Shown here: positions 1 through 64,000 of the stretch, in pieces
Layout of the letters: every line of letters begins with the position of its first letter
Position numbering within the stretch: position 1 is the stretch's first letter
Source of the DNA: Oceanispirochaeta sp.
Lineage (GTDB): Bacteria; Spirochaetota; Spirochaetia; DSM-2461
Length of the DNA stretch: 64,000 nucleotides
NCBI GenBank assembly: GCA_963666275.2
Contig: CAXXOA010000001.1
Coordinates: 2,176,001-2,240,000 of the forward strand
Reading direction: 5' to 3'
The notes under the pieces: generated by a model
What the model was told of the DNA's origin: nothing
The model's database searches: none
What the model saw: only the letters and a program-made list of their open reading frames with translations
Position numbers and translations under genes: made by a program

Positions 1-1657
1 TCAGGTGTTCCTGTTCTTTCAGGAACTGAAGCGGAGCCTCTGAGACATAACCCAGAAACTGATCTATGCTCATATCCTCTTCCGTATACCCCTGCTGACG
101 GGCTCTGGTTTCCAGAAGACTTCCTTCCGGATAGGGAATTCTATCCAGAGAGTCCTGATTCTCCGCCCAGGAGAGAAGATCCGCAATCTCTTTTAAGAAT
201 CTGAATCCCTCGCTGTCTTTAAAATACTCTGTAAAATAACTCAGATCATTTTCGCTTTCCATCAGCACCAGAGCCTGAGAGAGAAAATCATAGGACTGGG
301 TATAGTCACTGAGCTGATAGGACACCATATTGGCAAAGTCGTAGGTATTCTGAACCTTTTCAATCTGGTTGATCCTCTCTATAAGTTCATCAATGTTCTG
401 CCCCCTGGCTTTGACAGGGTCAATAATTTCAATGGTTCCGTAGCTGTCTGTGCTGTTAATACCATGAACACGGGAAATATGGATATACTGTCCCCTTTTA
501 AGCTCCTGCTGCTCCAGATCCTCCAGAGATGAAAACTGAGAGGGCATATCTCTTGTTCCATAATACTGGGAAAGGGAAAGGATTTTCTCAGCATGATGCT
601 GGGCAAAGAAGAAGATGGCACAAACCGCAAAAGCCAGGATTCCCGAGAGAATAAACCGGTCCATCCGGACTGTGGGATTCTTCTGCTCCTCCCGTTTTAT
701 AGAGTACCCGGGAGTCATGGATAGGACTTTCAGGCTGTAGATCCCCTGATTCTCCTGATAGGCTTCCAGCTGTACCAGATCCCCCGGATTCAGGGAGTTC
801 TCCCATCCGGAGGGGAAATTCAGATCAAAACGGTCTATCTTGAAAGCCCCCTTCTCTCCCTGGAGCGTGCCCTGAATCCGGATCAGGTTTTTCACCTTTC
901 CGGCCTGCCTCCAGGGATAACGGGACGGGAGGATAAGAAACAGGAACAGCAGAACAGCCCCGGCCATGGAAAGAAGGGATCCCCCCAAAAACGGGATTGC
1001 CAGAGACACAAGGATTAAGGCCATGAACAGCAGATTCCCTATCCAGCGGAAATCCCTGAACAGCCAGTTCAACTCCTCCTCTGTGACCATACGGCCTGAA
1101 TGGAATTCAAAAGCCTCTTTTCGCCTGGATTCTCCGGAAGGAAGATCATCTCCCGGCGCATTGTCTTCACTGGAGGGGGATGATTTCTCCCTTTTGGCTG
1201 TATAGGATTTCCCCTCTTTCAGAGCCTTCTGAATAGACGCTTCCTCACAAACATCATAGCCGTTCAGGGAAACCACGATAGCGCCTTTTTTTCTCTCGGG
1301 CAGAATGATTTCCGCCTGATTGACCTCTTTAATAAAATCCTTGAGACGGGGATCCCAATGTATGACCACATCACCGATTGTTGCGACTGTATCTGTCCGG
1401 GAATTGTTGATTTGCAGCTCAATGGTAGAGAAAGGGCCAGTAAGTTCATACACTTTCATCCTGGAAGCAAGGGATTCTTTGTAGAGCGACTCAACAGCTT
1501 TTTTCTGCTCCGATGTCAGCGTTTTTACCGATGTCAGCCCCTGAATGACGGATCGGGAGGTCCGGGTTTTACTTGTTTTTTTCCTGTAAAAGCTGATCAT
1601 ATTGACCAGGAATATGACAAACATAATAATATATAGTACCAAACGGATTTCGTTCAC
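1..1657 (-). CDS. IgaA/UmoB-like (intracellular growth attenuator family) membrane protein, 3'-partial at window edge
   Basis: Not in the ORF track because it runs off the edge. Hand translation gives an open frame from GTG at 1657 (AGGAG upstream): N-terminal TM, then KTLTSEQKKAVESLY...IGDVVIHWDPRLKDFIKEVNQAEII...IVVSLNGYDV, which resembles the IgaA cytoplasmic domain, followed by further TM segments. Confidence 0.6.
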   Translation of the reverse strand, partial: MNEIRLVLYIIMFVIFLVNMISFYRKKTSKTRTSRSVIQGLTSVKTLTSEQKKAVESLYKESLASRMKVYELTGPFSTIELQINNSRTDTVATIGDVVIHWDPRLKDFIKEVNQAEIILPERKKGAIVVSLNGYDVCEEASIQKALKEGKSYTAKREKSSPSSEDNAPGDDLPSGESRRKEAFEFHSGRMVTEEELNWLFRDFRWIGNLLFMALILVSLAIPFLGGSLLSMAGAVLLFLFLILPSRYPWRQAGKVKNLIRIQGTLQGEKGAFKIDRFDLNFPSGWENSLNPGDLVQLEAYQENQGIYSLKVLSMTPGYSIKREEQKNPTVRMDRFILSGILAFAVCAIFFFAQHHAEKILSLSQYYGTRDMPSQFSSLEDLEQQELKRGQYIHISRVHGINSTDSYGTIEIIDPVKARGQNIDELIERINQIEKVQNTYDFANMVSYQLSDYTQSYDFLSQALVLMESENDLSYFTEYFKDSEGFRFLKEIADLLSWAENQDSLDRIPYPEGSLLETRARQQGYTEEDMSIDQFLGYVSEAPLQFLKEQEHL

Positions 1658-1909
1658 GCAAAACTCCTGTTTTTTTATGTTGAATCCCTAGGATACTGAA
1701 AAACAATATTTAAACAACCATTTCTTATTATTTCTTTTCTGTTTTGTTTATTCCCCTCCAGTCTCTGCCTTTTTCCTATTCTGTTTCGCTCTCATTTCTC
1801 AGAGTTTTTAAAGTATGGAGCATTTTCCTTTTTCTGATAATACGGCCTGATATGAGCTTTAATGATCAATAAACTGGGGCGATTCAGATGTACTGGCATC
1901 CCTCTTAAT

Positions 1910-1944
1910 AAAAAAAAGCTGCCCCGAATGTATTCCGGTGCAGC
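1910..1944 (-). terminator. Rho-independent terminator
   Basis: GC-rich stem followed by a T-run on the minus strand, downstream of the flavoprotein gene. Confidence 0.6.
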
Positions 1945-1981
1945 CAGACTTTATGACCTGTATATTATGATATTTTTTTTC

Positions 1982-3541
1982 TTATTTTCCCAGATAGAGC
2001 GCAGCATCTTCTGCAGCAAAGCGTCCGGAGTTTACCGCCCATCCCTGGCAGGATCCGGCGCTGATAACAACATCGTAGGAGTCTCCGTAAATACCGTTTC
2101 CGTCGGTACCAGCGGCATAAAGACCGGGAATCGGAGTGCCTTCTTTGCTGATGACCTGGGCTTTTTCATTGATTTTCAGACCGCCTACGGTGGTGAAATA
2201 CCCCAGGGCCAGATCAAAGGCATACCAGGGGCCTGACTCCATGGGTCTCAGGAACTCGGCGGATTTGCCGAAGCTTCTGTCTACCCCTTCTTCACAGAAC
2301 GCATTGTATGTGGCCATAGTTTCTTTCAGTGTTTCCGGATCAATGCTGATCTGTGAAGCCAGCTGATCCAGGTCATCGGCAATCTGAATCCCCTCATTGC
2401 CGTTTGCAAGCTGCTGGTCAATCAGATCGTAGAGATCCGTCAGCTTAGCCCCCGGCAGGGTATAGGCACCGGCCCCGGCAATACAGCCCTCTTCGACAAA
2501 ATAGTCCAGGCTGGCCTTATCCAGAATGCTGTAAACTTTCTCCTGGGTGCTCATGGCATTGCCGAAGAAGGAGAAATTCTGGCCTGCAATGCTCTCATCG
2601 GCAAAACGGATCCCCTCCTGATTTACTGTCACCATGGTGGGCTGGAAGGAAGAAGCCGCAAACAGATGATTTCCGAAGGGAACGCCTCTGAGGTTTCCTC
2701 CGTAGAACATGGCTGTTCCCAGATAGTAAGTGTCCGCTCCGGCGCCAATACCCATATGGATACCATCTCCGGTTCTGCCGGGAACTCCCATCTGCATGGA
2801 GTAGTCCGAAGAAATCCCGACAAGTTCTTCCATCATCTCAGGGTTATCCGAGTAGCCCCCCGTAGCCAGGATCACAACGGGTGCTTCTATGGCAACAGAT
2901 TCACCTTCGCTATTCCGGGCAATCAGTCCTTTTACTCTGCCCTCTTCCATGACCAGCTCTTCTCCCGGAGTTTCGAGTATAAGGTTTACTCCCGCTTCCA
3001 GAGCCGCTTCGTGCATGGTATGAATGTATCCTTCTCCCAGTCCATCAAAGATATGCCAGGTTTTTACAGAATCCCCCATGCTTATAACACCCATGAACTT
3101 CACTCCCAGCTCTTCAAGCCAACTGATGGAAGCTGCGGATTCATCGAAAAAACGCTTTAATATTTTACTGTCTGAAAGCCAGTGATTGTACTCCTGTACC
3201 CGGCGGAACAGATCGACTTTATCGATTTCTATACCAGCTTCTTTCTGAAAATGGGAATCCACGGCAAACATCCCTTCCGCCATCAGAGTGGTGCCTCCCA
3301 CAAAAGAGTTCTTTTCCAGCAGGATCACATCCATACCCAGCTGGGCTGCTTTGATAGAGGCGGAAAGTCCGGCTCCCCCTGCTCCGACGACCACAACATC
3401 GGCCGTAAAATCCGGTTTTCCCAGGGTTACAGCGCTTTTAGATGGGACTGTGCTCTCTTCGTTTCCGCAGGAAACAAAAAGGAATGCTGCTGTCAGTGAT
3501 ACCAGAGCCACAGCGACGGCTTTACGCCAACATACTTTCAT
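1982..3541 (-). CDS. FAD-dependent oxidoreductase, flavocytochrome c/fumarate reductase flavoprotein family, lipoprotein
   Basis: DVVVVGAGGAGLSA Rossmann motif, VILATGGY, TTVGGLKIN, IPGLYAAG; lipobox FLFVSC; start moved to MKVCW after the GGGAG RBS. Confidence 0.85.
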   Translation of the reverse strand: MKVCWRKAVAVALVSLTAAFLFVSCGNEESTVPSKSAVTLGKPDFTADVVVVGAGGAGLSASIKAAQLGMDVILLEKNSFVGGTTLMAEGMFAVDSHFQKEAGIEIDKVDLFRRVQEYNHWLSDSKILKRFFDESAASISWLEELGVKFMGVISMGDSVKTWHIFDGLGEGYIHTMHEAALEAGVNLILETPGEELVMEEGRVKGLIARNSEGESVAIEAPVVILATGGYSDNPEMMEELVGISSDYSMQMGVPGRTGDGIHMGIGAGADTYYLGTAMFYGGNLRGVPFGNHLFAASSFQPTMVTVNQEGIRFADESIAGQNFSFFGNAMSTQEKVYSILDKASLDYFVEEGCIAGAGAYTLPGAKLTDLYDLIDQQLANGNEGIQIADDLDQLASQISIDPETLKETMATYNAFCEEGVDRSFGKSAEFLRPMESGPWYAFDLALGYFTTVGGLKINEKAQVISKEGTPIPGLYAAGTDGNGIYGDSYDVVISAGSCQGWAVNSGRFAAEDAALYLGK

Positions 3542-3561
3542 AACGAATTCTCCCTTTAATC

Positions 3562-3714
3562 GATACATATTTATCAATAAAAATTAATCTGGTTATAGGT
3601 ATAGCAGATACCATTCTGATTGGAAAATTAATAATTCCGCTCAGATTCATCGATTTTTCCGATTATTTATTTGACGGAACAGGTATTTCCCTCTAATATA
3701 GATACATATTTATC
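3562..3714. promoter_or_regulatory. Divergent promoter region with two copies of the near-palindrome GATACATATTTATC
   Basis: Identical 14-mers at 3562-3575 and 3701-3714, each just upstream of one gene's RBS. Confidence 0.45.
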
Positions 3715-3734
3715 GATTAATGGGGAAATAATAA

Positions 3735-4640
3735 TTGGATATCCACCGTATGAAATGCTTTCTCCGTCTGGCAGAGGAGCTCCATTTTTCACGGGCAGCG
3801 GAAAAACAGTGTATGGCCCAGTCTACAATGAGCCAGCAGATCCATAATCTGGAAGAGGAAATGGATACAAAACTGTTTATCCGGAACAACAGGAATGTGC
3901 AGCTGACTCCGGCAGGACAATACCTGCAGAAAGAGTTTAAAAGGCTTCTGGACAGTTATGAAGCGGTTAAAATGGAAACCCGTCGAATCGGTGGATACGG
4001 AAGCAACAAGCTGTGTGTGGGCTATCACGGCCCTTTCAACTGGATGTTACTGACCTCTATCTTCCTAACCTTCAAAGCGTCCCATCCCGAGATTATCTTC
4101 TCTCTGATGATGGAAAACTGGGGAGAGATTCCCGGTAAGATCATGACAAAAGAGATTGATCTGGGTTTTGTGGAAACATCGGAAATTGATCCGGACAATC
4201 CCCATATGGAAAGCTCCTTTCTGGCCCGAGACTATATCTGTTTTGCCATGCACAAATCCCACCCTCTGGCGGATCGGAAAATTCTCAAAAAAGAAGATAT
4301 AAGAAAAGAAACACTGGCTATGGTAGACCTTTCCATCGGCCGCCGCAGTATAGGGATGATACATCAGAGGCTGATCAAAGCGGGAATAGATGTACTGAAA
4401 GGGCATCTTATGAAGAATTTTGAAAGTATCATGGCTATGGTTTCCACGGGAATGGCAATTTCTCCCATGCCCCGTTCGTTCAGTCAGGCAGGTCAAAGCG
4501 ATATTATTTTCATCGATTATGACAGCCCGGACGCTTATGTAGATATTTCTATTGCCTGGCTGAAAGAAAATACAAGTGAAGCCCTTCTGACCTTTGTGGA
4601 CCATCTAAAAAACACGGTGATTCAGAAAGAAGAGAACTGA
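3735..4640 (+). CDS. LysR-family transcriptional regulator
   Basis: N-terminal HTH LAEELHFSRAAEKQCMAQSTMSQQIHNLEEEM...LTPAG; about 300 aa; divergent from the flavoprotein gene. Confidence 0.95.
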   Translation: MDIHRMKCFLRLAEELHFSRAAEKQCMAQSTMSQQIHNLEEEMDTKLFIRNNRNVQLTPAGQYLQKEFKRLLDSYEAVKMETRRIGGYGSNKLCVGYHGPFNWMLLTSIFLTFKASHPEIIFSLMMENWGEIPGKIMTKEIDLGFVETSEIDPDNPHMESSFLARDYICFAMHKSHPLADRKILKKEDIRKETLAMVDLSIGRRSIGMIHQRLIKAGIDVLKGHLMKNFESIMAMVSTGMAISPMPRSFSQAGQSDIIFIDYDSPDAYVDISIAWLKENTSEALLTFVDHLKNTVIQKEEN

Positions 4641-4874
4641 GAAACCTGATAGGAATCTCTCTTTAATGTTCTTTTCCTGTAACAAATATTCATACACAGT
4701 TTCATTGATTTTTTTGCTGAAACCGTCAAAAAAACGTTTGTCTGTCTAAAAGGACCGTGGTAAAATCAATAAAATCAATAATTTATTCATTATTCAGCCC
4801 GAAAAAGTTTACTCCCGTAGATTTAATGACAGATGATAAAATTTATGACAAAAAGTTTTTCAGAGGCATAAAAA

Positions 4875-5384
4875 ATGAAAGCAGAGCACATTAATCCTTT
4901 TCTGGGTTCCACACTGAATATTTTTGAAAGTATGCTGGGAGAACAGCCCGATGTAGGACAGAAATCCCTTATAAAGAATTTTTCCAGTCACCGGTGGGAT
5001 ATCTCCGGGATCATTGGGATCACAGGGACTGCCGAAGGGGTCGTAGCCATCAGGCTCACAGAGAATCTTGTTCAGAAAACTCTGGAAAAATCCGAGATCA
5101 TCTGGAATACTCCGGAGGAAAAAGAACAGATCATAACAGGAATGGTCGGAGAAATTGTCAATATGATCGCCGGCAATGCTCTGGGAGAGATTACCCGCTT
5201 TGATCTGGATATCACCGTTCCCTTTGTTGTTCAGGGGACCAATCACAGCATCGGATGGCCCCGGAATAACCCGATCATTGCCATACCTTTCATTACCCCC
5301 TGGGGTCCATTTGAAGTGAATGTGAGCATGAAGGAAAATTTCTACCATTCCCTGCAGACACTTCCTACCATGGCAGCCAACTGA
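4875..5384 (+). CDS. cheX: Chemotaxis phosphatase CheX
   Basis: HINPF start, DISGIIGITG, GEIVNMIAGNA (ExxN motif), DITVPFVVQG. Confidence 0.85.
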   Translation: MKAEHINPFLGSTLNIFESMLGEQPDVGQKSLIKNFSSHRWDISGIIGITGTAEGVVAIRLTENLVQKTLEKSEIIWNTPEEKEQIITGMVGEIVNMIAGNALGEITRFDLDITVPFVVQGTNHSIGWPRNNPIIAIPFITPWGPFEVNVSMKENFYHSLQTLPTMAAN

Positions 5385-5469
5385 AAAGGCACTCTCATTG
5401 CCTTTCCTGCCTGCTTTTTCTGCCGCCCATCTTCTGCTCATCAGATAGGAAACGCTTTTAAAGGGACTG

Positions 5470-5494
5470 AAAAAAACCGGCTATTCAGCCGGTT
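5470..5494 (-). terminator. Rho-independent terminator
   Basis: ACCGGCT-attc-AGCCGGT stem plus T-run on the minus strand. Confidence 0.6.
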
Positions 5495-5516
5495 CAGATT
5501 TCAATTACCCCTTTTT

Positions 5517-6746
5517 CTAATCTCTGTATAGGGCATCGACGATTTCTTCCGCTATAATACCAAAGAGCTTTTCTTCCGCTTTTTCCGCTTTTTCATCGGC
5601 AGAAGCAAAACTCAGCAATGGGATATTCTCTTTTTTCTTCACATAGGAATCTCCCGCAAAACTGCTGTTTTTCACATCAAAAAGACGCCCATGAACAGTC
5701 ATATAGATTCCGTTTTTACCCAGTCTTCCCGGACTTCTGGTATCGTAGGTACAGCCCATTATATGATAGAGAATATAGAGATAGTCCAGATCCATCTTTT
5801 CGGCCAGTTCTAAAGCCGTCTTATCAAAGTCTTCGTTGTAATCTTCTGTAAAAGAGACACCGGTAAAAGTTCCCTCTGTTTTAAAGTTGTCTTCATAAAT
5901 CACAGAGGGATAGGGAGTCAGAGTGTTCATAAGTTCCTTCTGGGAATAAATATCCGCCTTATACTCCGACTGGGCATAGGAGTCCATTTTGTTCACAATA
6001 TTCCAGGTGGCATAGTTATCATCCACCGAGAGAAAGGCAATGCGGGCATCAGCCGGTATCCCCTGGAAGTCCTCATCCTCAGGGACAAAATACTGTTTTG
6101 TTTTTCCTTTGAACTTATACCCCGTGGTTGTAATGGGAAAGGGCTCTTCCATCAGTTCCATAGTTTCCATGGAGGCGCTGATGTCCATGGGTTTCACCGA
6201 TTGTCCCTGCCCGTCCATAAGCCAGCCTTCTGTAAGAACTTCTATCCCGTCAATCTGATCATTAATCAGGGCTACCCTGTCATAATTGCCATAAGGATTT
6301 TCTTCATACGTGAGAACCATATCCCCCAGATAGGCAAAATCAGAATTGATAAGATCCAGTTCTGATTCCGTGGCATAGACATTAATGGCGGCAAGTTGAA
6401 TCCCAAGGGCATCTATCGGCTTTTCCTGTATAAAATAGCTGATCCCTTTAACTTCATAACGCCCCCGGGGAAGTGATTTGTAAAAGACTTCGTTTTGCTG
6501 AATTTCAAGGTATTCAATAACTTCCTCTCCATTTTCCAATTCCTTTGATAGAATCAGTGCCGCGGCCCTGTATTTTTCCGGAGGGATATTTTTTTCGGGT
6601 ATATTGATAGAGACTTTACCTGTGATATAGACGATTTCATCCGAAACCTGCTGGCCCGGAGCCAGATTTTCCGTATTCATGGACATACAGCCTGTGAGAT
6701 TAAAAAAGAGAAGAGAGAGAGTTAGAGCATAAACCTTTTTTTTCAT
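5517..6746 (-). CDS. Hypothetical lipoprotein
   Basis: 409 aa ORF, GGAGG RBS, signal peptide ending in lipobox LTGC. Confidence 0.75.
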   Translation of the reverse strand: MKKKVYALTLSLLFFNLTGCMSMNTENLAPGQQVSDEIVYITGKVSINIPEKNIPPEKYRAAALILSKELENGEEVIEYLEIQQNEVFYKSLPRGRYEVKGISYFIQEKPIDALGIQLAAINVYATESELDLINSDFAYLGDMVLTYEENPYGNYDRVALINDQIDGIEVLTEGWLMDGQGQSVKPMDISASMETMELMEEPFPITTTGYKFKGKTKQYFVPEDEDFQGIPADARIAFLSVDDNYATWNIVNKMDSYAQSEYKADIYSQKELMNTLTPYPSVIYEDNFKTEGTFTGVSFTEDYNEDFDKTALELAEKMDLDYLYILYHIMGCTYDTRSPGRLGKNGIYMTVHGRLFDVKNSSFAGDSYVKKKENIPLLSFASADEKAEKAEEKLFGIIAEEIVDALYRD

Positions 6747-6892
6747 AAATCCTCCAATAATTGTTTACATTTACGAGGTTTTATAATATACACATGTTTA
6801 TATTATTACAATAATGTGAACAAAATTTTATTTTTTATTTGTGCTGAAAACTAATCTAGCTCGTGGTACAGTTTAAAGGTATGGGGTCAAGG

Positions 6893-7549
6893 TCACCCCT
6901 GCCCTAAGGCCATCTTATCCGCCTCATAATTGGCATTAATCCGATCCATCCGGTTCATCTGCCCTGGCATCTCTTGCCTGCCGACTTGAGGCGGCGCAAA
7001 ACTCTGCCCACCGGCAGGCTGCCCCATAAAAGGAGACGCCCCGGAAGCAGCCCCCCGGCTCATTCCTCCCGGATGGGACAAAGTATCAGGGTTCCAGACA
7101 GAACCAGCCTGATTCTGCCTGACAGCTTTCACCGCGGCCGGTTTCCCATTGCGAAATGAAACCGTATTTCCTTGCCCTGAGAGTCCCTGAGTGTTTGGCT
7201 TGCGCAATGTCAGCCGGGAGGGAGGGGGAAATCCTTTCCCTGAAAGAGAATTACCTTTTACGGCTGTTGCAGTTTTCTCAACGAGTGTTTTTCCGGAGGG
7301 ACTTGAACTTGTGGAACCGGAAGAAATTGAAGCTTCAGGAAATACCAGATTCTCCACCCGGGATCCTGCGGCCTGAGGTTTCAATGCCTGAACACTATTC
7401 CTGGAAGGATTGATCCTGTACCCCAGGTTGCGGTAACCCTGACCGCCGAAGGAAGCGGTTGCCAAAGGGATCCGTTTGCTAACCCGGGGAATTCTGCTTA
7501 TTGGCGCTGCCTTTGGTGACGTCATACCGGGCAACGCCCTCCATTCCAC
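6893..7549 (-). pseudogene. Orphan 3' fragment of the 1087-aa tape-measure-like gene (repeat copy 4), no cassette downstream
   Basis: Translation nearly identical to residues near the C-terminus of 16144..19407; ends at MALGQG* before the variable tip. Confidence 0.85.
6896..7530. repeat. Direct repeat of 16277-16910
   Basis: Nucleotide-level near identity by eye. Confidence 0.9.
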
Positions 7550-7736
7550 CTACTTACTCTATAGCTTTTGCTATCAGCGGTTGCTTCATAAGATCCAATT
7601 TACCTGCAAACCATTAGGGTTGTCTGGTACAATGCCTTTCTTATGATCAACTATTCTTTCAAATCCAGAAATGCTCCGTACATCCAGCCTTTGATATAGC
7701 TTTCTTTCAATACGATTTTAAAGCAATTCATAATTT

Positions 7737-8252
7737 CTAATCGTTATAGACAATCAGTTCTCGATCTGTCACATCAATAATTGATTCACTATCAGCATCA
7801 AAATAGTAAACAAGTCTGTAAGTGTCTATTGTTTCTTTTCTGAAAGGGGTATCCTCTGAAGTTATTACAGAAAGAAAATCAACGTGCATATCTTTAATAA
7901 ATCCTGACTGATTCCTTAAGTATTCATTTTCAAACATGGAAATAATTTTTATATCAACAAGACTCTCAACTCCATTATCAAGATGTCTGGTCATTACTAA
8001 AATAGAGCATTTTTTATAAACCCTACGATACCCTGAAAGGTCACTTTTTACATCTCCAACCGTAAAAGATCCAAAATCATTCAGAAAATTAGTGAAATCA
8101 CCAGAGATTTCCAAGCCGATAAGGGAAGTGAGACCTAATGTTTCTCCACTTTCTATAATCGACTTAAGCTTTAATTCCAAGTCCTCTACTGTCAAACTGA
8201 ACAGAAAATGGGTTATTAATAAGAACAGGGTAATAAAAGATATTTTTTTCAT
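7737..8252 (-). CDS. Exported protein, putative immunity for the M23 effector
   Basis: Signal peptide MKKISFITLFLLITHFLFS; directly downstream of the effector; AT-rich. Confidence 0.6.
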   Translation of the reverse strand: MKKISFITLFLLITHFLFSLTVEDLELKLKSIIESGETLGLTSLIGLEISGDFTNFLNDFGSFTVGDVKSDLSGYRRVYKKCSILVMTRHLDNGVESLVDIKIISMFENEYLRNQSGFIKDMHVDFLSVITSEDTPFRKETIDTYRLVYYFDADSESIIDVTDRELIVYND

Positions 8253-8263
8253 TTATACTCCTC

Positions 8264-9472
8264 TTACTGTATATCCGTTGGATCAACGTAATAACGATTA
8301 TACCGATTCAAAACATCTGCATCTGGAGTGTCTACAATAGAGGCATTATCTCTATCCACATAACGCACTTCCATATGAAGATGTGGTCCAGTACATGCCG
8401 TTCCTGTATCTCCCGCATTGGCAAGATGATCCCCAACTTTAACAGGATCTTTATCTTTAACTTTTATTGAACCTTTCTGAAGATGAAATAGATTAAACTC
8501 ACCCCCATCCTCCAAAGTAATTCTTATAAAATAACCCAATTTCTTATTATGTTTAGCCTCTTTCACAACCCCTTCCACAGGCGAATACACAGGCTGCCCA
8601 ATCGTCTTATTCTGATTATTTTCTCTCCAAACCCAATCCTCACCAGCATGGGGATACGAAGCATCATAAGGATCTGTTTCTGCCAAGAACCCACCGCCTT
8701 CAACGCGCTTCCACCCCGGTTCAAACTGCTTGTAATACTCCGCAACCTCATCAGGCAGTTTTATCCGCCTCACTTCATTTTTCGCCAAATTCTCCCTCAA
8801 ATCCCAATACCACCTATCCATATCGTGGATATTATCCGGATTCTTTGTTCTGAATCTCATACCGGCTTCCGTCATCAATCCTATAACATACTCATCCGTC
8901 AATTCAGCCCCATCCATAGCTCTTTCCAGAATTTCTGTCAGACCTCCCTGAATGGCATCTTTTCCGATTGTTTTCGTTCCATTATAGGATGACATAATCT
9001 CTCCATAAGAGTTCCGCAAATGACCGCCTCCATGAAACTCCAAATAGCCATCATCCGTTAAGAACCAATAGTTATTACCGTTTTCATTATTCGGTAGGAT
9101 ATTCTTCTCGTCAACATCAATAGCCAAATTCAGAAGAAAATTAACTTTGGGGTCAATTGTTTGCTGATAATGGGGACCAAGCTCCTCACGCACGATAGCG
9201 TCTGTGGGCTGAGGTATATCAAGCCCCAAAAGAGACATCCATTTTTTGGATAAATTGAGAACAGTCCGCAGTTGATTATAATCATAAGATTCGGATTCAT
9301 GTATAAAAGCGTTCAATCCGGTCCTGTCAAAATTGGAGGCAATAATCTTTATTTCATTTAACACAGTCTCTTTAAACTTTCCGGGCCTATTCCCATTTAG
9401 GACATCATGAAGAGTAGAAACAGCATTCACCATCATTATTTGAATATCTAATCTCGAATATCCGTCAACCAT
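8264..9472 (-). CDS. Putative CIS effector 3: shared N-terminal domain plus C-terminal M23 peptidase
   Basis: HAGED, VYSPVEGVV, LFHL, GDTGTACTGPHLHMEV M23 motifs; no signal peptide. Confidence 0.8.
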   Translation of the reverse strand: MVDGYSRLDIQIMMVNAVSTLHDVLNGNRPGKFKETVLNEIKIIASNFDRTGLNAFIHESESYDYNQLRTVLNLSKKWMSLLGLDIPQPTDAIVREELGPHYQQTIDPKVNFLLNLAIDVDEKNILPNNENGNNYWFLTDDGYLEFHGGGHLRNSYGEIMSSYNGTKTIGKDAIQGGLTEILERAMDGAELTDEYVIGLMTEAGMRFRTKNPDNIHDMDRWYWDLRENLAKNEVRRIKLPDEVAEYYKQFEPGWKRVEGGGFLAETDPYDASYPHAGEDWVWRENNQNKTIGQPVYSPVEGVVKEAKHNKKLGYFIRITLEDGGEFNLFHLQKGSIKVKDKDPVKVGDHLANAGDTGTACTGPHLHMEVRYVDRDNASIVDTPDADVLNRYNRYYVDPTDIQ

Positions 9473-9483
9473 AATCAGTCTCC

Positions 9484-10305
9484 TTATATCCCAAATATCT
9501 TTGTAATATGCTGGGCGACTTGGATCTTCTCATCTTCCGTTCCGTACATCATTTCTTCTTTAAAGTGATCCACAAGTTTCTCTTTGACTTCTACCAAGCA
9601 CTCCCGATACTCTTCCGTAGTCATTTCAATAACCTTACCTGACGGGCTTAAATACCGGTACATTTCAATAGGTTCGGATTCTGTAAAATCTTCCAGATCT
9701 TTATCCGACGCATCCTGTTCTGCAATCAGTTCTTTATTCTTGAAGACAAGATCATCCTGTTTCCATATCTCAAATAAGTCGCTATCTTCCGGATTATGTC
9801 CTGTCTGTCCTTCCAGTTTATAGGCTTCTTTTTCCGCTCCCGACACATCTTCCCGATAGGTCAGCCGCTGTCCTTTTTGGTTCTGCCTGACATGCTCTAC
9901 CTCATGCAGCAGGAGGGCTTCTCCTTCTTCTGTATGAGGGGCATAACTACCTGAGGAAAAATAGATATCCTTTCCGAAAGTCAGAGCATCCGCTCCAGCT
10001 TTGTGGGTGATTTCTTCCGCATAGGGGCCCGTGTGGATTTTCACTTCGGAAAGGTCTTTTCCATAAGTCAATAAAAAGAGGTTGATTAAAGCTGTATCCG
10101 GCGCAAAAATATGGTCATAAACCTCTTTTTTGGCTTCATATGAAGTGATCAGGCCATCTGGTTTAAACTCTTGATCCGGGTTCTGCATTCTGGAGTTATT
10201 GTTACCTGTCTTCTCTATTACATTAAGATAAGCCCCATTTGCCAATTCAAATAGATTCGTGAATTTATTATGCCAGGAAATTGTTACTTCTTGATTACCA
10301 CTCAA
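9484..10305 (-). CDS. DUF4157 (eCIS core) domain protein, copy 3
   Basis: DLSEVKIHTG...AGADALTFGKDIYF...LLLHEVEHVRQ. Confidence 0.9.
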   Translation of the reverse strand: MSGNQEVTISWHNKFTNLFELANGAYLNVIEKTGNNNSRMQNPDQEFKPDGLITSYEAKKEVYDHIFAPDTALINLFLLTYGKDLSEVKIHTGPYAEEITHKAGADALTFGKDIYFSSGSYAPHTEEGEALLLHEVEHVRQNQKGQRLTYREDVSGAEKEAYKLEGQTGHNPEDSDLFEIWKQDDLVFKNKELIAEQDASDKDLEDFTESEPIEMYRYLSPSGKVIEMTTEEYRECLVEVKEKLVDHFKEEMMYGTEDEKIQVAQHITKIFGI

Positions 10306-10835
10306 CTTTCTACCCTCTTGATATCTTCAACAATATTATGAACATCAATAGCAGTATATTTTTTTCTTTGGCTTACACTTCCCCCGGCATGCCCCACCGA
10401 ATGACTCTGCGTCTTGGCCAGCATCCTCTGCTCTCCATACTCACCCTGCCCCAAGGCCTGCTTATCCGCCTCATAGTTCGCATTAATCCGGTCCATCCGA
10501 TCCATCTGCCCCGGCATCTCCTGCCTGCCGAACTGAGGCGGCATAAAGCCCTGCCCTCCGGCAGGCTGCCCCATAAAAGGAGACGATCCGGAAGCAGCCC
10601 CCCGGCTCATTCCACCCGGATGGGACAAGGTCTCAGGGTTCCAGACAGAACCAGCCTCATTCTGCCTGACGGCTTTTACCCCAGCCGGTTTCCCATTGCT
10701 AAATGGAATCGTATTCCCTTGTCCTGAGAGTCCGGGAGTGTTTGGCTGTCCCACTACCAGCTTGGGCGAAGGGGTAAAACTTTTTCGGGAAAGTGAACCT
10801 CTTTTTTTTGGCAAAATCCCCGCAAGATGTTTCAA
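10302..10835 (-). pseudogene. 3' fragment of the tape-measure-like gene (repeat copy 3) with an alternative C-terminal tip
   Basis: QPNTPGLSGQG...HSVGHAGG matches the C-terminus of the 1087-aa protein; DNA 10381-10750 matches 16214-16583. Confidence 0.8.
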
Positions 10836-11013
10836 GTATGGGGGTAATCCTCCTGTTAACCGATCATTTGAATATTTTTAATTGCGGGGTCGGGCTATAC
10901 GTTTCAATTCGCTTAATCGGTACGCTTTTCGGACTACCTCCGGGCCGCCCTGCGTACCTGGCTCATTTTCACTACTATCCCTTTTTAGTGTTAATTTTTT
11001 ATTTACCTGAAAA

Positions 11014-11178
11014 TTACTTCTGACTAAGAAAAGCTCTGATACTGGATTCAAAATCAGGTAATTCCCATTTTATCGCCATGTCTAAAGGAGTTTCTCCATT
11101 ATTATTTTCTTTCTTAGAGAAAAGATTATCCTCTACTAGATATTGGAGTATTTCATTGTTTTCATAGCCTACGGCAAA
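11014..11178 (-). pseudogene. Ankyrin-repeat gene remnant (3' end only)
   Basis: Hand translation FAVGYENNEILQYLVEDNLFSKKENNNGETPLDMAIKWELPDFESSIRAFLSQK*; no start codon ahead of the repeat. Confidence 0.65.
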
Positions 11179-11951
11179 CCTGCAACATATACAACATATT
11201 TTGCAGGATAGTAATTACCAGTAGACCCAACTCTAAAAAATTCGGTCCGATCATTATTGATTTTGTAAGCAGAGACAGCAACTGAATACAGTCCTTCAGC
11301 TATTATCGATTCTGTAATCATCAATTGATCACTTTCAACATTTCCCAGAATATCGTCATAATCAGTAAAACCCACAAATAGAGAATCTGGTAAACTAATG
11401 CGATTATCCTTTATCCCAATAATTGAAAAACTCTTATTGTTGTCCACTGATTTAAAAAACAAACTATAAAAGTCTACATTAGGAATATTATTAGTCCATA
11501 CAATTTCCAAGTTAGCGGAATCATTACGTTCCGTAGGATAATCAGTAAGCTCTATCTCATTATATATAAAAATAGTATTTGTCTCTATTTTATGTTTAGA
11601 AATAATAAAACTATCAAAACTTCCATATATAATTTTGGGTGAAGTAAGAGTATTTTCTGGATGTGAATATTGCCAGATTGGAAAATCTGGAGAAACATCA
11701 ATAGTTAAATCTATTATATCATTTTCATCTATTTTGACAGAAAAGCTATTGTTTTTATCCGTCTTTACATCGCACCCAGAGAATCCTTGTGAATTCTTTA
11801 CTCTGTATGAAATATGCAATGGGAAATCTTCAACATTTCCATAAGTTTCTACAGTCCCTTTGACAGTTGTGAAATTGCAACTTAGTAATATTAGAGGGAA
11901 TAATACAAATAAATATTTTTTCATATTAAAATCAAACTTGTCATTCTTCAT
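11169..11951 (-). CDS. Lipoprotein, putative immunity for effector 2
   Basis: MKKYLFVLFPLILLSC lipobox; overlaps the effector stop; AT-rich. Confidence 0.6.
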   Translation of the reverse strand: MKNDKFDFNMKKYLFVLFPLILLSCNFTTVKGTVETYGNVEDFPLHISYRVKNSQGFSGCDVKTDKNNSFSVKIDENDIIDLTIDVSPDFPIWQYSHPENTLTSPKIIYGSFDSFIISKHKIETNTIFIYNEIELTDYPTERNDSANLEIVWTNNIPNVDFYSLFFKSVDNNKSFSIIGIKDNRISLPDSLFVGFTDYDDILGNVESDQLMITESIIAEGLYSVAVSAYKINNDRTEFFRVGSTGNYYPAKYVVYVAGLP

Positions 11952-12751
11952 TTTATAGACGGCGCAGCCCCAGAGATTGCGTCAACTCCTTGATATGGAA
12001 AGATAATTTTTTTCAGTTCATCTTTTGATAATATTTCAGTCAAAGCATCCGCCATTAAATCATGATCATTAAATAATAATCTTTTTGCAATTTCGCTATC
12101 TGTAATCCTAGTCCATTCAAAATCTGGTTGATTCAAAGCGGCACCTTCTCCATCCCCTGGTAAATATTGTTCAAGAGTCCAACCTGTTATAGCGGTTTTG
12201 TTTCTATTAGAATATACTGTAATTCTTAACTGCCCCCATCCACCTTCTATTGCATCGGTAATACTGTGAGCTTTTGTACCAGCTCCAGAGTCATCAATAC
12301 CAACAGGTAAGCATCCTTCAATTACCCGTGCAATGACTGGATATTCTGATTCTATTACTTCAGAAGGGAACTGGAGCCTTGTATTATTATTTGAAATATT
12401 TTGGTGCCTAACATATGGATTCCCATATGAATCATTAAAATATTGTATTAACCCTTTTGTTGGTAAATCGCGCATAGAAACATCGCAAGGATTTGATAAC
12501 TTTAAGTAATTTGATTGAGCTGGATTAATACCAATAAGATGTAACCAATACACACAAACTTTCTGAATCTCATTTAATTCATGATTTCCATATTTAGAGA
12601 ATTCTTCGAAGAAATCATTAAAATTGAAATTCTTGAGCTTACCTTTTAACTCTTTATTATTCGGGTTCTCTTCTTGCCCTCCAAAAATTTCCAAAATGGA
12701 TCTATATGTTGATTTGGCAAGGTCTTTAATCTCATTTTCTTGATTCCCCAT
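11948..12751 (-). CDS. Putative CIS effector 2: shared N-terminal domain plus unrecognised C-terminal domain
   Basis: N-terminal ~80 aa align with effectors 1 and 3; same position in the cassette. Confidence 0.65.
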   Translation of the reverse strand: MGNQENEIKDLAKSTYRSILEIFGGQEENPNNKELKGKLKNFNFNDFFEEFSKYGNHELNEIQKVCVYWLHLIGINPAQSNYLKLSNPCDVSMRDLPTKGLIQYFNDSYGNPYVRHQNISNNNTRLQFPSEVIESEYPVIARVIEGCLPVGIDDSGAGTKAHSITDAIEGGWGQLRITVYSNRNKTAITGWTLEQYLPGDGEGAALNQPDFEWTRITDSEIAKRLLFNDHDLMADALTEILSKDELKKIIFPYQGVDAISGAAPSIK

Positions 12752-12802
12752 TATATCTCCTTGTAAATATCGTAGACAGTCTGTTGGTGGGATGGATAAA
12801 AC

Positions 12803-13606
12803 CTAGCTTTTAAAGATCTTCATCATTTTATTTATGACTTCAGTTTTCTCTTCATCAGAACTGTACATCATAGATGTCTGAAATTGGTCTTCAAGTTTTT
12901 CCTTTATGATCTTTAATGAGCTTTTATAGTCTTTTTCTGACAATTCATGGACTCTTCCGGATTGACTTACATAGCGATATGTCAAAGGTTCATTGTGAGA
13001 AGAGAAATCTGCCAAGTCTTTATCAATAATATCCAGTCCATTCGTCAAATCCTGATCTTTAAAGATAAGATCCTTCTGTTTTTGGAGATCAAACAGTTCT
13101 CTATTCTCAGTATCGATATCTGATAAACCTTCCTGACTATTGGCCTGTTTTTCTGCCTTATCGATATCTTCTTTATATATGTGACGATCCTGTCTACGAT
13201 GCTGCTCAACATGTTCAGCTTCATGCATCAGCAATTGTCTGCCGTATTCAGTATCCGGAGAAAAGCTTCCGGATGAAAAATATATATTCTCACCCATTGT
13301 CAATGCATCTGCACCAGCCTTGTGAGTGATCTCCTCGGCAAAAGGACCTGTATGGATTTTCACATGAGACAGATCACTTCCATAACGGATGAGAATCTCA
13401 TTTATCAAAGAGCTATCAAGCGCATGTATTCGGTCTAATCGCTCTTTTTTCATTTCATAGAGACTTATCAAACCTTCAGTTCTTAGCTCATTATCCGGAT
13501 TCTGCATTCTAGAGTTTTTGGTTGTTGCATCGCTAGATGGTAACAGATAATGCATGGTTACCAGTTCAAGAAGATTTATGAATTTTCCATAAGATTCTTG
13601 TCCCAT
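12803..13606 (-). CDS. DUF4157 domain protein, copy 2
   Basis: DLSHVKIHTG...AGADALTMGENIYF...LLMHEAEHVEQ. Confidence 0.9.
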   Translation of the reverse strand: MGQESYGKFINLLELVTMHYLLPSSDATTKNSRMQNPDNELRTEGLISLYEMKKERLDRIHALDSSLINEILIRYGSDLSHVKIHTGPFAEEITHKAGADALTMGENIYFSSGSFSPDTEYGRQLLMHEAEHVEQHRRQDRHIYKEDIDKAEKQANSQEGLSDIDTENRELFDLQKQKDLIFKDQDLTNGLDIIDKDLADFSSHNEPLTYRYVSQSGRVHELSEKDYKSSLKIIKEKLEDQFQTSMMYSSDEEKTEVINKMMKIFKS

Positions 13607-13607
13607 A

Positions 13608-13973
13608 TTATGACTCCCTGTTTAAATCATCCAAGACATCATAAATAAATACACTTTTAGTATTTAGTCTTCTTGATCCAGTTCCCTCAGCATGCCCCAC
13701 CGAATGACTCTGCGTCTTCGCCAGCATCCTCTGCTCCCCTTGCCCCAGTGCCATCTTATCCGCCTCATAATTCGCATTAATCCGGTCTATCCGGTTCATC
13801 TGCCCCGGTATCTCCTGCCTGTCGACCTGAGGCGGCACAAAACCCTGCCCAGCGGCAGGCTGCCCCATAAAAGGAGACGCCCCTGAACCAGCCCCCCGGC
13901 TCATTCCGCCCGGATGGGACAAAGTATTAGGATTCCAGACAGAACCAGCCTGATTCTGCCTGACAGCTTTTAC
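13608..13973 (-). pseudogene. 3' fragment of the tape-measure-like gene (repeat copy 2) with an alternative C-terminal tip
   Basis: DNA 13690-13973 matches 16220-16512 with a 9-bp deletion (GQGEQRM vs GQGEYGEQRM). Confidence 0.85.
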
Positions 13974-14016
13974 TGAGAATCATAAAATCCATATTAGTGG
14001 AGAATTCGAAGTGTTT

Positions 14017-14553
14017 TTATTTTAGCTCTGATAGTTGATCATGAAGAGAATGCCATCTATTATCTGCCAAGTCATGCTTATCAACCCATTGTAAAGTTTT
14101 TTGAATTGAAGCAATCTTCCAAAATGGATCTGAATAATCAAGTATTAATAAATCTCCGGTAGATTTGGATAAATAATATTTTCTAGAAAAGATTAATGAT
14201 TCTTTAGAAAAGATATAATCTTCGACATTTCCTAATGTCTCAAAATTTACAGTAACAACACAGATTTCCTCTTCTATTGGTTCCATTAAATTAATATTCA
14301 TTTTCATAGTTTCAATATTGGTTATTTTAAAATGACTAGTTACGACATGAATACTGTTTTTATCTCCTGGTGGAATAGCTATATCTGGGTGATAATAATC
14401 AACAACTGTATAATAATAATCAATGCCGGCTTCAAGCCTTTTATATATATGATTAGACACAATTTTTTCAGCCTGAAATTCCTCACCACTATAAGAGAAG
14501 AAATTAGTAAAAACTAAGAAAATCAAACCAAATAGTTTACTCTTAAAATACAT
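14017..14553 (-). CDS. Exported protein, putative immunity for the NlpC/P60-like effector
   Basis: Signal peptide MYFKSKLFGLIFLVFTNFFSYS; overlaps the effector stop. Confidence 0.6.
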   Translation of the reverse strand: MYFKSKLFGLIFLVFTNFFSYSGEEFQAEKIVSNHIYKRLEAGIDYYYTVVDYYHPDIAIPPGDKNSIHVVTSHFKITNIETMKMNINLMEPIEEEICVVTVNFETLGNVEDYIFSKESLIFSRKYYLSKSTGDLLILDYSDPFWKIASIQKTLQWVDKHDLADNRWHSLHDQLSELK

Positions 14554-15313
14554 TGCTTCTCCTTCTATAATATTCTATTGAAACTTCCGTATAATCTGTT
14601 CTGTTTTTATAATATGATTCTAAGTAATCAGATGTAAATCTTACCCCATTAGGATTATCATCAGAATGTAGTAATGCTCTACGGCCGGACTCTCCTGTTA
14701 TTATAGCTGCATGACCTTGTGTTTTTCCTGTTTTTGGATTTGTAGCACGCCAGACTTTTATATCTCCTGGTTGAGGCTCATCAACTTTCTCTAAATCAGG
14801 ATTATTTCCTATTTCGCCAGTTCTGTAGATTGAAGTATCATTTGCATATGCTATAAACTCAGAACAGTCAACTTTTATTGGTTTTTCAGGGACAATCATG
14901 GAACCATTATATTCCCCATCATAACCGGTTCCATAAGGAGTTCCTAATAATTTTTCACCCCTTTTTATTGGATTAATATTATCTATATCTTCAACAGGAA
15001 TATCAAAGACTTTTTTTTGCCCAGACTCTTCTCTTAAATATTGCAACAACTCTTTATGCATATTTACAGGATCAATTCTTAATATAGCCAACCATTTTTC
15101 ACAAACTGTATAAATACTCTTCAATTCATCTTTTCCATAGGAACTTGACTCTCTGATAAAATTATTCACATTGAAATGATTGATAAATCGTCCCAATTCA
15201 TTTCTGCTTTCTTGTGGAAAACTCCCGGGCCTTTTTCCTTCAAAAACATCTTTAATCGTGAAATAAGTAAATATTGCCAATGACCGGGTATCAAACTTTG
15301 TCAGTTCACTCAT
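14543..15313 (-). CDS. Putative CIS effector 1: shared N-terminal domain plus NlpC/P60 (CHAP-like) peptidoglycan hydrolase
   Basis: LGTPYG, VDCSEFIAYA (Cys), PQPGDIKVW, GHAAII (His), LLHS. Confidence 0.75.
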   Translation of the reverse strand: MSELTKFDTRSLAIFTYFTIKDVFEGKRPGSFPQESRNELGRFINHFNVNNFIRESSSYGKDELKSIYTVCEKWLAILRIDPVNMHKELLQYLREESGQKKVFDIPVEDIDNINPIKRGEKLLGTPYGTGYDGEYNGSMIVPEKPIKVDCSEFIAYANDTSIYRTGEIGNNPDLEKVDEPQPGDIKVWRATNPKTGKTQGHAAIITGESGRRALLHSDDNPNGVRFTSDYLESYYKNRTDYTEVSIEYYRRRSNVF

Positions 15314-16143
15314 TACAGGATTCTCCCATCAAATAACTTAACCAGATTATTTATAGTAGCGTTTCGTTGATCCTCACCACTGTATCGTATCTCATCTTCA
15401 AACTTTTCTTTCAGCCTGGAAAGAATCTCTTTCAAACAACTCTGATACTCTTCTTTCGTCAATTCATGAGTACGACCGGATAAACTATTATACCGATATA
15501 TTACAGGATCATTACTGGTCGTATACATTTCAAGATCCTGCTCTACCGCATCAAGTCCATCATTAAGATCCGTATTCTTAAATATCAAATCATTCTGTTT
15601 GAATCGTTCAAAAAGATCTATATCATCGAAATGACTGCCACTCAGACCCTCCTGATTGAGAGCCTCCAGCTCCGATTTTTCAAAATCTTCCCGGAATGTT
15701 AAGTTTTGGCCCTTTCGGAATTGATTTACATGCTCTAATTCATGCAGAAGCAGTTCTTTTCCCTTTTCCGTTTGAGGAGCAAAACTACCTGATGAGAAAT
15801 AGATATCATTCCCCATAGTTAAAGCCTCTGCACCTGTTTTATGTGTAATCTCTTCAGCATAAGGTCCAGTATGAATTTTCACATTTTCCAAGTCTAACCC
15901 ATATAAAAGATAAATGTTATTTATTAAAGAGACATCCAATGCGAAGACACGATCCAACCTATGTTTTTCCTGGACCTTTGCAGTGACCAAATTCTCAGTT
16001 CTTAATTCACGATTAGGATCAGGCATTTTAGGATGAAAACTTAATGCTTGTTCTGAAACACCGATATATGATCCGATAGCAAGTTCTACAGATGTAAGAA
16101 ACAGATTAAGACTGGAAAAAATTACTTCCCGTTGACCTCCCAT
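15313..16143 (-). CDS. DUF4157 domain protein, copy 1
   Basis: DLENVKIHTG...GAEALTMGNDIYF...LLLHELEHVNQ. Confidence 0.9.
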   Translation of the reverse strand: MGGQREVIFSSLNLFLTSVELAIGSYIGVSEQALSFHPKMPDPNRELRTENLVTAKVQEKHRLDRVFALDVSLINNIYLLYGLDLENVKIHTGPYAEEITHKTGAEALTMGNDIYFSSGSFAPQTEKGKELLLHELEHVNQFRKGQNLTFREDFEKSELEALNQEGLSGSHFDDIDLFERFKQNDLIFKNTDLNDGLDAVEQDLEMYTTSNDPVIYRYNSLSGRTHELTKEEYQSCLKEILSRLKEKFEDEIRYSGEDQRNATINNLVKLFDGRIL

Positions 16144-19100
16144 TTAAAACTCCCTCTGTAAATCCTCAATCACATCATCAATAAAAACAGTTCTATTTGT
16201 TTTTCTGATTTCACCCCCGGCATGCCCCACCGAATGACTCTGCGTCTTCGCCAGCATCCTCTGCTCTCCATACTCCCCCTGCCCCAGTGCCATCTTATCC
16301 GCCTCATAATTCGCATTAATCCGATCCATCCGATCCATCTGCCCCGGCATCTCCTGCCTGCCGAACTGAGGAGGCACAAAGCCCTGCCCACCAGCTGGCT
16401 GTCCCATAAAAGGAGTCGCCCCGGAAGCAGCCCCCCGGCTCATTCCTCCGGGATGGGACAAGGTATCAGGATTCCAGACAGAACCAGCCTGATTCTGCCT
16501 GACAGCTTTTACCGCAGCCGGTTTCCCATTCCTAAATGGAATAATATTCCCCTGTCCAGAGAGCCCGGGAGTGTTTGGCTGTCGCAATGTCAGCCGGGAC
16601 GGAGGTGTAAAATCTGTTGCGGAAACAGAACTACCTTTTACGGCTATTGCAGTTTTCTCTATGGGATTGGTTCCGGAGGGAATTGAACTTGTGGGACCGG
16701 AAGAAACTGAGGCTTCCGGAAATACCAGATTCTCCACCCGGGATCCAATAGCCTGGGATTTCAAAGCCTGAACGTGGTTCCTGGAAGGATTGATCCTATA
16801 CCCCAGGTTTCGATAGCCCTGACCACCGAAAGAAGCGGTTGCCATAGGGATCCGTTTGCTGACCCGGGGGATTCGGCTTATTGGCGCGGCTTTTTGCGGC
16901 GTCATACCGGACAAAAGAGAGGGAGCCGAAACTCCCTGACTTCCAACAGTACGGGTCATGGCCTGTTTTATAGGGCTCCGCATAGCGGAAGGAACGCCCT
17001 CCCACTGGCCGGAAGCTGCAGAAGCAATCAGAGGGATTAACTCCTCTCTCGGGAGAATCAATTCAGGTGTTACACCGCCCTCTTCATAAAAGGTATCTGC
17101 CACAGCCTGTATGACCTCACTCTGTTCAGGAACAAACGTGGTGATCGGAGGAATCACCATATTTGTTCCAGCTTTAATCTGGGACACACCAGAGACTTTT
17201 CCTGAGGCAATCATACTCTGCTGTTTTTCTATTGAGGATATACCGGAAGTACCCAGTTTACTCTCCAGCCGGTTTTTCAACAGATCAAACTCATCCCCGG
17301 TAAAAGCCTGCGACTCCCACTGTTTCACCGCCTCAGCGCTGACAGTTTCACTCAGCCCCGCCTTGCGGTAGACCGCCCTCACTTCTTCCAGCTGAGCCCG
17401 ACTCAAAGGACCGGCCCCCTCTGAGGGAACCGACAGAACAGCCAGAAGATCTCCCGTCAGGGGGAGGACTGTTTCGGGGAGGACAGCCGGCAGGGTCTCT
17501 TCGCTGGTGCCTCTTACAGAACCGCCCTTTTCCAGGACCAGTCCGGTTGAAACGTCCAGAGGTTTGTACAGGCTCTCACGGGGAACCGACTTCACCGGGG
17601 CGGCCATAAGGGCGGCGCTGTCCAGGACTATTCCCAGGGACTCTTCAAAATAGACCTCTTTGGAGGCTATATTCCCTGCATCGGGGCTCTTCCTGTTTAT
17701 GGCATCCACCGAACGGACCAGGTCGCCTACGGTCATCCCTGTACTCATCTGTACCGTCCGGTATTCAGCCAGAGCGGATGACAGCTTTTTGTTAAACCCC
17801 TTCCGGTCCACAGGGGGAATATTCAGTTTTCCGACGGTTTCTTTCAGAGAAGCAGCCTCTCCTTCGGTCAGCTTTGAAGCCGCAGAGGCTTTCTCCAGGT
17901 CTGCTGACTGAAAGAAATCAAATTCCTTTGGAGATCCTGCTTGTCCGAAGGGCTTTTTCCCCTGGCACAACTCTCCCAGAGACACTTTGCCGGTCAGAAC
18001 CGCATCGGACTGCTTCCCTGTTTTCCCCAGACCACTGTTCCAGGCTTCATCCAGAACAGCCGTATCATCCAGTGTCGTATCCTGCAGCAAAGGCAGAACC
18101 GCTGAGATAAAGGGCATCACATGACCCAGTTCTTCACCGGACACTTCTTCACCTTTCCTGTCCAGCCAGGCCTCCGCTTCGGGAGTCAGATCAGAGGCAA
18201 TGGCATCCCGGTCTTCTTTAATAAAAGGATTAAGAGGAAGCTCTATCACCTCCTCTCCCGCACTCAGAATCTCTCCGGCCTGCTTATTAGTTAGGCCGCT
18301 CTCTTTCAGCCGGGCAAAGGCTCCCAGAGTCAGACTGGCCGCTGCGGCCTCTTCCCGTTCACTGCGGTCAGCCTGAACCAAGTCTCGGGTCTCGGTGCTT
18401 CCTTCTTCCAGAATTTTCACACCCTTCCCCAACTTCTCCCGGTACACCTTTTTCACCTCATCCGGTGTTCCCTGGGGAAGGACGACTCCCACAGGGGAGG
18501 TTCCCTTCAGTTCAGCTTCCACCCTCTTCCAGGCGGCATCCGGATCGTTTTTTACAGCCCCGTAGAGCTCTCCCTCCAGGGTGTAGTAGTACTCTTCCTC
18601 TTCCTGTACCAGTAACAGAGCGGTATCAAATATAACCGGGCCGTCCAGGGTAGAGACCATCCGGATCTCCCTGGTTTGACCTTCCGGCTCGGCGGTAATG
18701 CCCCCTTGCCGGCCGCTTGTCTCATCCACCATAACCCAGTCGCCCTCTTTGTTCAGAGCGCCGAACCAGCCCTGTTTCTCCACCCGGTAGTTGGGGTCAT
18801 ACTTTTCCCGGTTCCAGTCAAAACCGCCTTTGTCACTGGTCCGGTCAAACCGGAGCCGGGCTTTTTCTTTGTTATAGGTTTCGCTGACGCTGCCGTCTCC
18901 ATAGAGGTAGATCCGGGATGAACCTGTTTCGGCGGCAGAGTTTTTCTTTATTCTATTCCGGCGCATTCCGGCGGGTTTCAGATCTTCCAGATTCCGGCCC
19001 AGGCTCTCCAGATGTTTTTCTGTTAACACAGTCATAGCCCCGGTGGTTCCGGCAAAACTCCAGAGCATCTGCTGGCTGCTGCGGTTCAAAAGCATATCTT

Positions 19101-19407
19101 TCCGGAAGGCATCGATCCGTTCGGAATCTCTTCTTCCTCCGGGGAAGAACTCATCGGGGTTGAAAAACACAGAGTCCTGTTCTGCCTGGCCGGAAGCCAC
19201 GAGCTGGGACTCTATACTGTGCCGGGCCTCTTCTTTCCGGGCCTCCCCTTCGGGGCCGTCCAGACTCAGACCTTCCTCATAGAGATCAAAGGCCTTCTGA
19301 ATCTCTTCGTCCTTCTTTGTATAAGAGTCCTTTGAAAAATAGCTCAGCAGTTCGTCAATCATATTTTCACCCCTTTGTTCCCGCTCAAAAACGATCCTCA
19401 CACTCAC
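16144..19407 (-). CDS. Large CIS protein in tape-measure position with a low-complexity C-terminus
   Basis: 1087 aa; directly follows the chaperone/DUF6760 pair, as tape-measure genes do; function is positional inference. Confidence 0.5.
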   Translation of the reverse strand: MSVRIVFEREQRGENMIDELLSYFSKDSYTKKDEEIQKAFDLYEEGLSLDGPEGEARKEEARHSIESQLVASGQAEQDSVFFNPDEFFPGGRRDSERIDAFRKDMLLNRSSQQMLWSFAGTTGAMTVLTEKHLESLGRNLEDLKPAGMRRNRIKKNSAAETGSSRIYLYGDGSVSETYNKEKARLRFDRTSDKGGFDWNREKYDPNYRVEKQGWFGALNKEGDWVMVDETSGRQGGITAEPEGQTREIRMVSTLDGPVIFDTALLLVQEEEEYYYTLEGELYGAVKNDPDAAWKRVEAELKGTSPVGVVLPQGTPDEVKKVYREKLGKGVKILEEGSTETRDLVQADRSEREEAAAASLTLGAFARLKESGLTNKQAGEILSAGEEVIELPLNPFIKEDRDAIASDLTPEAEAWLDRKGEEVSGEELGHVMPFISAVLPLLQDTTLDDTAVLDEAWNSGLGKTGKQSDAVLTGKVSLGELCQGKKPFGQAGSPKEFDFFQSADLEKASAASKLTEGEAASLKETVGKLNIPPVDRKGFNKKLSSALAEYRTVQMSTGMTVGDLVRSVDAINRKSPDAGNIASKEVYFEESLGIVLDSAALMAAPVKSVPRESLYKPLDVSTGLVLEKGGSVRGTSEETLPAVLPETVLPLTGDLLAVLSVPSEGAGPLSRAQLEEVRAVYRKAGLSETVSAEAVKQWESQAFTGDEFDLLKNRLESKLGTSGISSIEKQQSMIASGKVSGVSQIKAGTNMVIPPITTFVPEQSEVIQAVADTFYEEGGVTPELILPREELIPLIASAASGQWEGVPSAMRSPIKQAMTRTVGSQGVSAPSLLSGMTPQKAAPISRIPRVSKRIPMATASFGGQGYRNLGYRINPSRNHVQALKSQAIGSRVENLVFPEASVSSGPTSSIPSGTNPIEKTAIAVKGSSVSATDFTPPSRLTLRQPNTPGLSGQGNIIPFRNGKPAAVKAVRQNQAGSVWNPDTLSHPGGMSRGAASGATPFMGQPAGGQGFVPPQFGRQEMPGQMDRMDRINANYEADKMALGQGEYGEQRMLAKTQSHSVGHAGGEIRKTNRTVFIDDVIEDLQREF

Positions 19408-19415
19408 AAGGATCT

Positions 19416-19625
19416 CTATCTGGTTTGGTCTGCCCGAAGGGCTTCTACATAGTTCCTGGTATCAGAATTGATCCGGTTGTTGATCTTTTCCAGCTCAGCA
19501 AGCCAGCGCCGCCGTTCGTTCCGGCTCATATCCAGGACATCCCGTCGGCTCCAGTGAAAGTAGTAGGCCAGGTATGCCGTCTCCCCGTAAATATCTCCGG
19601 AAAGACGGCTTATACTTCCCCCGGG
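19416..19625 (-). CDS. DUF6760-like domain, probably the -1 frameshift extension of the tail chaperone
   Basis: YGETAYLAYYFHWSRRDVLDMSRNERRRWLAELEKIN; no start codon at the junction; lies in the -1 frame. Confidence 0.75.
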   Translation of the reverse strand, partial: PGGSISRLSGDIYGETAYLAYYFHWSRRDVLDMSRNERRRWLAELEKINNRINSDTRNYVEALRADQTR

Positions 19626-20341
19626 AGACTCAACTCCACCCGGTTCCTGTTCCCGCAGGAACAAAGGTCTTCCCTATCCCGGATCACTCCGTTATTCAGC
19701 TCATTAAAAAGGTCTACCAGAAAAGCAAAATCCGTCGGAGAGAGTTTGGTAATCACACTGTTATTGATGGACCTCTCAGATCCCAGTTTTTTCACCGTCC
19801 GGGTCAAAAGCCCCACATAAAACCACGAAGGGTTCTCTCTTGTTCTGGGATCCCGGTAAAGAGTCAGGAAATCCCGGCACCGGGCCATTGCCATCTCACC
19901 CCGCACTTTCGACCCCATCTCCGGTTTTAATCCGCTCCCATGGGGTAAACGGAAAGGGCATCTCTCTTTAATCTCATCTACAGCTGTATTCGCAAAAAGA
20001 GAACTGACCGCCAGATCCCTTTTATTCCCGCAGACCGGACATCGGTAGGAGATCTGTTCCCCCTCATTGCGGCTGTTAAAGAGCAACTGGAGATACACAA
20101 AATCCGCCTCGTACAGATCCTCCAGAGTCTCAGCGGTCACTGAGGATAAACTTCCCAGAGAGGAGATCAGCCGGGACAAAAGTTCCAGATCCCTCTGCCG
20201 GTCGTTAAACCGCACACTGTCCAGCTCCTGCAGCACAAGTTCATCTTCCGCTGTGGCATCCCTTAAAAATCCTGTTCTATGGATCACACCATCCTTATCT
20301 TTCAGCCCTAAAGGCAGAGTAAACTCACATCCGGCAGTCAT
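19610..20341 (-). CDS. CIS tail assembly chaperone with two tandem domains, each ending in a Cys-rich motif
   Basis: EFTLPLG...HRTGFLRDATAEDE...ADFVYLQ repeated as FRLPHG...DPRTRENP...TDFAFLVDLFNELN. Confidence 0.75.
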   Translation of the reverse strand: MTAGCEFTLPLGLKDKDGVIHRTGFLRDATAEDELVLQELDSVRFNDRQRDLELLSRLISSLGSLSSVTAETLEDLYEADFVYLQLLFNSRNEGEQISYRCPVCGNKRDLAVSSLFANTAVDEIKERCPFRLPHGSGLKPEMGSKVRGEMAMARCRDFLTLYRDPRTRENPSWFYVGLLTRTVKKLGSERSINNSVITKLSPTDFAFLVDLFNELNNGVIRDREDLCSCGNRNRVELSLPGEV

Positions 20342-20532
20342 GACAGCTTCTCCAGTTTTTGTTCAACGTATTGATTCATTTTTTCGATAGTTTCCAAATC
20401 CAGAGGTTCAAAGGCAAACTCTCTGTAAATATCATCCAGAATCGCCCGGGCCTGATCAGGATAGGGAAAGTCGATTAATTCAAGGTCACCGGTATTTCGG
20501 TTCACTTTCAGGTATTTTCTGTCGTCACTCAT
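20338..20532 (-). CDS. Small hypothetical protein
   Basis: 64 aa, translationally coupled to both neighbours. Confidence 0.65.
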   Translation of the reverse strand: MSDDRKYLKVNRNTGDLELIDFPYPDQARAILDDIYREFAFEPLDLETIEKMNQYVEQKLEKLS

Positions 20533-20900
20533 CAGTTCATCTCCAATTGCCTGAAACGGGGGGCCGATTCATCCCGATGTTCTGTCGCCGAAGGAGCCGG
20601 TTTCATAACCTCTTCTTCCTCATGAGAAATTTCGATCCGCCGGCCGCCTCTTTTCCAGACGACCCTTCCGCCTTCCACGACAAAATCCCGGAATTCCGCA
20701 AAATCATATTTATCCTTTAAATAGAGCATTAAAGAGGTAAAATTGGGGATTTCCGGATCTGCTGCAGAAACAGAAGCCTGAGGAGAGGCCGAGGAATTGG
20801 AACCTTTTTTGTTATACTCCTCATAAAGCATACAAAACCCATCGGTCAGAACCTCACGGCTCAAGTTGTTCAGCCCGGTCATTAAGCTATCATTATCCAC
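20532..20900 (-). CDS. Hypothetical protein
   Basis: Start reassigned to GTG at 20900 after the GAGGAG RBS. Confidence 0.6.
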   Translation of the reverse strand: MDNDSLMTGLNNLSREVLTDGFCMLYEEYNKKGSNSSASPQASVSAADPEIPNFTSLMLYLKDKYDFAEFRDFVVEGGRVVWKRGGRRIEISHEEEEVMKPAPSATEHRDESAPRFRQLEMN

Positions 20901-21621
20901 AAAGAATCTCCTCTTCAAATTTGACCCAGCTCCCCTCCGGCCGGGAGGGGACGTAAGGCAGATTATCCATGCCGGAAGGATTTCCCTGACATCCAAGAAA
21001 AATGACATCCTCACGCTCTGTCAAATCCCAGTCAACATGAGAGAATACACAGTTCAGAAACACACAGCGATCCAGATGGGAAAAGGCAAAAAACGTCCCG
21101 GAGATATGACACCCCATAAACAGGGAATCGCTGATGTTCGTGTGTTTCAAACCAGTGATACCTGAGGGATGGTCTGCCGCAAAAGAACTATTAACAGCGC
21201 AGATGGAGTTCAAAACACCATGGCTGATTTCCGGTTCGATCATGGCAAAATTCTTGAGCCGCACCGAGTCCATTTTCAATCGGGGTCCAGAGCATCCTCT
21301 GAAAGAACCACCATAAAAAGAGGTGTTTCTGATATGAGAACCTCGGAGCTGAGTACTGATAAAAGAACTGTTCGAAAAAGAAGAATCTGAAATCACCATC
21401 AGCTGTAAAGAGCACTGATCAACTACCCCGTTGCAAACCAGGGAGGAGCAAATAATCCCCTGATCCATAACAGCCCGGTACAGGGCAGGCATATCCAGTT
21501 GTTTCCCGGCAAACTTCAACTCGGGAAAAGAACCTTCATTCATTTGCCAGTTTTTCAGCAGAGTACTGTTTATAAGCTCATCCCTGATAAGAGTAAGACA
21601 GCCGGATCCCTGAAAAATCAT
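20893..21621 (-). CDS. Pentapeptide-repeat protein
   Basis: SSFSNSSFISTQLRGSHIRNTSFYGGSFRGC; SLFMGCHISGTFFAFSHLDRCVFLNCVFSHVDW. Confidence 0.7.
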   Translation of the reverse strand: MIFQGSGCLTLIRDELINSTLLKNWQMNEGSFPELKFAGKQLDMPALYRAVMDQGIICSSLVCNGVVDQCSLQLMVISDSSFSNSSFISTQLRGSHIRNTSFYGGSFRGCSGPRLKMDSVRLKNFAMIEPEISHGVLNSICAVNSSFAADHPSGITGLKHTNISDSLFMGCHISGTFFAFSHLDRCVFLNCVFSHVDWDLTEREDVIFLGCQGNPSGMDNLPYVPSRPEGSWVKFEEEILCG

Positions 21622-21827
21622 TTTTCAGTTTCTCCGTAAATATGAACCTTTTCGTTATCATCTTCTTTGTAATACTCAGAGGTTTTTTCTCTCTGCTGCA
21701 CAATTCCCAGGGCTTCTTCAAACTCTTTTGTCATTTCCAGACAACTTGAACCGTCCACTCCCTGAACATGAATCTGAACATCGCCGTTTTTATCAATTGT
21801 TATTTCCAGTTCCTGCTTTTTTGCCAT
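21618..21827 (-). CDS. DUF2997 domain protein
   Basis: ELEITIDKNGDVQIHVQGVDGSSCLEMTKEFEEALG...KTSEYY. Confidence 0.85.
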   Translation of the reverse strand: MAKKQELEITIDKNGDVQIHVQGVDGSSCLEMTKEFEEALGIVQQREKTSEYYKEDDNEKVHIYGETEK

Positions 21828-21847
21828 AATCTATCCTTCTAACGCCC

Positions 21848-23380
21848 TTATACCATTTCCAGTTTCCGGGCGCTCTCTTCGTCTTCCATAAAACTGATTT
21901 CACTGGCCTTACGGGCTCTTAAATCCGCCCAGTTCCTGATATTCTTAATCTCCTCACTCATGGTCTGAGAGAGAGGGATCATGGAGCCCACCGAACCATT
22001 CAAGATCTCCTGGTCGATATCACAGCCCTTATCGAAGGCATCGTATAAGGCACTGATAACGACTTCTTCAATTTCAGAACCAGAGTACCCCCGGCATAGT
22101 CTGGAGAGATGCTCCAGATCATAGTTTTCCGGGTTCCGGTTCCTTTTATTCAGATGAATCCTGAAAATCTCTTTCCGTTCCTGATGATTGGGCAGATCGA
22201 TGAAAAAAATCTCGTCAAAACGCCCTTTTCTAAGCAGTTCAGGGGGCAACTGAGAGATGTTATTGGATGTGGCCACCACAAAAACGGGACTGGTTTTTTC
22301 CTGCAGCCAGGTTAGAAAAGTACCGAAAACACGGGCGGAAGTACCCCCGTCAGTCATCCCGGATGATCCCATACCGGAAAACCCCTTTTCCAGCTCATCC
22401 AGCCATAAAATGGAAGGCGCGATGGATTCAGCCGTCTGTATGGCTTTCCGGACATTCTCCTCACTGCTTCCCACCAGGCTGGAAAAGACTTTTCCCACAT
22501 CCAGACGCAAAAGGGGAAGCTGCCACAGTGAGCTGACGGCCTTGGCTGTCAGAGACTTACCGCAGCCTGGAATACCGATCATCAGAATTCCCTTTGGTTC
22601 GGGCAGACCGAAATCCCTGGCCTCTTTGGTAAAGGCTTTGCTCCTTTTATTCAGCCACTGCTTCAGATTTTCCAGACCGCCGATTTCGGCCATCTTTTCA
22701 TGGGAACGGTAGTACTCCAGAACCCCGGATTTCCGGATAATCTGTTCCTTTTCCGAAAGGATCACGGAAATATCAAACTGGCCGGTTTGCACCAGTGATT
22801 TGGCAAACACATTTTCTGCTTCTTCCGCGGTCAGCCCCAAAGCCGCTTCCACGACTTTTTCTTTCTGCACGGAACCGTCCCATAAGGCGGCCTGATTGGG
22901 GAGCGAACCTGTAATCTCATCAATTATTCTCTCCAGTGTTGCCTTATCGGGCAGATCGAAATCTACAATGGTAACATCTTTTTCAATGTCCAGAGGAACT
23001 TTCAGAATGGGGGACAGGAGAATCACATTTTTCATGCTGATTTTCAGTTCCCGGCTGATATCCCGGAGTTTCCTCACCACCACGGGGTCATTCAGAAAGG
23101 GATGGAAATCCCGCAAAAGGAACAGACCATTCACATCACTCTCCAGAATATGATCCAGAGCTTTGATCGGCTCCCGCAGATCAGCGGCGCTGCTGCCGTC
23201 GTCCGATTCCAGCCCCTTCGTAACAGACCAGATAAAAAATCTCTTACTTCTGCCATGGGCAATACCCTTCAGAGTCTCTTCCACCCGTTTCTCTTCACTG
23301 GATATGATATTGATAAGGGGATACCTGGCCCGGATCAGGACCTCGATTCTCTCTTTAATGCTTAAGTTTTCTGCTGTCAT
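21848..23380 (-). CDS. AAA+ ATPase, Ycf46-like
   Basis: IRARYPLI...EEKRV degenerate first domain; [19 protein letters not shown] Walker A, LWLDELEK Walker [12 protein letters not shown]. Confidence 0.9.
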
Positions 23381-23413
23381 AAATTTGATTCCTTCTTTGT
23401 ACCCGATTCATGT

Positions 23414-23968
23414 CTAAATGCCTGTTAAAACTAACTCACCATTGGTGTGAATAATGATCTCTTTTTCCACCAGACAGGTTCTTCTCTTCCTCTTCATCAA
23501 CCTGCCGTTTTCCGAAAGGGCTATAATCCTCTGATTCCCCGACCCGGCCCACTCTCCTTCCGGCGGGAGATCCGATCTGTAGGGACCGTCAATCAGCAGA
23601 TCAATCCGAGACAGGAGTTCCCGGGATCCCGGAAGTATTTCCTTTTTCAGATCACAGAAGGAGAATCCACTATACACGATAGAGTTCAGTCCCCTTCCGG
23701 TACACTCCCTGATCAGAGGAGAGAGTTCTCTGGCCTGTAGAAAGGGTTCTCCTCCGGAGATTGTGATTCCTTCCACATCTGCCTTCCTGATCAATGAAAG
23801 CAATTCCTCCAGTTCGTAATCCCGGCCACCCTGAAGAGACGCCGCCGATGGATTGAAACACCCGGTGCAGTTGAGAGGGCACCCCTGGGTCCACAGAACA
23901 AACCGTTTCCCGGGGCCGTTTACAAGAGATGTATCCAGTATGTCATGAACCCTGATAGCCACACTCAT
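23414..23968 (-). CDS. Radical SAM 4Fe-4S protein, NrdG/activase-like
   Basis: VNGPGKRFVLWTQGCPLNCTGC, GITISGGEP, DLLIDGPY, GSGNQR. Confidence 0.85.
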   Translation of the reverse strand: MSVAIRVHDILDTSLVNGPGKRFVLWTQGCPLNCTGCFNPSAASLQGGRDYELEELLSLIRKADVEGITISGGEPFLQARELSPLIRECTGRGLNSIVYSGFSFCDLKKEILPGSRELLSRIDLLIDGPYRSDLPPEGEWAGSGNQRIIALSENGRLMKRKRRTCLVEKEIIIHTNGELVLTGI

Positions 23969-25014
23969 ACGTCCGTATTCCGTTCCAGTTCACAATGGGT
24001 ACTGTATCCGCTGGAAGCATGGAAATTGTGAAGGACCTTCCGTACAAGATAGGTTCCGGAGAACCTCTCCCCTGTCTCTTTAATTTCCAGAAGACTCCCT
24101 GAGCGGATTCTATTATTTCCTTCGCACACAGCCGACGCTTTCACATAGGTATAGCTGTTGTCAGTGAGTAGAGACAGGGCTTTTTCTTCAGCGCTCTGCT
24201 GATCCGGGCTGTGTTCATCCCTGATGACAAGGGGGCGTTCACCAAAATTCTCTTCTACAAGCTGGGCTCCCAGCTCTCCGTTTCCGGTGCGGTCAGTTAT
24301 AGAAGAAACTTTGGCTATACCTGAAAATCCCTCTCCGGTCATATTATCCCATCCGACAACCTCCACCTGCGTTATGAGTGCTTCCGTATTCCTTCTGGAG
24401 GAAAACTCAACGAGAGTCTTTCCCCACTCAAGAACAATATCCTCCTCCGATTCTATGGCGGATTTAATGAACAGAGTGTCATCCTGAACCCAGAACTTGC
24501 AGTTATACTCTCTTGCCATGTTTCTCAGAAAATCAAAATCGTACTGATCCTTCTGAACTCTCACCACATGCTCTTTCGAAAGGGCATCCGTATCCGCTGA
24601 GAGTCCGTATTCAGAGGAGATTTCAGCAATAATATCCGCATCGGTGGTTTCATTGAAAACTCTATGTTTTCTCACTTTGAGGAGGCGGTGCATTTTATTG
24701 GAGCAGTTCAGAATCAGCGTGGCATCGGCATTTTTGCGGAACATAACCTCGCTGCCTGTAATCTCACCGTTAAAGACCTCTTCAACCGCATCCTTAAAGC
24801 CCAAAAGAACCGAAACAGACTGGGCCAGTTCAAAATCCGGGGAATCTATCCATTTTTTTTCTATATCCGATAGGATAATCCGGCAGGTGGAAGGTGTATT
24901 GAACTGATCCTTTACCTGAATCTGACGGACAGAAGCTTCATGTTCCACCCCCAGACGGGTCCCGTTGATATACACAATAAAAGTGGGGGTCAAAGTCACA
25001 TTTTCATCGGCCAT
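23965..25014 (-). CDS. Phage late control D / gp27-like baseplate hub (N-terminal half of a split VgrG)
   Basis: VFNGEITG, TDADIIAEI, QYDFDFLRNMA, GNNRIRSG, FSGTYLVRKVLH. Confidence 0.85.
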   Translation of the reverse strand: MADENVTLTPTFIVYINGTRLGVEHEASVRQIQVKDQFNTPSTCRIILSDIEKKWIDSPDFELAQSVSVLLGFKDAVEEVFNGEITGSEVMFRKNADATLILNCSNKMHRLLKVRKHRVFNETTDADIIAEISSEYGLSADTDALSKEHVVRVQKDQYDFDFLRNMAREYNCKFWVQDDTLFIKSAIESEEDIVLEWGKTLVEFSSRRNTEALITQVEVVGWDNMTGEGFSGIAKVSSITDRTGNGELGAQLVEENFGERPLVIRDEHSPDQQSAEEKALSLLTDNSYTYVKASAVCEGNNRIRSGSLLEIKETGERFSGTYLVRKVLHNFHASSGYSTHCELERNTDV

Positions 25015-25026
25015 GAGAACTCCTTT

Positions 25027-25647
25027 CTAGTACAGCGGCGGGATGGACAGAACAGTTCCCTCTTTGACATCCGTAGGGTCTTCGATACCGTTGGCAACGG
25101 CGATCTCCCGCCATTTCCCGGGATCTTCGTACTCTCTCCCCGCCAGGGCGCTCAGACTGTCTCCTTCCTGAAGAACAATCCTCTTGGTGTGATCCGACGA
25201 ATGCCGCGGTTTTTCCTGTATCTGACCTGCTGCGGTGGAGTACTCTTTAAACAGAACTTTCAGCAGGGCCCTGACAGGAGTCCCGTCATTGAGAAACATG
25301 GTATATCTCTGAACAAGATCTTCCAGAACACAGCGGAATTGCAGGTTTCCCCAGGAAAACATAAGCAGAGGAGGCCGGTGCTGATCCGAGTTAACCAGCA
25401 TGAGTTCCTCCATTTTTTCTGTGTAGACTCTGACGTCGCTTTTCTCTTCGGAGGTATCAAAATAGAGCTCCATGGACAGCCTTTTTCTCTCCCCGATGGT
25501 AAATTCCACAGCTGGAGAGTCCAATCCGTTTATTTCATGCTCTTTCCAGGGTGTTTTCTTTTCTATGATGTATTCCTTCGGATTAAACAGAACCTCAAAC
25601 TCTTCATCTGTATCCAGATTCATAATGACTGCTTTCTCCAGTGCCAT
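25027..25647 (-). CDS. CIS tube-initiator protein with LysM (Afp7-like)
   Basis: VLFNPKEY, RPPLLMFSWG, FLNDGTPVRA; C-terminal LysM GDSLSALAGREYEDPGKWREIAVANGI. Confidence 0.9.
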   Translation of the reverse strand: MALEKAVIMNLDTDEEFEVLFNPKEYIIEKKTPWKEHEINGLDSPAVEFTIGERKRLSMELYFDTSEEKSDVRVYTEKMEELMLVNSDQHRPPLLMFSWGNLQFRCVLEDLVQRYTMFLNDGTPVRALLKVLFKEYSTAAGQIQEKPRHSSDHTKRIVLQEGDSLSALAGREYEDPGKWREIAVANGIEDPTDVKEGTVLSIPPLY

Positions 25648-25656
25648 AACAACCTC

Positions 25657-26097
25657 CTATTCAGACTCTTCCAGACCTTCATGCATGATTTCAATCCTTT
25701 CTACCGCACAGCCGTGCACGTTGTGCCCCAGCTGTGGACCCACCCAGCGGCAGGGAAGGGCCCGATAGAAATTCCATCGTTTTACCTCTTCTCCCGACGC
25801 TGAATAGAGAATCACAGAACCGTCTTTTCTTGTGACGGGATCTTCAGTGGCCACTGTATCGGTATACCATCTGTAGATATCGTTGTTTTCTGTCAGCCCC
25901 TTTTCAAGCACGAGATTGGGAAACCTCGTTCTTCCAAGAAATCGGTGAGTCGTTGTATTCAGACCGCCTTCTTCCACCTCATATACATAGTTCTCACTCT
26001 CCAGTCCTTCGCAGCGGAAGAACTTACCGCATTGAATACCCTCAATCTCAATACCGAAATAATTGGGAAGATAAGATCCGGCTCCGTTACTGCTCAT
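25657..26097 (-). CDS. Tail tube protein 2 (T4 gp19-like)
   Basis: YEVEEGGLN...FPNLVLEKG, RKDGSVIL, RWNFYRALPCRWVGP; start moved to MSSNG. Confidence 0.9.
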   Translation of the reverse strand: MSSNGAGSYLPNYFGIEIEGIQCGKFFRCEGLESENYVYEVEEGGLNTTTHRFLGRTRFPNLVLEKGLTENNDIYRWYTDTVATEDPVTRKDGSVILYSASGEEVKRWNFYRALPCRWVGPQLGHNVHGCAVERIEIMHEGLEESE

Positions 26098-27622
26098 GAA
26101 TAACCTCCTTATCGATAATGACTTTTGTATGCTCTTTTTCCGCATGCAAAGTAACAATTATGTATTCAGCCGGTTTAACCGGACAAAGGCCGACCTGAAC
26201 GGACAATATGCCTGCCTCTCTGTTCTCCGGAGGGTTCAGCTCACTGTCACAGCGAACAAAAAAAGCCTCATTGGCCGTTTTCCCCGCCAGATACCCCTTG
26301 CGCCAGGCATCGATCAGGTAGGCTGTCACGTGCCTGACGACCCTTTTCTGAAGAAGCGCATCATTCGGTTCGAACACAGCCCAGGATGTGCCCTTTTTCA
26401 TGGCGGCACTCAAAAAAGATATGGTTCTTCTCACATTAATAAATCGCCATTCCGGATCTTCCGCCAGGGTCCGGACTCCCCAGACCTTGATTCCTTTTCC
26501 GGGAACCTTCTTGAACGCGTTGACCCCTTTTTCATATAACATAGCTATTTCATCATTTTTCAGGGGGCGGGAAAGGGCTACCGCTCCTTCAATGAAACGG
26601 TTTCCCGGAGGATAATAACAGCCGTGGGACAGATCAACATCAGAAACTATACCGGCAATGGCACAGGAGGGAGCCAGAGAGAAGGTTGTGTGGTCAGCCG
26701 GATCGATAACCTTGAGATCCGGGTAATAGAGCGCCGCTTTGGAAGAGGAGATCCTGTTCCTGTATGCCAGAACATCCGAGGGTTCCATGGAGCTGTTCAG
26801 ATCCAGCAGGGCAAACCGCCCCTCCAGGGTTTCCGCATGGGTGATCATGGCAGTATGAACGGCAAAAATGTCTTCGGTTTTTTTCAGCAGGCAAACATCC
26901 GGAGCGGCGATAAGATTCACATCCTGCAGGGGTTCCAGAGCAGCCAGTCCGGTTCTTCTGTCGGGATTCTCAGTCCGCCCGATAAAATCCCCCGCCCTGA
27001 GACCGGCAATTCCCTCTCTACCGCCGGAAAAGAACTCATTATGAACTTCCTCCGGAGAAGAAAAACTCCCGTTGATTGAAATGCTTTCCACAGAAACCAG
27101 TGAGGATTGACTTTGTATCCTGTCCAGATAATAGTCAGAGTCCTGAGGATCCGCTGATAATCCCAGAAAATCCTCCTGAAAACCCGAGTTATGAAGGGAG
27201 ACATTCACAAGGGATCTTTTCCCCGAAGGATCCGGATGCAGCCAGAGATTGAGATAGAGCTCATTTCCCCAGATACCCTCGGATTTACAAAGCAGCTTTG
27301 CCACTTTTTTCTGTTTCTGATCCATAAGGATAAAAGACGCACAGGCGGCTCCCCCGCTGCCCTCGCGGTGGGCAATACGGACAATGTGACAGCATCGGCC
27401 GCCGTTCTGAAAAAAGGAGTACACGCCGAAAGGAAGGTTCCCTGCGGTGTCAAACCCGCCGAAGGTTTTTAAAAAGTCGTTAAAGTTCTGTATTTTCACA
27501 GCTTTATTCAAAGGTCCTTTCCTTGTAATACCCACAAACCCGGCGACAGGATTCTCTTTAAGCGCTATCTTTTCAGTCTCCAGAGGTTTTTTTGTGTAAA
27601 GGATACCCGGGATTCCCCCCAT
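26087..27622 (-). CDS. Tail sheath protein 2
   Basis: GFVGITRKGP, FFQNGG, VWGVRTL, WRFINVRR, WAVFEPND, KPAEYI. Confidence 0.93.
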   Translation of the reverse strand: MGGIPGILYTKKPLETEKIALKENPVAGFVGITRKGPLNKAVKIQNFNDFLKTFGGFDTAGNLPFGVYSFFQNGGRCCHIVRIAHREGSGGAACASFILMDQKQKKVAKLLCKSEGIWGNELYLNLWLHPDPSGKRSLVNVSLHNSGFQEDFLGLSADPQDSDYYLDRIQSQSSLVSVESISINGSFSSPEEVHNEFFSGGREGIAGLRAGDFIGRTENPDRRTGLAALEPLQDVNLIAAPDVCLLKKTEDIFAVHTAMITHAETLEGRFALLDLNSSMEPSDVLAYRNRISSSKAALYYPDLKVIDPADHTTFSLAPSCAIAGIVSDVDLSHGCYYPPGNRFIEGAVALSRPLKNDEIAMLYEKGVNAFKKVPGKGIKVWGVRTLAEDPEWRFINVRRTISFLSAAMKKGTSWAVFEPNDALLQKRVVRHVTAYLIDAWRKGYLAGKTANEAFFVRCDSELNPPENREAGILSVQVGLCPVKPAEYIIVTLHAEKEHTKVIIDKEVIHEQ

Positions 27623-28789
27623 TTACGCGCTCTCCTCGGTTTTCTTCTTTTTCCCCGGTTTTCCTGGAAGATAGCGGCAGAACGGACAGAACTCCCAGTC
27701 ATCTTTCATCCGCCTTTTACAGTCGGGGCATTTTCGTTTAGAGATACCCAGTTTTTTCCTGAGGCTCATCCTGCGAAAAATCATAAGAAGAATGCCAAGA
27801 GCCAGAAGGACAACGGCGGTACCAAGCAGGACAAGTTTCAGCCACAGGGGGAAGGGATTTTTTACCGCTTTGAAATTGCGGAATCCCTGAATGGAAAGCT
27901 CTTTATCGTCGACCTGTATCATCAGCTGATGAAAAGAGTCGTCCGCCTTCACCCCTTTGGCCCGAAAGGAAACCACATAGGACATATTGATCAACTCGGC
28001 GAACTGATTCAAATGATCAGAAACTGTGTCTAAATCCGGAGTGTAGAGGTAGGATCCGCCGCTTTTCCTGGCTAATTCATGGAGAACGGACAAAGAAGCT
28101 TCGCTCAGAACCTTAAGCCCCAGAGAGTAGAGGGGAATCCCGCTCTCGCTGAGAACCTGTGCAGTCTGTTCCAGGGTAAACCGGCTTTCATTGTCCCGGC
28201 CGTCGGAAAGTAGGATAAAAACTGTTCTCTCATTTTTTTTGAGAATTCCCGCATCCTGCTCTTTCTCAATTTTCCTGACACAACCAACCAAAGTATCGAA
28301 TATTTTAGCCTGATCCTCCCTGACTTCCAGTTCCAGCACAGCATCGGAGGGGAGATCCGGCGGCAATACATAAGAGAAGAGTTCCTCCGGCTGCTCCCCG
28401 ACAATGTAGGCAGACAGGGAATCTGTCTCTCCCAGAAGGGTGGAGAAATCCAAAAGGGCATTTTTCTGTGCCGTAAGAGGTTGCCCATCCATAAGTCCAG
28501 AAGCTGAAAGGAAAAACACATAATGGATAGAATCATCTATTTTATTGAATGTCTCTACAGCCAGAGACGAGAGGTGATTCTCCGTGTCGATCTTGGCACT
28601 AAAATTCCCTTTAACAAGAGTCAGATTGGGACTCCCTTCCTGATCTTCCACAGAGACATAGGCTTTCATCTGGGGAAAAGCATGGGAATCGATACTTTCT
28701 ATCCGTATCGTATTTTCCTGTTCCTCCTGGGCGTACAGGACAGAGACAACCGACAATACCAGGAAATAAATCAGAGCTATATTTTTCAT
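27623..28789 (-). CDS. Exported VWA-domain protein with C-terminal TM and cytoplasmic zinc ribbon
   Basis: Signal peptide; FPQMKAYVSV; ILLSDGRDNES; LARKSGG; TM segment; CPDC...CPFC. Confidence 0.8.
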   Translation of the reverse strand: MKNIALIYFLVLSVVSVLYAQEEQENTIRIESIDSHAFPQMKAYVSVEDQEGSPNLTLVKGNFSAKIDTENHLSSLAVETFNKIDDSIHYVFFLSASGLMDGQPLTAQKNALLDFSTLLGETDSLSAYIVGEQPEELFSYVLPPDLPSDAVLELEVREDQAKIFDTLVGCVRKIEKEQDAGILKKNERTVFILLSDGRDNESRFTLEQTAQVLSESGIPLYSLGLKVLSEASLSVLHELARKSGGSYLYTPDLDTVSDHLNQFAELINMSYVVSFRAKGVKADDSFHQLMIQVDDKELSIQGFRNFKAVKNPFPLWLKLVLLGTAVVLLALGILLMIFRRMSLRKKLGISKRKCPDCKRRMKDDWEFCPFCRYLPGKPGKKKKTEESA

Positions 28790-28797
28790 GGATTTCC

Positions 28798-29175
28798 TCA
28801 ATAGATGCATTTGAATTTGAACTCCACATCACCCAGGGTGACAAGATCTCCATCGATGATTTCAGTGACACTTTCGTTTCTGTTCACCAGAATCTTCCCC
28901 CCTGAACCGGCATTGTGAATCAGGATGCCATCGGATGTGGCATTGAGAACGGCGTGATGCCTTTTTACAGAGTCAAGGAGAATGCGAACTTCACAATCCA
29001 CTCCCTGGCCTATCAGGTTTTTTCCCTCCCGGATAGAAAAAACAGCTTTGGTCCGGTTATTCAGACTGTAGACGAACCAACCCACCACAGGAGTGATGCA
29101 CACGGGGCAGATTCTCCAGGAGGGATCCATCAGATGGCCTTCCCTGCAGAATTTTCTTCTGAAAAACATATTCAA
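28798..29175 (-). CDS. Zinc-ribbon plus FHA domain protein
   Basis: CREGH...CPVC; NLIGQG...SVKRHHA...IIDGDLVTLG. Confidence 0.75.
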   Translation of the reverse strand: MNMFFRRKFCREGHLMDPSWRICPVCITPVVGWFVYSLNNRTKAVFSIREGKNLIGQGVDCEVRILLDSVKRHHAVLNATSDGILIHNAGSGGKILVNRNESVTEIIDGDLVTLGDVEFKFKCIY

Positions 29176-29183
29176 ACTCCCTC

Positions 29184-30713
29184 TTATAATTTCTGATAAA
29201 TCCAGATACGACCAAAGTTATCCCGCCCCTCGTCTTCCATGGAAAACGTCACAGAAAGGGAATACTTGTCTATATAGTCTTCATGAAACTTAACACTGAG
29301 ATTTCTCCAGCGGTGCCGGGAATCCGGAGTATCCACATTCAGTGTTTTACTGGTAGAACCGATATCGACTTTCACACGGTAATTACCATGGATAATATCA
29401 GACCGGCGTATTATCAGGAGTTCCCGTTTTTTAATGATATTTTTGATATTGAAACGGACAGAACCGCCCAGGTACCTTTTCACTGTATCCCTGACAATCT
29501 GCCCGTCCGGATAGGTCAGAGAAATATTGGTAGTCTGAACATCCACTGTGTCAAGGAATTCCAGTTTATGCGACTCCATGCTCTCTTTGTCTCTGGAATC
29601 GATAAAATCCACCAGAGTATACCGTTCGTCCTCCAGAAGGAGGATTCTTGATAGTTCTTCACTCATAAGAGACAGGTCAGAACCTGTGATTTTTCTGGTT
29701 ATAAAGAGTTTCTGATACCCCTCGTTTACCTTCTCTATGCACTTCAAGATGGCATCCAGAGTCTCATAGGTCTGATCAAAGGATTTAATCCTGTCCCCCA
29801 TTTCAAACACATTCCTCTTGACGATTTCAAAGTTTTCCGTTGTGGATATCGTCCTTTTCCCCCTGGTTCTCTCATCCTCAAGTATTTCCTGAACGATCTG
29901 ATTATTTATGTCAAAGAGGGGGTAGATAATGTTGACAATGTCTTCAAAGCTCACATCCCCGCACTGAAGAAGCATTCTGGCTGTAAGGGAGATTGTCTGG
30001 AGTTCCCTGAAACCCGGTAGAGCCAGCATATCGTAAGCAACCTGGGAAACATTCCTGGATTTATTCAGAAGTTTTATGAGAAAATCCTTCAGATAGGGGG
30101 ATAAACCGCTTTTATGAACCCTGGCCCAGGGAACAAAGCGGAAATCCAGAGCATTCGGTCCGGGATTGGCAAAATCCTCCGCATCATGGATAGCCGCGAT
30201 CTCTCCGTCCTCCCCTTCCTGAAGAGACACTCTGGCAAGCTCAATCAGACCGCCTTTGGCATCAAGGGTGTTGACAATTTCAAGCTTGGCGGTTTCCACT
30301 TTGCTCATATACCCCTGATAATCGGGATTTTCATCGTTCTGAAAAAAGTCCTCCATCATTTCATGGAAACGGACAGTTATATATACTGTTGCCGGAAGTT
30401 TGTATTTCCGGATATCCAGGGTCAGAGCCTGTGGCTCATAAAGGAAGATCGCCCGCCCCTGGCAGTCTATTGCCGCCCCGGGATGAACGATCAGCGCCAC
30501 CACCCCTCCGGATCCTTTCAGTCTCTGGACGGAGAAATTCTCCAGAACCCCCGGCACCACACCGCTTCCGTGAAAAATGGCATTGTAAAATGCCTCTTTT
30601 TTAAAATGGTAGTCCTGAATACTGTTCCAGAAACGGGGCGACGCCATCAGTCCGTTAAAAAAATTGGCTCTTTTAAACTGGCTGACCTCTCCGATAATCT
30701 TATTGTCATTCAT
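29184..30713 (-). CDS. CIS baseplate/fibre-associated protein
   Basis: N-terminus KRANFFNG...QDYH...FHGSGVVPG...VHPGAAIDCQGR typical of eCIS fibre/baseplate-attachment domains. Confidence 0.55.
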   Translation of the reverse strand: MNDNKIIGEVSQFKRANFFNGLMASPRFWNSIQDYHFKKEAFYNAIFHGSGVVPGVLENFSVQRLKGSGGVVALIVHPGAAIDCQGRAIFLYEPQALTLDIRKYKLPATVYITVRFHEMMEDFFQNDENPDYQGYMSKVETAKLEIVNTLDAKGGLIELARVSLQEGEDGEIAAIHDAEDFANPGPNALDFRFVPWARVHKSGLSPYLKDFLIKLLNKSRNVSQVAYDMLALPGFRELQTISLTARMLLQCGDVSFEDIVNIIYPLFDINNQIVQEILEDERTRGKRTISTTENFEIVKRNVFEMGDRIKSFDQTYETLDAILKCIEKVNEGYQKLFITRKITGSDLSLMSEELSRILLLEDERYTLVDFIDSRDKESMESHKLEFLDTVDVQTTNISLTYPDGQIVRDTVKRYLGGSVRFNIKNIIKKRELLIIRRSDIIHGNYRVKVDIGSTSKTLNVDTPDSRHRWRNLSVKFHEDYIDKYSLSVTFSMEDEGRDNFGRIWIYQKL

Positions 30714-30723
30714 CTCAACATCC

Positions 30724-31500
30724 TCAAAACATGATCTGATCATCGCCGATCAGGATTCCCTTCTGTTTTTTTCTTTCCGTTTTTTCAAAAGTGATGTAAT
30801 ACATGGAATGGACAGGCTTTTCCTGCTCAACAATCGTGGCGATTCGGCTCTTTTCCGCCTGATTGAATTCCTGGATTCCTATGGGAAAATGGACTGTAAA
30901 ATAGGGAACGGAACTGTCCGTATGGTTTCTGATAACATCATTGACACTCCGTTCTCCCAGCACAACAAAATCCCTCTGGGGGAATGTATTTTCAAAAATC
31001 TCCGGTTCCAGACCGGTTATGATCTTTAAATACATGGAAAGGCCCCGGGAAGTCCCTCTCCATTGAAAAAGGCTGAGTCCCTTTTGCAGCAGAGCACGGA
31101 TGGTATCGTCACTGTATCCGGTTTTGCCGGGATCCATTCCAAACCAGCCTGCCATCCAGTATAAAAAGGGGACCGGTGCCTCTTCAGGTATAAAATAGGT
31201 ATGGAGGGAATCCATAATCTGAATCTGTTCATACTGCATATGCTGAAAAATCCACAGGAAATTGCTCAGAAAGGGATTTTCCTGGTAGAGAGAAGGCAGA
31301 TAATCCACGGGATTCTTTCCGGAAAGGAGCAGCTGATATTCCCTGGTGCCGTCGGCAAGGGGTCTGGTACTGACATCAATGACTGTAAACCGCGGCTTTC
31401 CCGAGCTGCGGTAGAAGTACTGTCCCACATGGCCTCCGGACCTTTTGATAAGACCGGCGGCATTTCTGAAATTTAAACCGATGAGTTCCCGGGGATTCAA
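30724..31500 (-). CDS. Baseplate wedge/phage tail protein (P2 gpI-like) with PASTA-like N-terminus
   Basis: YLPSLYQ, APVPFLYWMAGW, WRGTSRGL, EKPVH; start set at TTG 31500 to avoid overlap with DUF1257. Confidence 0.8.
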   Translation of the reverse strand: MNPRELIGLNFRNAAGLIKRSGGHVGQYFYRSSGKPRFTVIDVSTRPLADGTREYQLLLSGKNPVDYLPSLYQENPFLSNFLWIFQHMQYEQIQIMDSLHTYFIPEEAPVPFLYWMAGWFGMDPGKTGYSDDTIRALLQKGLSLFQWRGTSRGLSMYLKIITGLEPEIFENTFPQRDFVVLGERSVNDVIRNHTDSSVPYFTVHFPIGIQEFNQAEKSRIATIVEQEKPVHSMYYITFEKTERKKQKGILIGDDQIMF

Positions 31501-31510
31501 TTTCGGTGTT

Positions 31511-31912
31511 TCAAACCCAGCGTCTGAGGACAATGTGCAAACTCTCCTTACTATCCTGTTCTTCCGATACAATCGAGTATCCCCCTTCCCTGACCTTATC
31601 CAGGACAGTTTCATAGGCATACTGTTTCTGGATTTCTGTTAAAAAATCCGTTTGATTCTTCTCTGTATAGGTTTCAACGCCCCACCAGTCTGCCGAGAGT
31701 TCCAGGCCCTGATCACTGACATGGACGGCTATGCCGTAGGGCCCCTCCAGGCAGATTTCCATATCCGCTTCAATTTCCTCCCCGTTCCAGCCGTTCACAA
31801 CCAGGGAGGAATTTTCCTCTGCGCAGCGGTATTCATAACCCAGGGCTTTCAAAGCTTTCTGCAGGATTCCCAGTTCCTTCAGTTTTGTTTCTACTTTCGT
31901 TATATGAGACAT
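31511..31912 (-). CDS. DUF1257 (Ycf35-like) protein
   Basis: MSHITKVETKLK...LKALG, ADWWG, QKQYAY, IVLRRW. Confidence 0.85.
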   Translation of the reverse strand: MSHITKVETKLKELGILQKALKALGYEYRCAEENSSLVVNGWNGEEIEADMEICLEGPYGIAVHVSDQGLELSADWWGVETYTEKNQTDFLTEIQKQYAYETVLDKVREGGYSIVSEEQDSKESLHIVLRRWV

Positions 31913-31922
31913 ACCTGACTCC

Positions 31923-32429
31923 TTATCGAATTTGAATCCGGACCAGAGAGGAACGGTCTATGATGTAGTTCAATGTTTCTATTTCGGCCTTGAAAATATC
32001 TCCGTATTTTTCAAGGATAACAAAATCGCCCGCCTTTTCAGTAAACTGGGTATCAGAGTATATCTCTCCTTTCATTCCCGCATCGATCTGATAGGATTCG
32101 GGAAGATTCAGGAGTTCCTCTTCCGAAACCTGCAGCTCCGTTTCCGGGATTTCCCCGATAACCAGTTCATCATTGAATTTCAGATACAGGAAAGACTGCA
32201 CTCCCTGCAGAACCTCCACTTCCATCACCCGCCCCTGAACATACAGGGGAACAACAGGCAACGGAGCCTCTTCAATGACTTCCTCTACAACCTGAACTGC
32301 CGGAGGCGGAAAGAGAGCCTCCAGAACAAGAGGATCCTCGGGCTGCTCCTGAGGTTCTGCAGTTCTGCAGGACAGGAGACCTCCCAGGACAAAGAGCAGG
32401 AGAAAACTATTCAAATATCTTTTCTGCAT
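31923..32429 (-). CDS. Lipoprotein within the CIS operon
   Basis: Lipobox GLLSC, Pro-rich linker, beta-rich C-terminal domain. Confidence 0.75.
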   Translation of the reverse strand: MQKRYLNSFLLLFVLGGLLSCRTAEPQEQPEDPLVLEALFPPPAVQVVEEVIEEAPLPVVPLYVQGRVMEVEVLQGVQSFLYLKFNDELVIGEIPETELQVSEEELLNLPESYQIDAGMKGEIYSDTQFTEKAGDFVILEKYGDIFKAEIETLNYIIDRSSLVRIQIR

Positions 32430-33732
32430 AGAGAATATCCTTTTCCAGGTAGGTATCGACGGTCCTTCCGTCAGGCCCGACTAACAGAGCGGTATTGTAG
32501 GAAGAGAGATCCGGCAGATACAGTTCCCTGACCACTTCAGACTTTTGAAAGAGATTTTTATCTTCCGATTCATGCCATTCATCCGAAACAATAAGAAATC
32601 TGTTTAAACCGACCTGGCCGGGAATAGAATGAATCATTCCCCAGGGCCCCTGATAACCCGATGCGGTATATATCCTGTCGCCTGTCAGGGGGAAGTCCGT
32701 ATCCAGCATAACGATCCTTTTCCGGGCTTCATCCGACAGGACCGTATTCAGGATAAACGGCAGAGACCGATCAATAACATCAGATACATCTTCCGCCTTC
32801 AACCCGGAAAAGGGGATGTCGTAGGAGGCCAGAATTTCTCTCCTTCGGTAATCGAATATCTGAAGTCTCAAAACGCTGAGCCGCTGAGAAATACGGATTT
32901 CCCCCTTCAGCCCCCACTGACAGGTTGCCCTTGAGGAAACATCCGCTCTTGTTTTTGATTTCAAATCATGGATCAGAACCGGGAAAAAACCGGAAAGGTG
33001 GAGTCTCATTCCCATCCATTGGGAAACAATGTCCTCATCGGCTCTGAAATCTGCCCCGTCAAGGGTCATGAATGGCAGCTCTGTGAAAGAGAACTCCCCA
33101 TTCTGGATCTCATAGTACTGATAAAACTTTACCGGAAAGGGCTCAACATAGATTGTACTGGTCTGATGGGGTTCCTGTTTTTGCTCCAACCGGTACTGGA
33201 TTTCATTCAGAATATCCGGCAGAAGGAATTCCCACTCGCTGCTAAGATTATCCAGAATTCTATAACTGTAGATAACATCCTCGATAGTGTTACGGGGATA
33301 GACTGCCACCATGAGAAAGTACTTATCCGCAAACCGGGAGATGTTGACAGTAGAAAAATAATCCAGAGGGAAGCGGTCTTTTCTGATTCTGTATCCGATT
33401 TCAAGAATATCCCGGGGACCGGTGTTGGGATATTCCTGTGCCAGCCACTCATTCAGACTGTAGGGTTTAAACAGGTTCTGCCTGACATACGCCTTTGCCA
33501 GATCTCCATAGATTCTGTCTGAAACCTCCGGGGGAATATCTCCCTGGACTTCGGGAAGGAAGAGTCCTATGGAAGGGACGGTTTCCTCCTGGGCGTCATA
33601 GAGCTCCTGTACCGCAGGAACGGCCTCCTCCTGAACAGGCTCTTCTGACGATTCAAAGATTCCGGAAGCACTGAGAGGCAATAAGGGAAAAAGGATGAGA
33701 AGGAATATTTGAAAAATATTTTTTTTCTGCAT
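32407..33732 (-). CDS. Exported protein within the CIS operon
   Basis: Signal peptide MQKKNIFQIFLLILFPLLPLSA. Confidence 0.7.
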   Translation of the reverse strand: MQKKNIFQIFLLILFPLLPLSASGIFESSEEPVQEEAVPAVQELYDAQEETVPSIGLFLPEVQGDIPPEVSDRIYGDLAKAYVRQNLFKPYSLNEWLAQEYPNTGPRDILEIGYRIRKDRFPLDYFSTVNISRFADKYFLMVAVYPRNTIEDVIYSYRILDNLSSEWEFLLPDILNEIQYRLEQKQEPHQTSTIYVEPFPVKFYQYYEIQNGEFSFTELPFMTLDGADFRADEDIVSQWMGMRLHLSGFFPVLIHDLKSKTRADVSSRATCQWGLKGEIRISQRLSVLRLQIFDYRRREILASYDIPFSGLKAEDVSDVIDRSLPFILNTVLSDEARKRIVMLDTDFPLTGDRIYTASGYQGPWGMIHSIPGQVGLNRFLIVSDEWHESEDKNLFQKSEVVRELYLPDLSSYNTALLVGPDGRTVDTYLEKDILYAEKIFE

Positions 33733-33783
33733 TTTTAAACAGGAAAGGGGATTACCCGGGATTGAATCACCCCGGGTAAACAC

Positions 33784-34212
33784 CTATTTCCATTCTCCGT
33801 CTTCATAGACGATAGAAATGGTTTCCGTCATAGATCCCACTTCCTGACTGTTCAAGTCGGACATGGTCCATCCGCAGGGAACACATTCAAACAGGTTCCG
33901 TCTTGTAATTTCGCTCTGTCCGTCCCGGTCTACCAGAACAATAGAGACCGCTTTCCTTTCGGGAATCCCTCTTTCCACTGTTTTCCACCAATCCCGCAAT
34001 ACAGTATCTTTGGGATCGCAGTTTCGTGAAAAAGAGACCACATCGTACTTCACTTTTCCCGGGATTTTCCTGGCATTTCTATCGACCCCACCGATATCAT
34101 CAGTGATTTCGGCCGTAGCGCCCAGACCTGTTACAGAGGTAAAGTTACCATAATCCACACCGTCAATTTCGACTTTGAAATTGGTCTTCATCGTTGGTAC
34201 ATAATCAGCCAT
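33784..34212 (-). CDS. Tail tube protein 1 (T4 gp19-like)
   Basis: NFKVEIDG..F..VTGL, KIPGKVKY, RKAVSIVL, ECVPCGW. Confidence 0.9.
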   Translation of the reverse strand: MADYVPTMKTNFKVEIDGVDYGNFTSVTGLGATAEITDDIGGVDRNARKIPGKVKYDVVSFSRNCDPKDTVLRDWWKTVERGIPERKAVSIVLVDRDGQSEITRRNLFECVPCGWTMSDLNSQEVGSMTETISIVYEDGEWK

Positions 34213-34235
34213 CTTTCTTCTCCTTCTTAAAAGAT

Positions 34236-35459
34236 TTATTCAGACAATGTCTTTTGCGAAACGCGGAATACGACAAATTCGGCCGGTTTGGCCGGCGCAA
34301 TTCCCACTTCACAAACAACATAACCTGCATCAATGGATTCCGGAGGATTCAGTTCATCATCACAGCGGACAAAAAATGCCTCCTCGGGAGAATCGCCAAA
34401 CAGAGCCCCTTCTTTCCAGAGGCGCAAACAGAATGCCGTGAGATTCCTGACAATCTGCTTCCACAGGGACCGGGTATTCGGTTCGAACACCACCCAGTTG
34501 GTGCCGTCCTGTATAGCTTTTTCAACCATACAGAAAAGACGACGGATGTTAATGTATTTCCATTCCGGGTCGGAACTGAAAGTCCTGGCTCCCCAGACAC
34601 GGATGCCTCTACCGTCAAACTCTCTGATGCAGTTGATCCCTTTGGGATTCAGCAGTTCCTGCTCTGCATCGGTCAGATTGTATTTCAGCCCGGTAGCTCC
34701 CCGGAAAATTTCGTTGGCAGGAGCTTTGAAAACTCCTCTGGTGCTGTCTACCCGGCCGTACACGCCGGCAATACCACCGCAGGGTGGGGCATAGACATCC
34801 GTATCATTATCGGGATCGTACATTTTTACCCAGGGAAAGTAATAGGCTCCCATGGTAGAATCCCGTGGCATGGGCATGGTATCTATCCCCTTTTCCAGAG
34901 TTTCCGGTGCATCCAGGACGGCAACCCGAAATCTGTTTTTTTCACAGTGGGACAGGATGGCGTCCTGAGCCGCCGGTTCGGTAACGCCGGGAGCACAGAC
35001 TATGGAAATATCACCGATTTCATCAAAAGCACAGAGGCCGGACCTTTTTCCCGGTCCTTCATCTTTTCCTATGATCAATTTGGTAATCCCATCGGGATTC
35101 TTTACTATAAATGGTTCTTCCACTGTTTCAGGTTTTGCCTTGGCGTCCTTGGTCTGATCCTTCTCACTCTCTTTACCAGCCGCTTTCTGTGCGGGTATTT
35201 CCATCAGATTGTTGATATAGCACTTGGTGCCGCCATTCTGAAAGAACTGATATACCGAATGAGAGAGCCATCCGTTTTTGTGCATACCGCCGAAGGTTTT
35301 AGTATATTGCGTCCAGTTGGTAACGAGGGTGGCTTCATTAACAGGCCCTTTTTCTGCAACTCCAAGAAAACCCACCACATTGGTAGCACCGGCTTCCAGA
35401 GGTTTCGATCCGCTGGAAACTTCTTCAACATATACACCGGGTGTCAAATACTGTGGCAT
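34236..35459 (-). CDS. Tail sheath protein 1
   Basis: YLTPGVYVEEVSSG, RGVFKAPANE, VWGARTF, WVVFEPN, KPAEFVVFR. Confidence 0.95.
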   Translation of the reverse strand: MPQYLTPGVYVEEVSSGSKPLEAGATNVVGFLGVAEKGPVNEATLVTNWTQYTKTFGGMHKNGWLSHSVYQFFQNGGTKCYINNLMEIPAQKAAGKESEKDQTKDAKAKPETVEEPFIVKNPDGITKLIIGKDEGPGKRSGLCAFDEIGDISIVCAPGVTEPAAQDAILSHCEKNRFRVAVLDAPETLEKGIDTMPMPRDSTMGAYYFPWVKMYDPDNDTDVYAPPCGGIAGVYGRVDSTRGVFKAPANEIFRGATGLKYNLTDAEQELLNPKGINCIREFDGRGIRVWGARTFSSDPEWKYINIRRLFCMVEKAIQDGTNWVVFEPNTRSLWKQIVRNLTAFCLRLWKEGALFGDSPEEAFFVRCDDELNPPESIDAGYVVCEVGIAPAKPAEFVVFRVSQKTLSE

Positions 35460-35486
35460 AATCCGATTTCTCCTTCCTCAATTTCT

Positions 35487-36038
35487 TTATTTTTTTACAG
35501 CAGAAAACTGCCGTTGTATGACTCTCACCACCCGCTCTTCCTGAGACGAGTTTATTCCCAGCTGTATACACAGATCCCAGCGGTAGGGTTGAAAAGGCTC
35601 CAATTCCCCGGGAAGAGGATAGGAGGCATCAGAATCAAGAAGGTTCATCATGGCTTTTCCCGATTCATTGCCGTACCAGTTGTAGTCTCCCAGAGTAAAA
35701 AAGGGATTATCCTCCACACTCCGATGGATACGGGCGGAAACATCCAGTGCCCTGATGGCTGATTTAAAAGCCGGAACCAGGGCAACCCTCAGGTCCACCA
35801 TCCGGGGAACGGGAACCTGAACTTCTACAGAACTGTCCGGGGATTTCCCGCCGGGTTTTACGATTCTCAGAGTTTCATTTCTATTTCTGCCGTGTCCCTG
35901 TTTGATATCCAGAAGGACAATGACAATTTCCTCCCGGTATTTGCCTTCCCATAGAGAGACGGGGATTCGGGGAAACCATGAGACAAGAGCCTCCCGGATC
36001 TGATTCAGTGAATAACTGAGAACTGCAGCCTGATCCAT
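35487..36038 (-). CDS. Pvc16/DUF4255-like tail terminator (putative)
   Basis: Size and position upstream of the sheath gene; weak motif resemblance. Confidence 0.45.
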   Translation of the reverse strand: MDQAAVLSYSLNQIREALVSWFPRIPVSLWEGKYREEIVIVLLDIKQGHGRNRNETLRIVKPGGKSPDSSVEVQVPVPRMVDLRVALVPAFKSAIRALDVSARIHRSVEDNPFFTLGDYNWYGNESGKAMMNLLDSDASYPLPGELEPFQPYRWDLCIQLGINSSQEERVVRVIQRQFSAVKK

Positions 36039-39000
36039 CAGTATTCGGACCTCCTGTCTTCAATGACAAGTCCTTCAAGATAGAGGAGCTCATCGGGCCG
36101 GATAGAGATTTTATCCTGTTCCAGACCTGTTGATTCGTCAAAAAGCCTGATGTCCTCGACATGATGGATGGAGGAAATACGATCCAGAGTTCTCTGGATA
36201 AACTCTTTCTGAAGGGAAGCGCCGAACTCCCAGCCGTTTCCATCGTTTCCGCCTACAAGCGGATGCAGAACCTGTGCAATCGCGCTGTTTATCTGATCTT
36301 TTGCCGAACGGGCTTCTATGACCTCTTTTCGGAAAACCAGCTTCAGACGAATTTTGACGGACCGATACAAAGGGCCTGAAACCTGCAGTTTTGTCCCCAC
36401 CAGTTTCCTGACAGACAAATACTCTTTTACCCTGCGCAGCAGTTCCGAAGAAGGATAGAGCTTCTCTTTCAGATCGATAGATTCTCTTCCCGGCAAAATG
36501 ATCACGACCACCTCTCCCCGGCTGTTGACTTTGGGCAGACAGATGGAACGGCCCACCGACGAAGAGGCTTCATAGGAGAGCCAGGCAAAGTCCTCGGATG
36601 TGACAGCCCGGTTCCGGCTCCGGAATATTCCGGAAGCCCTTTTTTTAAGGTTTTCCAGTGATTCCAGGTCTGCTCCGCCCATGGCGGGCAGAGGGTTTTC
36701 CACACCCGCAAGGAAAGGAAGGCTCTCCCGGAGGACTTTAACCTGGCCTGCTCCGATATTTCCCCTGACTCCGCCACCGGCAGAGCACTGCCGTATAACG
36801 ATATTATTCTTTCCCCTGGGGGGAATAACGCCTTTTTTTCCATCTCCGAAGAGGATTTTGTTCTTTTGATAGTCCAGGACATAATGCCGGGAAACCGCCG
36901 TGGATTCATGAAAGTGCGGAACCTGATGGTAAGTTACCCAGACTTCCTCTTTTCCTGATCCGGTCTGTTCTTTTCGAACAGCTCCGGGACCTTCTTCCTG
37001 TTCTATGAGGCTCCGTTCGTTTTCGGGAGGATAGACATCCTCCCTTACCTCGATCACAATTCCCGGAAGAATTGGATAGCGGACCAGATCATACTCCTGC
37101 AGAGGCGATCCGCTGCCGGATCCCAGCTTTTCATTATAGAATGTCTGCTTGTTGGATCCGTAAACCGAATTCAGATGCACATTTTTTATGACAGGCATGG
37201 ATTCAAAACTGCCGTTTTCGAATACGACCCGCATCCAGCAGAGACTCTGTCCATACTGCTCTTCCTGTTTCCAGTCGACGGGGATCTGAAACTCAATGAA
37301 TCCTGATCTGTGAAATGAGTCGGTAAAATCGTTAACATTCAGCTTTTCCCAGGTATTATCCCGGCGGTACTCCCATCGAAGAGTGATCTGCCTGTTTTTC
37401 CTGTGAACCAGGTCTTCCCTGTAAAAATCCTGCCTGTCTTTTTCATCCAGTTCGAAAAAAAGAGAGGATTCTCCCGCAGGCAGTGGGTGTTCAAATCCGA
37501 AACCCGTGGCCGGTGCGCTTTCATCATTCACCGTGATTAATGTCACAGGATCTGTGGGTTCCTGCTTTTCTGCGGCTTCAAAATTTTTTCGTATTTCACG
37601 GGTGTGATCACTGTAGGCGAAATCCGAATATACCTTCAGATTCTCTACTGACCGGAACCCTGAATCATAGCTCAAACGCAAGCGGGAAACCACAGGAGGA
37701 ACAATCTTTTCAGAAAAATACCAGTTCCATTTGCCATCAGGACTCTGGGAGTATCCGCCCCCTTTGCCCAGATCCTCTACAGAAATTCTTACCCGGATCC
37801 AGGTGGACAGGACTCCGTTGACCTCTTTTTCCCGGATATCATCGGGACAGAGAAAAGAGATCACTCCGGACTCGCAAAATGCCTTTGTTCCATCCCGAAA
37901 AGAATAACTGCCGCTGGCATACGCCTCTTCTCCGGGGGTTGATACTCCCAGGATCATCCAGTCCTTTCCGTTCCAGTATTCATAACGCATGGAGAGAGAG
38001 TCTCCCGGAAAAGACGGGCTGACAGCTTCATTCAGAAGGACATTGATCTGAATTTTCGCTCCCTTCTTAGAAAAGACCTCATGGGATGAAAGATAGAAGA
38101 TATCATTCACAACAGGAGCTTCCTGAAAAGGCTTGAAATCCTTGTTCAGATCTAATGGGATAAAAGTTACAGAGTTGAAAAGACAGCTGTCCGGTGCCAG
38201 TCCGTCTCCGGAAAAGATAAGCTTTGTTACCATACCATGGCAGTCAAAACAGCTTTTTTCCCGCGGCATCTCGTCAAGACAGGCGCGGATATAAAACCCT
38301 TCCTGCCCGTCTATCTCTCTGGATGCAATGTTCAAGGGCCCGCTGAAATAGACTGTATTCTCTTTTCGTCTCTCCCCTTTATGAAAATAGGCGGGCTCAA
38401 CGGGCTGCCAGCGTTCGCCGTCCCAGAGAGACCAGCTGAAAAAGCGGATCAATTCACTGGCTGCTGAAGCAACCTCTCCTGCCTGTTTCATCTGTAGACA
38501 GACCAGATTGGATTCCTGGAGGAACTGAAAATCTGCCGACTGTATATACAGGTACCGGCTCACTTCATCCGAAGCCCGGAAGAGGGGGAACCCTTCCCCC
38601 TGGTGGTGAAGAGGTTCTGTAAAATCACTGATTCTGGATTGAAAAGAACTTATACAGGAGACAATCCGGTTTTCCCGGATCCCTATCCTTTTGTCTGTTT
38701 CAAACGATATGGCCTGATCGCCGTCATTCCGTCCAGTAGAGACACGAAAGCCTTTTTTGATATCCAGAAGCCCCTCGTATCCGGCTGTGGGCTTGAAGGT
38801 TAGAAGAACCCTTGAAGCCTGGGGAGAGGATAGAGAGAGCCCCATAAGATCAAGAAGAGCCAGATAGGTCTTTTCGGGAACTTTGTTTAAACGGAACAGA
38901 ACCATTTCTGTCATCCATGAGAAGAGTTCGACCAGGGTGACGCCGGGATCCGAAGGATTGTGGTTCGTCCATTCAGGGGTATAATGGGGAATCAAAGAGA

Positions 39001-39058
39001 GAGCTTCTTCGCGGATCTCTTTATATGTTTTATCATCCAAATTGGGACTGGGTATCAA
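36038..39058 (-). CDS. Baseplate J-like protein (Afp11-like)
   Basis: PNLDDKTY...YTPEWTNHNPSDPGVTLVELF, FGDGKKGVIP, GGADLESLE, RAVTSEDF. Confidence 0.92.
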   Translation of the reverse strand: MIPSPNLDDKTYKEIREEALSLIPHYTPEWTNHNPSDPGVTLVELFSWMTEMVLFRLNKVPEKTYLALLDLMGLSLSSPQASRVLLTFKPTAGYEGLLDIKKGFRVSTGRNDGDQAISFETDKRIGIRENRIVSCISSFQSRISDFTEPLHHQGEGFPLFRASDEVSRYLYIQSADFQFLQESNLVCLQMKQAGEVASAASELIRFFSWSLWDGERWQPVEPAYFHKGERRKENTVYFSGPLNIASREIDGQEGFYIRACLDEMPREKSCFDCHGMVTKLIFSGDGLAPDSCLFNSVTFIPLDLNKDFKPFQEAPVVNDIFYLSSHEVFSKKGAKIQINVLLNEAVSPSFPGDSLSMRYEYWNGKDWMILGVSTPGEEAYASGSYSFRDGTKAFCESGVISFLCPDDIREKEVNGVLSTWIRVRISVEDLGKGGGYSQSPDGKWNWYFSEKIVPPVVSRLRLSYDSGFRSVENLKVYSDFAYSDHTREIRKNFEAAEKQEPTDPVTLITVNDESAPATGFGFEHPLPAGESSLFFELDEKDRQDFYREDLVHRKNRQITLRWEYRRDNTWEKLNVNDFTDSFHRSGFIEFQIPVDWKQEEQYGQSLCWMRVVFENGSFESMPVIKNVHLNSVYGSNKQTFYNEKLGSGSGSPLQEYDLVRYPILPGIVIEVREDVYPPENERSLIEQEEGPGAVRKEQTGSGKEEVWVTYHQVPHFHESTAVSRHYVLDYQKNKILFGDGKKGVIPPRGKNNIVIRQCSAGGGVRGNIGAGQVKVLRESLPFLAGVENPLPAMGGADLESLENLKKRASGIFRSRNRAVTSEDFAWLSYEASSSVGRSICLPKVNSRGEVVVIILPGRESIDLKEKLYPSSELLRRVKEYLSVRKLVGTKLQVSGPLYRSVKIRLKLVFRKEVIEARSAKDQINSAIAQVLHPLVGGNDGNGWEFGASLQKEFIQRTLDRISSIHHVEDIRLFDESTGLEQDKISIRPDELLYLEGLVIEDRRSEY

Positions 39059-39452
39059 TTTCGCCTCGCTCCAGATAAAAAGGGTAAACCATGTTGAAAT
39101 AGGTATTGACTGACCGCAGGAGATAGCTAATTCCTACATGAAACTTTGTCTCATCTTCAGGATCCTCCCTGACTTCCACATTCTGCAGAATGATTCTATG
39201 CTCCCACTTTGTGAGGGCTTCTTCCACATAGTATTGAGCCAGAGACCTTGTCCGGGAATTGTTGGGTGCAAAAACCAGACTATTCAGATCACAGCCGAAG
39301 TCCGGCCTCATGACCCGTTCTCCTCTGGTGGTGCCCAGAATTATTTTTATAGACTCTTCCACCGATTCTTTACCAGCTATGCTTTTGATGCATCCCTGCG
39401 AGTCGATACCGAAATCTATTGAAAACCCTTTTCCCAGAAAAGAAGAATCCAT
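39033..39452 (-). CDS. gp25/GpW baseplate protein (Afp9-like)
   Basis: FLGKG, ESIKIILGTTRGERVMRPDFGC, NMVYPFYL. Confidence 0.93.
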   Translation of the reverse strand: MDSSFLGKGFSIDFGIDSQGCIKSIAGKESVEESIKIILGTTRGERVMRPDFGCDLNSLVFAPNNSRTRSLAQYYVEEALTKWEHRIILQNVEVREDPEDETKFHVGISYLLRSVNTYFNMVYPFYLERGEIDTQSQFG

Positions 39453-39765
39453 GAAAGGCAACTCCTTCAATCAATAAAATACGTTGTGTTATTTTTAAGA
39501 ATGAATTGAGAATTGTAAAGTAGCCTTTCAGTGCCATTTTCTGTAATACATTTCCCATATATCTACTACTTAAAGTATTTTTTTGTTTATTTATAACACT
39601 CAAATACTACTTTCAGGGCTTTTCAGTTATATGTAAATTGGGTTTTATTTTTAAATTCATAAATTATCATTGATATATTTATAAAATCCTGTATTAATGT
39701 TGTATGTTATTCAGATAACAAGAGATTATTTCAGTACGAGGATTATCAGAAAACAGGTAAAAAAA
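39453..39765. promoter_or_regulatory. AT-rich divergent promoter region of the two CIS operons
   Basis: Intergenic and AT-rich between head-to-head operons; exact boxes not assigned. Confidence 0.5.
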
Positions 39766-40389
39766 ATGAAAATAGCAATTTTCAGCAAACATCCCTTAAT
39801 TTCAGAAATGATGACTCATTACTTCAGTTCTCTGGGAAGGGATATGAATATCTATTCGTATTATCCTGAAGAAATGGGATCGTTGAGAAAGGTTTTTGAC
39901 TACATTATCCTGAACAACCTGTGCCAGTTTGGGGATATAACGGCTTATGTGCAAAAAGCGCAGGAGTTTGTCAAAAACCGGAAAAACCTGATTCTTATCA
40001 ATGGTGACCATATGAACTGCCATATTAACGGATTTACCGTGTTTAGCGGAGCCAACAGCCTGCAGGATTTGACTCTTGCTATTACAAGCTCTTCCCCCTC
40101 TCCCAAAGATATGTCCCGGCCCTTTTCCATGCAGGAAATGATCTCCCATATGCCCCGGTCTTCACAGTTGCAGAATGATTTTTCTGATCTAACCCGGCAT
40201 CAGAAGGATATTTTAGGGTTTCTTTTAACCAATATGGATTATACCGTGATTGCCGATCATTTTGGAATTTCGATTAATACTCTGAAAAAACATAATACCA
40301 ACATCTTTAAAAAAATGAATGTTAGATCCCGGAATGAATTACAAAAACTCCTTATCCGGTCAGCCGTGTTATCCGAGTCCCAGACATAA
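39766..40389 (+). CDS. LuxR-type HTH regulator
   Basis: C-terminal LTRHQKDIL...IADHFGISINTLKKHNTNIFKKMNVRSR; degenerate receiver-like N-terminus. Confidence 0.85.
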   Translation: MKIAIFSKHPLISEMMTHYFSSLGRDMNIYSYYPEEMGSLRKVFDYIILNNLCQFGDITAYVQKAQEFVKNRKNLILINGDHMNCHINGFTVFSGANSLQDLTLAITSSSPSPKDMSRPFSMQEMISHMPRSSQLQNDFSDLTRHQKDILGFLLTNMDYTVIADHFGISINTLKKHNTNIFKKMNVRSRNELQKLLIRSAVLSESQT

Positions 40390-40408
40390 GTTTCAGGAGG
40401 TTTTCATA

Positions 40409-41041
40409 ATGAATGTTTTACAGACAGGTTTTGTTTCAGACAATCAGGATCCGGATCAGCTGGGGAGAGTCAAACTCTCCCTTTATCTGTCTGAAGTCGC
40501 CACAGAAACAGACTGGCTTCCTGTGATTCAGGGAATCGCCGGAGATGACAAGGGGATCTTCTGTCTTCCCGATACGGGGGATTTTGTGTTGGCTGTTTTT
40601 TCCGACAGCAGCCTGAAAAAGGGCTATGTTCTGGGCAGTACCTGGACCCAGGACGCAGCCCTCCCCCTCTCTGAGGAAAACGGTGACGCCGATCTGAACG
40701 GAGACGGCAACAACGCCTTGAGGATGATCAGAAGCAAATCGGGTCAGCGCATTATTCTGGACGATACCGAAGGGGCTGAGAAGATCCAGGTTCTCAACAC
40801 CGACGGCACCAGCCGGCTGGAACTCAATGCCGAAGAGGAGATGATCAGTCTGCTGAGCGAGCAGGATGTGACCCTGAATGCCAAAACAACAGTGAGCATT
40901 AGGACCGAAGAGATGACAGTAGAAACAGACGGAGACCTTACCATTCAGTGCGATAATCTGGGAGTGGAACCCGGTGGGGATGCCAATCTGAAAGGCAGCG
41001 GCGGAATAGTTCTGGAAGGCAAAGGCGTAGGGATAAACTGA
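40409..41041 (+). CDS. gp5/GpV spike protein (OB-fold plus short beta-helix)
   Basis: DNQDPDQLGRVK, LPDTGDFVLAVF, SKSGQRIILDD; AGGAGG RBS. Confidence 0.9.
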   Translation: MNVLQTGFVSDNQDPDQLGRVKLSLYLSEVATETDWLPVIQGIAGDDKGIFCLPDTGDFVLAVFSDSSLKKGYVLGSTWTQDAALPLSEENGDADLNGDGNNALRMIRSKSGQRIILDDTEGAEKIQVLNTDGTSRLELNAEEEMISLLSEQDVTLNAKTTVSIRTEEMTVETDGDLTIQCDNLGVEPGGDANLKGSGGIVLEGKGVGIN

Positions 41042-42927
41042 TGGCCTGGGGATTCAGCACTATACTGGAAGAGTTTAAACAGGATTACTATGACCCTACC
41101 GATCCCATTGACCGGATGGTATACGAGGAAAACCAGAGGAAACAGAACTTCTCCTTCGGGATCGTTACGGATAATCAGGACCCGGACAAACGGGGGCGTA
41201 TCAAAGTTCACTTACCCATGATTGCCAAAGACTACATCAGCAGATGGATCTGGATATTCCGCCCCTACGGGGGAGATAACAAGGGGATCTGGGCCCTGCC
41301 TGATATCGGTGATCAGGTGATGATCGCTTTTATCAGAGGCGATATCCATCACCCCGTCTGCCTCGGTGGAATGTATACTCCGAGGCACAGGCCTCCGATC
41401 AAAGACAATCCGGACAACAATATCAAAGCCATCAAAACCAAAGGCTGTTACCTTCTTATGGACGAGACTCCCGGAGAAGAGCGGATGGAAGCCTCCCTCA
41501 AGGACGGACAGATCCGCGTGGTGATCGATACCAAGGGCGTGCATCTGACCAATGAATTGGGAGGTATCGATATCCAGTGCCGGAAACTGACCATTGCCGG
41601 AGGGGCAGTCCAGTTTCAGACCGAAAAAGACCTGAGCCTCAAGACAGGTGGAAATCTGACCATGGAATCCCAGAGCACCCTGGCCCTCAGCGCTGGCGGA
41701 GAGATTACCATAAAGGGTAGCTCTGTCGACCTGAAAGGCAGCACGGGAGTCACCGCCGAGGGCAAACAGATAGCCAAGGAGAGTGATCCTGTAGCGGGTA
41801 TGGACCTGCACGACATAGAGGTTCCCTCCAGCAAAGGAACCCAAAAAGTCCCGGCTATCCCCCACCCTTATATGGGAAAACTGGTAGATAAACTGAGCGG
41901 CGATGTTTCTGTAGGCGGCAAAGCCGCAGCTACACAGGGCTCGAAAAGTGAATTCGGTGCTCCCGGTCATTTCCCGATGCTCCCGGGAATCAAGTTTTCC
42001 AGCAATCCCGACAATATGGGAGAGGTCACAGGCGGCTGCATCGACAGCGTAAAAATCAATGGCAACCCGGCGGCAGTTTTAGGCAGCACGGTCAGCACCT
42101 GTGACGATGCGGGCCAGAGCGACCACTGTACGGTAGTCGCACCCGGCACGGTAGTCACCTTCCCCATCCAGTACCCCGGGCAGGACCCGGAGCAGTACAA
42201 ACGGGACGGCGGATTGCCGATCAATGTGTCAAACCCTGCAGTGTATACTCCGGAAGATATTGCCTACAGGGATCAGCCCAAGAGCCTGACCGCCCTGCAG
42301 TGGAGTGCCAGCGAGGTCAACAAAGGCGAAGAGGTTACCCTCAGCTGTTCCACCAGCGGAGTGAAAGACGGTGCGGGGGTGATGTTCAGTATCTATCCCG
42401 AAGGGGCGAACACGGAGGTTGATCCGCCTTTGATGGATATCAGGGGCAAAAACAAAGGCAGCCGGGCTGAGGTGAAGTGGATTGCCAAAGACATTCGCAA
42501 ACCCGACGGGGATCAGCCTATGAAGTGGTTCTTTACTGCCTGGACGCTGTATTGTCCGAAAGAAGAGAGCGGTGAGATTCGGGTGCTGAATCCCAGAGTA
42601 ATAGATATGGAGTGGGAGAAAGACGCTGTATTCTGGGGAAATGAAATTAAACTTATTATCAATTCTTTTGAAGCAAGTAATTCGTCTAAAAATTACTCTT
42701 TAGAATTATGGGAGCAGGATATCTCAAATCCCGATGATTTCATTAACAACCAGGAAATTTCGATAACTGATGATTCCTTTGAAATAACCTACACATTAGA
42801 CTTTGATCTATCCCTTGTATCTGATTTTAACAGTGAAAAAGAGTACCAGTTGTACTGCAGAATTCTTGATAAAGAAGGAAATGAACTAAAGACCTCCCCT
42901 ATTTGTGAAATGCATGGAGATTACTAA
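41041..42927 (+). CDS. gp5/GpV-PAAR fusion with C-terminal Ig/TTR-like extensions
   Basis: DNQDPDKRGRIKV, LPDIGDQVMIAF; PAAR-like D..AGMDLH..PHPY..VGGKAAA..INGNPAA..TCDD; extension with LWEQD..PDDF. Confidence 0.85.
   Translation: MAWGFSTILEEFKQDYYDPTDPIDRMVYEENQRKQNFSFGIVTDNQDPDKRGRIKVHLPMIAKDYISRWIWIFRPYGGDNKGIWALPDIGDQVMIAFIRGDIHHPVCLGGMYTPRHRPPIKDNPDNNIKAIKTKGCYLLMDETPGEERMEASLKDGQIRVVIDTKGVHLTNELGGIDIQCRKLTIAGGAVQFQTEKDLSLKTGGNLTMESQSTLALSAGGEITIKGSSVDLKGSTGVTAEGKQIAKESDPVAGMDLHDIEVPSSKGTQKVPAIPHPYMGKLVDKLSGDVSVGGKAAATQGSKSEFGAPGHFPMLPGIKFSSNPDNMGEVTGGCIDSVKINGNPAAVLGSTVSTCDDAGQSDHCTVVAPGTVVTFPIQYPGQDPEQYKRDGGLPINVSNPAVYTPEDIAYRDQPKSLTALQWSASEVNKGEEVTLSCSTSGVKDGAGVMFSIYPEGANTEVDPPLMDIRGKNKGSRAEVKWIAKDIRKPDGDQPMKWFFTAWTLYCPKEESGEIRVLNPRVIDMEWEKDAVFWGNEIKLIINSFEASNSSKNYSLELWEQDISNPDDFINNQEISITDDSFEITYTLDFDLSLVSDFNSEKEYQLYCRILDKEGNELKTSPICEMHGDY
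42055..42597. repeat. Direct repeat shared with 46706-47248
   Basis: Near-identical DNA by eye over about 540 bp. Confidence 0.92.
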
Positions 42928-42937
42928 GGATATGCCA

Positions 42938-44035
42938 ATGAAACAGAAGATCCTCATACTCTTATGGCTTATTGCCAATATCAATATTTTTTCAAATGAT
43001 CTCTTCACTCCCAAGATAAATCATGGGGAACTGATAGAACTGAATGTAAACACCATCGCTCAAACTCTGGGTATAAGTGAAGAGGACGTTAAGGCCCATC
43101 CCCCGGAGAAAGAGGGATTCGGTCCCATAGAAAGTTATGGGGAATATCATGAATTCTTTCAGATCCTATCTATGATACCCCGCGGTTTTTTCATACAGGA
43201 TATACCGGAAGAAGGGCTTACTTTCTATCGGGTAATGTATGAGGTGGAACAGCAACATGCCATTACCGATGAAGTACTCTGTTATGAGCGAATATTCTAC
43301 CAGGATAGAGACACGGGGGAAATTATTCTGAGTTATGAAGACTATATGAACTATAAAGCCAGAGGTTGGCAGTTAAGTACACCGGAAATTGAGAAGGGTG
43401 TAATGCTTATTGTCAGAAACGGCAGCTATGACGGTGTTATGGTTTACCGGTTGTGGTATGAGGATGTTTACGAAATGGAAGATCCTCCCCGGTATGAGAC
43501 AAAAAATAGGCATGAAGCTTTTGTATACTTTTTTGGTGATGGAGAAAAAACAGCTGTTCCCGATAACTTTGAAGACCCGGATATCCATATTACCGCATCC
43601 AATCCTCTTATAGACAGGGATGATAGATTCAAATACACCATACAAAACGCTTTCGATCAGAATCCGGCCACCAGTTATGTGGAGGATACGGAGGATGACT
43701 TAATGGAGGTAAGTATTTCTTTTTCTGACGAGTATTACAATGCTTTATTGGATAAGAATATTTCAATTGTATCTAGACGAATTATAAATGGATATGCTCA
43801 GGATGGAAATTTATATCAACTAAACAATCGTATTAAAAAAGAAAAAAGTTATGAGTTAGTAGATAATTTCCTAGATTATCAAATAATGCCAAGAAAATAT
43901 ACTGAACTTGGTGTTGGTTATAGAATAATCGTCAAAGACATATATAAAGGATCAAAATACAACGATACATGTTTAGCAGAATATGATTGGAAAATGAATA
44001 TTGGAGATTGGATTTTTGGAGGTTATGATGAGTAA
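42938..44035 (+). CDS. Exported protein with NADase-type glycan-binding C-terminal domain, putative immunity
   Basis: Signal peptide; ASNPL...NAFDQNPATSYVE...INGY...NNRIK...KGSKYNDTCLAE. Confidence 0.7.
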   Translation: MKQKILILLWLIANINIFSNDLFTPKINHGELIELNVNTIAQTLGISEEDVKAHPPEKEGFGPIESYGEYHEFFQILSMIPRGFFIQDIPEEGLTFYRVMYEVEQQHAITDEVLCYERIFYQDRDTGEIILSYEDYMNYKARGWQLSTPEIEKGVMLIVRNGSYDGVMVYRLWYEDVYEMEDPPRYETKNRHEAFVYFFGDGEKTAVPDNFEDPDIHITASNPLIDRDDRFKYTIQNAFDQNPATSYVEDTEDDLMEVSISFSDEYYNALLDKNISIVSRRIINGYAQDGNLYQLNNRIKKEKSYELVDNFLDYQIMPRKYTELGVGYRIIVKDIYKGSKYNDTCLAEYDWKMNIGDWIFGGYDE

Positions 44036-46460
44036 AGCTCATATCCGGAATCTACCTATCCCTTATTTTTCTCAGAGAGAAAATATGTATGAATGGAAAG
44101 AGAGAGAACCAAAGGAAATTTGGAGTGATGAACAGGAGAAAGACATCCCAAATCCAAATGCTGGTAATGTAATTTACTGGACAGCTGAGGATGAAGTAGC
44201 TAATGCAAACCATAAAGAAGGAACACCTAAAAAAACAGAGACCATGTCCCTTTGCAGTTGTAACATAACCTGTCTGGCAATGCTGCTTCAATACTGCGGA
44301 ATAACCGATGATACTCCTGACGATATAATGGAAAAAATCTTCTCCGCAGCTACGGATGAAGATAATGATGAATTAAGGGCTATCAAGGAAGAGAATTATT
44401 CACATGGGCCATCGAATGTATTAAGCATAAGATCCCACAAACGAATTGTAAAAGCCTTATATAATATCGATACGGTTGATTTAGGTTACTCCAGCAACCT
44501 GGAATACCTTAAGGAAACAGTGGCCAGCGGTTTTCCTGTCATGATTAGTTGTGGAATTCTTAGACGTCACACAGAATCATTCTACCAAAGCATTATTGAT
44601 GGAGCAAGTAACGCTCATCTATACTCATACTCCCATGATGGAATAAGAAATGTTCATGATGATTTACTCTCAATTTACAGGAACAATTATGGGACCAGCT
44701 ATGAGGAAGATCTTTCTGAAGCTCTGGAAGAATTAGAAGCTGCATCTACAGATGAAGAAATAAACACTGCCAATCAGAAAATTGAAACGATTGAGAATCA
44801 GCAGGAACAAGTAAAAGAAGAAGTTCTTCAGTACTGTCTTGATGATTATAGAACACACGGTCATTATATCGTTGTAAGAGGATTTACCGAGGATTCTGTC
44901 ATAATCAACGATCCATGGGGTGATCCAACAGATTTCAATGGCAATTTTCCCAGCGATGGGAAGGGAAATTACTACAACAGTTCCCCCTTTGGAGATAATA
45001 TTACCATTTCCCTTGAGGACTTTGAAAAACAGTATAATGCAGACGGTACTCTTTGGTCGTCCTTAGTAATTAGACATAATCTGTGGAACTTCGTATTTGC
45101 TTCAAATACGGATAGAAGAGTCGTCCCTCCGCAAACTCTTCTTAATGGTTTTTATGAGCAAGAAATCTATGAGTACGGGGGTTACCCCATGAAAAGGAGT
45201 AATCTCTGGCATAATGGGATTCACCTGAAAGCCGACAACATAAGAGGAGTCTATCCTATCGGTCCTGGTCAAATCATCGCCGCAAGGATTCTGGATGAAG
45301 ACTTAAGCAACCCGGACAATAATCCTGCTCCAATTAATGGTAATAGATGTTTTGTTCTGATAAAACATAATTTAAATATCAACAGTGAAATCAAATCTTT
45401 CTTTTCACTATATATGCATTTAAAACCTGAAGAAAATCTGGAATCGAAAATATCAAACTATCCGGTACAACCCCTGCAAGCGGATTGGTTGGAGGAGATA
45501 ATCTTTCGTTCTAAAAAAGTCATGAAAGTAAAAGATAGTAGGACTCCCTCCATCTTCAGTGTTGAAGATGATAGAAATCTTGGCTCATTTACAGCAGGAA
45601 CATTATTCCCCTATGAGAGCTGTGATGATCAAAAAATCTACTTCAATTTTGAAATATCTGGACAAACAAGAGAATGCTACTCCTTTATGACAGATGATTT
45701 CTATATTTATCCAAGTGCCTATAAAAGCAATTCAGAAGAGATTATGGATAAATATCAAAGTGTTCTTGATTCATTAGCCCAGGGCAGAACAACATATTTC
45801 ACAGAACTGCCTGATCCTGTAATAGAAGTGACCGCGTCCACATGTATCGGAAAAACTGGAGTCTTTGGTGGTTATAATGCAGAAAATAGAGGAATGATTC
45901 ACCTTGAAATATTCAGCGACGATATTATTATACCTCAATTTGATGAATATGGGTTTAATCCAGAGCCTATCTATCTTGAGGATTCACCTACTGCAATGTG
46001 TAACAGAGAAGAAATGATAGGTCTTTTTGATAAATTTGGCTTATACAACACCATTGCAGAAGGATCACGATTTATCCATCTACAGGATGGAATCATTTCT
46101 AAAGCGGAAATGCAGGCGTATTATAATCAGAAGCCGGCAATTCTGAGAAATATGATTTGCCAACATAAAAGTGAATGGTATGAAGGAATCAATTGGGAAG
46201 ATGAGTTAGCGAATGCGGTGGGAGTCCCTTTTGGTATTCCTTTAATCCATAATGTATTGGAAGACAAATTAATAGAAAACCTGCAGGAGTATATTAACAG
46301 AATTTATAACCCCTACAAATGGCTGAATGATGGAGATTGTTTGAATGCCATGAATCTGGAATCCTCTGATAATCTAGCAAACGGGTGTGCCACATACTAT
46401 CACCCTATAAAATTCCTTGAATGGCTTGTGGAATATCAGAACCAAGTTATTACAGATTAG
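44028..46460 (+). CDS. Putative spike effector: C39-like cysteine peptidase plus M23-like domain
   Basis: PYFSQ, CNITCLAM, GHYIVVRG, INDPWG; then WHNGIHL, LYMHL, IHLEIF, HKSEW, YYHPIKF; no signal peptide. Confidence 0.75.
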   Translation: MSKAHIRNLPIPYFSQRENMYEWKEREPKEIWSDEQEKDIPNPNAGNVIYWTAEDEVANANHKEGTPKKTETMSLCSCNITCLAMLLQYCGITDDTPDDIMEKIFSAATDEDNDELRAIKEENYSHGPSNVLSIRSHKRIVKALYNIDTVDLGYSSNLEYLKETVASGFPVMISCGILRRHTESFYQSIIDGASNAHLYSYSHDGIRNVHDDLLSIYRNNYGTSYEEDLSEALEELEAASTDEEINTANQKIETIENQQEQVKEEVLQYCLDDYRTHGHYIVVRGFTEDSVIINDPWGDPTDFNGNFPSDGKGNYYNSSPFGDNITISLEDFEKQYNADGTLWSSLVIRHNLWNFVFASNTDRRVVPPQTLLNGFYEQEIYEYGGYPMKRSNLWHNGIHLKADNIRGVYPIGPGQIIAARILDEDLSNPDNNPAPINGNRCFVLIKHNLNINSEIKSFFSLYMHLKPEENLESKISNYPVQPLQADWLEEIIFRSKKVMKVKDSRTPSIFSVEDDRNLGSFTAGTLFPYESCDDQKIYFNFEISGQTRECYSFMTDDFYIYPSAYKSNSEEIMDKYQSVLDSLAQGRTTYFTELPDPVIEVTASTCIGKTGVFGGYNAENRGMIHLEIFSDDIIIPQFDEYGFNPEPIYLEDSPTAMCNREEMIGLFDKFGLYNTIAEGSRFIHLQDGIISKAEMQAYYNQKPAILRNMICQHKSEWYEGINWEDELANAVGVPFGIPLIHNVLEDKLIENLQEYINRIYNPYKWLNDGDCLNAMNLESSDNLANGCATYYHPIKFLEWLVEYQNQVITD

Positions 46461-46560
46461 GCCAAAACATTCCCATAGCCTGTTCCGGCGGCATGGGAAA
46501 TCCTGGAGAAAGGAGAAATTCTCCGGGTTAAGTATTGGAGGCGCCGCAGGGTCTGCCCCG

Positions 46561-46646
46561 GGACTGGTCGAAAGCAAGCTTTATGCTCGCCCATGCAACC
46601 CGGGTAGACGGGACCGTCTCAAAGCCTGACCCCGCCGCAGGCGGGG
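46561..46646. repeat. Small dispersed element related to 59561-59612, plus CCCGCCGCAGGCGGG palindrome
   Basis: ggactggtcgaaagcaagct..tgctcgcccatgca..agacggg vs gggctggtcggaagccagct..tgctcgcctatgca..agacggg. Confidence 0.6.
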
Positions 46647-46672
46647 AAACTCCCTAAAATCAGAGGATCAGC

Positions 46673-47593
46673 ATGATTACTGGCAGCAACATCAAAGCCA
46701 TCAATATCAATGGCAACCCGGCGGCAGTTTTAGGAAGTACTGTCAGCACCTGTGACGATGCGGGCCAGAGCGACCACTGTACGGTAGTCGCACCCGGCAC
46801 GGTAATCACCTTCCCCATCCAGTACCCCGGGCAGGACCAGGAGCAGTACAAACGGGACGGCGGTTTGCCCATCAATGTGTCAAACCCTGCGGTGTATACT
46901 CCGGAAGATATTGCCTACAGGGATCAGCCCAAGAGCCTGACCGCCCTGCAGTGGAGTGCCAGCGAGGTCAACAAGGGAGATGAAGTCACCCTGAGCTGTT
47001 CCACCAGCGGTGTAAGAGAGGGCGCGGGAGTGATGTTCAGTATCTATCCCGAGGGGGCGGATACGGCAACAGATCCCCCTTTGATGGATATCAGGGGAAA
47101 AAACAAAGGCAGCCGGGCTGAGGTGAAGTGGATTGCCAAAGACATTCGCAAACCCGACGGGGATCAGCCTATGAAGTGGTTTTTTACCGCCTGGACGCTG
47201 TATTGTCAGAAAGAAGAGAGCGGAGTTATACAGGTGTTGAATCCCAGGATAACAGATGTGTCATGGAAAAAGAAATCCTGTTTTCTGGGAGAGAAAGCGG
47301 AACTCACTATTAAGAGTTTTGAGATGAGTAATAAATCTCCTACAATCTCTATTGAACTTTGGGAAGAAGATGAGAATAGTCCTGATGATTTTGTACTTAC
47401 ACAGGAAGAAAAAATCGACTCTGACGAAATCTCAGTAACCATACCCTTTGATTTTTCACAGGAAGAACTGGAAAGACTCTCCGATTTTGATATGGACACG
47501 GAAGGTGATCTTGAAATATTTCCTGTTCTGAAATACCAGGATGAGAAACTGGACACGAAACCCGGAATAGTACGAATAAAGACAGGAGCCTGA
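46673..47593 (+). pseudogene. Duplicated 3' part of gp5-PAAR with an alternative last domain
   Basis: Begins mid-PAAR; near-identical for ~180 aa, then a diverged homologous domain (LWEED..PDDF). Confidence 0.8.
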
Positions 47594-47596
47594 GTT

Positions 47597-48751
47597 TTGA
47601 AAAAGTATTTTTTATTCTTATTACTTATGATCAGCACATACCTGAGCGCTACCACTTTAAACGAGTTTGTTCCCTACAATATGTATGACACGCCCCGGGA
47701 AGAGATAGAAGATTTCTACAACTTTGCCGTTGAGAATAATATTCCTACCGCGGGAATAACCACTCTGGATCAAATGCATGTTCTTGCCAGGGGAGTGAAA
47801 AAGCTCTTCCGTATATATAAGGAAGAGATAGGCGGACATACCTTCTATCACGCTTTCTATACAACAAGGCGTCACGGCCTTGCTCGAGAAAATGACCCCT
47901 ATTTTAGAGATGATATTACTGAGGACGATATAACTTGTGCAAGAATGATTGATCCCTGGGTGGATAATCTTTATGAATTTATGGATGACAAACCCGAGTT
48001 TGGCAAAATTGAAGATAATCCCTATCCAATGATTTACCAGAGGCTTTACCTGGAGACAGGGAATGGATTGAAATATCTGGATGAGGCGGAATATTTTCTT
48101 TCGTTCAACCGTCCGGGTCCCACAACAATTGGAATAGAAATTGGATCCCTGCAACCCTGGTCTCTGGAGGATGAATTTGGTTATTGGTCAGTTCTTTATA
48201 TTAAAAGTAAACAGTTAGGAATGTATGATTCAGTATCCTATGGACAATCTCATAGGGCCAAACGTGTTTACCTTGATGAGGAAGGTGAGAACATAGGACA
48301 GATAGATATTGAAGCCAGCAATCCTCTGATCGATTCCCAAAGACCTTTCCGCTATCTGATTCTCAACGCCTTCGATCAGAATCCGGCCACCAGTTATGTG
48401 GAGGATACAGAAGATGATTTGATGGACTTTGTAGGATTGTATTCAGATTCTTTACAAGTTTATCTACATAATAAAAAAACTGAATTAATAGGATTAAGAT
48501 TAGTTAATGGTTTTGCAAAAAATCAAAGACTATATTTTGAGAATAACATAATTACAAAAATTGGAAGTAATATCCTTAAAAAAACAATAGATTATCAGTT
48601 CATCAAGTATCCAGCACCTCAAATGTCTATTGGGATAGGATTTGGCGCAACAGAAATTAGTAAAGGAACAAAGTTTAATGACACTTGCTTAGCTGAGATT
48701 GATTGGCAACTAACAGATGGATCTTACCTTATAGGAGGTCGGTTTGAATAA
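47597..48751 (+). CDS. Exported NADase-type glycan-binding domain protein, putative immunity paralog 2
   Basis: Signal peptide; NAFDQNPATSYVEDTEDDLM identical to paralog 1, N-terminal part divergent. Confidence 0.7.
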   Translation: MKKYFLFLLLMISTYLSATTLNEFVPYNMYDTPREEIEDFYNFAVENNIPTAGITTLDQMHVLARGVKKLFRIYKEEIGGHTFYHAFYTTRRHGLARENDPYFRDDITEDDITCARMIDPWVDNLYEFMDDKPEFGKIEDNPYPMIYQRLYLETGNGLKYLDEAEYFLSFNRPGPTTIGIEIGSLQPWSLEDEFGYWSVLYIKSKQLGMYDSVSYGQSHRAKRVYLDEEGENIGQIDIEASNPLIDSQRPFRYLILNAFDQNPATSYVEDTEDDLMDFVGLYSDSLQVYLHNKKTELIGLRLVNGFAKNQRLYFENNIITKIGSNILKKTIDYQFIKYPAPQMSIGIGFGATEISKGTKFNDTCLAEIDWQLTDGSYLIGGRFE

Positions 48752-49169
48752 TTCTCGTATAAGAAATCTTCCAATTCCTTATTTTTCTCAACGGGAGAAT
48801 CTTTATTCTTGGAAACAAAGAGAGCCAGCATACAAAGGTATTGATGAAGTAACACAATTGCCAATTTCTAATCCCAATAAAGGTAACATCATCCAATGGA
48901 CATCAGAAGATGAAGCTATAGATCCAACCCATAAAGCAGGTACTCCAAAAAATCAAAGATCCCTGGCATATAGCAGCTGCAATATAACCTGTCTCTGTAT
49001 GGTGCTGAATTACCTGGGGATTTCCCATGAAACCCCGACTCAGATGCTTGAAAAAGCCTTTGATGTGAACGACCCCAAAAACACTGATTTTCTCAATCTT
49101 CTTAATGAAAGCGGATTAATCCTGAAACACAGGATTATCATCGGAAATGATATCTTTCACAAAGGTTGA
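48744..49169 (+). pseudogene. Truncated paralog of the C39-like effector
   Basis: IRNLPIPYFSQREN...SCNITCLCM present; His/Asp half missing; ORF reads on into the antisense udk 3' end. Confidence 0.8.
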
Positions 49170-49757
49170 AAGCACCTGCAGGGCGTTGGCGTTCATGCCC
49201 CCTTCGGGAATGATGATATCGGCGTAGCGTTTGGTGGGCTCGATAAACTCGAAATGCCCGGGGCGCACCACGTCCATATACTGCTTGATCACCGACTCCT
49301 GGGTTCTGCCCCGTTCGTTCACATCCCGCTGGAGCCGCCGGATAAAACGGATGTCATCGGGGGTATCCACAAAGATTTTAAGATCCATCAGATCCCGGAT
49401 GGGCTTTTCCGCAAAAATCATGATCCCCTCGAAGATAATGACCTTATGGGGTTCCACCCGGATGGTATCGTCCATCCTCCGGTGGTGGACAAAGTCGTAC
49501 TGGGGCATATCGATGGCTTTGCCGTTTTTCAGGTCCTTCAGATGCTGATACATCAGATCCTTGTCAAACGCATTGGGGTGGTCGAAGTTGAAGTCGGTGA
49601 TATTGCTGTTGGTGATAAACTCGGCGGACCGGTAGTAATTGTCCTGGGGAATAAACACAAAGTCCGAAATGCTCTCTGAGATCTTGCGGACAATGGTAGT
49701 TTTGCCCGATCCTGATCCCCCTGTAATGCCAATTAATACCGGTGCCTCTCTCATCAC
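49116..49757 (-). CDS. udk: Uridine kinase
   Basis: [50 protein letters not shown]. Confidence 0.95.
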
Positions 49758-50560
49758 TGCTCTTCCTGTGCCTTCTGTTCTTCGATCTGCATCTCCAGAT
49801 CCGCCAGTTTTACCTGCAGAGCCTGAAGACTCTTTTCCAGACGCTTTTTCTGGGATTCCAGCTTTTTCAGGGTCATAACCGGTTCGGGCTTCTCCTTGCG
49901 GATAGCCTGTTTTACCTGATCCTGACTCTGGCCTTCCTTGAACGCACTCTCCAGCTCCTTCCGTTTCTGGGGTTCTTTCACAGAGGCGACGATTTTCATA
50001 TTTTCGTAACCGATCTCGGGGTCCACATCCATGGCGTAGACCTTCATAATCGATTTGGCCGAGTTCCGGTTCATCCCTAAAGCCCGGTCGACATAGTCTT
50101 CAAAAATGGCATGTTTCTGCTGGCACAGATCCAGGGCCTGAATCAGCAGTTTGCCGAAGTCTTTCATAACCTTGCCGTTGACAGACATGTACTTGTCCCG
50201 GATCTCCTGTGTGAGATCCCTGAACCGGGGATCCTCTTCAAATACATTGATATAGATTCCCTTCTCTTCCGCTACTTTCAGAAGGTTGTGGAAAATATCC
50301 CAGAAAAGGATGGTATGGGACCGCATGGTCACCTCCCCTTCGTGGCGGGTAAACTGAATATGGTGGGCAAACTCATGGATTGCCGTATAGACAAGGGCAT
50401 TATCATCGGTGAAATTTTTATTGTGAATGATAATTTCCTGCTTTTCCGGATGGTAGAGACCATCCACTTTTTTGCTGTTTTTCCCTGAAAATACAACAGA
50501 AAAATCGACCACTTCCGAATCTATCTGCAGCAGTTTTTCTTTTACCTGGTCCTGATTCAT
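49754..50560 (-). CDS. Conserved hypothetical protein with HExxH (SprT-like) motif and coiled-coil C-terminus
   Basis: TAIHEFAHH...SHTILFW. Confidence 0.7.
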
Positions 50561-50710
50561 ATAATATCCTTCACTCCAGCCCCTTTCAAACGGATCAAAC
50601 CTGTTATCAGGGGTATTTTTCTCATCGAATTTTGTCCTTACTCTAATGGGTCAGCTCCGATTTGTCCAGATCTCTGGTAACCCTCAGTGGAGCTGTGATA
50701 GTATCATTTC

Positions 50711-52600
50711 ATGAATTTGATATCCGTGGACAAACTGACCATTAGCAAAGGAGGTCGCATCCTTGTGGAGGATGCTTCCTTCGGTATAGATACGGGGGAT
50801 AAAATTGCCCTGATTGGAACAAACGGCTCGGGAAAATCCAGCCTTATCAAGGTGCTGACGGGCAGAGACAACCCCGACGGAGGCACTGTATCCACCAATA
50901 ACGACCTCTATCTGAGCCAGGTGGAACAGCATCCCGCCTTCGAAGACAATGAAACCATTATGGACTTTATTTTCAGGGATGCCTCTCCCCAGATGGCCCT
51001 GGTCCGGCAGTACGAAACCGTTACATCCCGTATGGAGTCGGGAGATGTCTCGGAAGAGATTATGGAGAGCTTTCATGACCTTACCGATCAGATGGAAAAA
51101 CAGGGCTGCTGGGAGCTGGAGAGCCGGGTAAAATCCCTCTTAAGCGAACTTTCTCTTCATGACTTCACCTCTCCCATGAATGTCCTTTCCGGCGGTATGG
51201 TTAAAAAAGCCGCTCTGGTCAGGGCGCTTGTACAGGATTCGAACCTCCTGATTCTGGACGAACCCACAAACCATCTGGACATTCCCACCATTGAATGGCT
51301 GCAGGAGTATCTGAACAAGATGGATCAGGCTGTGATTCTTGTTACCCATGACAGGTATTTCCTTGAGAGGATCTGTACAAGGATTCTTGAAATTGATGAT
51401 CAGGGAATCTATCAGTACAAGGGCAACTACAGTCAGTATCTGGAACAGAAAGCCATACGGCAGAATATTGAAGAGAGGCGTCAGGCCCGGATCGAATCGA
51501 TCCTTCGAAAGGAGCTGAAGTGGATTTCCAGGGGGCCCCGGGCCAGAGCCGGGAAGGACAAACTCCGGACAGCCAACTACTACAACCTGATGGATCAGCA
51601 GGTTACTGATCAGGTGGCGGGAGCCGAGTTTTCCTCCTCCTACAGACGGCTGGGAAAGAAGATCCTCCATCTGAAAAAAATCGAATTCTCCTATGGGGAG
51701 AAGAAGGTTATCAATCCCTTTACCTACCAGTTCCGGCGGGGAGAAAGGATCGGACTGATAGGCCCCAACGGATCGGGCAAGACAACTTTTCTGAATCTGA
51801 TCAGCGATAGGCTGCAGCCCGATACAGGGAGCATCGATACAGGGATCAATACACATTTCGGATACTTTGACCAGACAGGAACGGTTCTGGAGGGGGATCA
51901 GAAGGTCATCGACTATCTCACAGAGTATGCCGAAACCATCACTCTGGCCGACGGTTCCCGTCTGAGCCCGTCTCAGCTGCTGGACCGCTTCCTCTTTCCC
52001 AAGTCGCTCTATTATACGCCGATCAAAGACATTTCCGGAGGTGAGAGACGGCGGCTCTACCTGATCAGGATCCTTCTGACCAATCCGAACTTCCTGCTCT
52101 TTGACGAACCTACCAATGACCTGGACCTGCAGACCCTGACCATGCTGGAAGAGTACCTGCAGGACTTTCCCGGATGTGTGGTTCTTGTCTCCCATGACCG
52201 GTATTTTCTGGACAGGGTGACTGACTTTCAGTTTGTTTTTGACGGATCCGGCAATATCCGGGGCTATGCGGGTAACTACTCGGACTACAAGTATGCCGAA
52301 GAAGAGGAGGAATCCCGGAAAAAACAGGAGTCCCGCCAGCAGAAAAGCGAAACAAAGCAGAAAGTGAAGACCGAGAAACCCCGGAAACTCTCCTATAAGG
52401 AAAAGAAGGAGTTTGAATCTCTGGAAGAGGAGATCATGATCCTGGAAGAGGAGATAGAGTCACTGGAAAAAACCTTCTCTGCCGCCGGATTCGGCGGTGA
52501 AGAGAGTGCGGAGAAGGTCAAAGAGTACAACAGCAAGAAAGAACTGCTTGATTATAAGTATTCCCGCTGGGAAGAGCTGGGAGCTCTGGATCAGAGCTGA
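50711..52600 (+). CDS. ABC-F ATPase (Uup-like)
   Basis: Two ABC cassettes (GTNGSGKS/LSGG/DEPTNHLD; GPNGSGKT/ISGGE/DEPTNDLD) and KLSYKEKKE C-terminal domain. Confidence 0.93.
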   Translation: MNLISVDKLTISKGGRILVEDASFGIDTGDKIALIGTNGSGKSSLIKVLTGRDNPDGGTVSTNNDLYLSQVEQHPAFEDNETIMDFIFRDASPQMALVRQYETVTSRMESGDVSEEIMESFHDLTDQMEKQGCWELESRVKSLLSELSLHDFTSPMNVLSGGMVKKAALVRALVQDSNLLILDEPTNHLDIPTIEWLQEYLNKMDQAVILVTHDRYFLERICTRILEIDDQGIYQYKGNYSQYLEQKAIRQNIEERRQARIESILRKELKWISRGPRARAGKDKLRTANYYNLMDQQVTDQVAGAEFSSSYRRLGKKILHLKKIEFSYGEKKVINPFTYQFRRGERIGLIGPNGSGKTTFLNLISDRLQPDTGSIDTGINTHFGYFDQTGTVLEGDQKVIDYLTEYAETITLADGSRLSPSQLLDRFLFPKSLYYTPIKDISGGERRRLYLIRILLTNPNFLLFDEPTNDLDLQTLTMLEEYLQDFPGCVVLVSHDRYFLDRVTDFQFVFDGSGNIRGYAGNYSDYKYAEEEEESRKKQESRQQKSETKQKVKTEKPRKLSYKEKKEFESLEEEIMILEEEIESLEKTFSAAGFGGEESAEKVKEYNSKKELLDYKYSRWEELGALDQS

Positions 52601-53814
52601 TCCTTCCACTCCCGCCATTTCAGAATGATAGAATCACGTAGCTGCTGGAATATATTGCCTTTTGGAATATCCACACCGGCCAGTACGGGAAGCTCCGCCA
52701 GCTTGACTGACCCCAGATAGTAGGAGACACTGCCGATCTGCTGATCCTCTGCCACCGGGGCAGTGATCATCTCCTGCAGATCCACCTTCATAAAGACCGC
52801 GGACTCTTCTGATTCTTTGAGAAAAGCCTCGGCTCTGTGATCAATAACAGGGGTCAGAAACTGGCTCCCGCCCTTCCATATCCGCTGTTCGGTCAGGACA
52901 GGCTGAGTCAGTTCGGTATTATCATAGTTGTCATAGCCGTAATCCAGCAGGAGAGCCGACTCTTCGGCCCTCCGGACAATCCCCTGAAAATAGGACTCCG
53001 TATGAACCCCCATAATCACAGAGATCAGCCTGGTCCCCTCACGCAGAGCGGTTCCTGTAAAGTTAAAACCCGATTCATCGATATATCCGGTTTTCAGGCC
53101 GTCAATGCCTTCATAGTCTCCCAGGAGCCTGTTGGTGTTGGTCTTCCTCCGGGGAACCTGTATCCTGTAGGTCAGGTCCTCCCTCAGATTTTCTGGGAGC
53201 GGATACATCATAAAGGGTACTGAATGGAGCTCCTCCAGAGCTTCCGGATAGTCCTGGATGTAGAATCGTGCCAGCCGGGCGTATTCCTCGGCTGTCACCA
53301 GGTTCAGCTCGCTCCAGCCGTCGGGATCCACAAAAAAAGAGTGTTCCAGCCCCAGCTGATCGGCCTTTTCATTCATTTTCCGGACGAAGGCTCCCACGCC
53401 CGGGCCGATCAGATCAGCCAGGGCATAGGCCGCATCGTTGCCCGATGCGACGGCCAGCCCCTTCATAAGATCCAGAACGGTGACCTCCTGGCCCTCTTCC
53501 AGCCCCATCAGGGATGACCGGGGCGGCCGGGAGAAGGAGGAACCTTTTTCGTCTATAGTAATGATCTGCCCTTTCTGGAGGGTGCCGTCGGAAAGGGCAT
53601 CATAGGCCAGATAAAGGGTCATCACTTTGGCCATCGAGGCGGGAGGTATGGGCAGATCTCCCTCCCGTTCATAAAGGATCCGTCCTGTATCAAACTCCAT
53701 GAGAACCGCAGACCGGGCGATGAGCTGTTCTTCGGGAAATTCCTGTGCCAGAAGGCCGGAAAAAGAAAGAACAGCCAGAAACGCAAGAAGAAAAGTCTTT
53801 TTCCCTCTGATCAT
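52591..53814 (-). CDS. dacA: D-alanyl-D-alanine carboxypeptidase (S11)
   Basis: PASMAK (SxxK), SGN, GLKTG. Confidence 0.9.
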   Translation of the reverse strand: MIRGKKTFLLAFLAVLSFSGLLAQEFPEEQLIARSAVLMEFDTGRILYEREGDLPIPPASMAKVMTLYLAYDALSDGTLQKGQIITIDEKGSSFSRPPRSSLMGLEEGQEVTVLDLMKGLAVASGNDAAYALADLIGPGVGAFVRKMNEKADQLGLEHSFFVDPDGWSELNLVTAEEYARLARFYIQDYPEALEELHSVPFMMYPLPENLREDLTYRIQVPRRKTNTNRLLGDYEGIDGLKTGYIDESGFNFTGTALREGTRLISVIMGVHTESYFQGIVRRAEESALLLDYGYDNYDNTELTQPVLTEQRIWKGGSQFLTPVIDHRAEAFLKESEESAVFMKVDLQEMITAPVAEDQQIGSVSYYLGSVKLAELPVLAGVDIPKGNIFQQLRDSIILKWREWKDQL

Positions 53815-55103
53815 GAATTGTCCGTATTATTAAAATGGGCTTTAAAAACTTTGATCATGTCCAGATGATCCTGTATTCCCGCAGTCTCCCGAATGCTGTG
53901 CATACTCCACAGAGGGTTTCCCACATCCACCGCGGGGATTCCCAGACGGGCGGCGGCGATGGGCCCCAGAGAGCGCCCTCCCCTGACATCCGACCGGTTC
54001 AGATAGGTTTGACAGGAAACCCCTGCCCGGGAACAGAGTTCCCTGAATTCCGCAGCTGTTTCGCCTGTGGAGGCGTAGCTCCAGTTGGCATTGAACTTGA
54101 CCACCGGCCCTTTATTGAGCAGAGGAACGGCATTTTCATCGTAGAGATGGGTAAAATTGGGATGCAGACCATGGGCCTGGTCGGCGGAAATCATAAAAGA
54201 AGACCTGCCTGAACGCAGAAAATCCTCCCGGCTGCCTCCGGAGGCCAGAACGATCCTTTCCAGAATCTGTTCCAGAAAGGAGGAATCCGCCCCATGGGGT
54301 GTAAGGCTGCCCATCTCCTCGTTATCGAAAAGCGCGGCCACAGAGACGGCTTTTGATTTTCCCGCCTCTTTCAGAGCTGTCAGAGCGGCATGACACATAC
54401 CCAGATTATCAATCCGTCCGGAAGTGAAGTAACTTCCCTGCCATCCGGCTCTTTCAGCCCCCATGGTATCGCAGACCAGAAGATCCGCTTCCAGGATACT
54501 GTCGGCGGCAATCCCTTCTTCCCCGGCAATCAGGCTGTAGAGACTCTCGGATCCCTCCTTTACAGGTTCGCCCAGCAGAAGAGAGAGATGGGTCTGGGGA
54601 TTATAGTCAAACCCCTTGTTCAGTTCCCGGTTCAGATGGATCGGAGGATTGGGAATCAGGCAGGAGGCGCCCTCTTTTTTATAGAGCCGGGATTCCAGCC
54701 CTGAGGACGTTCTGACAATCAGACGCCCCGCTATGGTCAGATTCCTGTCCAGCCAGGTGGAAAGGATAGGACCTCCCAGAACTTCCAGACCCGCTTTCAA
54801 CACTCCACTCTGAAGGGAGAGGGTATCTCCTTTCAATCGGAACCCGGGACTGTCCGTATGGGCTGCGATCAGCCTGAAGCCTTCATCGGAAGGCCGGAGC
54901 TCACCCGTGTGAAAAGCAATCAGGCTGCTTCCGTTCCGGACCACATAGTAGCCGGTCTGAGGTTCCAGATTCCAGGAAAGGGATTCATCCAGCTTTTTAT
55001 ACCCTGAAGATTCCAGAATAACCGAAGCCTCTGCCGCCCCGTGAAAGGGGGTCACAGAGGCATCCAGAAAGTGAAAAAGATCTTTAATGATTGTATCGCT
55101 CAT
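53811..55103 (-). CDS. M18 family aminopeptidase
   Basis: AHTDSP, TWLDRNL, RIDNL, DNEEMGS, SADQAH, MHSIRE. Confidence 0.92.
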   Translation of the reverse strand: MSDTIIKDLFHFLDASVTPFHGAAEASVILESSGYKKLDESLSWNLEPQTGYYVVRNGSSLIAFHTGELRPSDEGFRLIAAHTDSPGFRLKGDTLSLQSGVLKAGLEVLGGPILSTWLDRNLTIAGRLIVRTSSGLESRLYKKEGASCLIPNPPIHLNRELNKGFDYNPQTHLSLLLGEPVKEGSESLYSLIAGEEGIAADSILEADLLVCDTMGAERAGWQGSYFTSGRIDNLGMCHAALTALKEAGKSKAVSVAALFDNEEMGSLTPHGADSSFLEQILERIVLASGGSREDFLRSGRSSFMISADQAHGLHPNFTHLYDENAVPLLNKGPVVKFNANWSYASTGETAAEFRELCSRAGVSCQTYLNRSDVRGGRSLGPIAAARLGIPAVDVGNPLWSMHSIRETAGIQDHLDMIKVFKAHFNNTDNS

Positions 55104-55112
55104 GAATTAAAA

Positions 55113-55814
55113 TCAGTCTCTCCGTCCGAGGATTCTCAGTATAAAAAGGAACATGTTGATGAAATCCAGATAAAGTTTCAGAGCTCCCAGAATGGAAAGC
55201 TTCATAAAGGTATCGTTGTCGCTGCTGTAGCTCATCTGACGGCTCATATTTTTAATCATCTGTGTATCGTAGGCGGTAAGACCTGTAAAAAGGAGAACAC
55301 CTGCATAGGAGATGATATAGTCCATACCGGGGCTTCTGAGGAACATATTGATCAGGGACGCCGCGATCAGGCCGATCAGCCCCATGAAAAGGTAATGGCC
55401 CATGCCGGACAGGTCCCTTTTGGTGGAGACCGCATAAAGACTCATGGCTCCGAAAAGAGTCGCTGTGGCGAAAAAGGCATTATAAACGGTCCCCAGACCG
55501 TAGACCAGAAAAATACTGGACATATTGATGCCGTTCAAGGCCGCATAGACAGCAAAACTGATCATAGCCGACCGGACTGGCATCTGCATAATCCGGGCGG
55601 ACAGGCGGAAGACAAGTACCAGCTCGGCAATAATCAGTCCGAACATCAGCATGGGGTTTCTGATAACCTGATAGAACAGAGCTGTTCCGACGAATCCCCG
55701 GGCGACCACGGCCGTCAGGAATAGACCTGCGGTCATCCAGAGGTAGACATTTTTCAGTATGGTTCGTTCCTGAACAGCCGCCTGTGTACGGGTATTCTTA
55801 AAAGCATCACTCAT
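55113..55814 (-). CDS. Bax inhibitor-1/YccA family membrane protein
   Basis: VYLWM, LTAYDTQ, GALKLYLDFINMF. Confidence 0.92.
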   Translation of the reverse strand: MSDAFKNTRTQAAVQERTILKNVYLWMTAGLFLTAVVARGFVGTALFYQVIRNPMLMFGLIIAELVLVFRLSARIMQMPVRSAMISFAVYAALNGINMSSIFLVYGLGTVYNAFFATATLFGAMSLYAVSTKRDLSGMGHYLFMGLIGLIAASLINMFLRSPGMDYIISYAGVLLFTGLTAYDTQMIKNMSRQMSYSSDNDTFMKLSILGALKLYLDFINMFLFILRILGRRD

Positions 55815-56019
55815 TGTTAAATCTCCTTGTAAGCTCATGTGAGAGCCGGTAATGGATAAATATATTTCTTAAATTGCAGTTAAAATATACTCATAATTAT
55901 AAAAAAAGCAAAGCAGCGAAAGGTTTCACACTCTATAAAAGGATTTTCAGTTGACAGATGCTCTGTTTTTCGTGAGAATGGTTACATGTTTCTACGCATA
56001 AGAACAAGGAGAAAAGTCA

Positions 56020-57054
56020 ATGAAATCTGCTACTTTGAAAATAACCGGTATTTTTCTATTATTACTGGTCCTGTTTGCAGGATGCTCCAAAACAGATGAA
56101 AGTGCTTCTGAACCGCAGGCTGCGTCAGAAGAGAAAGCCCCGGCTCCGGAACCCCTTAAAATTGGAATTACCAAAATTGTGGCTCACCCCGCACTGGATG
56201 CCCTGGAACAGGGTGCTGTGGAAGTGATCAAAGAGACCTATCCGGATGCCCAGTTCGATCTGCAGAACGCCAACGGAGAAATGTCGACAGCCACCTCGAT
56301 TGCCCAGAAATTCAAGGCCGACAAAGTGGATCTTGCCATCGGTATTGCCACCCCTACAGCACAGGCCCTTGTGAATACAATCAAAGACACTCCCATCCTC
56401 TATTCAGCGGTAACCGATCCCGTGGATGCAGGCCTGGTAGACAGCTATGACCAGGGCGGTGCCAATGTAACAGGTATCTCCGACATGACCCCCGTAAAAG
56501 ACCAGATCAAACTGCTGTCAACACTGACAGATCTTAAAACTCTGGGACATATATACACTTCCAGCGAAGCCAATGCTGTCCGTCTTGCAGAGATGGCGGA
56601 AGAAGCCTGTGCAGAACTGGGAATAGAGTTTATAGGAACCACCGTATCCAACTCGGCAGAAGTAAAACAGGCCGCCCAGACCATCGTCGACAAGGTTGAC
56701 GGTCTTTATATCAGCACGGACAACACTGTGGTTTCCGCCCTGGCCGCTGTCACAGATGTAGCCAACAGAGCGGGAAAACCCCTGATGTCTGCCGACCCCA
56801 GTTCGGGAGCGGACAACGATGTTCTCATCGCCTGGGGATTTGACTACTACAAAATGGGAAAAGCCGCCGGAAGAATGGCTGTGGAAGTCCTTCAGGGTAA
56901 AAAAACAAGCGATATCCCCACGATGTTCATGACAAGCGTGGATGACATCGATCTGCTGATCAACCTGGATGTGGCCAAACAGCTGGGAATAACCTTTCCC
57001 GACGACCTGATTGCCAAAGCCGCCACTGTGATCGAAAACGGAGCCATAAGGTAA
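56020..57054 (+). CDS. ABC transporter substrate-binding lipoprotein (TrpX-like)
   Basis: Lipobox FAGC; HPALD, IATP, AVTDP, VTGISD, TDNT. Confidence 0.9.
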   Translation: MKSATLKITGIFLLLLVLFAGCSKTDESASEPQAASEEKAPAPEPLKIGITKIVAHPALDALEQGAVEVIKETYPDAQFDLQNANGEMSTATSIAQKFKADKVDLAIGIATPTAQALVNTIKDTPILYSAVTDPVDAGLVDSYDQGGANVTGISDMTPVKDQIKLLSTLTDLKTLGHIYTSSEANAVRLAEMAEEACAELGIEFIGTTVSNSAEVKQAAQTIVDKVDGLYISTDNTVVSALAAVTDVANRAGKPLMSADPSSGADNDVLIAWGFDYYKMGKAAGRMAVEVLQGKKTSDIPTMFMTSVDDIDLLINLDVAKQLGITFPDDLIAKAATVIENGAIR

Positions 57055-57211
57055 GCAGAACCCCCTGAGGGAAAAGAAAAAGTAAAACCCCGCGGGGCTG
57101 GTGGAAACCAGTCCCGTTTTTCATGTAAGATGATTTCCTGACAGTTACTACAACTGTCAGGTAACCATCTTATATAGATAATTCTGTATGTAAAATGAGA
57201 AAGAGGAATAT

Positions 57212-58126
57212 ATGATTGAAGGTATTTTAGTTGAAGGACTGATATACGGAATCCTGGCTCTGGGAGTGTTTATTACATTCCGGATACTGGATTTTCCCGA
57301 TTTGACCGTTGACGGCAGTTTTCCTATGGGAGCGGTTATAACAGGCAGCTGTCTGACCGCAGGGGTTCACCCCCTCCTGAGCATTCTGATCGCATTTGCC
57401 GGAGGCTGCCTGGCCGGTATGGTCACGGCGATGATCCACAATAAACTGAAGGTTCCCAACCTTCTGGCGGGTATCCTGACCATGACCATGCTCTATTCGG
57501 TGAATATCCGGATCCTGGGCAACAGAGCCAATCTGCCTCTGATGAAGACCAGAACCATTATTACCGATGTGATGGGAATGACCGAGTCATTTCTCGGCTA
57601 CAGCGGAACTCTCCTTCTGTTTTTCCTTATTGTGTTTTTCCTTGTGAAGATCCTTCTGGATCTCTTTTTCCTGACCGATATGGGGCTCTCACTGGGTGCC
57701 ATGGGTAACAACGAGCAGATGGTAATTACCCTGGGGGTGAATCCGGAAGTTATGAAACTGATCGGTGTTGGTCTTTCCAACGGACTGGTTGCCACGGCCG
57801 GCGCCTTTGCCGCTCAGTATCAGGGCTTTGCCGATGTCAACCTGGGGCAGGGAATCGTCGTACAGGGCCTGGCCATGGTTATGCTGGGAGAGTTTATCCT
57901 GTCTTCCAACAAAATCTATATACTCACCTTCAGAGTTCTTCTGGGAGCGATCCTTTTCAAGGCCATCATGTATTTCGGACGCTACTACGGATACTACATC
58001 CATCTGACCCCCAACGACCTGAAGCTGATCACGGGACTCCTGATTATCCTCTCCCTCTACCTTTCCCGGTTTAAGAATACCAATATAAAACAGCTAGTAA
58101 TGACAGCAGTGGGAGGCAGGAAATAA
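57212..58126 (+). CDS. ABC transporter permease
   Basis: FRILDFPDLTVDGSF, LLAGIL, QYQGFADVNLG. Confidence 0.92.
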   Translation: MIEGILVEGLIYGILALGVFITFRILDFPDLTVDGSFPMGAVITGSCLTAGVHPLLSILIAFAGGCLAGMVTAMIHNKLKVPNLLAGILTMTMLYSVNIRILGNRANLPLMKTRTIITDVMGMTESFLGYSGTLLLFFLIVFFLVKILLDLFFLTDMGLSLGAMGNNEQMVITLGVNPEVMKLIGVGLSNGLVATAGAFAAQYQGFADVNLGQGIVVQGLAMVMLGEFILSSNKIYILTFRVLLGAILFKAIMYFGRYYGYYIHLTPNDLKLITGLLIILSLYLSRFKNTNIKQLVMTAVGGRK

Positions 58127-58917
58127 TGATTGAACTGAAAGATATCAATATGATTTTCGGTGAAGGGACTCCCAACCGGAACCATGTGCTGAGAGATGTG
58201 AACTTCCATGTGAAACAGGGGGATTTCATTACCATTGTAGGATCCAACGGAGCGGGAAAAACAACCCTCTACAATGCGATTTCCGGTCACTATCCCGTGA
58301 CTTCCGGAGAAGTCCTTTTCAATGGTTCGGATGTAACAAGAATGCCCGAATACAAAAGGGCCGGCTTTATAGGAAGGATCTTTCAGGATCCTCTCCTGGG
58401 AACCGCGGGAAACATGTCCATTGAAGACAATATGGTCATTGCCGCCTATAAGGGCATGAAAAAGATCCGGAAAACTCTGAACAGAAAAAAAAGGGAACAG
58501 TTCAAAGAGCTCCTTGTTCAGCTTGAAATGGACCTGGAATCCCGCCTTAAAAACAACGTGGCCCTCCTTTCGGGAGGCCAGAGACAGGCACTGACTCTGC
58601 TTATGATGGTTATGTCCAAACCGGAGCTGATCCTTCTGGATGAGCACACAGCCGCTCTGGACCCGCGGAATGCCGCCAAGGTGATGGAACTGACTTTCAA
58701 GTTTATTAATGAATACAACCTGACGGCCATGATGATTACCCACAATATGCAGCATGCCATCGATTATGGTAACCGTCTGATCATGATGGACAAGGGAGAG
58801 ATCATCCTCGATGTGTCGGGAGAAGATAAAAAAGAGCTGACCGTTCAGAAACTTGTGAATAAATTTCATGAAATCCGCAAGGAAGATTTTCTAAACGACG
58901 AAGCCCTGCTATCATAA
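58126..58917 (+). CDS. ABC transporter ATP-binding protein
   Basis: GSNGAGKT, LSGGQRQ, LLDEHTAALDP. Confidence 0.95.
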   Translation: MIELKDINMIFGEGTPNRNHVLRDVNFHVKQGDFITIVGSNGAGKTTLYNAISGHYPVTSGEVLFNGSDVTRMPEYKRAGFIGRIFQDPLLGTAGNMSIEDNMVIAAYKGMKKIRKTLNRKKREQFKELLVQLEMDLESRLKNNVALLSGGQRQALTLLMMVMSKPELILLDEHTAALDPRNAAKVMELTFKFINEYNLTAMMITHNMQHAIDYGNRLIMMDKGEIILDVSGEDKKELTVQKLVNKFHEIRKEDFLNDEALLS

Positions 58918-58975
58918 ACGGGAATAGAACTATATTGGGATCTGTTCTGAAAAAAACAGATCCGGGAGGAATATT

Positions 58976-59419
58976 GTGGCAAAGAAAGTGGTACTGGCCA
59001 ATGATCACGGTGCAGTGGAGTTGAAAGAAGAGATCAAATCCTTTCTGGAAGCGGAAGGATATGAAGTGAATGATCTTGGTGTAGCCGCCGAAGAAGCGGC
59101 GGATTATCCTGACCAGGCTGAAAAAGCCTGCCGGGAGTACCTGAAAGGGGGGTACGAGTTCGGTATCGTATTCTGCGGAACAGGGATCGGAATATCCATG
59201 GCTGCCAATAAAATTGATGGTATACGCTGTGCTCTGCCCCAGAACAGCTTTGCCGCAGAGATGGCCAAGGTACATAACAATGCCAATATTCTTTCTTTCG
59301 GCGGAAGAATAGAGTACACGGACAGTGTCAAAGATATGGTCAAAACCTTTATGGACCATGATTTTGAAGGCGGCCGTCATGAACGCCGGGTCAACAAGAT
59401 CATGGATCTGGAAAAATAG
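58976..59419 (+). CDS. rpiB: Ribose-5-phosphate isomerase B
   Basis: DHG, DYPD, CGTGIG, HNNAN, GGRHERRV. Confidence 0.95.
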   Translation: MAKKVVLANDHGAVELKEEIKSFLEAEGYEVNDLGVAAEEAADYPDQAEKACREYLKGGYEFGIVFCGTGIGISMAANKIDGIRCALPQNSFAAEMAKVHNNANILSFGGRIEYTDSVKDMVKTFMDHDFEGGRHERRVNKIMDLEK

Positions 59420-59434
59420 GCTGTGCTTCAGCTG

Positions 59435-59466
59435 AAAAAATCCCTGCGGCTGCAGGGATTTTTTTT
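59435..59466. terminator. Bidirectional Rho-independent terminator
   Basis: A-run, TCCCTGC-ggct-GCAGGGA stem, T-run. Confidence 0.8.
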
Positions 59467-59533
59467 GGCTCTCTATCCAACTGCCAGGGGATTCTCTCAT
59501 GAGAACGGCCTCTCCCCCTCTGTCCCTTTCTCC

Positions 59534-59677
59534 CCCTTCGGCTCCGCTCAGGGACCAAAAGGGCTGGTCGGAAGCCAGCTACCTGCTCGCCTATGCAGCC
59601 GTAGGAGACGGGGAAGTATGTTTATAAAATTTTATTTTGCTCCCCTCAACCCATGATCCCTGAGGGGAGCCGAAGGG
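59534..59677. repeat. REP/MITE-like element with 21-bp terminal inverted repeats
   Basis: CCCTTCGGCTCCGCTCAGGGA (59534-59554) and its inverted copy (59657-59677), one mismatch. Confidence 0.7.
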
Positions 59678-60382
59678 TTACGAGATGGCGGTTTCCAGGG
59701 CCAGTTTCATCATCTGGGTAAAGGTGGTCTGGCGCTCCTCGGACGTGGTGGCTTCTCCTGTTACCAGGCTGTCGCTGACTGTGAGGATTGTCAGAGCCTG
59801 AATGCCCTTTTTAGCTGCGATTGTGTACAGGGCCGCCGCTTCCATTTCCACAGCCAGGACGCCGTGACGGGACCAGAGTTTCCACTCTTCCGGATCGTCA
59901 TTGTAGAAAATATCCGTAGACAGGATATTTCCCGCATGAAAGGGCTGATTCAGACTCTTCGCCGCTTCTACCGCTTTGGCAAAGAGTTCGTAGCTGGCAG
60001 TGGGGGCAAAGTGCATTCCCTTGAAGGTTACGTTGTTGATGCAGCTGTCTGTGGAGGCGCTCATACCCAGAATGATATCCCGGATTTTCACGCTTTCATG
60101 AAGGGCTCCGCAGGAACCGATCCGCATGATCCGTTTGACTCCGTAGTCTTTAATAAGTTCGTTCACATAGATTCCGATGGAGGGAACTCCCATACCGCTA
60201 CCCTGAATGGAAACTTTCTTTCCCTTATAGGTTCCGGTATATCCGTACATACCTCTCACTTTGGTATAGCACACAGCATCTTCGAGAAAATTTTCCGCAA
60301 TGAATTTTGCTCTCAGAGGATCTCCGGGCATCAGGACTGTTTCAGCAATATCTCCGGGTTTGGCTCCAATATGTATACTCAT
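59678..60382 (-). CDS. deoD: Purine nucleoside phosphorylase
   Basis: MSIHIGA, PGDPLRA, GMGVPS, RIGSCG, VEME, TVSD. Confidence 0.95.
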
Positions 60383-60573
60383 GATCAAGCTCCTTATACA
60401 GGTTTCCTATAACCTGCCTTTATTCCGCATAATTATCATTTTAAATGATAGTTCACCATTTGAAAAATTAAAACCCCGATCCCACTTTGTCAGACTTCCC
60501 GGCGGGGAGAGCAATATTCCTGATCAGGACAGCTTGACAGTCCCCCCCTTTTTCATTAATCTTCACTCCAGAT

Positions 60574-60647
60574 GGTCGACTAGCTCATTTGGATAGAGCG
60601 CTTCCCTCCGGAGGAAGAGGTGGTGGGTTCGAATCCCGCGTCGATCA
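60574..60647 (+). tRNA. tRNA-Arg(CCG)
   Basis: Acceptor GGTCGAC/GTCGATC, D-arm TAGCTCA..GGATAGAGC, anticodon arm CTTCC-ctCCGga-GGAAG, T-loop GTTCGAATC; CCA not encoded. Confidence 0.93.
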
Positions 60648-60653
60648 ATTCAA

Positions 60654-60686
60654 GGCTTCATGAACTTGTTCATGGAGCTTTTTTTT
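60654..60686 (+). terminator. Terminator after the tRNA
   Basis: GGCTTCATGAAC/GTTCATGGAGCT stem plus T-run. Confidence 0.7.
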
Positions 60687-60848
60687 ATTAATTCAGGATT
60701 CGAAACGGAATGTAAAAATTATTGAATTTATGTTTATTTTCATGATTCTTCCAGGGCCGGTGGATTAATTCTTATGAATGCTCTATCTTCCAATACTGTC
60801 TAATGATTTATTATTCAAAGAACTGACAACAGGAAAGAGACAACTGAG

Positions 60849-61913
60849 ATGAAAAAAATATTCACCCTGCTTGCCATTGCCATACTTCTTATTCTGATAC
60901 CAGCCTGCGAACAGCCCACAGGTGAAGACAAAGAGAACCCGGATCCCTCCTCACAGGAGGATTCACCCCAGGAAGAAGAAGGGGCTGTAACCTTTTCCGA
61001 CCCTGTTCTTGAACAGGCTGTGAGAAACAATATCCATAAACCGGAAGGCCAATTAACACGGGATGACTGCCGGCAGGTTATTGCGCTGGATCTGTATAAT
61101 ACGGAACTGAAGGACATATCAGGGATCAGATACCTTACAAACCTCTACTCTCTCTATTTAAGGAATTCTCAGGTTTCAGATATATCGGAACTGGCTGATT
61201 TAACGGCCCTGAATGTACTGGGACTGGAAAACAATGCCATAGTAGATATCACTCCTCTGGCAAACCTTACTTCCCTGAAAACCCTGGAACTTAATGACAA
61301 CAGTATCTCTGACATCTCTTCTCTGGCAAAACTGGTTAACCTTGAAAAACTGAACCTCCGGGATAATGCCATAACCGACATATCCTCTCTGGAAAATATG
61401 GCGAACCTGAAAAGTCTGGATTTAAGAGACAATCAGATCTCAGATATTACGGTTTACCGGGGTTTTACAAATATCACCAAAGTTTATCTGAACCACAATC
61501 TTGTCTCGGATCTGACTCCCCTCTCAACCCTGGATCAGCTTACAAGTATCCTGGCCGAAGAGAATCAGATTTCCTCCCTCCCTTCTCTTAACCGCTTAAC
61601 CCTGGTGGATAACCTTATCATCAGCGGCAACGATATTTCTGATATTAGCGAACTGGCCTATCTGACCAGTCTCAGGGCTCTGGAAATGGCAAATAACAAA
61701 GTTTCCTCTGTGGAATCCCTGAAAGATATAGAATACCTCCTGTATGTCAATCTGAAGGGAAATCTGATAAGTGATGTATCCCCTTTAAAAAATACTATGG
61801 GCAAACACTCCCTCTCCTACACACTGAATATCAGAGACAATCCTCTGTCAACCGAATCGGTCAGTCAGCATATTCCCGACCTGCAAGACTCGGGGGTTGT
61901 TGTATATCACTAG
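60849..61913 (+). CDS. Internalin-like leucine-rich-repeat lipoprotein
   Basis: Lipobox IPAC; FSDPVLEQAVR cap; 22-aa LxxLxLxxNxIxDIxxL repeats. Confidence 0.9.
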   Translation: MKKIFTLLAIAILLILIPACEQPTGEDKENPDPSSQEDSPQEEEGAVTFSDPVLEQAVRNNIHKPEGQLTRDDCRQVIALDLYNTELKDISGIRYLTNLYSLYLRNSQVSDISELADLTALNVLGLENNAIVDITPLANLTSLKTLELNDNSISDISSLAKLVNLEKLNLRDNAITDISSLENMANLKSLDLRDNQISDITVYRGFTNITKVYLNHNLVSDLTPLSTLDQLTSILAEENQISSLPSLNRLTLVDNLIISGNDISDISELAYLTSLRALEMANNKVSSVESLKDIEYLLYVNLKGNLISDVSPLKNTMGKHSLSYTLNIRDNPLSTESVSQHIPDLQDSGVVVYH

Positions 61914-61994
61914 AAACAAAAAGGCTCTCCCCAAGGAGTTCAGAGATCTGTATAATAATGATCAGACTATAAAAAATATAAGAAGGAATACCTG

Positions 61995-62282
61995 ATGATT
62001 GCTATTTTTGCTGATTTTCCTCTGAAATCCGACAAAGTGGATGAGTTTCTTACCGCTGTGGCCCCCCTGATCAAAGCCTCCAACGAAGAGGAGGGCTGTA
62101 TCAGATACGAACTCCATAAAGCTCTGAATGAAGAGAATACCTACCTGATGATTGAAGAATGGAAAGATCAGGCTGCCATTGATTTTCACAATCAGACAGA
62201 ACATTTTACAACGATCGTTCCCCTATTCAGGGATATGCTGAGACAGGAGCAGAGAGTGGTACTCCACTCCAAAACACTCTAG
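61995..62282 (+). CDS. ABM-domain (putative quinol) monooxygenase
   Basis: SNEEEGCIRYELH, EEWKDQAAIDFHNQTEHF. Confidence 0.85.
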   Translation: MIAIFADFPLKSDKVDEFLTAVAPLIKASNEEEGCIRYELHKALNEENTYLMIEEWKDQAAIDFHNQTEHFTTIVPLFRDMLRQEQRVVLHSKTL

Positions 62283-62704
62283 TCAGAGTTCCCGGACCGC
62301 AGCCCTAGAGATTCCAGCCATTGAATCGCTTCTTCCTCGCTGGAAAACTCCCGGGAGGGAATGCCGACCTCTCCCTGATCTTTTCCTTTATCGATCAGGG
62401 AAATGGTATACTCCTTGAGGGCCCCGCCCAGAAGCATGGCCCGGGCCACCTGACCATTCTCTTCCGCCCAGTCGGAGATCCTGGAAAAGAACTGTATTCC
62501 CTCGGGAGTCCCCCCTTCCAGATGTCTCAAATCGGAGATGACGGCAAACTTTTCAAGAGAATTTTCTGACAGACATTTTTTATAATCTTCAAAAAACTGC
62601 CGAGCCCCTTCAATATTCCAGGACCGGAAAAAACGCATGATTACAATTTCACCGTGAACCGAGAGCTCATACTCCCCATGAGGATCAAATTCCATTTTTC
62701 TCAA
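62279..62704 (-). CDS. STAS/SEC14-like hypothetical protein
   Basis: ISDLR motif and FSSEEEAIQWL C-terminus. Confidence 0.6.
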   Translation of the reverse strand: MRKMEFDPHGEYELSVHGEIVIMRFFRSWNIEGARQFFEDYKKCLSENSLEKFAVISDLRHLEGGTPEGIQFFSRISDWAEENGQVARAMLLGGALKEYTISLIDKGKDQGEVGIPSREFSSEEEAIQWLESLGLRSGNSD

Positions 62705-63018
62705 GAATCTCCTTCTGTTGCTTCAGATACAAATTCTAGTTTATCAGAGGGTTTTCATCCAGATTTTCCTGATAGATTTATAGCTGAAAGCAGAAAATCA
62801 GAAGGGATTCTGTTTGTTCCGGCAGATGCCGGATAGAGAATGGAATTTACCGGGACTGTCATTTATATTTCCGTATCAAAAGGAAGAGCATCTGAAACAT
62901 CCTGCTGTATTTTGCCTCTCGTAAACTCTAAAATCAAATAAGGAAAATAAAAGATCATTTGTTTTTAAGATCCCGCGGATTTTATCCTGTATAGTGTCCT
63001 ATAAAGAGGCTGTATTGT

Positions 63019-64000
63019 ATGATTAAAAAGTTCTCTCCCCTGATAATCCTGTCCTTTATTGCTTTCATCTCACTGGGCCTTCCCGACGGTCTTCTGGGTG
63101 TAGCCTGGCCCGGTATCCGTGCCAGCTTTACCCTCCCTCTGGACGCGATGGGCTACTATCTTGTCACCATGACGGCGGGCTATACTCTCTCAAGTTTTTT
63201 TAACGGTTACTTTGTTAAAAAGATAGGACTGGGTGGACTTCTGGGATCCAGCTGCATTCTCACAGGGATCTCCCTTTTTATCTATACCATGACTCCCTAC
63301 TGGTTTATTTTCATCCTGGCTTCCTTTCTGGGAGGAATCGGCGCCGGCGCCATTGATGCGGGACTGAATACCTATATAGCCCAGAATCACAGTGAAAGGA
63401 TGATGCAGTGGCTTCATGCCTGTTTCGGAGTGGGCATAACCACAGGCCCCCTGATCATGACGATGGGGATCGCTTTCACAGGTTCCTGGCGCCGGGGATA
63501 CACAGTTGTGTTCCTGATTCAGATCCTTCTGGGAGTCCTGTTTTTTTCCTCCCGGAAACTCTGGTATCCCATCCATCTGAAAGAAGAGAATCACAGGAGT
63601 GAGGATGCCCCCCTGAGAGAATCCTTCAGATCCCTTCCGGTATGGCTGAGTATGTTCATATTTTTTATCTACGTGGGAACAGAAATCGGTATGGGACTCT
63701 GGGCCTTTACGTTTCTGACCGAAGCCCGGGGTATTTCTGAAATGGCCGCCGGCTTTGTCACAGGAAGCTACTGGGCCGTATTCACTCTGGGACGAATCCT
63801 GGCAGGTCTCTACGGCCGGAAAATATCATTGAAGGTCCTGATGAACAGCTGTATCCTCCTCTCCATAGCGGGAACTCTGATGCTGCTTCTGCCTCTTCCT
63901 GCTGTGTTCACCATGGGGGGAATCTGTCTGACAGGATTTGCGGTGGCCCCCATCTTTCCCGGTCTGGTTTCGGACACGGAAATCCGGGTGGGCCGCAGGC
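63019..64000 (+). CDS. MFS transporter, 3'-partial
   Basis: Hand translation MIKKFSPLIILSFIAFISLGLPDGLLGVAWP...GAIDAGLN...WLHACFGVG; runs off the window. Confidence 0.88.
   Translation, partial: MIKKFSPLIILSFIAFISLGLPDGLLGVAWPGIRASFTLPLDAMGYYLVTMTAGYTLSSFFNGYFVKKIGLGGLLGSSCILTGISLFIYTMTPYWFIFILASFLGGIGAGAIDAGLNTYIAQNHSERMMQWLHACFGVGITTGPLIMTMGIAFTGSWRRGYTVVFLIQILLGVLFFSSRKLWYPIHLKEENHRSEDAPLRESFRSLPVWLSMFIFFIYVGTEIGMGLWAFTFLTEARGISEMAAGFVTGSYWAVFTLGRILAGLYGRKISLKVLMNSCILLSIAGTLMLLLPLPAVFTMGGICLTGFAVAPIFPGLVSDTEIRVGRR

Follow-up and report, generated by a model that had tools for sequence, protein, structure and literature searches.

The closest described relatives of the phage-tail-like contractile injection system (CIS) analysed here, which comes from a spirochaete, are the cytoplasmic CIS of Streptomyces coelicolor (type IId) and the membrane-bound CIS of haloarchaea. 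As presented in the available text of PMC10066040 and PMC12237407, the S. coelicolor system, like ours, has no recognised tail fibre, and it targets the producer itself, in cell death and development. In both systems a gene for a bitopic membrane protein, the adaptor CisA in S. coelicolor, lies just after the baseplate genes (PMC12237407, same portions); the adaptor candidate here has the opposite topology, however, with a VWA domain outside, a zinc ribbon inside and an FHA protein alongside. The present system also differs from that of Streptomyces in its diderm host and in its payload, an array-encoded set of cell-wall enzymes that have exported partners. The haloarchaeal CIS (the 'archaeal T6SS' of Halogeometricum borinquense) is, in the portions of PMC11566945 at hand, an eCIS-lineage machine of contact-dependent antagonism that likewise has DUF4157 proteins and toxin-immunity pairs in or near its cluster. 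Unlike our locus, it has no tape-measure homologue by its authors' report, its anchor candidate is a six-helix membrane protein, and the same portions describe no repeated structural-gene fragments heading cassettes. In Sle1 and Sle2 (Streptomyces lividans) and Tme (S. davawensis), as far as the available text of PMC13277306 and PMC11126660 goes, a tape-measure-like gene adjoins a small DUF4157 gene, the tape-measure-like protein has a variable C-terminal end, and DUF4157 touches the spike or tube-initiator complex; the first two features recur here. Their toxin or functional domain lies within the tape-measure-like protein, in contrast to the ~25-aa tail and separate toxin genes of our locus, and there 'reconfigurable' describes a swap of domains by engineering rather than orphan arrays found in nature (PMC13277306). 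Afp, PVC and AlgoCIS share gene families, 3'-end toxins and a GerE-type regulator with the locus, as well as DUF4157 as a toxin marker or possible trans-acting chaperone (available portions of PMC8213781 and PMC11297309). Sequence similarity to them is far weaker, however, no tail fibre or lysis genes are recognised here, and the payloads here appear directed against bacterial cell walls and are accompanied by exported partners.

In the Rhs, CdiA and MafB systems, 5'-truncated 3' copies of a conserved gene head extra toxin-immunity units, and a conserved motif stands ahead of the variable part. The present locus resembles them in both respects, and one of its effector domains is shared with Rhs tips. 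The gene repeated here, however, encodes a structural component of the injection machine and has no toxin domain; toxins, DUF4157 partners and immunity proteins are each encoded by an intact ORF of their own with its own start, and downstream units need not be silent for that reason. A silent stock of the Rhs/CDI kind was rejected on the same grounds, the downstream DUF4157, effector and partner ORFs being complete. Type VI secretion systems (T6SS) have auxiliary vgrG/PAAR clusters, and orphan immunity arrays that arise through sequential effector displacement, for example in Vibrio cholerae. Here too the spike C-terminus is specific to the adjoining effector, an additional spike-effector-immunity island lies elsewhere, and older units appear reduced to immunity-only remnants. 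In contrast to a canonical T6SS, the locus has no TssC-type sheath (the canonical sheath family PF05943 had no match in this genome, G000) and has an Afp15-class AAA+ ATPase, a putative tape measure and DUF4157.

All coordinates below refer to the window, the whole 64-kb stretch of DNA that was analysed. It holds an island of ~44 kb (window ~5345-49119, the right edge falling at 49120) that genome comparison found to be absent from a congener (G004), where the genes flanking it are only 3.5 kb apart; in a further relative (G002) the CIS is present at a different locus. The island, probably acquired horizontally, encodes a CIS, the genes of which are split into two divergent operons (Pfam, NCBIfam, PHROGs).

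The structural core lies on the reverse strand. It runs from a gp25-like baseplate wedge or sheath initiator (39033..39470; PF04965, E 2e-25) and a 1006-aa Baseplate J/Cis11-like protein (36038..39058; PF04865, E 8e-16; TIGR02243, E 5e-85), through a conserved 183-aa candidate cap or terminator (35487..36038; 43-46% identical in three relatives, no family match in Pfam, PHROGs or further family searches), sheath 1 (407 aa, 34236..35459; PF04984/PF17482) and tube 1 (33784..34212; PF06841, E 5e-23), to a 458-aa protein with a signal-peptide-like N-terminus and a 168-aa lipoprotein with lipobox LLSC (31923..33783), both kept in three relatives and both without a family match in Pfam and further family searches. 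A DUF1257 protein (31511..31912; PF06868, E 4e-15) is followed by the baseplate periphery, comprising a gpI/Cis12-like protein of 298 aa and a weakly Cis13-like protein of 519 aa (29184..31620; PF09684, TIGR02242, NF053768, NF053767), and then by a 125-aa FHA protein and a 395-aa bitopic VWA/transmembrane/zinc-ribbon protein (27623..29175; PF00498, PF00092, zinc-ribbon matches), whose topology was read from the sequence; this pair is a candidate membrane adaptor or trigger. The remainder consists of sheath 2 (511 aa), tube 2 and a tube initiator-like CIS_tube+LysM protein (25027..27622; PF04984, PF06841, PF19266+PF01476), a gpD-like hub corresponding to the N-terminal half of VgrG (23965..25014; PF05954; NF033848, E 3e-35), an NrdG-like radical-SAM activase within the operon (23414..23968; PF13353, E 4e-32; TIGR02491, E 2e-30, under cut-off), an AAA+ ATPase of the Afp15/Pvc15 class (21848..23380; PF00004, E 8e-29), and a stretch encoding a pentapeptide-repeat protein, a 160-aa protein, a 243-aa tail assembly chaperone and an 82-aa DUF6760 protein (19416..21621; PF13599, PF20546; phrog_508, E 8e-9).

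By Pfam, NCBIfam and PHROGs the locus thus has two genes each for sheath and tube and two gp5-like OB proteins, PAAR being found on one of them, alongside the hub, baseplate, ATPase, chaperone and DUF6760 genes listed above; there are three eCIS_core (DUF4157) genes in the island. The first-pass annotation had described a complete eCIS-type set in two divergent operons; the set and the operons stand, but 'complete' is slightly too strong because no tail terminator (DUF4255/Afp16) was recognised in the island by Pfam and further family searches. Its observation that a lysis module is missing held, with no holin or dedicated endolysin among 44 island ORFs in Pfam and none among 24 ORFs, 22 of them within the island, in PHROGs (ORFs of at least 80 aa in both cases). 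Nor was a tail-fibre family recognised among the island ORFs in Pfam or PHROGs.

Sheath 1 matched best to 8bky, from the S. coelicolor CIS (E 5e-116), and second best to 9ezm (E 2e-114), a code that occurs in the haloarchaeal membrane-bound CIS study (PMC11566945, available portions), versus ~1e-52 to 1e-45 for Pvc2 and Afp. For Baseplate J, 9gtp gave E 3e-69 versus 6e-4 for Pvc11, and the S. coelicolor CIS supplies the top match for baseplate J as for the sheath. Judged from these similarities, the lineage is that of the Streptomyces cytoplasmic and haloarchaeal membrane-bound CIS, not that of Afp/PVC.

The left operon continues on the same strand with a 1087-aa protein (16144..19407) that is tape-measure-like by its position after the chaperone, its size and its conservation; searches of Pfam, NCBIfam, PHROGs and further resources gave no family or structure match. 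Its C-terminus carries the motif R..R.N.NYE.D...A...G.A.G, followed by a cassette-specific tail of ~25 aa. The 3' end of this gene is present in four direct copies in the array, and in exactly four genome-wide, with a common block of 239 nt (16276-16514, 13737-13975, 10443-10681 and 6896-7134) at pairwise nucleotide identities of 87.4-90.8% and protein identities of 76-87% (blastp). The copies all point the same way, lie 2.5-4.7 kb apart, are about equally divergent from one another, and differ mainly at synonymous sites (pS 0.22-0.31, pN/pS 0.09-0.30).

Copies 1-3 each lead a unit in which a DUF4157 gene comes first, then an effector that lacks a signal peptide, and last a partner that is a lipoprotein or has a signal peptide. 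Cassette 1 (14017..16143) consists of DUF4157 (15313-16143; PF13699, E 2e-19), an NlpC/P60-CHAP-like effector (14543-15313) and a signal-peptide partner (14017-14553). A first tape-measure 3' fragment (13608..13975, matching aa ~965-1087) heads cassette 2 (11169..13606), with DUF4157 (12803-13606; PF13699, E 3e-20), an effector bearing an Rhs-tip-type toxin domain (11948-12751) and a lipoprotein partner (11169-11951), while a second (10302..10835, aa ~924-1087) heads cassette 3 (7737..10305), with DUF4157 (9484-10305; PF13699, E 2e-20), an M23 effector (8264-9472; PF01551) and a signal-peptide partner (7737-8252). The third fragment (6893..7549, aa 832-1044) ends eight codons past the NANYEADK motif, and at the island end stands a 409-aa lipoprotein (5517..6746; lipobox LTGC, N-terminus read by eye) with a terminator-like site nearby at 5495-5474. 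This lipoprotein, which had no family match in Pfam, PHROGs and further family searches, is a possible orphan immunity gene, and the array grades from three complete units to a fragment plus lipoprotein. The DUF4157 paralogues of the left cassettes show 48-51% full-length identity, and HExxH is invariant in all nine aligned DUF4157 proteins. Because every DUF4157, effector and partner gene of the left array, in the downstream cassettes too, is an intact ORF and the left cassettes have no convincing terminator between them, these cassettes may form one multi-effector operon in which the repeats are inert scars and no switching occurs.

On the forward strand, a LuxR/GerE regulator (39697..40389; PF00196, E 2e-9) is followed by a 240-aa gp5-like spike protein (40319..41041; PF04717, E 1e-16) and a 628-aa protein comprising gp5 OB, beta-helix, PAAR and a C-terminal extension (41041..42927; PF04717, E 2e-23; PAAR, E 2e-5), the final ~110 aa of which are cassette-specific. 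Right cassette 1 (42905..46460; PF25302, NF047619, PF13529) encodes a 376-aa signal-peptide protein with an NADase-type discoidin domain and a C39-like effector of 819 aa. The exported protein precedes the effector, the opposite of the order in relatives, and is therefore only an assumed immunity protein. The 3' half of the spike gene recurs once (46703-47289 versus 42052-42637, 90.8% over 587 nt; pS 0.23, pN/pS 0.15), within an orphan 3' part equivalent to aa 329-628 (46673..47593) that heads a decayed cassette 2 (47597..49169; PF25302, PF13529). There the 384-aa signal-peptide discoidin partner is intact and the C39-like effector, which shares 50% identity with the N-terminal part of the 819-aa effector, stops after 141 aa at the island edge. 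The right array therefore also grades outwards, from one complete unit to one in which a fragment and a truncated effector flank the intact partner, and the first reading of later cassettes as headed by duplicated 3' fragments of structural genes was correct on both sides. A third, full spike-effector-immunity module lies outside the island on contig 2; its spike matches at 90% amino-acid identity across residues 1-518 but ends in a different C-terminus, and the module also encodes an effector of 777 aa and a YARHG protein with a signal peptide.

Two of the assigned effector families were solid, namely M23 for 8264-9472 (PF01551, E 8e-15, and M23 peptidoglycan endopeptidase models in NCBIfam) and Peptidase_C39_2 for 44001-46460 (PF13529, E 1.3e-12). 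The NlpC/P60/CHAP match of 14543-15313 was sub-threshold (E ~0.005), and the part of the 819-aa protein that the first-pass annotation had called M23-like gave no families on a family search. Two of the three left effectors lack a significant family. One of them, 11948-12751, had no protein family match, but over residues 89-248 it shares 41% identity with the tips of two YD/Rhs-type proteins (P0005 and P0006; E 4e-30 and 2e-29), the matching region lying downstream of their DPxGL-like motif; a fold search with this domain, on a weak structure model, was blank. The left effectors have an N-terminal domain of ~85 aa in common, while toxin domains and partners are unrelated between units (blastp). 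As described earlier, the effectors lack signal peptides and the partners have signal-peptide or lipobox N-termini, judged by eye from the translations without a predictor.

The relatives G001, G002 and G014 keep the whole core in an unchanged gene order, comprising the 23 proteins of the stretch that starts with gp25 and ends with the tape-measure-like protein as well as the two gp5-like proteins, and each of these genomes has a single, different cassette on each side. Of the 11 cassette proteins other than DUF4157, 10 had no match in these genomes and one had a partial match; the synteny comparison proposed at the outset, a constant core with varying cassettes, thus came out as predicted in all three relatives examined. 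G338, a spirochaete from a different family, has arrays of both types: two 5'-truncated tape-measure copies precede DUF4157/effector/partner units, one left-type unit carries Ntox30 (E 3e-48), and truncated spike copies are interspersed between full ones. A same-strand DUF4157 gene follows the tape-measure C-terminal motif at 15 of 15 loci, and in two Treponema genomes two contigs are alike for ~85-100 nt up to the NANYEHDK codons and then diverge.

The locus probably encodes an antibacterial CIS that targets the envelope and whose payloads come from two polymorphic regions, which recombination has assembled at the outer ends of the two operons. A left cassette would comprise the last ~25 tape-measure-like codons, a DUF4157 (HExxH) protein, an effector with the common ~85-aa N-terminal domain and an exported partner, the DUF4157 protein serving to attach the effector to the inside of the tube or to the tape measure. 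A right cassette would comprise the gp5-PAAR spike's variable C-terminal domain together with an exported partner and an effector, the latter mounted on the tip of the spike in the manner of type VI secretion. Since the peptidoglycan effectors lack an export signal and their partners are exported, immunity would be needed only against injection by kin, which suggests neighbouring diderm bacteria as targets; these cytoplasmic cell-wall enzymes with exported partners, and the domain shared with Rhs tips, lend indirect support to the antibacterial role proposed initially.

Cell anchoring is plausible by analogy, given the kinship with intracellular and membrane-bound CIS, the conserved envelope proteins in the operon and the lack of recognised fibre or lysis genes. 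A particle held at the cytoplasmic membrane and firing on contact through the producer's own envelope, much like a T6SS, would refine the preferred explanation without contradicting it, and we advance it tentatively. The nearest solved relatives are intracellular or membrane-bound (available text of PMC11566945 and PMC12237407), and the FHA and VWA/TM/zinc-ribbon genes directly follow the baseplate-periphery genes, the position of CisA in Streptomyces and of tail fibres in eCIS loci (PMC12237407, same portions). Anchor candidates are the bitopic VWA/zinc-ribbon, FHA, lipoprotein and 458-aa exported proteins, and all four of these genes are kept in three of three relatives; the Cis13-like protein is 81-82% identical to its counterparts across species, unlike a variable receptor-binding fibre, and the auxiliary spike island and orphan units resemble T6SS genetics. 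Homology to TssJLM is absent, however, the particle would need to fire across a diderm envelope that houses periplasmic flagella, tail fibres could be of an unrecognised type, and the FHA/VWA pair could be regulatory instead.

Somewhat less likely is a classical extracellular CIS, in which lysis of the producer would free particles that attach to other bacteria and deliver the same payloads into them. By the portions of PMC8213781 at hand, eCIS loci typically have an AAA+ ATPase, DUF4157, a tape measure, a LuxR/GerE regulator and 3'-end toxins, as the present locus does, and the same text raises the idea of toxins aiding lysis, by which the cell-wall hydrolase effectors may assist release; periplasmic immunity would equally shield kin from free particles. 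Yet holin, endolysin and tail-fibre families went unrecognised in Pfam and PHROGs, the sheath and baseplate are much nearer to non-released systems than to Afp/PVC/AlgoCIS, and the structural operon conserves exported and membrane proteins. Firing inside the producer for regulated death or development, with cassettes that are not weapons against competitors, is suggested by the nearest solved homologues, from S. coelicolor, and by Streptomyces tape-measure-like/DUF4157 pairs that modulate the producer's own physiology (available text of PMC13277306 and PMC11126660). It is very unlikely here, as peptidoglycan enzymes without an export signal cannot reach their substrate from the producer's cytoplasm, and an exported partner per effector, cassettes replaced between species, persisting orphan units and an Rhs-tip toxin domain are marks of inter-strain conflict. 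Local tandem duplication with later divergence, involving no outside acquisition and leaving fragments without a role, would account for direct repeats at short spacing and for full-length DUF4157 paralogues, but is highly improbable when toxin domains and partners are unrelated between units, copies are about equidistant with the pS and low pN/pS expected of divergence within working genes, cassette DNA is AT-rich (GC 0.33-0.41 versus 0.52-0.53 across the tape-measure gene), and other cassettes occupy the same junctions in relatives.

Because pN/pS is 0.09-0.30, the repeats are, on sequence grounds, diverged alleles under purifying selection rather than fresh duplications, in support of the recombination-type arrays originally envisaged. 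No well-supported recombinant junction was seen in contigs from sequencing runs containing island DNA. In the history we favour, incoming alleles would recombine inside the conserved 3' part of a structural gene, each event setting a new cassette beside that gene and displacing the old 3' end and its cassette outwards, where the oldest units would decay to a fragment and an immunity gene.

The claim that this combination had not been described was overstated, in that the available portions of published papers already cover toxins linked to DUF4157 and accompanied by immunity genes (PMC8213781), antagonism by a membrane-bound haloarchaeal CIS of the same lineage (PMC11566945) and tape-measure-like/DUF4157 pairs (PMC13277306); for the orphan-array architecture itself, no description was found in the literature searched. 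Toxin-antidote sets behind repeated ends of machine genes follow the layout of other bacterial weapons, one that allows payloads to be added or exchanged by recombination.

The contractile injection system (CIS) genes lie in two divergent operons that meet at 39470/39697, as read from an ORF listing and family scans. On the minus strand the operon opens with gp25, Baseplate_J (1006 aa) and a 183-aa protein without a family, followed by sheath 1 and tube 1, a 458-aa protein with a signal-peptide-like start, a lipoprotein and DUF1257, a gpI/Cis12-like and a weak Cis13-like protein, and an FHA protein beside a VWA/transmembrane/zinc-ribbon protein (27623-29175). The operon then runs through sheath 2, tube 2, a CIS_tube+LysM protein and a gpD-like hub to an NrdG-like radical-SAM activase, the AAA+ ATPase, a protein with pentapeptide repeats and one of 160 aa, and then to a tail assembly chaperone (phrog_508, E 8e-9) and DUF6760 (19416-20341). 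The last core gene encodes a 1087-aa putative tape-measure protein, so named from its position, size and conservation, for which no family, PDB or Atlas match was found. On the plus strand are a LuxR/GerE regulator, a 240-aa gp5-like protein and a 628-aa gp5/beta-helix/PAAR protein, the spike, with a C-terminal extension. Two details of the minus-strand operon were noted in passing. The activase gene (23414-23968, minus strand; PF13353 E 4e-32, TIGR02491 below cut-off) is 49-58% identical in three relatives, with no glycyl-radical partner evident in the locus, and the chaperone (243 aa) and DUF6760 (82 aa) ORFs overlap by 55 nt in different frames, in relatives likewise, which could reflect a programmed frameshift of the gpG/gpGT type.

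Sheath, tube, gp25, Baseplate_J, gpI-like and gpD/gp5 proteins all match Pfam families above cut-off, as expected of the extracellular CIS (eCIS)/CIS superfamily, and the Afp15-class AAA+ ATPase (PF00004, E 8e-29) is present. The eCIS core domain DUF4157 (PF13699) occurs three times (E 2e-19 to 2e-20), the sole copies in the whole genome. The PAAR domain of the 628-aa protein falls under the Pfam cut-off (25.3 bits vs 27), while an auxiliary spike copy scores 34.6 bits. The first-pass annotation had described a complete structural set in two divergent operons; the set and its layout were confirmed, except that the family of the tail terminator or cap (DUF4255, Afp16) went unrecognised, the 183-aa candidate having no Pfam match even at E<=1 and no match in a PDB sequence search. 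The canonical T6SS TssB/TssC sheath family, PF05943, had no match in the window's own genome (97% complete), and an E. coli control was positive.

Beyond the core, the minus strand continues into an array of cassettes headed by copies of the 3' end of the tape-measure gene. This end is present four times as direct repeats, and a genome search found exactly these four copies. DNA alignment and coordinate mapping place the block common to all copies at 16276-16514, 13737-13975, 10443-10681 and 6896-7134, with pairwise identities of 87.4-90.8%. The fragments start near tape-measure residues 965, 925 and 832, their length growing with distance from the gene. Past the block each copy has a conserved stretch and then about 25 copy-specific codons, and the junction motif R..R.N.NYE.D...A...G.A.G is invariant in all nine sequences from five genomes. 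Copies 1-3 are followed directly by a DUF4157 gene, then by an effector gene, and each cassette closes with a gene whose start, read by eye, is a signal peptide or lipobox. Full-length comparison of the three DUF4157 paralogues gives 48-51% identity, and HExxH is invariant among the aligned DUF4157 proteins. The three effectors are alike only at the N-terminus, in a domain of some 85 aa (29-34%); when a shared N-terminal loading domain was sought across the left-array effectors of all genomes, clear likeness was seen only among the window's three (29-30%). The fourth copy ends 8 codons past its NANYEADK motif and is followed by a 409-aa lipoprotein gene, after which comes the sole convincing terminator-like hairpin of the left-array stretch (5495-5474). 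A 47-60-nt element at 6830-6889, with two further genome copies at 92-94% identity, sits exactly at the abrupt end of the fourth fragment and may be the end of a mobile element responsible for the truncation.

For the first DUF4157 protein paired with the C-terminal 110 aa of the tape-measure-like protein, a complex prediction run without controls reached scores of 0.27 and 0.21 (mark, 0.32) and speaks neither for nor against binding. The DUF4157 protein model was poor (pLDDT 51.4), and its profile returned nothing meaningful in a PDB sequence search. Word-index protein searches with effectors 1 and 2 and tape-measure fragment 2 returned only the window's own proteins.

The recognisable payloads had been assigned to cell-wall hydrolase or peptidase families, and two of these assignments are solid: effector 3 is an M23 peptidase that also matches peptidoglycan endopeptidase models, and an 819-aa protein of the right array is C39_2-like. 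The NlpC/P60 assignment of effector 1 stayed below threshold (CHAP and NlpC/P60 matches, E ~0.005), its Cys and His motifs, recognised by eye, being presumably those of the NlpC/P60 fold, and the M23-like part of the 819-aa protein, also seen by eye, found no HMM support. Effector 2 shares 41% identity, over residues 89-248, with the tips of two proteins that have YD/Rhs-like upstream parts, and this stretch is predicted to be its toxin domain. The model of this domain was weak (pLDDT 61.7, 3-row alignment), and Foldseek against the PDB gave no match at E<=0.001; an Atlas look-up with effector 2 was of low recognition (1733), and its phage portal-like clusters were discarded. PDB sequence searches with effectors 1 and 2 and with the 819-, 519-, 183- and 1087-aa proteins returned nothing meaningful. 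The earlier reading that effectors lack export signals while their partners carry them held on inspection by eye, and the partners are putative immunity proteins. T6SS amidase-immunity pairs follow an established logic of delivery and immunity; by analogy, unexported effectors with exported partners would imply that the payload enters the periplasm of adjacent diderm cells, including those of kin.

The right array repeats the 3' part of the spike gene. The stretch 46703-47289 repeats 42052-42637 at 90.8% and corresponds to spike residues ~338-520, while the last ~110 spike residues are just about one third identical between the copies. The first right cassette, on the plus strand, consists of a signal-peptide protein with an NADase-type discoidin domain and the 819-aa Peptidase_C39_2 protein; behind the orphan fragment are a second, intact discoidin protein (384 aa) and a C39-like gene that breaks off after 141 aa. 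When the genome was searched with the orphan, a third spike copy appeared on contig 2; it is full (580 aa) and matches at 90% identity over residues 1-518, but its C-terminal end differs and has a SpaA/prealbumin-like match. After it come a 777-aa protein, a signal-peptide YARHG protein and two IS66 copies (G000:C2:617000-636999, 7135-17417 of that locus); NlpC/P60-like Cys/His motifs were seen by eye in the 777-aa effector, without an HMM match.

Sheath 1 was matched (E<=0.001) in 7 of 41 genomes including the window's own, with full-length matches of 82-91% in five relatives and weak partial matches only in G016. A synteny check across three relatives (G001, G002 and G014) bore out the proposal that the core is constant and the cassettes vary: the 23 core proteins, gp25 through tape measure, and the two gp5-like ones are all present in the same order, whereas ten of the eleven non-DUF4157 cassette proteins have no match in these genomes and the other has a partial match in G002. 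In each relative the tape measure is followed instead by a single DUF4157 gene and a single, different effector-partner pair, and the spike, which differs too in its last ~100 residues, by one different pair. The congener G004 has no sheath match; because the flanking genes (udk and the homologue of a 193-aa gene) are only 3.5 kb apart there, with ordinary genes between them, we regard ~5345-49119 as an island. Its right edge (~49120) cuts the orphan C39-like gene and overlaps the udk 3' end by 54 nt, and in G002 the system is at another genomic site.

Of 401 genomes in the class, 21 have a PF13699 match, and the window's sheath lineage was found in all five multi-copy DUF4157 genomes tested (76-81% identity). 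The two-sided architecture recurs in G338, a spirochaete of another family: behind its tape-measure-like gene (1104 aa) stand two 5'-truncated copies (91-97% aa), each heading a DUF4157 gene, an effector (one an Ntox30, E 3e-48) and a partner, and the spike is present in three full and two truncated copies (85-94% DNA repeats). One of its left-array partners has the same discoidin domain as the window's right-array proteins. The G338 system is on a 165-kb second contig, with the tape-measure array ~60 kb from the sheath genes, a DDE transposase just upstream of the tape-measure gene and, in the first cassette, the DUF4157 gene after rather than before the effector pair. The C-terminal motif pattern matched 51 stretches in the genome collection, 15 of which were confirmed (by record title, 14 spirochaete loci and one Eubacteriales bin), and in all 15 a same-strand DUF4157 gene follows, in L042, a Treponema bin, at 2.5 kb. 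Adjacent tape-measure-like and DUF4157 genes, a Sle1/Sle2-type arrangement, occur in the window, the three syntenic relatives and G338. In Treponema lecithinolyticum (L041/L044) and one Treponema bin (L042/L047), pairs of contigs share ~85-100 nt and then diverge, the shared stretch ending at the NANYEHDK codons; related loci come from Treponema of rumen and oral sources, as given in record titles. In G246, contig 11 (5500-11000 of L029) has consecutive discoidin-type partner-like genes and effector pieces between two DUF4157 genes, without a tape-measure fragment, and looks like an immunity-rich array of another style.

The repeat copies differ mainly at synonymous sites (left, pS 0.22-0.31 and pN/pS 0.09-0.30 over 79 codons in six non-independent pairs; right, pS 0.23 and pN/pS 0.15 over 183 codons), which fits fragments that diverged inside working genes of different lineages and were brought together later; local duplication followed by drift does not fit this synonymous bias. 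The cassette DNA is AT-rich (GC 0.33-0.41, vs 0.52-0.53 in the tape-measure gene; at 8001-16000 and 42001-46000, 0.33-0.43 vs 0.46-0.53 in the core), the tape-measure fragments form GC-rich islets within it, and the most decayed units are the outermost. We infer, from sequence, an order of cassette acquisition in which recombination would have occurred repeatedly inside the conserved 3' region of the structural gene, displacing the former end with its cassette. Rhs/CDI orphans and Vibrio immunity arrays have been proposed to arise by recombination with displacement. Like Rhs/CDI loci, the arrays have 5'-truncated homologous fragments heading toxin-immunity units (three left, one right) and a conserved junction motif; unlike them, the toxins are separate ORFs, the tape-measure-like variable tail is just ~25 aa, and the displaced DUF4157, effector and partner genes are complete ORFs, which also sets them apart from the Vibrio arrays. 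No convincing terminator was found between the left cassettes, and the displaced genes may all still be expressed. The stretch occurs, as contigs only, in three sequencing runs of one sample, with no RNA run listed; these contigs are interrupted at every repeat. The only two joints (9706>15766 and 15813>16214) have 24 letters on the shorter side and a depth of 2.6, in one contig of one run; they are treated as assembly noise between paralogues and speak neither for nor against recombinants.

CIS other than the classical T6SS are released, thylakoid-bound, cytoplasmic or, in archaea, membrane-bound. By match scores, the type IId/Streptomyces-haloarchaeal CIS lineage appears to be the closest kin of the sheath (8bky 5e-116, 9ezm 2e-114, 8bl4 1e-113; PVC/Afp ~1e-52 or weaker) and of Baseplate J (best match 9gtp, 3e-69). 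The Cis13-like protein, with a CIS13_fam match below cut-off (38 bits vs 370), is 81-82% conserved between species. We put firing from an anchor in the cell envelope at somewhat short of even chances. In its favour, the nearest solved systems are the cytoplasmic CIS of Streptomyces and the membrane-bound CIS of haloarchaea; the genes for the FHA and bitopic VWA/zinc-ribbon proteins, positional analogues of a membrane adaptor of the CisA or Hbor_38620 type, sit in the CisA slot of Streptomyces, which is the fibre slot of eCIS loci; four envelope or FHA genes are conserved inside the operon; and Pfam and PHROGs scans found no holin, endolysin or tail-fibre family, in agreement with the earlier reading that a lysis module is lacking. 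Release of the particles, as in eCIS, is consistent with the presence of every general eCIS hallmark, and we rate it as doubtful, somewhat below anchored firing. A prophage or tailocin was rejected, as capsid, portal, terminase and lysis genes were not seen and the AAA+ ATPase and DUF4157 are present. The FHA protein has an N-terminal zinc-ribbon-like CxxC pair, and its membrane neighbour a periplasmic VWA and a cytoplasmic zinc ribbon. The Pseudomonas T6SS is triggered through Fha1 and the VWA protein PpkA, which the pair recalls, but here without a kinase domain.

We infer the loading routes of the effectors, and tentatively propose that the tape measure is the payload carrier of an anchored antibacterial injector of diderm spirochaetes. 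The ~25-residue tail behind NANYExDK...GHAxG and the cognate HExxH DUF4157 protein would form a matched docking (or processing) interface for the effector, so that a payload could be changed only by joint exchange of tail, DUF4157, effector and immunity genes; each cassette would therefore carry its own tape-measure end. Firing from the cell would use an anchor or trigger module unrelated to TssJLM (FHA, periplasmic-VWA/zinc-ribbon, lipoprotein and exported protein), and repeat recombination would switch or prune the arsenal within populations. That all these parts hold jointly we consider rather unlikely.

In published work, DUF4157 is an eCIS core domain found next to toxins, some with immunity genes, in loci that also have GerE regulators (PMC8213781), and a possible trans-acting chaperone (PMC11297309); pairs of tape-measure-like effectors and DUF4157 (PMC13277306, PMC11126660) are also reported, as is, from haloarchaea, a membrane-bound CIS that is antagonistic and has DUF4157 toxins (PMC11566945). 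In full-text searches covering mainly openly available papers, we found no description of a spirochaete CIS, nor of CIS cassette arrays headed by tape-measure or spike fragments.

To the question of how CIS choose and load their cargo, the locus brings comparative evidence from nature that one machine may use two separate routes; for one of these, the exchangeable interface would be the very C-terminal end of the tape measure together with the DUF4157 protein beside it. The arrays suggest that CIS loci, too, are shaped by the 'orphan module' logic known from Rhs, CDI and T6SS loci, and the junction motif is a simple handle for mining CIS effectors. If the proposal is true, the system would be a functional equivalent of type VI secretion for spirochaetes; with no match to the canonical T6SS sheath in the window's genome, the one genome tested, it may serve these spirochaetes as a contact weapon.

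Follow-up and report, generated by a model that had tools for sequence, protein, structure and literature searches.

Introduction

In the loading of Tde by VgrG and Tap-1 of Agrobacterium, a short variable C-terminus of the carrier has reportedly been proposed to set adaptor–effector specificity; we know of no array of spare C-termini in that system. The carrier there is VgrG, whereas at the locus described here it is a protein in the tape-measure position, for which we propose binding between tail and adaptor. Spare ends are described for the rhs-CT, cdiA-CT and mafB-CT orphans, where 5'-truncated copies that have alternative ends, together with immunity genes, lie behind a full gene (PMC4436062) and the homology permits recombination into the full gene (PMC4436062, PMC3967940), with orphan rhs recombination as the precedent (PMC3967940). 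Our locus is laid out alike, but the swapped 3' end of rhs, cdiA and mafB is the toxin domain, whereas here it is a non-catalytic tail of ~23 residues, with the toxin encoded by a whole gene of its own behind DUF4157. The delivery machine is eCIS-type here, and recombination, demonstrated for rhs, is proposed here. In Vibrio cholerae vgrG-1/tap-1, the 3' end of the loading gene has the GC content of the effectors and co-segregates with them (for tap-1, PMC4557670), and modules are likewise exchanged by recombination in a conserved core (PMC4557670, PMC5361080). The Vibrio arrays described there hold orphan immunity genes only, whereas complete spare modules, each with its own handle copy, are present here; furthermore, Vibrio uses DUF4123 and a T6SS, as against DUF4157 and an eCIS-type machine.

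On the DUF4157 side, Sle1/Sle2 and Tme of Streptomyces also combine a large tape-measure-related CIS protein with a small adjacent DUF4157 gene, variable C-termini and sometimes an immunity gene (PMC13277306, PMC11126660), and the DUF4157 protein binds the tape-measure-related protein and the tube initiator (PMC13277306). Sle1 and Tme, however, carry the effector domain themselves, Sle2 binds the N-terminal coiled coil of Sle1, and the relevant sections of these papers describe no repeats or spare cassettes (PMC13277306, PMC11126660); we compare these systems by description, not homology. The DUF4157-associated toxins of eCIS (EATs) are similar in that DUF4157 adjoins toxins at the operon 3' end, with some toxin–immunity pairs, but the relevant passages describe no repeated handles or arrays and the main text contains "spirochaet" 0 times (PMC8213781). 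Loading in AlgoCIS does not require DUF4157 (bioRxiv 10.64898/2026.05.27.728243), which counts against an adaptor reading. An orphan array of an eCIS was not found in the literature searched. Here we describe a candidate in a 64,000-nt stretch of DNA from Oceanispirochaeta sp. (GCA_963666275.2 CAXXOA010000001.1:2176001-2240000; the window).

Results and discussion

An eCIS-type operon and its carrier gene

The structural operon (20338..39470, minus strand) was annotated with Pfam and encodes gp25, baseplate J, two sheaths, two gp19 tubes, a CIS_tube-LysM protein, a hub, Tail_P2_I and an AAA ATPase, together with FHA, VWA, radical SAM, pentapeptide, DUF1257 and DUF2997 genes. Its order is kept in G001, G002 and G014 and largely in G059. 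Tube, sheath, baseplate (gp25, J), hub/spike, PAAR and AAA ATPase genes lie in one cluster, and the eCIS core domain DUF4157 is present in three genes. Neither a DUF4255 tail terminator nor a tail fibre had a Pfam or PHROG match among the ORFs scanned, of which genes of 183, 458 and 519 aa carry no assignment. We class the locus as eCIS-type on the basis of its genes. A spike-side counterpart (41041..49169, plus strand) contains a VgrG-PAAR gene and two cargo genes. In addition, the 3' part of VgrG-PAAR is present there as a copy (587 nt, 91% identical, 46703-47289) that has an extension of its own, and two more genes complete the region, the last a fragment of 141 aa.

A tail assembly chaperone-like gene (19610..20341, minus; phrog_508, E = 7.7e-9), a DUF6760 gene (19416..19664, minus; PF20546, E = 1.1e-12) and the large carrier gene (16144..19407, minus) follow one another in that order, as in 6/6 relatives mapped. 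The carrier reads 1,087 aa from a GTG at 19407, but its start is probably the ATG at 19362 (1,072 aa), where the SD-like energy is -7.9 kcal versus -2.9 for the GTG; the database entry likewise has 1,072 aa. As the largest tail-region gene directly after the tail assembly chaperone gene, it sits where a tape measure is expected. The preliminary description had given it that name; the synteny with phrog_508 and DUF6760 agrees, but no Pfam, PHROG or PDB match to known tape measure proteins was obtained and fold searches with a low-confidence model (pTM 0.32) reached a TM of at most 0.08 of the query, so that the name is used in a purely positional sense. An atlas search (score 0.78) provides a lead only. 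The model predicts a helical/mixed body, disorder at residues 825-1024, a conserved helix (1026-1042) and a variable tail helix (1077-1086), with no long coiled coil; no membrane helix was predicted. Unlike in Sle1/Tme-type effectors, neither Pfam nor the model placed a fused toxin or functional domain at the C-terminus. The family occurs in 18/401 genomes of the class; open frames span 931-1,442 aa among 18 full genes.

Repeated 3' ends of the carrier gene

According to the preliminary description, the carrier 3' end occurs in four copies that are GC-richer than the AT-rich cassettes and differ by substitutions and one 9-bp indel. Self-BLAST, a repeat finder and alignment recovered all four, each on the minus strand. 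Copy 1 is the repeated segment within the full gene (16214..16914), whose repeat unit (16214/16276-16914) has three further copies. Copy 2 (13684..13973, own tail at 13608-13683) carries the indel as a 9-nt in-frame gap at the EYG codons. Copy 3 (10381..10806, own tail at 10302-10380) has its core at 10381-10742 and then the diverged but alignable 5' extension already noticed, at 63-73% identity as far as about 10806. Copy 4 (6896..7534; 639 nt, 86%, no gaps, E = 0) has neither tail nor cassette; the DUF4157–effector–immunity succession claimed for three copies holds for the full gene and copies 2 and 3, but not for copy 4. The three downstream copies are 86-92% identical to the 3' end of the full gene (~1,070 aa), and self-BLAST revealed no further copies in the 5.27-Mb genome. 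GC content is 0.55-0.60 in the copies, 0.33-0.39 in the cassettes and 0.478 in the genome; the cassettes are foreign in composition.

Three features had been overlooked: a cassette-specific tail, a common effector N-terminus and the truncation of copy 4 by an IS. Each of the three heads (full gene, copy 2, copy 3) has an unrelated AT-rich tail of its own, ~23 codons long; for cassette 1 it comprises the last ~23 codons of the full gene (16144..16213, minus, GC 0.29). In all three heads of the window, GC falls from 0.57-0.60 immediately upstream to 0.28-0.29 in the tail. Copy 4 ends with GQG* against an isolated IS element end (6830..6889, unstranded), short of the tail; this end matches that of an element on contig C2 (HTH_Tnp_1 + rve). 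Copy 4 is an IS-truncated head, and the notion of n+1 flanking repeats as an integration footprint was dropped for this reason.

Relatives' assemblies frequently break at these repeats, as an assembly artefact would lead one to expect. Nevertheless, an artefact or a simple tandem duplication is largely refuted and highly improbable: the copies diverge by 8-14% with synonymous bias, the effector and immunity parts of different cassettes are unrelated, and the layout recurs in G346 and G486, genomes of 2 and 3 contigs. Contigs of three runs from one sample cross the copy–cassette junctions with 0 other letters and 0 gaps (24 of 84 pieces listed). These contigs argue against the artefact that the preliminary description had wanted checked, but the sample is possibly the window's own source, and they are not independent support. 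Such contigs cannot reveal a crossover within an identical stretch, and the joints listed for contigs of 4 runs (three, none repeat-to-repeat, with sides of 23-24 nt and probably spurious) are not evidence. One loose contig end near 10357 had no match in the genome.

Between copies, dS was 0.26-0.43 and dN/dS 0.07-0.28 in 9/9 comparisons; because of this low dN/dS, the copies are taken as captured alleles and not fresh duplicates, in line with the earlier proposal of capture over local duplication. The longest exact runs shared with copy 1 are 45 nt (copy 2), 47 nt (copy 3) and 38 nt (copy 4). As in the orphan modules of polymorphic toxins, 5'-truncated, in-register copies of the full gene's 3' part lie downstream of it. 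No recombinase was matched by Pfam among the 48 window ORFs scanned, Rfam returned tRNA only, and fixed recombination sites are not supported since the 5' borders differ between copies. An integron-like or site-specific cassette array was dropped on account of the missing adjacent recombinase match and the variable borders.

Composition of the cassettes

DUF4157 (PF13699) genes follow the full gene (15313..16143, E = 1.6e-19), copy 2 (12803..13606, E = 3.3e-20) and copy 3 (9484..10305, E = 1.6e-20); all cassette genes are on the minus strand, and these three are the sole DUF4157 genes in the genome. The first, stand-alone and with HExxH kept, encodes a putative adaptor, for which a fold search gave nothing meaningful. 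The effectors share their N-terminus. Effector 1 (14543..15313) joins these ~85 aa to a weak CHAP/cell-wall-hydrolase-like domain (PF05257, E = 0.0098, below cut-off; phrog_8781 endolysin, E = 0.0018) and found no match in a PDB search. In effector 2 (11948..12751) the C-terminal part belongs to no known family, and homologue searches with this protein and with the effector alignment matched only the window's own proteins; its assignment as portal-like (atlas 0.96 to portal-like clusters, low recognition, no alignment) was dropped. Effector 3 (8264..9472) carries an M23 peptidase domain (PF01551, E = 8.3e-15) and matches M23 structures (E = 3.8e-9). The last gene of each cassette is termed a putative immunity gene from its position and an N-terminal signal-like stretch, which is weak in gene 1 (14017..14553, no family) and signal-peptide-like in gene 3 (7737..8252). 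In gene 2 (11169..11951), a hydrophobic stretch precedes a Cys that we take to be lipobox-like.

As read from the sequence, a cassette is the carrier's last ~23 codons, a stand-alone DUF4157 gene, an effector with common N-terminus and variable enzyme domain, and a putative immunity gene. The exchanged C-terminus is a ~23-aa tail and not a toxin domain, the enzyme domains being in a separate gene. Across loci, the effector slot joins a constant N-terminus (weakly aligned, 20% mean column identity) to varied known toxin domains, among them GH-E, AHH, Ntox30, SHH, endonuclease, C39, M15 and M23. Complex prediction with DUF4157-1, the effector-1 N-terminus and the carrier's last 70 residues yielded a median of 0.29 versus a mark of 0.32. 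Folding of the inter-cassette spacers was unremarkable (z -1.3 and -0.5), and a promoter scan (43 sites vs 28.9 in shuffles) is uninformative in AT-rich DNA.

Recurrence and cassette variation in relatives

Two or more such ends were found in 11/29 Spirochaetia genomes examined, across 5 families and in four of the 11 in tandem behind the long gene; 18/29 have one end only. Outside this count stand G402, G504, G508, G632 and G690 (of 18 genomes matched), which are weak or fragmentary, as well as G089, G253 and G240; L024 and L025 were excluded as likely duplicates of loci already counted, while P0003, P0006 and P0007 appear to be the G001, G002 and G014 proteins and were counted once. A metagenome scan confirmed 0/122 candidates, and a phylum-wide sample returned 3/401 genomes, all already known. 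DUF4157 directly follows 40/46 ends, and GC drops at the tail in 35/35 units scored (mean 0.555 to 0.38).

For the co-variation analysis, 34/47 rows were kept; rows were dropped if no DUF4157 was adjacent or the third gene measured less than 100 aa, as were one duplicate and six units in which the third gene was missing, truncated or unlike an effector. With the upstream block controlled, partial Mantel tests on the 34 units linked tail to DUF4157 (r = 0.31, p = 0.0005) and DUF4157 to effector N-terminus (r = 0.34, p = 0.0005), the correlation of tail with effector N-terminus being weak (r = 0.10, p = 0.03). Within G182, G346 and G602, values were 0.89-0.96 for the upstream block, 0.15-0.23 for tails and 0.20-0.28 for DUF4157. 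Grouping of a single genome's DUF4157s as a clade was rejected in 3/3 tests. The window's three form their own clade (100/100), so that its cassette donors would be unseen close kin. Orphan classes cluster with cassettes that follow a full gene in another genome, namely G346 copy 2 with G626, G346 copy 3 with G627/G577 and one G182 unit with G198. Among five close full-length proteins, identity is 85-99% over columns 1-600, the remainder is mosaic and the tails are 18-39% identical in 9/10 pairs; the window's tail class sits on two other bodies (P0002, P0010). At the level of sequence, these comparisons demonstrate that tail, DUF4157 and effector N-terminus move together between lineages and between first and downstream positions; all of this co-variation can stem from linkage alone. 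Looser arrangements also occur: G475 has the same tail ahead of two different cassettes, DUF4157 is placed after the immunity gene in G346 unit 1, G455 and G475, and one copy in G455 consists of the tail alone, with homology over about 43 nt.

Models for cassette use

We consider it probable, with some reserve, that the array serves as a polymorphic set of effector cassettes for a spirochaete contractile injection system, swappable through recombination with the full gene; in analogy to orphan rhs/cdiA modules, it may best be read as a reservoir. The carrier's conserved helix would tie it to the particle, the variable tail would pick the cognate DUF4157 protein, and the latter would grip the effector by its N-terminus, so that loading would be limited to the cassette that supplies the tail of the full gene. 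The GC-rich copies may be homology handles imported along with foreign cassettes. A RecA-type crossover of the full gene with copy 2 or copy 3 would delete 2.53 or 5.83 kb and, because the copies are in register, create an in-frame gene with the other tail and cassette; to this extent, the exchange by recombination suggested in the preliminary description is possible in principle, and the variation among relatives that it called for was found. A crossover with copy 4 would remove 9.38 kb and leave no cassette. The excised circle could integrate into a relative's gene and lengthen its array, and downstream cassettes might meanwhile supply immunity through read-through; the targets would most likely be other bacteria. 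Against switching counts that the window copies are just 86-92% identical to the full gene, so that intragenomic crossover should be rare. The one-end genomes (18/29), the weak correlation of tail with effector N-terminus, the separate clade of the window's DUF4157s and the looser arrangements in relatives weigh against the reading as well. Evidence for recombination of orphans into full genes is indirect and comes from between-genome comparison, with one strain of the window species examined.

In a rival model, incoming cassettes would insert at the 3' end by homology-facilitated recombination and displace older ones, retained for immunity or decaying, with negligible re-activation. This model, published for Vibrio T6SS (PMC5361080), is consistent with the loss of copy 4's cassette to an IS, the terminal fragment of the spike-side orphan, a frameshifted long gene in G486 and immunity-like arrays without handles in G059. 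We nevertheless judge it distinctly unlikely: in both window orphans the DUF4157 and effector genes are intact, coupled and equipped with SD-like sites, whereas Vibrio arrays are immunity-only, and copies in the tandem arrays of G346, G486 and G602 reach 96-100% identity with the long gene or with one another and are hence able to recombine.

Alternatively, all cassettes might be active together, partial copies being translated from internal starts into short proteins that comprise the conserved helix and a tail (at least about 65 aa) and serve as in-trans adaptors for several effectors without rearrangement. Copies 2 and 3 are open frames with in-frame ATGs and SD-like sites 63-80 codons from the end, G346 and G602 copies have such ATGs as well, and the terminator scan listed no site in the spacers between cassettes. 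Furthermore, in G570 (95%-complete), where neither long gene nor sheath was found, a DUF4157 gene and an effector flank a stand-alone gene of 67 aa that encodes helix plus tail and has an SD-like site of its own, with primase and umuC genes as neighbours. However, G486 copies have no start near the helix and those of G455 and G204 no scored start; purine-rich coding strands yield chance SD-like matches, and the SD scores here come without shuffle control. The copies, at 300-1,400 nt or more and with differing 5' borders, far exceed what a mini-protein needs, and their low dN/dS is equally expected of captured alleles. We regard simultaneous activity as unlikely and retain the swappable reservoir as the preferred reading.

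A bolder version, possible but in our view doubtful, would make the last ~65 carrier residues a self-contained loading module, with the conserved helix docking on the particle and the variable helix serving as an address for one class of stand-alone DUF4157 adaptor. This would give a two-mode armoury, in which recombination shifts a new address onto the full gene while free mini-versions, such as that on the G570 mobile element, load or donate payloads in trans, with a parallel VgrG-PAAR array.

Conclusions

Cargo choice by eCIS and the role of DUF4157 are stated open questions (PMC8213781; bioRxiv 10.64898/2026.05.27.728243). In their 34 units, the loci provide naturally occurring sets, cognate and non-cognate, of carrier tails, DUF4157 proteins and effector N-termini, so that simple swaps could test whether DUF4157 acts as an adaptor. 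They would carry the orphan-module strategy beyond Rhs, CDI and Maf into an eCIS-type machine, where another unit is exchanged, made up of carrier tail, adaptor, whole effector and putative immunity gene together. They also hint that non-model spirochaetes, among them Treponema of animal guts, possess an antibacterial weapon system in which many effector domains belong to no known family. If true, the loading-module reading would give DUF4157 a defined adaptor role and contractile injection systems a modular cargo code.

The carrier gene and its repeated 3′ ends

The source genome comprises 5.27 Mb in three contigs (window at C1:2176001-2240000), and database homologues of the window proteins carry the label Spirochaetales. 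Domain annotation of the window ORFs placed the genes of an eCIS-type machine at 39470-20338 (minus strand), with the VgrG and VgrG-PAAR genes on the opposite (+) strand. A tail-assembly-chaperone-like gene and a DUF6760 gene are followed by the large carrier gene (16144-19407, minus strand), whose product is probably 1,072 aa long rather than the 1,087 aa of the preliminary description. Only its gene position marks this protein as a putative tape measure. The structure model, partly confident (mean pLDDT 57, pTM 0.32), showed helical and mixed domains, disorder at residues 825-1024 and two short helices at the C-terminus that coincide with the conserved block and with the tail. The eCIS operon also embeds DUF1257, DUF2997, AAA, radical SAM, pentapeptide, FHA and VWA genes (20338-23968, 31511-31912), which are kept in relatives.

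Self-comparison, repeat search and alignment bore out the description of the 3′ end of the large gene (16214-16914) as recurring three times, at 13684-13973, 10381-10806 and 6896-7534 (copies 2, 3 and 4), while a genome-wide search revealed no further copies elsewhere in the 5.27 Mb. All copies are in register with the full gene, and share exact runs of up to 45, 47 and 38 nt with it (copies 2, 3 and 4); as described, there is a single indel, of 9 nt. The view that four such ends punctuate an array of cassettes was borne out for three of them: a cassette follows the full gene, copy 2 and copy 3, but not copy 4. The latter is a fourth, beheaded module and adjoins 47-60 nt matching the end of an IS on contig C2, which we take from its two-ORF layout to be IS3-like. 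Copy 4 was also considered as a closing repeat of the array and rejected, as it ends before the tail and against the IS end. In the spacer before copy 3 (about 10885-10997), 113 nt match (74%) a stretch downstream of a cassette in another genome (G014).

The full gene, copy 2 and copy 3 end in three different tails of about 23 codons. Their GC content is 0.28-0.29 versus 0.57-0.60 immediately upstream, and the tail thus belongs by composition to the cassette behind it. A stand-alone DUF4157 gene adjoins each tail; in the alignment, the encoded proteins showed 48% identity to the first one. The three effectors have an N-terminus of about 85 aa in common, beyond which they carry a weak CHAP-like domain, a domain of no known family and an M23 domain (effectors 1, 2 and 3), and the last gene of each cassette encodes a signal-like N-terminus.

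The copies differ by dS values of 0.26-0.43, with dN/dS of 0.07-0.28 in 9/9 comparisons. These substitution patterns indicate that they diverged as coding alleles and were captured afterwards, in line with the proposed capture from other alleles. Nine informative sites split 3, 5 and 1 over all three groupings, too few for mapping crossovers.

An orphan-like second module lies on the spike side (41041-49169, plus strand), where a 587-nt copy (91%) of the 3′ part of VgrG-PAAR, carrying an extension of its own, is followed by a PF25302-domain gene, a 141-aa C39 fragment and an unrelated gene. A repeat of 40-55 nt before this copy (about 46555-46615) has at least 18 other matches in the genome. 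The relative G346 repeats VgrG-PAAR as well (1.86 kb, 91%).

Occurrence in related genomes

The large-gene family was present in 18/401 genomes of the class. Its C-terminal end matched 18/401 genomes of another family and 16 of the 400 in a class sample that largely overlaps with the earlier one. At locus level, 29 genomes yielded 46 distinct ends, 40 of them with DUF4157 directly behind; 11 genomes, spread over five families, had at least two ends and 18 a single one. Tandem arrays behind a long gene were found in the window and in G346 (copies 95-98% identical over 1.1-1.4 kb), G486 (four units, with a frameshift in the long gene) and G602 (a copy with 497 nt at 100% identity). Arrays in G182, G257, G513, G475, G050, G455 and G204 are spread across contigs, with breaks mostly at the repeat; the G204 and G475 pairs are weaker cases, each having one tail common to both members. 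Three ends with three different tails, on record for one 33,870-bp contig of a close lineage that encodes P0010, P0131 and P0132, probably represent a further array. Sheath genes occurred in 5/5 multi-copy genomes of one test and in 2/5 genomes of another. The effector slot across relatives holds many nuclease and peptidase toxin domains and others of no family.

Several loci showed additional features. The genome of G346 consists of two contigs, of which the second (165 kb) contains the whole system, including sheaths, with IS copies nearby, a possible transfer route. In G486 (C1, about 3.017-3.035 Mb, L103/L104), a non-coding element of 170-570 nt with inverted similarity repeats inside lies between all cassettes, in places as nested partial copies, and had no Rfam match. 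Two full-length carrier proteins with differing tails (P0002 and P0004), each on record for a 2,407,828-bp contig, are possibly two full units of one genome. Classical pairs of orphan effector C-terminus and immunity gene within single cassettes (L064, L027) constitute a second level of variation. Behind an AHH-nuclease effector (L017, G059:C14, about 1-6400), seven tandem paralogues of about 206 aa (about 75-80% nt identity) form an immunity-like array, with at least one more farther along.

Exchange of modules and possible mechanism

Over 34 units, among which kin are not independent, similarity of the DUF4157 correlated with that of the tail (partial r = 0.31, p = 0.0005) and of the effector N-terminus (partial r = 0.34, p = 0.0005) when the upstream block was controlled for; tail and effector N-terminus correlated weakly (r = 0.10). 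Linkage alone can produce such co-variation. Within G182, G346 and G602 the conserved segment before the tail, the handle, is near-identical, and tails and adaptors are unrelated. A single clade for the DUF4157s of one genome was rejected in 3/3 tests, using quick trees and groups picked after viewing a first tree. Five close full-length proteins are 85-99% identical over columns 1-600, mosaic farther on, and end in four unrelated tails. The anticipated cassette variation among relatives is present: orphan classes of one genome were found behind the full gene of another, and the content of internal cassettes differs between G257 and G455, whose common blocks show 98% identity. As far as sequence comparison goes, modules move as blocks between genomes. 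Against full generality, the three window DUF4157s group as one clade, and the order of genes within the cassette varies between loci.

We lean towards an interpretation in which the carrier tail would act as an address for an effector-carrying DUF4157 adaptor, with the repeated copies serving as homology handles for recombination with the full gene. A crossover would remove 2.53 kb when it involves copy 2 and 5.83 kb when it involves copy 3, in both cases refitting the full gene in frame; if copy 4 took part, the gene would be disarmed. We infer all of loading, binding, toxicity and switching within a strain. It is rather improbable that fragments of the large gene are instead translated and act in trans, a reading favored by G570, where a mobile-looking region contains a stand-alone gene for 67 aa of helix plus tail. 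This gene lies with a DUF4157, an effector and an immunity-like gene (L115, 9518-13030, G570:C3) next to D5-primase, HTH, umuC and S24 genes, and neither the long gene nor a sheath was found in that genome. We give slightly less weight still to the downstream cassettes being accretion scars retained for immunity.

Conclusions

Judging by the accessible portions of the respective papers, the window array works like orphan rhs/cdiA/mafB modules (PMC3967940, PMC4436062), but lacks their defining feature, a swapped end that is itself the toxin; the Vibrio tap-1 module (PMC4557670, PMC5361080) is a closer likeness in its unit of exchange. The literature searched, as far as accessible and with subscription journals outside its coverage, held no description of an eCIS orphan-cassette array, and some of the loci may appear in supplementary eCIS catalogues. 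The array is real and recurrent, and it constitutes an apparently undescribed variant of orphan-module systems that is coupled to a machine of eCIS type.

Follow-up and report, generated by a model that had tools for sequence, protein, structure and literature searches.

The DUF4157 domain is the commonest marker of eCIS cargo, and its role has been described as open (bioRxiv 10.64898/2026.05.27.728243; PMC11297309). In PVC-type systems the CIS operon ends in toxin genes that are tied to DUF4157 with its HExxH motif; their C-terminal tips are variable, and some are accompanied by immunity genes; adjacency of a toxin gene to a separate DUF4157 gene has been noted as well (PMC3482391; PMC8213781; PMC11297309). 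A chaperone role in trans was proposed for DUF4157 (PMC11297309), and a small DUF4157 protein from Streptomyces has two binding partners, a tube-initiator protein and the N-terminal part of the effector encoded next to it (bioRxiv 10.1101/2025.11.06.686954). In Sle1/Sle2 (the same preprint) and Tme (PMC11126660), a small stand-alone DUF4157 protein binds the effector N-region, the cargo has a tape-measure-like link, and the effector domains are exchangeable. The eCIS loading sequences (AlgoCIS Cgo1/2, PVC Pdp1/Pnf) are N-terminal, system-specific, common to the cargos of one system, disordered, and in cis with DUF4157; in AlgoCIS, DUF4157 is dispensable for loading and the N-terminal region is required (bioRxiv 10.64898/2026.05.27.728243).

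The locus considered here, in a 64,000-nucleotide stretch of an Oceanispirochaeta sp. genome (the window), has the layout of a polymorphic-toxin array carried by a contractile injection system. It shares features with all of these systems and coincides with none. Unlike the PVC-type toxins fused to DUF4157, in the loci examined DUF4157 and toxin are always separate polypeptides, and DUF4157 has its own gene in each cassette; further, the toxins have in common an N-terminal domain, predicted to be folded, and copies of the 3' end of a gene denoted here BIG delimit the cassettes. A small DUF4157 gene adjoins the effector, as in Sle1/Sle2, but the long coiled-coil N-terminus (440 aa in Sle1) is absent, its place being taken by a predicted bundle of 80–100 aa in proteins of 256–402 aa. 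Moreover, the tape-measure position is filled by the product of a separate, third gene, and the locus strings together several cassettes of toxin and putative immunity gene. In contrast to the disordered loading sequences, the domain is predicted to be folded, and the low-complexity stretch is found in BIG instead.

In the Rhs, CDI and MafB systems, orphan toxin-immunity cassettes start with a partial copy of the upstream gene, which suits them to replacement by recombination. Here the downstream cassettes are also led by partial copies (for the concept see PMC3482391), but the repeated anchor belongs to another gene, which precedes the toxin gene by two positions. Hence a swap would exchange the tail, the DUF4157 gene, the whole toxin and the immunity gene. 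Zhang 2012 (PMC3482391), in the part of the text cited, places spirochaetes within the PVC range without this layout, and the main texts of Geller, Danov and Microbiol Spectr 2025 do not mention spirochaetes. We found no description of the cassette or of the domain in the literature searched, chiefly the main texts of open-access papers; such loci may be included in the supplementary tables of eCIS loci and predicted toxins of Geller 2021, Danov 2024 and Zhang 2012. With this layout, CIS-associated arrays of toxin and putative immunity genes reach into the spirochaetes.

Three cassettes behind BIG

The genes for tube, sheath, baseplate, spike and AAA ATPase are all within one cluster (Table 1); the CIS13 profile gives 38 bits, far under its cut-off of 370 bits. 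Judging from its gene position, we infer that BIG is the tape-measure protein. Its start possibly lies 45 nt later, because the homologues align from residue 16. Residues 800–1000 are rich in Pro, Gly, Ser and Gln, and the C-terminal tail motif is conserved; in some treponeme-type loci this motif is a separate 65-aa gene.

Table 1. Features of the injection-system locus, in window coordinates.
Feature	Coordinates	Strand	Remarks
Contractile injection system operon	19416..39470	-	gp25, baseplate J, two sheaths, two gp19 tubes, CIS_tube-LysM, hub, AAA ATPase; further tail chaperone, DUF6760, VWA, FHA, radical SAM, DUF1257
BIG	16144..19407	-	1087 aa; tape-measure slot, after tail chaperone and DUF6760 genes
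BIG tail motif	16144..16335	-	residues about 1025–1087; NYExDKxxL core
D1	15313..16143	-	276 aa; stand-alone DUF4157/eCIS_core; HExxH 134–138 and E158
T1	14543..15313	-	256 aa; shared domain and NlpC/P60-CHAP-like tip
Shared domain, copy 1	15071..15313	-	T1 residues 1–81
I1	14017..14553	-	178 aa; signal-peptide-like N-terminus; overlaps T1 stop; candidate immunity gene
Repeat 2	13601..13973	-	382-nt copy of BIG 3' end, 85% identical; own tail and stop
D2	12803..13606	-	267 aa; DUF4157 protein, 48% identical to D1
T2	11948..12751	-	267 aa; shared domain and orphan tip
Shared domain, copy 2	12518..12751	-	T2 residues 1–78
I2	11169..11951	-	lipoprotein-like (hydrophobic stretch, then Cys); overlaps T2 stop; candidate immunity gene
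Repeat 3	10313..10806	-	494-nt copy of BIG 3' end, 85% identical
D3	9484..10305	-	273 aa; DUF4157 protein
T3	8264..9472	-	402 aa; shared domain, unnamed middle domain (126–255), M23 peptidase tip
Shared domain, copy 3	9218..9472	-	T3 residues 1–85
I3	7737..8252	-	171 aa; signal-peptide-like N-terminus; candidate immunity gene
Repeat 4	6896..7534	-	639-nt copy of BIG 3' region, 86% identical; stop within tail motif

The cassette, formed by a copy of the BIG 3' end, a stand-alone DUF4157 gene, a toxin gene and a gene with a signal peptide, occurs three times behind BIG, and the stops and starts of its neighbouring genes abut or overlap. The DNA repeats delimiting the cassettes are 85–86% identical, each cassette has its own variable tail beyond the conserved core, and Repeat 4 has no cassette behind it. 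The array plainly arose via block duplication. Contigs from three runs (one sample, perhaps the source) match each cassette and end at the repeats, none of them containing a joint. An earlier reading of this DNA, made from the sequence only, had recognised the effectors but overlooked this larger unit, that is, the repeated BIG 3' end and the immunity-like genes downstream.

The toxin ORFs are as quoted in that reading, and so are the tips (NlpC/P60-like, M23 and unassigned), with the reservation that the T1 tip is similar to NlpC/P60-CHAP only below the Pfam cut-offs (E 0.004; PHROG 329, E 5e-6). Its Cys150, His201 and His216 motifs are present; BLASTP gives no alignment between this tip and that of P0015. 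The T3 tip exceeds the M23 cut-off (E 8e-15), with HxxxD at 275–279 and HxH at 364–366. The T2 tip has no sequence relative, the word-index search yielding only the tip itself, and the single-sequence fold of T2 has pLDDT 36. The resemblance of the T2 tip to unnamed and phage portal-fragment clusters (scores 0.96–0.97) is a lead only, since PHROGs and Pfam are silent at E 10. T1–T3 are likely toxic, and their tips likely antibacterial. T3 is a mosaic: its front and middle resemble P0017 (60% and 80%), and its tip resembles P0012 (74% against 39%).

The role of I1–I3 is presumably immunity; profile searches of the window found no known immunity family. The predicted compartment of the coupled downstream gene agrees with the tip type: the gene following the toxin has a hydrophobic start in none of eight cases with nuclease-type tips and in six of seven with peptidase tips. 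The locus yields tips and immunity-like proteins outside the known families.

PF13699 is found within the window in D1–D3 only, and in none of 34 toxin-slot proteins. A search for related loci with D1–D3 gave none in genomes and one generic DUF4157 protein in metagenomes; D1 had no match among phage records.

The shared domain and its relatives

For the N-terminal 95 residues of T1–T3 the pairwise local scores are 115, 126 and 52 (z = 17, 23 and 6), and no score is reached in 2000 shuffles of the respective pair, whereas for the C-terminal remainders 465, 159 and 786 shuffles of 2000 score equally high. Profiles built from two N-termini recover the third among 19,058 genome ORFs with E 3e-16, 3e-6 and 1.6e-7, the next-best ORF having E of at least 0.74. 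Pairwise identity of the domains is 33%, 28% and 19–22%. PAAR, LXG, WXG100, MIX and FIX are named marker domains of effectors. No curated Pfam or NCBIfam family covers the domain considered here: among 28 domains, at E 0.1, any Pfam family matches at most one and any NCBIfam family at most two. The word-index search with T1 residues 1–90 gave the self-match only, there was no usable Atlas match, and sequence searches of the PDB returned nothing useful.

AlphaFold2, applied to the T1 domain with a nine-row alignment, predicts a folded helical bundle with helices at 6–25, 34–46, 49–56 and 61–77 (pLDDT 76–84 across residues 11–80). Foldseek finds no match to this model at E 0.001. The best hit of the VIA fold search is a designed helical protein (Z 6.0, rmsd 3.4, 72 aligned residues), the arrangement being a common one.

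The window-type profile yields six new metagenome proteins among 1.84 billion representatives, all with the domain at the N-terminus and with other tips. P0016, also retrieved, is a spurious match, being a LysM protein, and three of the 29 genome matches proved spurious on inspection. The sequence-only reading holds in its core: the three N-termini align far above chance; of the outcomes it named as refuting, neither an insignificant alignment nor a match to a Pfam or NCBIfam family was found; and the varied tips together with the gene order support polymorphic toxins with a common N-terminal domain beside DUF4157. As a marker of a new effector class the domain is of limited reach: the window-type profile adds six proteins, it misses the treponeme forms, and in the three nearest relatives with the order BIG–DUF4157–toxin–immunity the N-terminus in the toxin slot scores on no profile.

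The tip diversity and recurrence also bear on the suggestion that the domain is a relic of tandem duplication without a trafficking role, left in three gene copies whose ends were replaced later. The block duplication agrees with it, but the domain recurs N-terminally in the six metagenome proteins, all DUF4157, toxin and immunity-like frames are open, and the catalytic motifs are intact at 48–49% and 19–33% identity. This explanation is largely refuted and very improbable.

At treponeme loci the cassette recurs, and the domain it carries there is probably a distant relative; related loci are also present in named Treponema records. A tip was recognised in 14 of 33 treponeme-type proteins, from nine families. 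Hmmsearch fails between the two types in both directions, and profile-profile comparison gives a probability of 52–60% (score 27.1, against shuffle maxima of 13.9 and 19.9); this comparison and synteny suggest that the two types may be homologous. At loci found by the BIG tail motif only, DUF4157 is the next gene in 11 of 11, followed by a treponeme-type domain in eight, four of which were absent from the training set. A second order of the trio, DUF4157, 65-aa motif gene, toxin, also occurs.

Possible routes of the toxin into the particle

On balance we consider it probable that the domain is an address tag. The predicted helical bundle would bind the product of the DUF4157 gene that immediately precedes it, this adaptor would hold the conserved tail of BIG, and the likely antibacterial tip would thereby be carried into the injection particle. 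In favour are the threefold cassette with its repeats, the succession of tail motif, DUF4157 and domain and its persistence in a second order, the nine tip families, the T3 mosaic, the agreement of the downstream gene with the tip type, and the Streptomyces and chaperone precedents. The identities of DUF4157 and domain also co-vary (rho 0.24 for 23 cassettes; 26 of 5000 permutations; 10 of 864 re-pairings within genomes), but weakly, and physical linkage alone would give this. Several further observations count against the explanation: in G504 two cassettes have DUF4157 83% identical and domains just 23% identical; in four genomes a domain-bearing toxin gene directly follows an immunity-like gene, with no DUF4157 found at E 1e-8; DUF4157 is dispensable in AlgoCIS; the N-termini of the three nearest relatives do not score; and hmmsearch does not connect the window-type with the treponeme-type domain.

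The sequence-only reading had proposed the domain itself as a loading signal; on this view the AAA ATPase or the tube would read it, and DUF4157 would be accessory. The N-terminal position of the domain, the absence of a Sec signal in T1–T3, the toxin genes lacking an adjacent DUF4157, the near-identical domains on six toxins in G307 C1, and the requirement in AlgoCIS for the N-terminal region and not DUF4157 are consistent with that. However, described loading sequences are disordered and this domain is predicted to be folded; reading by one shared machine would imply conservation, and the copies in one operon are only 19–33% identical; and in relatives with sheaths 89–91% identical the toxin N-termini are unrecognisable. 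The domain diverges faster than the neighbouring DUF4157 (identity 22–41% against 42–52%) and every window toxin has its own DUF4157 gene, hence an adaptor-binding tag fits better, and a loading signal proper is doubtful. Since a tag usually moves with its own adaptor, the contact between the two would be free to drift, which would explain the low conservation of the tag.

In all 28 aligned DUF4157 proteins the HExxH motif is invariant, as is an ExxA further downstream, and most PVC-metallopeptidases are termed releasing peptidases in PMC3482391. DUF4157 proteins might then be enzymatically active zinc peptidases whose cut releases or matures the toxin, with the domain as docking site or pro-piece and loading proceeding otherwise. 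In agreement with this, P0011, P0012, P0017 and T3 differ most in the linker directly after the domain, but no conserved cut motif is visible there, and Cgo1 toxicity is independent of the metalloprotease motifs (cited in PMC11297309). We regard this as unlikely; it is compatible with the adaptor explanation.

Finally, the domain could itself contact the BIG tail motif, or else the spike, DUF4157 having a separate task. Of 38 distinct treponeme-type domain ORFs, 11 are directly behind the motif, 24 directly behind DUF4157 and three behind neither, counts that are biased because the loci were fetched around DUF4157. The 11, among them G307 C2 with the toxin directly behind BIG, and the variable tails of the window cassettes agree with direct binding. 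On the other hand, DUF4157 is the commonest neighbour, and in G307a, G189c and G646 the domain subtype tracks the DUF4157 subtype despite altered gene order, so that direct binding is quite improbable.

Under the adaptor explanation, DUF4157 is here small, separate, and placed between two short undescribed partner modules, and the three natural variants in one operon allow direct comparison of cognate and non-cognate binding. A folded tag with an adaptor, if true, would add another way of loading to the one through disordered signal peptides.

Tentatively, and with somewhat less confidence, we suggest that this spirochaete CIS has its cargo split over three genes and changes its weapon by 3'-end recombination with spare cassettes. 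If the BIG 3' end recombined with one of the copies that lie downstream of it, BIG would be followed, as a unit, by a different tail, DUF4157 gene, toxin gene and immunity gene. The prerequisites are present, namely spare cassettes with 85–86% identical anchors and the T3/P0017/P0012 mosaic; no switching event itself was seen. A three-gene cargo, if true, would constitute an undescribed polymorphic-toxin class across treponemes and give DUF4157 a testable adaptor role in trans.

The haloarchaeal membrane-anchored CIS/T6SS also combines a CIS cluster, DUF4157 proteins and cognate toxin-immunity pairs against prokaryotes (PMC11566945). The VWA protein of the present operon has a hydrophobic segment; together with the candidate cognate immunity genes, this would be compatible with a membrane-anchored mode as an alternative to a released particle.

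Shared N-terminal domain, variable tips and cassette array

The candidate toxins T1, T2 and T3 have a common N-terminal domain of about 80 residues (z-scores 17, 23 and 6; none of 2000 shuffles reaches the scores), while their remainders show no relatedness in shuffle tests. Leave-one-out profiles, run against 19,058 ORFs, find the remaining copy each time (E 3e-16 to 3e-6) and no other match below E 0.74. No family of Pfam, NCBIfam or PHROG spans the domain. The sequence-only reading was right in describing a new domain shared by three putative effectors with unrelated ends. In the AlphaFold2 model (nine-row alignment) residues 6–77 of T1 form four helices with pLDDT 76–84, the confident fold being limited to that stretch, and fold searches with this model yield only generic bundles.

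That reading had named the C-termini as NlpC/P60-like, M23 and unassigned. The M23 tip of T3 is secure and the T2 tip is an orphan, a sequence search giving no relatives; the NlpC/P60-like tip of T1 is a tentative assignment from HMM matches below threshold and Cys/His/His motifs. Language-model features of the T2 tip resemble those of unnamed and phage portal-fragment clusters (0.96–0.97), with no backing from HMMs.

The gene order is tail chaperone, DUF6760, BIG (a 1087-aa protein), and then three cassettes of a stand-alone DUF4157 gene (D1–D3), a toxin gene and a candidate immunity gene (I1–I3), the second and third each preceded by a copy of the BIG 3' end; a fourth, truncated copy has no cassette. 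The sequence-only reading saw too small a unit: the cassettes include the BIG copies, DUF4157 and downstream genes. In phage tails the tape measure gene sits after the tail chaperone slot, and BIG, by its position, would have this role.

The BIG copies (382–639 nt, 85–86% identity) have 50–55% GC, compared to 28–42% in the D, T and I genes. The cassette genes overlap or abut, and purine-rich tracts precede their starts. I1–I3 have hydrophobic N-terminal segments, absent from T1–T3, and show no relatedness when compared with one another. D1–D3 are 48–49% identical and contain HExxH and a downstream ExxA, both invariant in 28 of 28 aligned relatives. The fourth BIG repeat ends early, at a premature stop, and beyond it lie an AT-rich gap and an unrelated lipoprotein-like gene; a cassette has probably been lost here, with the repeat as its remnant.

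Coordinates of the features in the window
Feature	Position	Strand	Description
Lipoprotein-like gene	5517-6746		follows fourth BIG repeat
Fourth BIG repeat	6896-7534		truncated
T3	8264-9472	-	candidate toxin
T3 middle domain	8708-9097		residues 126-255
Contig departure	10357-10393		begins at 10357
T2	11948-12751	-	candidate toxin
T2 tip	11948-12499
T1	14543-15313	-	candidate toxin
BIG	16144-19407	-	tape-measure position
Contractile injection system (CIS)	19416-39470	-	gp25, baseplate J, two sheaths, two tubes, CIS_tube-LysM, hub, AAA ATPase, DUF6760
Tail chaperone	19610-20341		internal tandem of two similar halves
Additional genes in CIS operon	20532-33783		radical SAM, pentapeptide-repeat, DUF1257, FHA, VWA-zinc-ribbon
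Two VgrG-type genes	40319-42927	+
Further effector region	40319-49679	+	VgrG-PAAR fusion, 819-aa C39-like peptidase, C39 fragment, two NADase_discoid-domain proteins
HExxH protein	49754-50560	-	SprT-like, coiled-coil tail

Injection machine

The genome containing the window is 5.27 Mb. The tail chaperone of the CIS operon matches PHROG 508 (E 8e-9); in the related treponeme loci its halves are separate genes on either side of pentapeptide and 160-aa genes. The additional genes of the operon are kept in related loci and possibly form an anchoring or regulatory module. The further effector region comes after the two VgrG genes and is adjoined by the HExxH protein; proteins with the NADase_discoid domain also come after toxins in treponeme cassettes.

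Relatives of the domain

A profile built from the three N-termini, as the sequence-only reading had proposed, had eight matches among 1.84 billion representatives. One is T2, one is a spurious LysM protein, and the other six are new proteins that carry the domain at residues 1–88. Two of these have an M23 tip, as does P0017, the full-length member of P0010's cluster; NlpC/P60 also occurs, and two tips are of no confident family. Three of the new proteins and close DUF4157 homologues have parent contigs of equal size (33870, 29736, 6025), which suggests linkage.

T3 is a mosaic: its identity to P0017 is 60% in the front, 80% in the middle and 39% in the tip, and to P0012, 35%, 63% and 74%. Between the N-domain and the M23 tip it has a second unnamed domain, 60–80% identical in P0011, P0012 and P0017, detectable in a G010 toxin and an ORF of locus L101, and with no family match in PHROG or Pfam. 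It is likely a pre-toxin domain, with tips exchanged at its end.

In a class-wide sample the domain is present only in the window's genome and two genomes of family f2 (3/401). None of 37 other genomes of the order matches the window-domain profile. Five of these have the same machine (sheaths 89–91% identical), and the three with the region assembled contain BIG, DUF4157, toxin and downstream gene once each; the N-termini of their toxins score no better than shuffles. The slot itself is conserved, with a putative tag that drifts fast or gets replaced. As a marker of a new effector class the domain is of limited reach: six new proteins carry it, and the toxins of the three order relatives do not match it.

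Treponeme loci have another form of the domain in the same slot. Profile–profile comparison of the window and treponeme forms over 81 columns gives a probability of 59.5% and a score of 27.1, whereas the highest scores from 196 column shuffles and 200 block shuffles are 13.9 and 19.9, respectively; with larger alignments the probability is 51.6%. Hmmsearch finds no bridge in either direction. Synteny together with the profile–profile comparison joins the two forms as putative relatives.

Among 401 sampled genomes of f2, this DUF4157 type occurs in 24 and a domain-profile match in 29; a tally of the two tables gives 20 with both, 15 of which supplied training rows. In the nine domain-only genomes, a domain-toxin follows an immunity-like gene in four and DUF4157 fragments in one, and one at a contig edge has no score on re-check. 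The matches in the other three were spurious and rejected.

The treponeme loci mirror the window, with a BIG homologue, its tail motif NYExDKxxL near the C-terminus, DUF4157, toxin and downstream gene, frequently in arrays; the alternative order is DUF4157, a separate 65-aa motif gene, toxin. As an independent check, loci were picked by the BIG tail motif alone. DUF4157 comes next in 11/11, followed by the domain in 8/11 (four outside training); one contig ends, and two N-termini do not score. All 11 named loci with the motif are Spirochaeta, Treponema or Treponemataceae records, which points to a spirochaete as the likely source of the window.

Pfam tips above cut-off were seen in 14 of 33 domain-bearing proteins scanned: Ntox30, Ntox44 (both of which we take to be nucleases), Endonuclea_NS_2 (4), Tox-SHH, AHH, Peptidase_C39_2 (3), YkuD, M23 and SAA. 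With five rows of SAA or unknown-type tips left out, the downstream gene lacks a hydrophobic start after a nuclease-type tip in 8/8 cases and has one after a peptidase tip in 6/7. By this rule T2 likely acts on the cell envelope, since a lipoprotein-like gene comes next.

Two side observations concern further loci. A second array (L047–L048; G307 C1 788–818 kb) has six toxins with near-identical N-domains and differing tips, five directly behind a 65-aa motif gene; G307 has both gene orders. In L101, L102 and L104 (G014, G013, G012) this DUF4157 type lies outside the CIS cluster, and in two of them a gene labelled by eye as an RluA-like pseudouridine synthase precedes it.

Proposed loading model and comparison with known systems

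The domain and cassette array are real, and by sequence criteria the whole array qualifies as a CIS-linked polymorphic toxin system. It differs from DUF4157-fused toxins in the very feature that defines them, and the N-domain, by its predicted fold, differs in the same way from disordered loading peptides. DUF4157 adjacency to effectors and the idea of an in-trans chaperone are in print (PMC8213781, PMC11297309). We found no prior description of the N-domain, tail motif or four-part cassette in main-text passages of literature including PMC3482391, PMC11126660, PMC11566945, PMC12210884 and bioRxiv 10.1101/2021.10.19.465003.

Alongside the observed domain, cassette, repeats, tip diversity and mosaicism, a mechanism may be proposed. 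The N-domain would be an address bound by the neighbouring DUF4157 protein, in turn held by the BIG tail motif. Together, the three genes would then resemble the eCIS cargo of AlgoCIS, in which a disordered leader, DUF4157 and the tip form one chain (bioRxiv 10.64898/2026.05.27.728243). This adaptor model draws on co-occurrence, on a modest correlation between DUF4157 and domain identities (rho 0.24; 26/5000 permutations; 10/864 within-genome re-pairings) and on Sle1/Sle2, seemingly the closest match to the cassette's working and a precedent for a DUF4157 protein binding a neighbouring effector, according to bioRxiv 10.1101/2025.11.06.686954. Three points argue against the adaptor model: linkage alone would produce such a correlation; in G504, DUF4157 proteins 83% identical are paired with domains 23% identical; and DUF4157 was dispensable in AlgoCIS, according to its preprint.

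If the BIG 3' end recombined with one of its downstream copies, a spare cassette would move up behind BIG and any cassettes in between would be lost. No BIG-to-spare-cassette joint was seen in the contigs of three runs, which break at repeats. Inside the tail of the third repeat, contigs in all three runs depart from the window sequence; this may mark a variant junction or reflect a match by chance.

Follow-up and report, generated by a model that had tools for sequence, protein, structure and literature searches.

A spirochaete injection island of the eCIS type whose spike gene probably anchors two polymorphic-toxin units

Why should the spike gene of an injection system be followed not only by an exported protein and an effector, but also by a second 3′ end of itself, a second exported protein and a second effector start? 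The question is raised by the window, that is, the whole stretch of 64,000 nucleotides of Oceanispirochaeta sp. DNA analyzed here (features in Table 1). The injection island to the left of the spike encodes two sheaths, two tubes, a LysM tube initiator, a hub, gp25, baseplate J, an AAA ATPase, three DUF4157 proteins and a left cassette array (Pfam matches PF06841 and PF04984, twice each; PF19266 with LysM; PF05954; PF04717, twice; PF04965; PF04865; PF00004; PF13699, three times). The same gene set is present in the genomes G001, G002, and G014. By gene content, the island is an eCIS-type contractile injection system. Candidates for an Afp16-like cap or an Afp13-like fibre gene are 35487-36038, without a Pfam match at E 0.01, and 29184-30743, which matches NF053767 (CIS13) far below the cut-off. 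Conserved lipoprotein-like and exported genes also lie in the island (31923-33783) and may bear on whether the particle is held in the envelope or released. The T6SS core proteins TssC, Hcp, and TssM (PF05943, PF05638, PF14331) were not found in the host genome (G000, 97% complete), using profiles that detect the E. coli controls.

Table 1. Features of the spike locus and its surroundings (positions in the window).
Feature	Position	Strand	Evidence or remark
Rest of injection island	5517..39470	-	Pfam and NCBIfam scans
Short gp5/VgrG OB-fold gene without PAAR, upstream partner of spike gene	40409..41041	+	PF04717 E 1.4e-16
Spike gene, 628 aa	41041..42927	+	PF04717 E 1.8e-23, PF05488 E 1.8e-5
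Long repeat copy 1	42052..42637	+	Last PAAR motif and conserved Ig-like domain; 90.8% to 46703-47289
Exported protein 1, 365 aa	42938..44035	+	PF25302 E 2.2e-9; NF047619 above cut-off
62-bp repeat copy 1	43646..43707	+	In discoidin domain of exported protein 1; 92% to 48365-48426
Effector 1, 810 aa	44028..46460	+	PF13529 E 1.3e-12
Spacer	46461..46672	.	Several predicted hairpins and ~50-bp repeat dispersed in genome
Orphan 3′ spike piece, 306 aa, open frame	46673..47593	+	Last PAAR motif, Ig-like domain, class A tip 2
Exported protein 2, 384 aa	47597..48751	+	N-domain unrelated to protein 1; discoidin domain
62-bp repeat copy 2	48365..48426	+	In exported protein 2 gene
Effector 2 stub, 141 aa	48744..49169	+	Homology ends near 49110; 50% over 122 aa to effector 1
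Uridine kinase gene, intact, right island border	49116..49757	-	PF00485

An earlier note on this DNA had claimed that 42055-42597 recurs at 46706-47248, and this is borne out: 503 of 543 bases are identical without a gap (offset 4651), and BLASTN stretches the repeat to the borders given in Table 1, with E reported as 0.0. Counted in blocks, identity is ∼57/60 and falls to 16-35/60 past 42600; it forms a mosaic of ∼98% over 42060-42320, ∼80% over 42324-42426, and <60% after 42600. The codon differences comprise 23 synonymous and 11 non-synonymous ones in 180 codons. Spike and unit 2 ORF share 72% over 296 aa (spike aa 329-620), similarity being lost over the C-terminal ∼110 aa. From each copy the frame stays open into a final domain that has diverged, behind which come a gene with an N-terminally hydrophobic product and an ORF starting with IRNLPIPYFSQREN, in the order that had been described; the exported gene thus precedes the effector in both units, unlike in the left array. 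The latter likewise exists as claimed, with a different anchor gene and the effector ahead of the exported protein; the 3′ end of 16144-19407 is found three further times there, and a DUF4157 gene stands behind three of the four units. A likeness of 31 bp (41415-41445 and 46684-46714) was considered as the joint of an internal deletion and rejected, as the first unit 2 residues align gaplessly to the PAAR motif.

The short gp5/VgrG gene adjoins the spike gene in G001, G002, G014, and G023 also. The spike consists of a gp5 OB domain, a PAAR-type domain, a conserved Ig-like domain (aa ∼410-515) and a variable Ig-like tip of class A (aa ∼516-628), paralogous to the Ig-like repeat of the spike itself. 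Nineteen aligned spikes are conserved through WFFTAWTLYC, beyond which separate tip classes follow. An AF2 model of aa 410-628 (mean pLDDT 84) comprises two all-beta domains with Ig-fold matches, and the free tail past the last strand of tip 1 measures only about four residues in it. Whereas both window tips belong to class A and both effectors to one family, other tip and effector classes are present in relatives and at a third spike gene of the same genome. This full gene on another contig (G000:C2:624134-625876) ends in a prealbumin-like domain, and its transthyretin-like tip is paired with an NlpC/P60-like enzyme. Transthyretin-like extensions of VgrG and PAAR proteins are C-terminal loading platforms of the spike. 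A genome-contig scan with a single spike protein gave 36 pattern matches, none of them confirmed.

Effector 1 begins with a C39-like cysteine peptidase domain containing a helical insert and continues into a bipartite WHxxxH (WHIX-like) domain, which is interrupted by an SH3b-like insert; a C-terminal toxin domain is absent. PF13529 scores 48.9 bits (cut-off 24), the triad Cys78, His279, and Asp295 occupies columns conserved in alignments of 28 and 52 rows, and a wide structural alignment matches the fold to 3erv (Z 11.7, rmsd 3.8, 160 aligned). With the whole model, of which aa 620-770 are low-confidence, Foldseek found no PDB match at E 0.001. The closest folds to the C39-like domain include peptide-processing proteases; from the exported immunity gene and the enzyme classes of homologs, we infer that the domain is a peptidoglycan hydrolase. 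That IRNLPIPYFSQREN marks the effector for loading, as had been proposed, does not hold: it is covered by PF13529 matches, which start at aa 10-13 in homologs, and forms the start of the C39-like domain.

The WHxxxH motif reads WHNGIH (aa 394-399). In three plasmid effectors, the WHxxxH region is matched by a profile of the first half of the WHIX-like domain (E 9e-14 to 1e-16 and 3e-9); these proteins are WHIX-like by motif and context and are not confirmed members of the list in PMC12135965. Iterated effector 1 profiles match both halves of one of them, WP_196222303 (E 9e-14 and 2e-6; Z 1e6), the gene of which lies directly 3′ of a T6SS vgrG. The second-half profile finds aa 652-760 of this protein at E 2.2e-6 and aa 355-415 weakly, and is weak on the other two (WP_006410441, E 0.009; a Raoultella protein, E 17). 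Both halves match vgrG- or PAAR-adjacent Burkholderia WHxxxH effectors. Of 150 first-half homologs collected, 124 have the second half too, and homologs carry amidase, GH19, muramidase, M23, or SLT domains to either side of the WHIX-like part. Judged from these profiles, the C-terminal domain of effector 1 is homologous to that of T6SS spike-adjacent effectors. Because no T6SS core genes were found in the host genome, the protein was filed as WHIX-like rather than as a T6SS WHIX effector.

Behind the same spike, G001, G002, G014, and G059 carry other tips and effectors, which agrees with the expectation that units at this anchor vary among relatives; in G329:C2, three spike genes are full, one is split and one is partial, and both their tips and the genes behind them differ. 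Tip A and a discoidin gene stand ahead of the C39-WHIX-like gene in seven of seven related loci that have upstream DNA and an intact effector start. These loci were collected by a search with the effector, and the count leaves out four weak Clostridia loci (L030-L033), L036 (a repeat of L027), L039 and L041 (no upstream DNA), and the L040 copy (a remnant). None of 17 PAAR-bearing spikes with other tips is followed by a discoidin or C39 match. Across relatives, tip class travels with effector class; as both are inherited as one DNA block, this covariation is no proof of contact. WHIX-like first halves also stand behind transthyretin-like and other tips (7/17 non-A spikes), so that tip A is not the only partner. 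Treponema-like loci contain partial spikes and effector stubs of the same kinds as the window. L028 has, in order, an immunity end, a partial spike with tip A, a discoidin gene, a 95-aa effector stub, a further discoidin gene, and a full effector; L040 has an effector remnant, a partial spike with another tip, and another effector. In the frameshifted assembly of L029, a WHIX-like part follows tip A directly, and discoidin gene and peptidase are both missing. Separately, 16 of 38 effector-start proteins shorter than 400 aa measure 74-146 aa; they may be stubs or contig ends and were not counted as evidence.

Unit 2 also consists of three open frames. Its effector, however, which was thought usable as an alternative, is only a stub that resembles effector 1 along its first ∼122 aa and has the catalytic Cys, missing the His, the Asp, and the whole WHIX-like predicted loading domain; the remainder was not found in the genome by tblastn. 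The stub and the convergently oriented uridine kinase gene overlap at their ends, and one contig each in X1 and X2 spans the junction of stub and border. The congener G004 has the kinase at full length (94%), 3.5 kb from a homolog of window 4853-5344. Since effector 2 is cut to 141 aa at the island border, unit 2 is read as an orphan immunity module and not as a spare weapon. The open frames, together with the mostly synonymous changes, point to a recently functional allele.

If unit 2 were instead a silent reserve, recombination via the 543-bp repeat would provide the spike with a new tip selecting a different cognate effector. The long anchor of high identity, the open frames, the hairpin-rich spacer ahead of unit 2, and the tracking of tip and effector classes across relatives would suit such a switch, and a comparable one is cited for Salmonella Rhs orphans in PMC5361080. 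Here, however, switching would delete effector 1 in exchange for a stub without His, Asp, and loading domain, the assembly contains no remaining part of effector 2, and the two tips, like the two effectors, are of one kind. This explanation is therefore unlikely and disfavoured for this strain, although it could apply to an ancestor or a sister strain whose second effector is complete.

As to the spacer, its predicted folding is as good in 8 of 200 shuffles (z −1.83), its ∼50-bp repeat has 24 matches in the genome (itself included), and its first hairpin also occurs 3′ of the immunity gene in G001 and G002. Rfam returned only a sub-threshold match to the spacer and no family at gathering score, and a promoter/terminator scan of it stayed at chance level (promoter-like sites, 1 found vs 0.6 expected). 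It is likely a transcription break before unit 2. That unit 2 is expressed independently and works without recombination, the 306-aa piece as a free adaptor and its exported protein as extra protection, is quite unlikely: promoter-like sites do not exceed the chance level, the piece corresponds to the spike from aa 328 onward and is missing two thirds of the PAAR domain, and the corresponding pieces of L028 and L040 have no homologous start or contain a stop. In its favour are an ATG preceded six bases earlier by AGAGGA, ribosome sites of good quality in front of each of the three unit 2 genes, a stand-alone 282-aa ORF resembling the piece on an 11.6-kb contig (P0208), and tip A in its own ORF in L042.

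Exported protein 1 has a signal-peptide-like start, a variable N-domain, and a C-terminal NADase-type discoidin domain that is 46% identical to that of exported protein 2. The N-terminal hydropathy peaks (11 residues) are 2.78 and 2.31, respectively, without a later stretch. Where the amidase or C39 domain is N-terminal, the exported gene is upstream (the window, L025, and the seven loci), and where an M23 domain is C-terminal, it is downstream (L021, L026, L040); the same rule of toxin-domain side and immunity-gene side applies to Awe1 (PMC12135965). Thus, the exported gene would lie upstream of effector 1 because the toxic domain is N-terminal. Exported protein 1 is likely the immunity protein, and exported protein 2 likely an orphan one. 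Alternatively, the discoidin proteins would be glycan-binding partners in targeting or translocation, and the WHIX-like part an M23-type hydrolase. The discoidin family is named from the translocation module of a streptococcal NADase, the WHxxxH region resembles M23 domains in fold (lysostaphin and LytM domains, Z 7.4-7.9), and homologs score weakly with PF01551. Nevertheless, this is very unlikely, given that the gene is retained and duplicated beside stubs (the window and L028), as is the pattern for orphan immunity, that its side follows the toxic domain, that its counterparts in other cassettes encode C-terminal SH3 or YARHG domains, and that WHIX alone is non-toxic and sufficient for secretion (PMC12135965).

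The sharp, patchy borders of identity, rather than even decay, support recombination of units. In X4-X6 (one other sample; depth 2-4), one contig each continues from 42331-43690 (104 differences) into 48410-48554 (7 differences), and the next contig is 97% like 48549-49024. The joint, 43690 to 48410, lies within the 62-bp repeat; these contigs are a chimera of units 1 and 2, whichever the direction of the event, which they do not give. Together with the related loci, they uphold the proposal of a cassette array on a 3′ spike anchor with recombination between its units. The long repeat would be the 5′ anchor and the 62-bp repeat a second one. An assembly artefact, or an old tandem duplication in neutral decay, is hardly credible: repeats are prone to mis-joining and unit 2 is incomplete, but X1 and X2 contigs from an independent method (possibly the source sample) cover 43660-46771, 47152-48400, and 48379-51000 with no differing letter, and decay is at odds with the identity mosaic and the mostly synonymous changes.

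The locus is, then, probably a polymorphic-toxin array of two units at an eCIS-type spike: unit 1 a complete set of loader, immunity protein, and cell-wall toxin, unit 2 a displaced older unit with a truncated effector and an intact immunity gene. New units would arrive via homologous recombination at one of the anchors (the conserved PAAR-Ig region, the discoidin domain, or the effector start) and displace the resident unit downstream, which would be kept for its antidote. Tip A, the C-terminal end of the spike, would bind the WHIX-like domain of effector 1, and the C39-like domain would cut peptidoglycan peptides in the target periplasm. The predicted loading of the toxin would use a domain whose descriptions to date come from type VI secretion, which bears on how eCIS-type particles choose spike cargo and on their antibacterial use. 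One genome offers natural matched and mismatched pairs, tip A with the C39-WHIX-like effector, and the transthyretin-like tip on C2 with the NlpC/P60-like enzyme.

More tentatively, in spirochaetes without T6SS, the eCIS-type island may be an interbacterial weapon, probably cell-anchored, on which swappable Ig-like or transthyretin-like tips of the spike (and of the hub protein) load WHIX-like effectors; WHIX might be an M23-fold groove turned receptor for the spike tail, with a third, N-blade-only class that has upstream immunity and is swapped via three nested anchors. If true, WHIX would extend beyond T6SS, a class with only an N-terminal toxin would be added (as set apart from the classes described in the text of PMC12135965), and free-living and gut spirochaetes would have an antibacterial injection system. 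In the papers searched, no title or abstract opening described WHIX with eCIS or such spike arrays in spirochaetes or Treponema.

Compared with known systems, the island shares sheath, tube, LysM initiator, hub, gp25, baseplate J, AAA ATPase, and DUF4157 with eCIS of the Afp-PVC kind (PMC8213781). According to the same paper, in the main text of which no word begins with "spiroch", antibacterial toxin-immunity pairs occur in a few eCIS loci, and immunity genes are absent for most antibacterial eCIS toxins; the spike-anchored orphan arrays, regular immunity genes, and WHIX-like effector of the window differ from what is described there. SalCIS is a membrane-associated eCIS, and SalCIS-like operons are said to lack variable regions (PMC13266070), unlike the window island with its variable cassette arrays.

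WHIX subclass II (Awe1, AwiU/AwiD, VgrG4; PMC12135965) resembles effector 1 in the bipartite WHxxxH domain, the N-terminal peptidoglycan-type enzyme, the upstream immunity gene with signal peptide, and the position directly 3′ of a spike gene. Unlike its members, effector 1 is N-blade only, without C-terminal toxin or downstream immunity gene, its host has no detected T6SS core (T6SS is found in over 98% of WHIX genomes), and its spike fuses gp5 to PAAR and has Ig-like domains at the end; Table 2 of PMC12135965 lists no C39-like domain among the N-terminal classes. The tail of Aeromonas VgrG4 binds WHIX using 11-14 residues (PMC12135965), more than the free tail modelled for tip 1 offers. A constant front and a variable rear of the loader gene, swapped together with the downstream effector module, are also known from chimeric Tap-1 adaptors (PMC4557670) and VgrG17-Tae17 (PMC11796386); unlike those platforms, tip A belongs to the spike's own repeat family, and its binding of the effector is predicted. 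Closest in logic are the T6SS displacement arrays of V. cholerae and the Rhs/CDI orphan modules cited with them (PMC5361080), with an upstream anchor, a new module adjoining it, the old effector cut or lost, and the old immunity gene downstream. In contrast to these, the orphan here retains a 3′ spike part that has a separate tip, along with the 5′ remnant of an N-terminal toxin, there are three anchors (spike, discoidin/effector start, and WHIX second half), and the machine is of the eCIS type.

The repeat reported in the earlier note is present (503 of 543 bases identical; 90.8% in the BLASTN alignment of 42052–42637 with 46703–47289), and each copy indeed runs into a diverged last domain: the 628-aa and 306-aa proteins align at 72% over 296 aa, and the likeness is lost in the last ∼110 aa. 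Downstream of both spike ORFs comes a gene that has a signal-peptide-like start and an NADase-type discoidin domain and then, as claimed, an ORF opening with the motif quoted there, which is the opening part of the C39-like domain of effector 1. Exported proteins 1 and 2 have only the discoidin domain in common (46% over 147 aa), and a 62-bp repeat lies within this region of both genes.

Positions of the repeat copies and of the genes of both units in the window
Feature	Position	Remark
Repeat copy 1	42055–42597	inside 628-aa ORF 41041–42927 (unit 1 spike)
Exported protein 1	42938–44035	
Effector 1	44028–46460	810 aa
Repeat copy 2	46706–47248	inside 306-aa ORF 46673–47593 (unit 2 spike piece)
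Exported protein 2	47597–48751	
Effector 2 stub	48744–49169	

Judged from its sequence, unit 2 is an orphan, the leftover of a module and no loaded spare, and its earlier description as a usable second effector cassette had to be given up: effector 2 comprises 141 aa, keeps the cysteine alone of the catalytic residues, and its remainder was not found elsewhere in the assembly. Its homology ends no more than a few bases from the kinase stop codon. The spike piece begins at spike residue 328; most of the PAAR domain is therefore missing. Ribosome sites are kept at all three unit 2 genes, and the spacer before them holds hairpins and a repeat dispersed in the genome. Contigs from sequencing runs X1 and X2, which may be the source sample of the assembly, show no differences from the window across the spacer or the effector 2/kinase junction. 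Another contig in these runs, absent from the assembly, agrees with the effector 2 gene over the first ∼75 bases of that gene (48744–48818) and then diverges.

Recombination between the units, also proposed before, is supported by a unit 1/unit 2 joint in runs X4–X6 (one other sample; contig depth 2–4): each has a contig following 42331–43690 and then jumping to 48410, inside the 62-bp repeat, the direction of the event not being given by the contigs. The next contig is 97% like 48549–49024, with other sequence beyond in X4 and X5. Within the long repeat, identity is patchy and 180 codons carry 23 synonymous and 11 non-synonymous changes, as expected for alleles exchanged piecewise. Among related loci, L028 has another immunity gene, a partial spike with tip A (the variable Ig-like class found in the window), a discoidin gene, a 95-aa effector stub, a discoidin gene, and a full effector; in L040, an effector remnant is followed by a partial spike with a different tip and by a different effector. 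Orphan pieces in L025, L026, and L027 start at the end of the WHIX-like domain described below and bear new C-terminal domains, each with its own exported genes, and contig G329:C2 carries several spike genes with different tips. The orphan spike pieces of L028 (466–520) and L040 (5420–5480) share their starting position in PAAR, and both are preceded by one and the same ∼19-bp foreign sequence; this sequence is found again after the last effector of L028. At L077–L078 (G329:C2:30266–56215) and L086:7952–9706, gpD-like hub genes, a third anchor gene of this system family, are fused to Ig-like and transthyretin-like tips and have cassette arrays of their own, partial copies included.

The spike is a fusion of a gp5 OB domain and a PAAR-type domain. 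Nineteen aligned spikes are conserved up to about aa 515 and beyond it fall into separate tip classes: class A (both window copies and the homolog P0013), a transthyretin/prealbumin-like class to which, among others, this genome's third spike gene belongs (G000, C2:624134–625876), and a further class in relatives G001 and G002. The predicted model of aa 410–628 (9 alignment rows; mean pLDDT 84) consists of two tandem all-beta domains with Ig-fold matches, and tip A resembles the conserved domain preceding it, as a diverged repeat would. Tips ahead of 770–810-aa effectors (window tip 1, with its end at 42898–42927, P0208, and six Treponema-like loci) end in Asp plus an aromatic residue, an ending absent from tip 2 and the L042 tip. 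The third spike gene (90% identical over aa 1–518, prealbumin-like tip) stands alone in the stretch G000:C2:624134–629537 (L001:10135–15538), with a copy of the dispersed spacer repeat 0.8 kb upstream and, behind it, a 777-aa NlpC/P60-like effector (weak Pfam match), a YARHG exported protein, and two transposase-like gene sets. In G001 and G002 (L015:10460–14346, L018:7025–11421), the third tip class precedes ∼1000-aa proteins without a Pfam match and ankyrin-repeat exported proteins.

Residues 1–345 of effector 1 make up a C39-like peptidase, in which Cys78, His279, and Asp295 are conserved throughout the family; the remainder contains WHNGIH (394–399) and, further on, another conserved block that ends near residue 795. 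According to PMC12135965, WHIX is a bipartite WHxxxH domain that suffices for export by the T6SS and binds VgrG4 at its last 14 residues; the domain may bear an N-terminal toxin with its immunity gene upstream. Profiles from effector 1 homologs matched a Burkholderia effector, encoded directly behind a vgrG gene, in its first and its second half (E 9e-14 and 2e-6 at Z 1e6), and two other plasmid effectors, their second half more weakly. The C-terminal part of effector 1 is predicted to be WHIX-like, a label short of WHIX proper. Among 44 matches scanned, homologs have amidase, GH19, muramidase, M23, or SLT domains on one side or on both. In effector 1 and its close family, no more than a few residues follow the second half, and these proteins therefore have an N-terminal blade only. 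The fold predicted for the WHIX-like part resembles M23/LytM domains (Z 7.4–7.9, middling), which the accessible part of PMC12135965 does not state for WHIX itself. The domain (aa 395–795, window 45210–46410) threads into this fold; its histidines 395, 399, and 625 are conserved, and an SH3b-like insert sits near aa 490–560. On this model, the domain may be a repurposed peptide-binding groove.

All seven loci in which upstream DNA is present and the effector start is intact have tip A together with a discoidin gene (of 16 returned loci, 12 were examined). No discoidin or C39 match lies downstream of the 17 PAAR-bearing spikes with other tips, seven of which also precede WHIX-like domains. The link between tip class and effector class is tight, but the genes are inherited as one block, and the window's two tips are of one class, as are its two effectors. 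By analogy with the Aeromonas case, the tip would bind the effector. The exported discoidin proteins are likely immunity proteins, a prediction made because the side of the exported gene in related loci follows that of the toxic domain and because the gene is retained beside stubs: upstream with N-terminal C39 (window, L027, L028, L034, L035, L037, L038, L042) or amidase (L025), downstream with C-terminal M23 (L021, L026, L040). This side rule would explain the reversed immunity/effector order pointed out in the earlier note.

The window's gene set is of the eCIS type (two sheaths, two tubes, LysM initiator, hub, gp25, baseplate J, AAA ATPase, three DUF4157 genes), with named homologs from Spirochaetales and Treponema records; the T6SS families PF05943, PF05638, and PF14331 were not found in G000 (97% complete). 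Of 61 relatives, 7 have the spike extension, as do 21 of the class's 401 searched genomes, this genome included in both counts. The congener G004 has no match to it and 3.5 kb between the uridine kinase gene and the homolog of 4853–5344; ∼5.4–49.1 kb is therefore an island, with its right border at the kinase stop codon. Conserved accessory genes unusual for eCIS (27623–33783: vWA-zinc ribbon, FHA, DUF1257, lipoprotein-like and exported proteins) possibly serve as envelope anchor or in regulation. A LuxR-type regulator heads the spike operon (39697–40389) and a radical-SAM-like 4Fe-4S gene lies amid structural genes (23414–23968), both conserved in relatives. In the left array (5517–19407), the 3′ end of 16144–19407 occurs in four nested copies; three precede DUF4157 genes, effectors (CHAP-like, unknown, M23), and exported proteins, and the last, adjoining another dispersed repeat (6830–6890), has lost DUF4157 and effector and kept the lipoprotein-like gene alone.

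Of the earlier note's overall picture, the repeats, unit layout, and recombination stand; the loaded spare does not. PMC8213781 describes few immunity genes beside eCIS toxins and PMC13266070 a membrane-associated CIS that lacks variable regions; the nearest loader precedents are found in PMC4557670 and PMC11796386. The locus probably combines the working of the Vibrio T6SS displacement arrays (PMC5361080) with that of spike-tail loading of WHIX effectors in T6SS, and differs from both in its eCIS-type machine, its N-blade-only effector, and the spike piece kept in the orphan.
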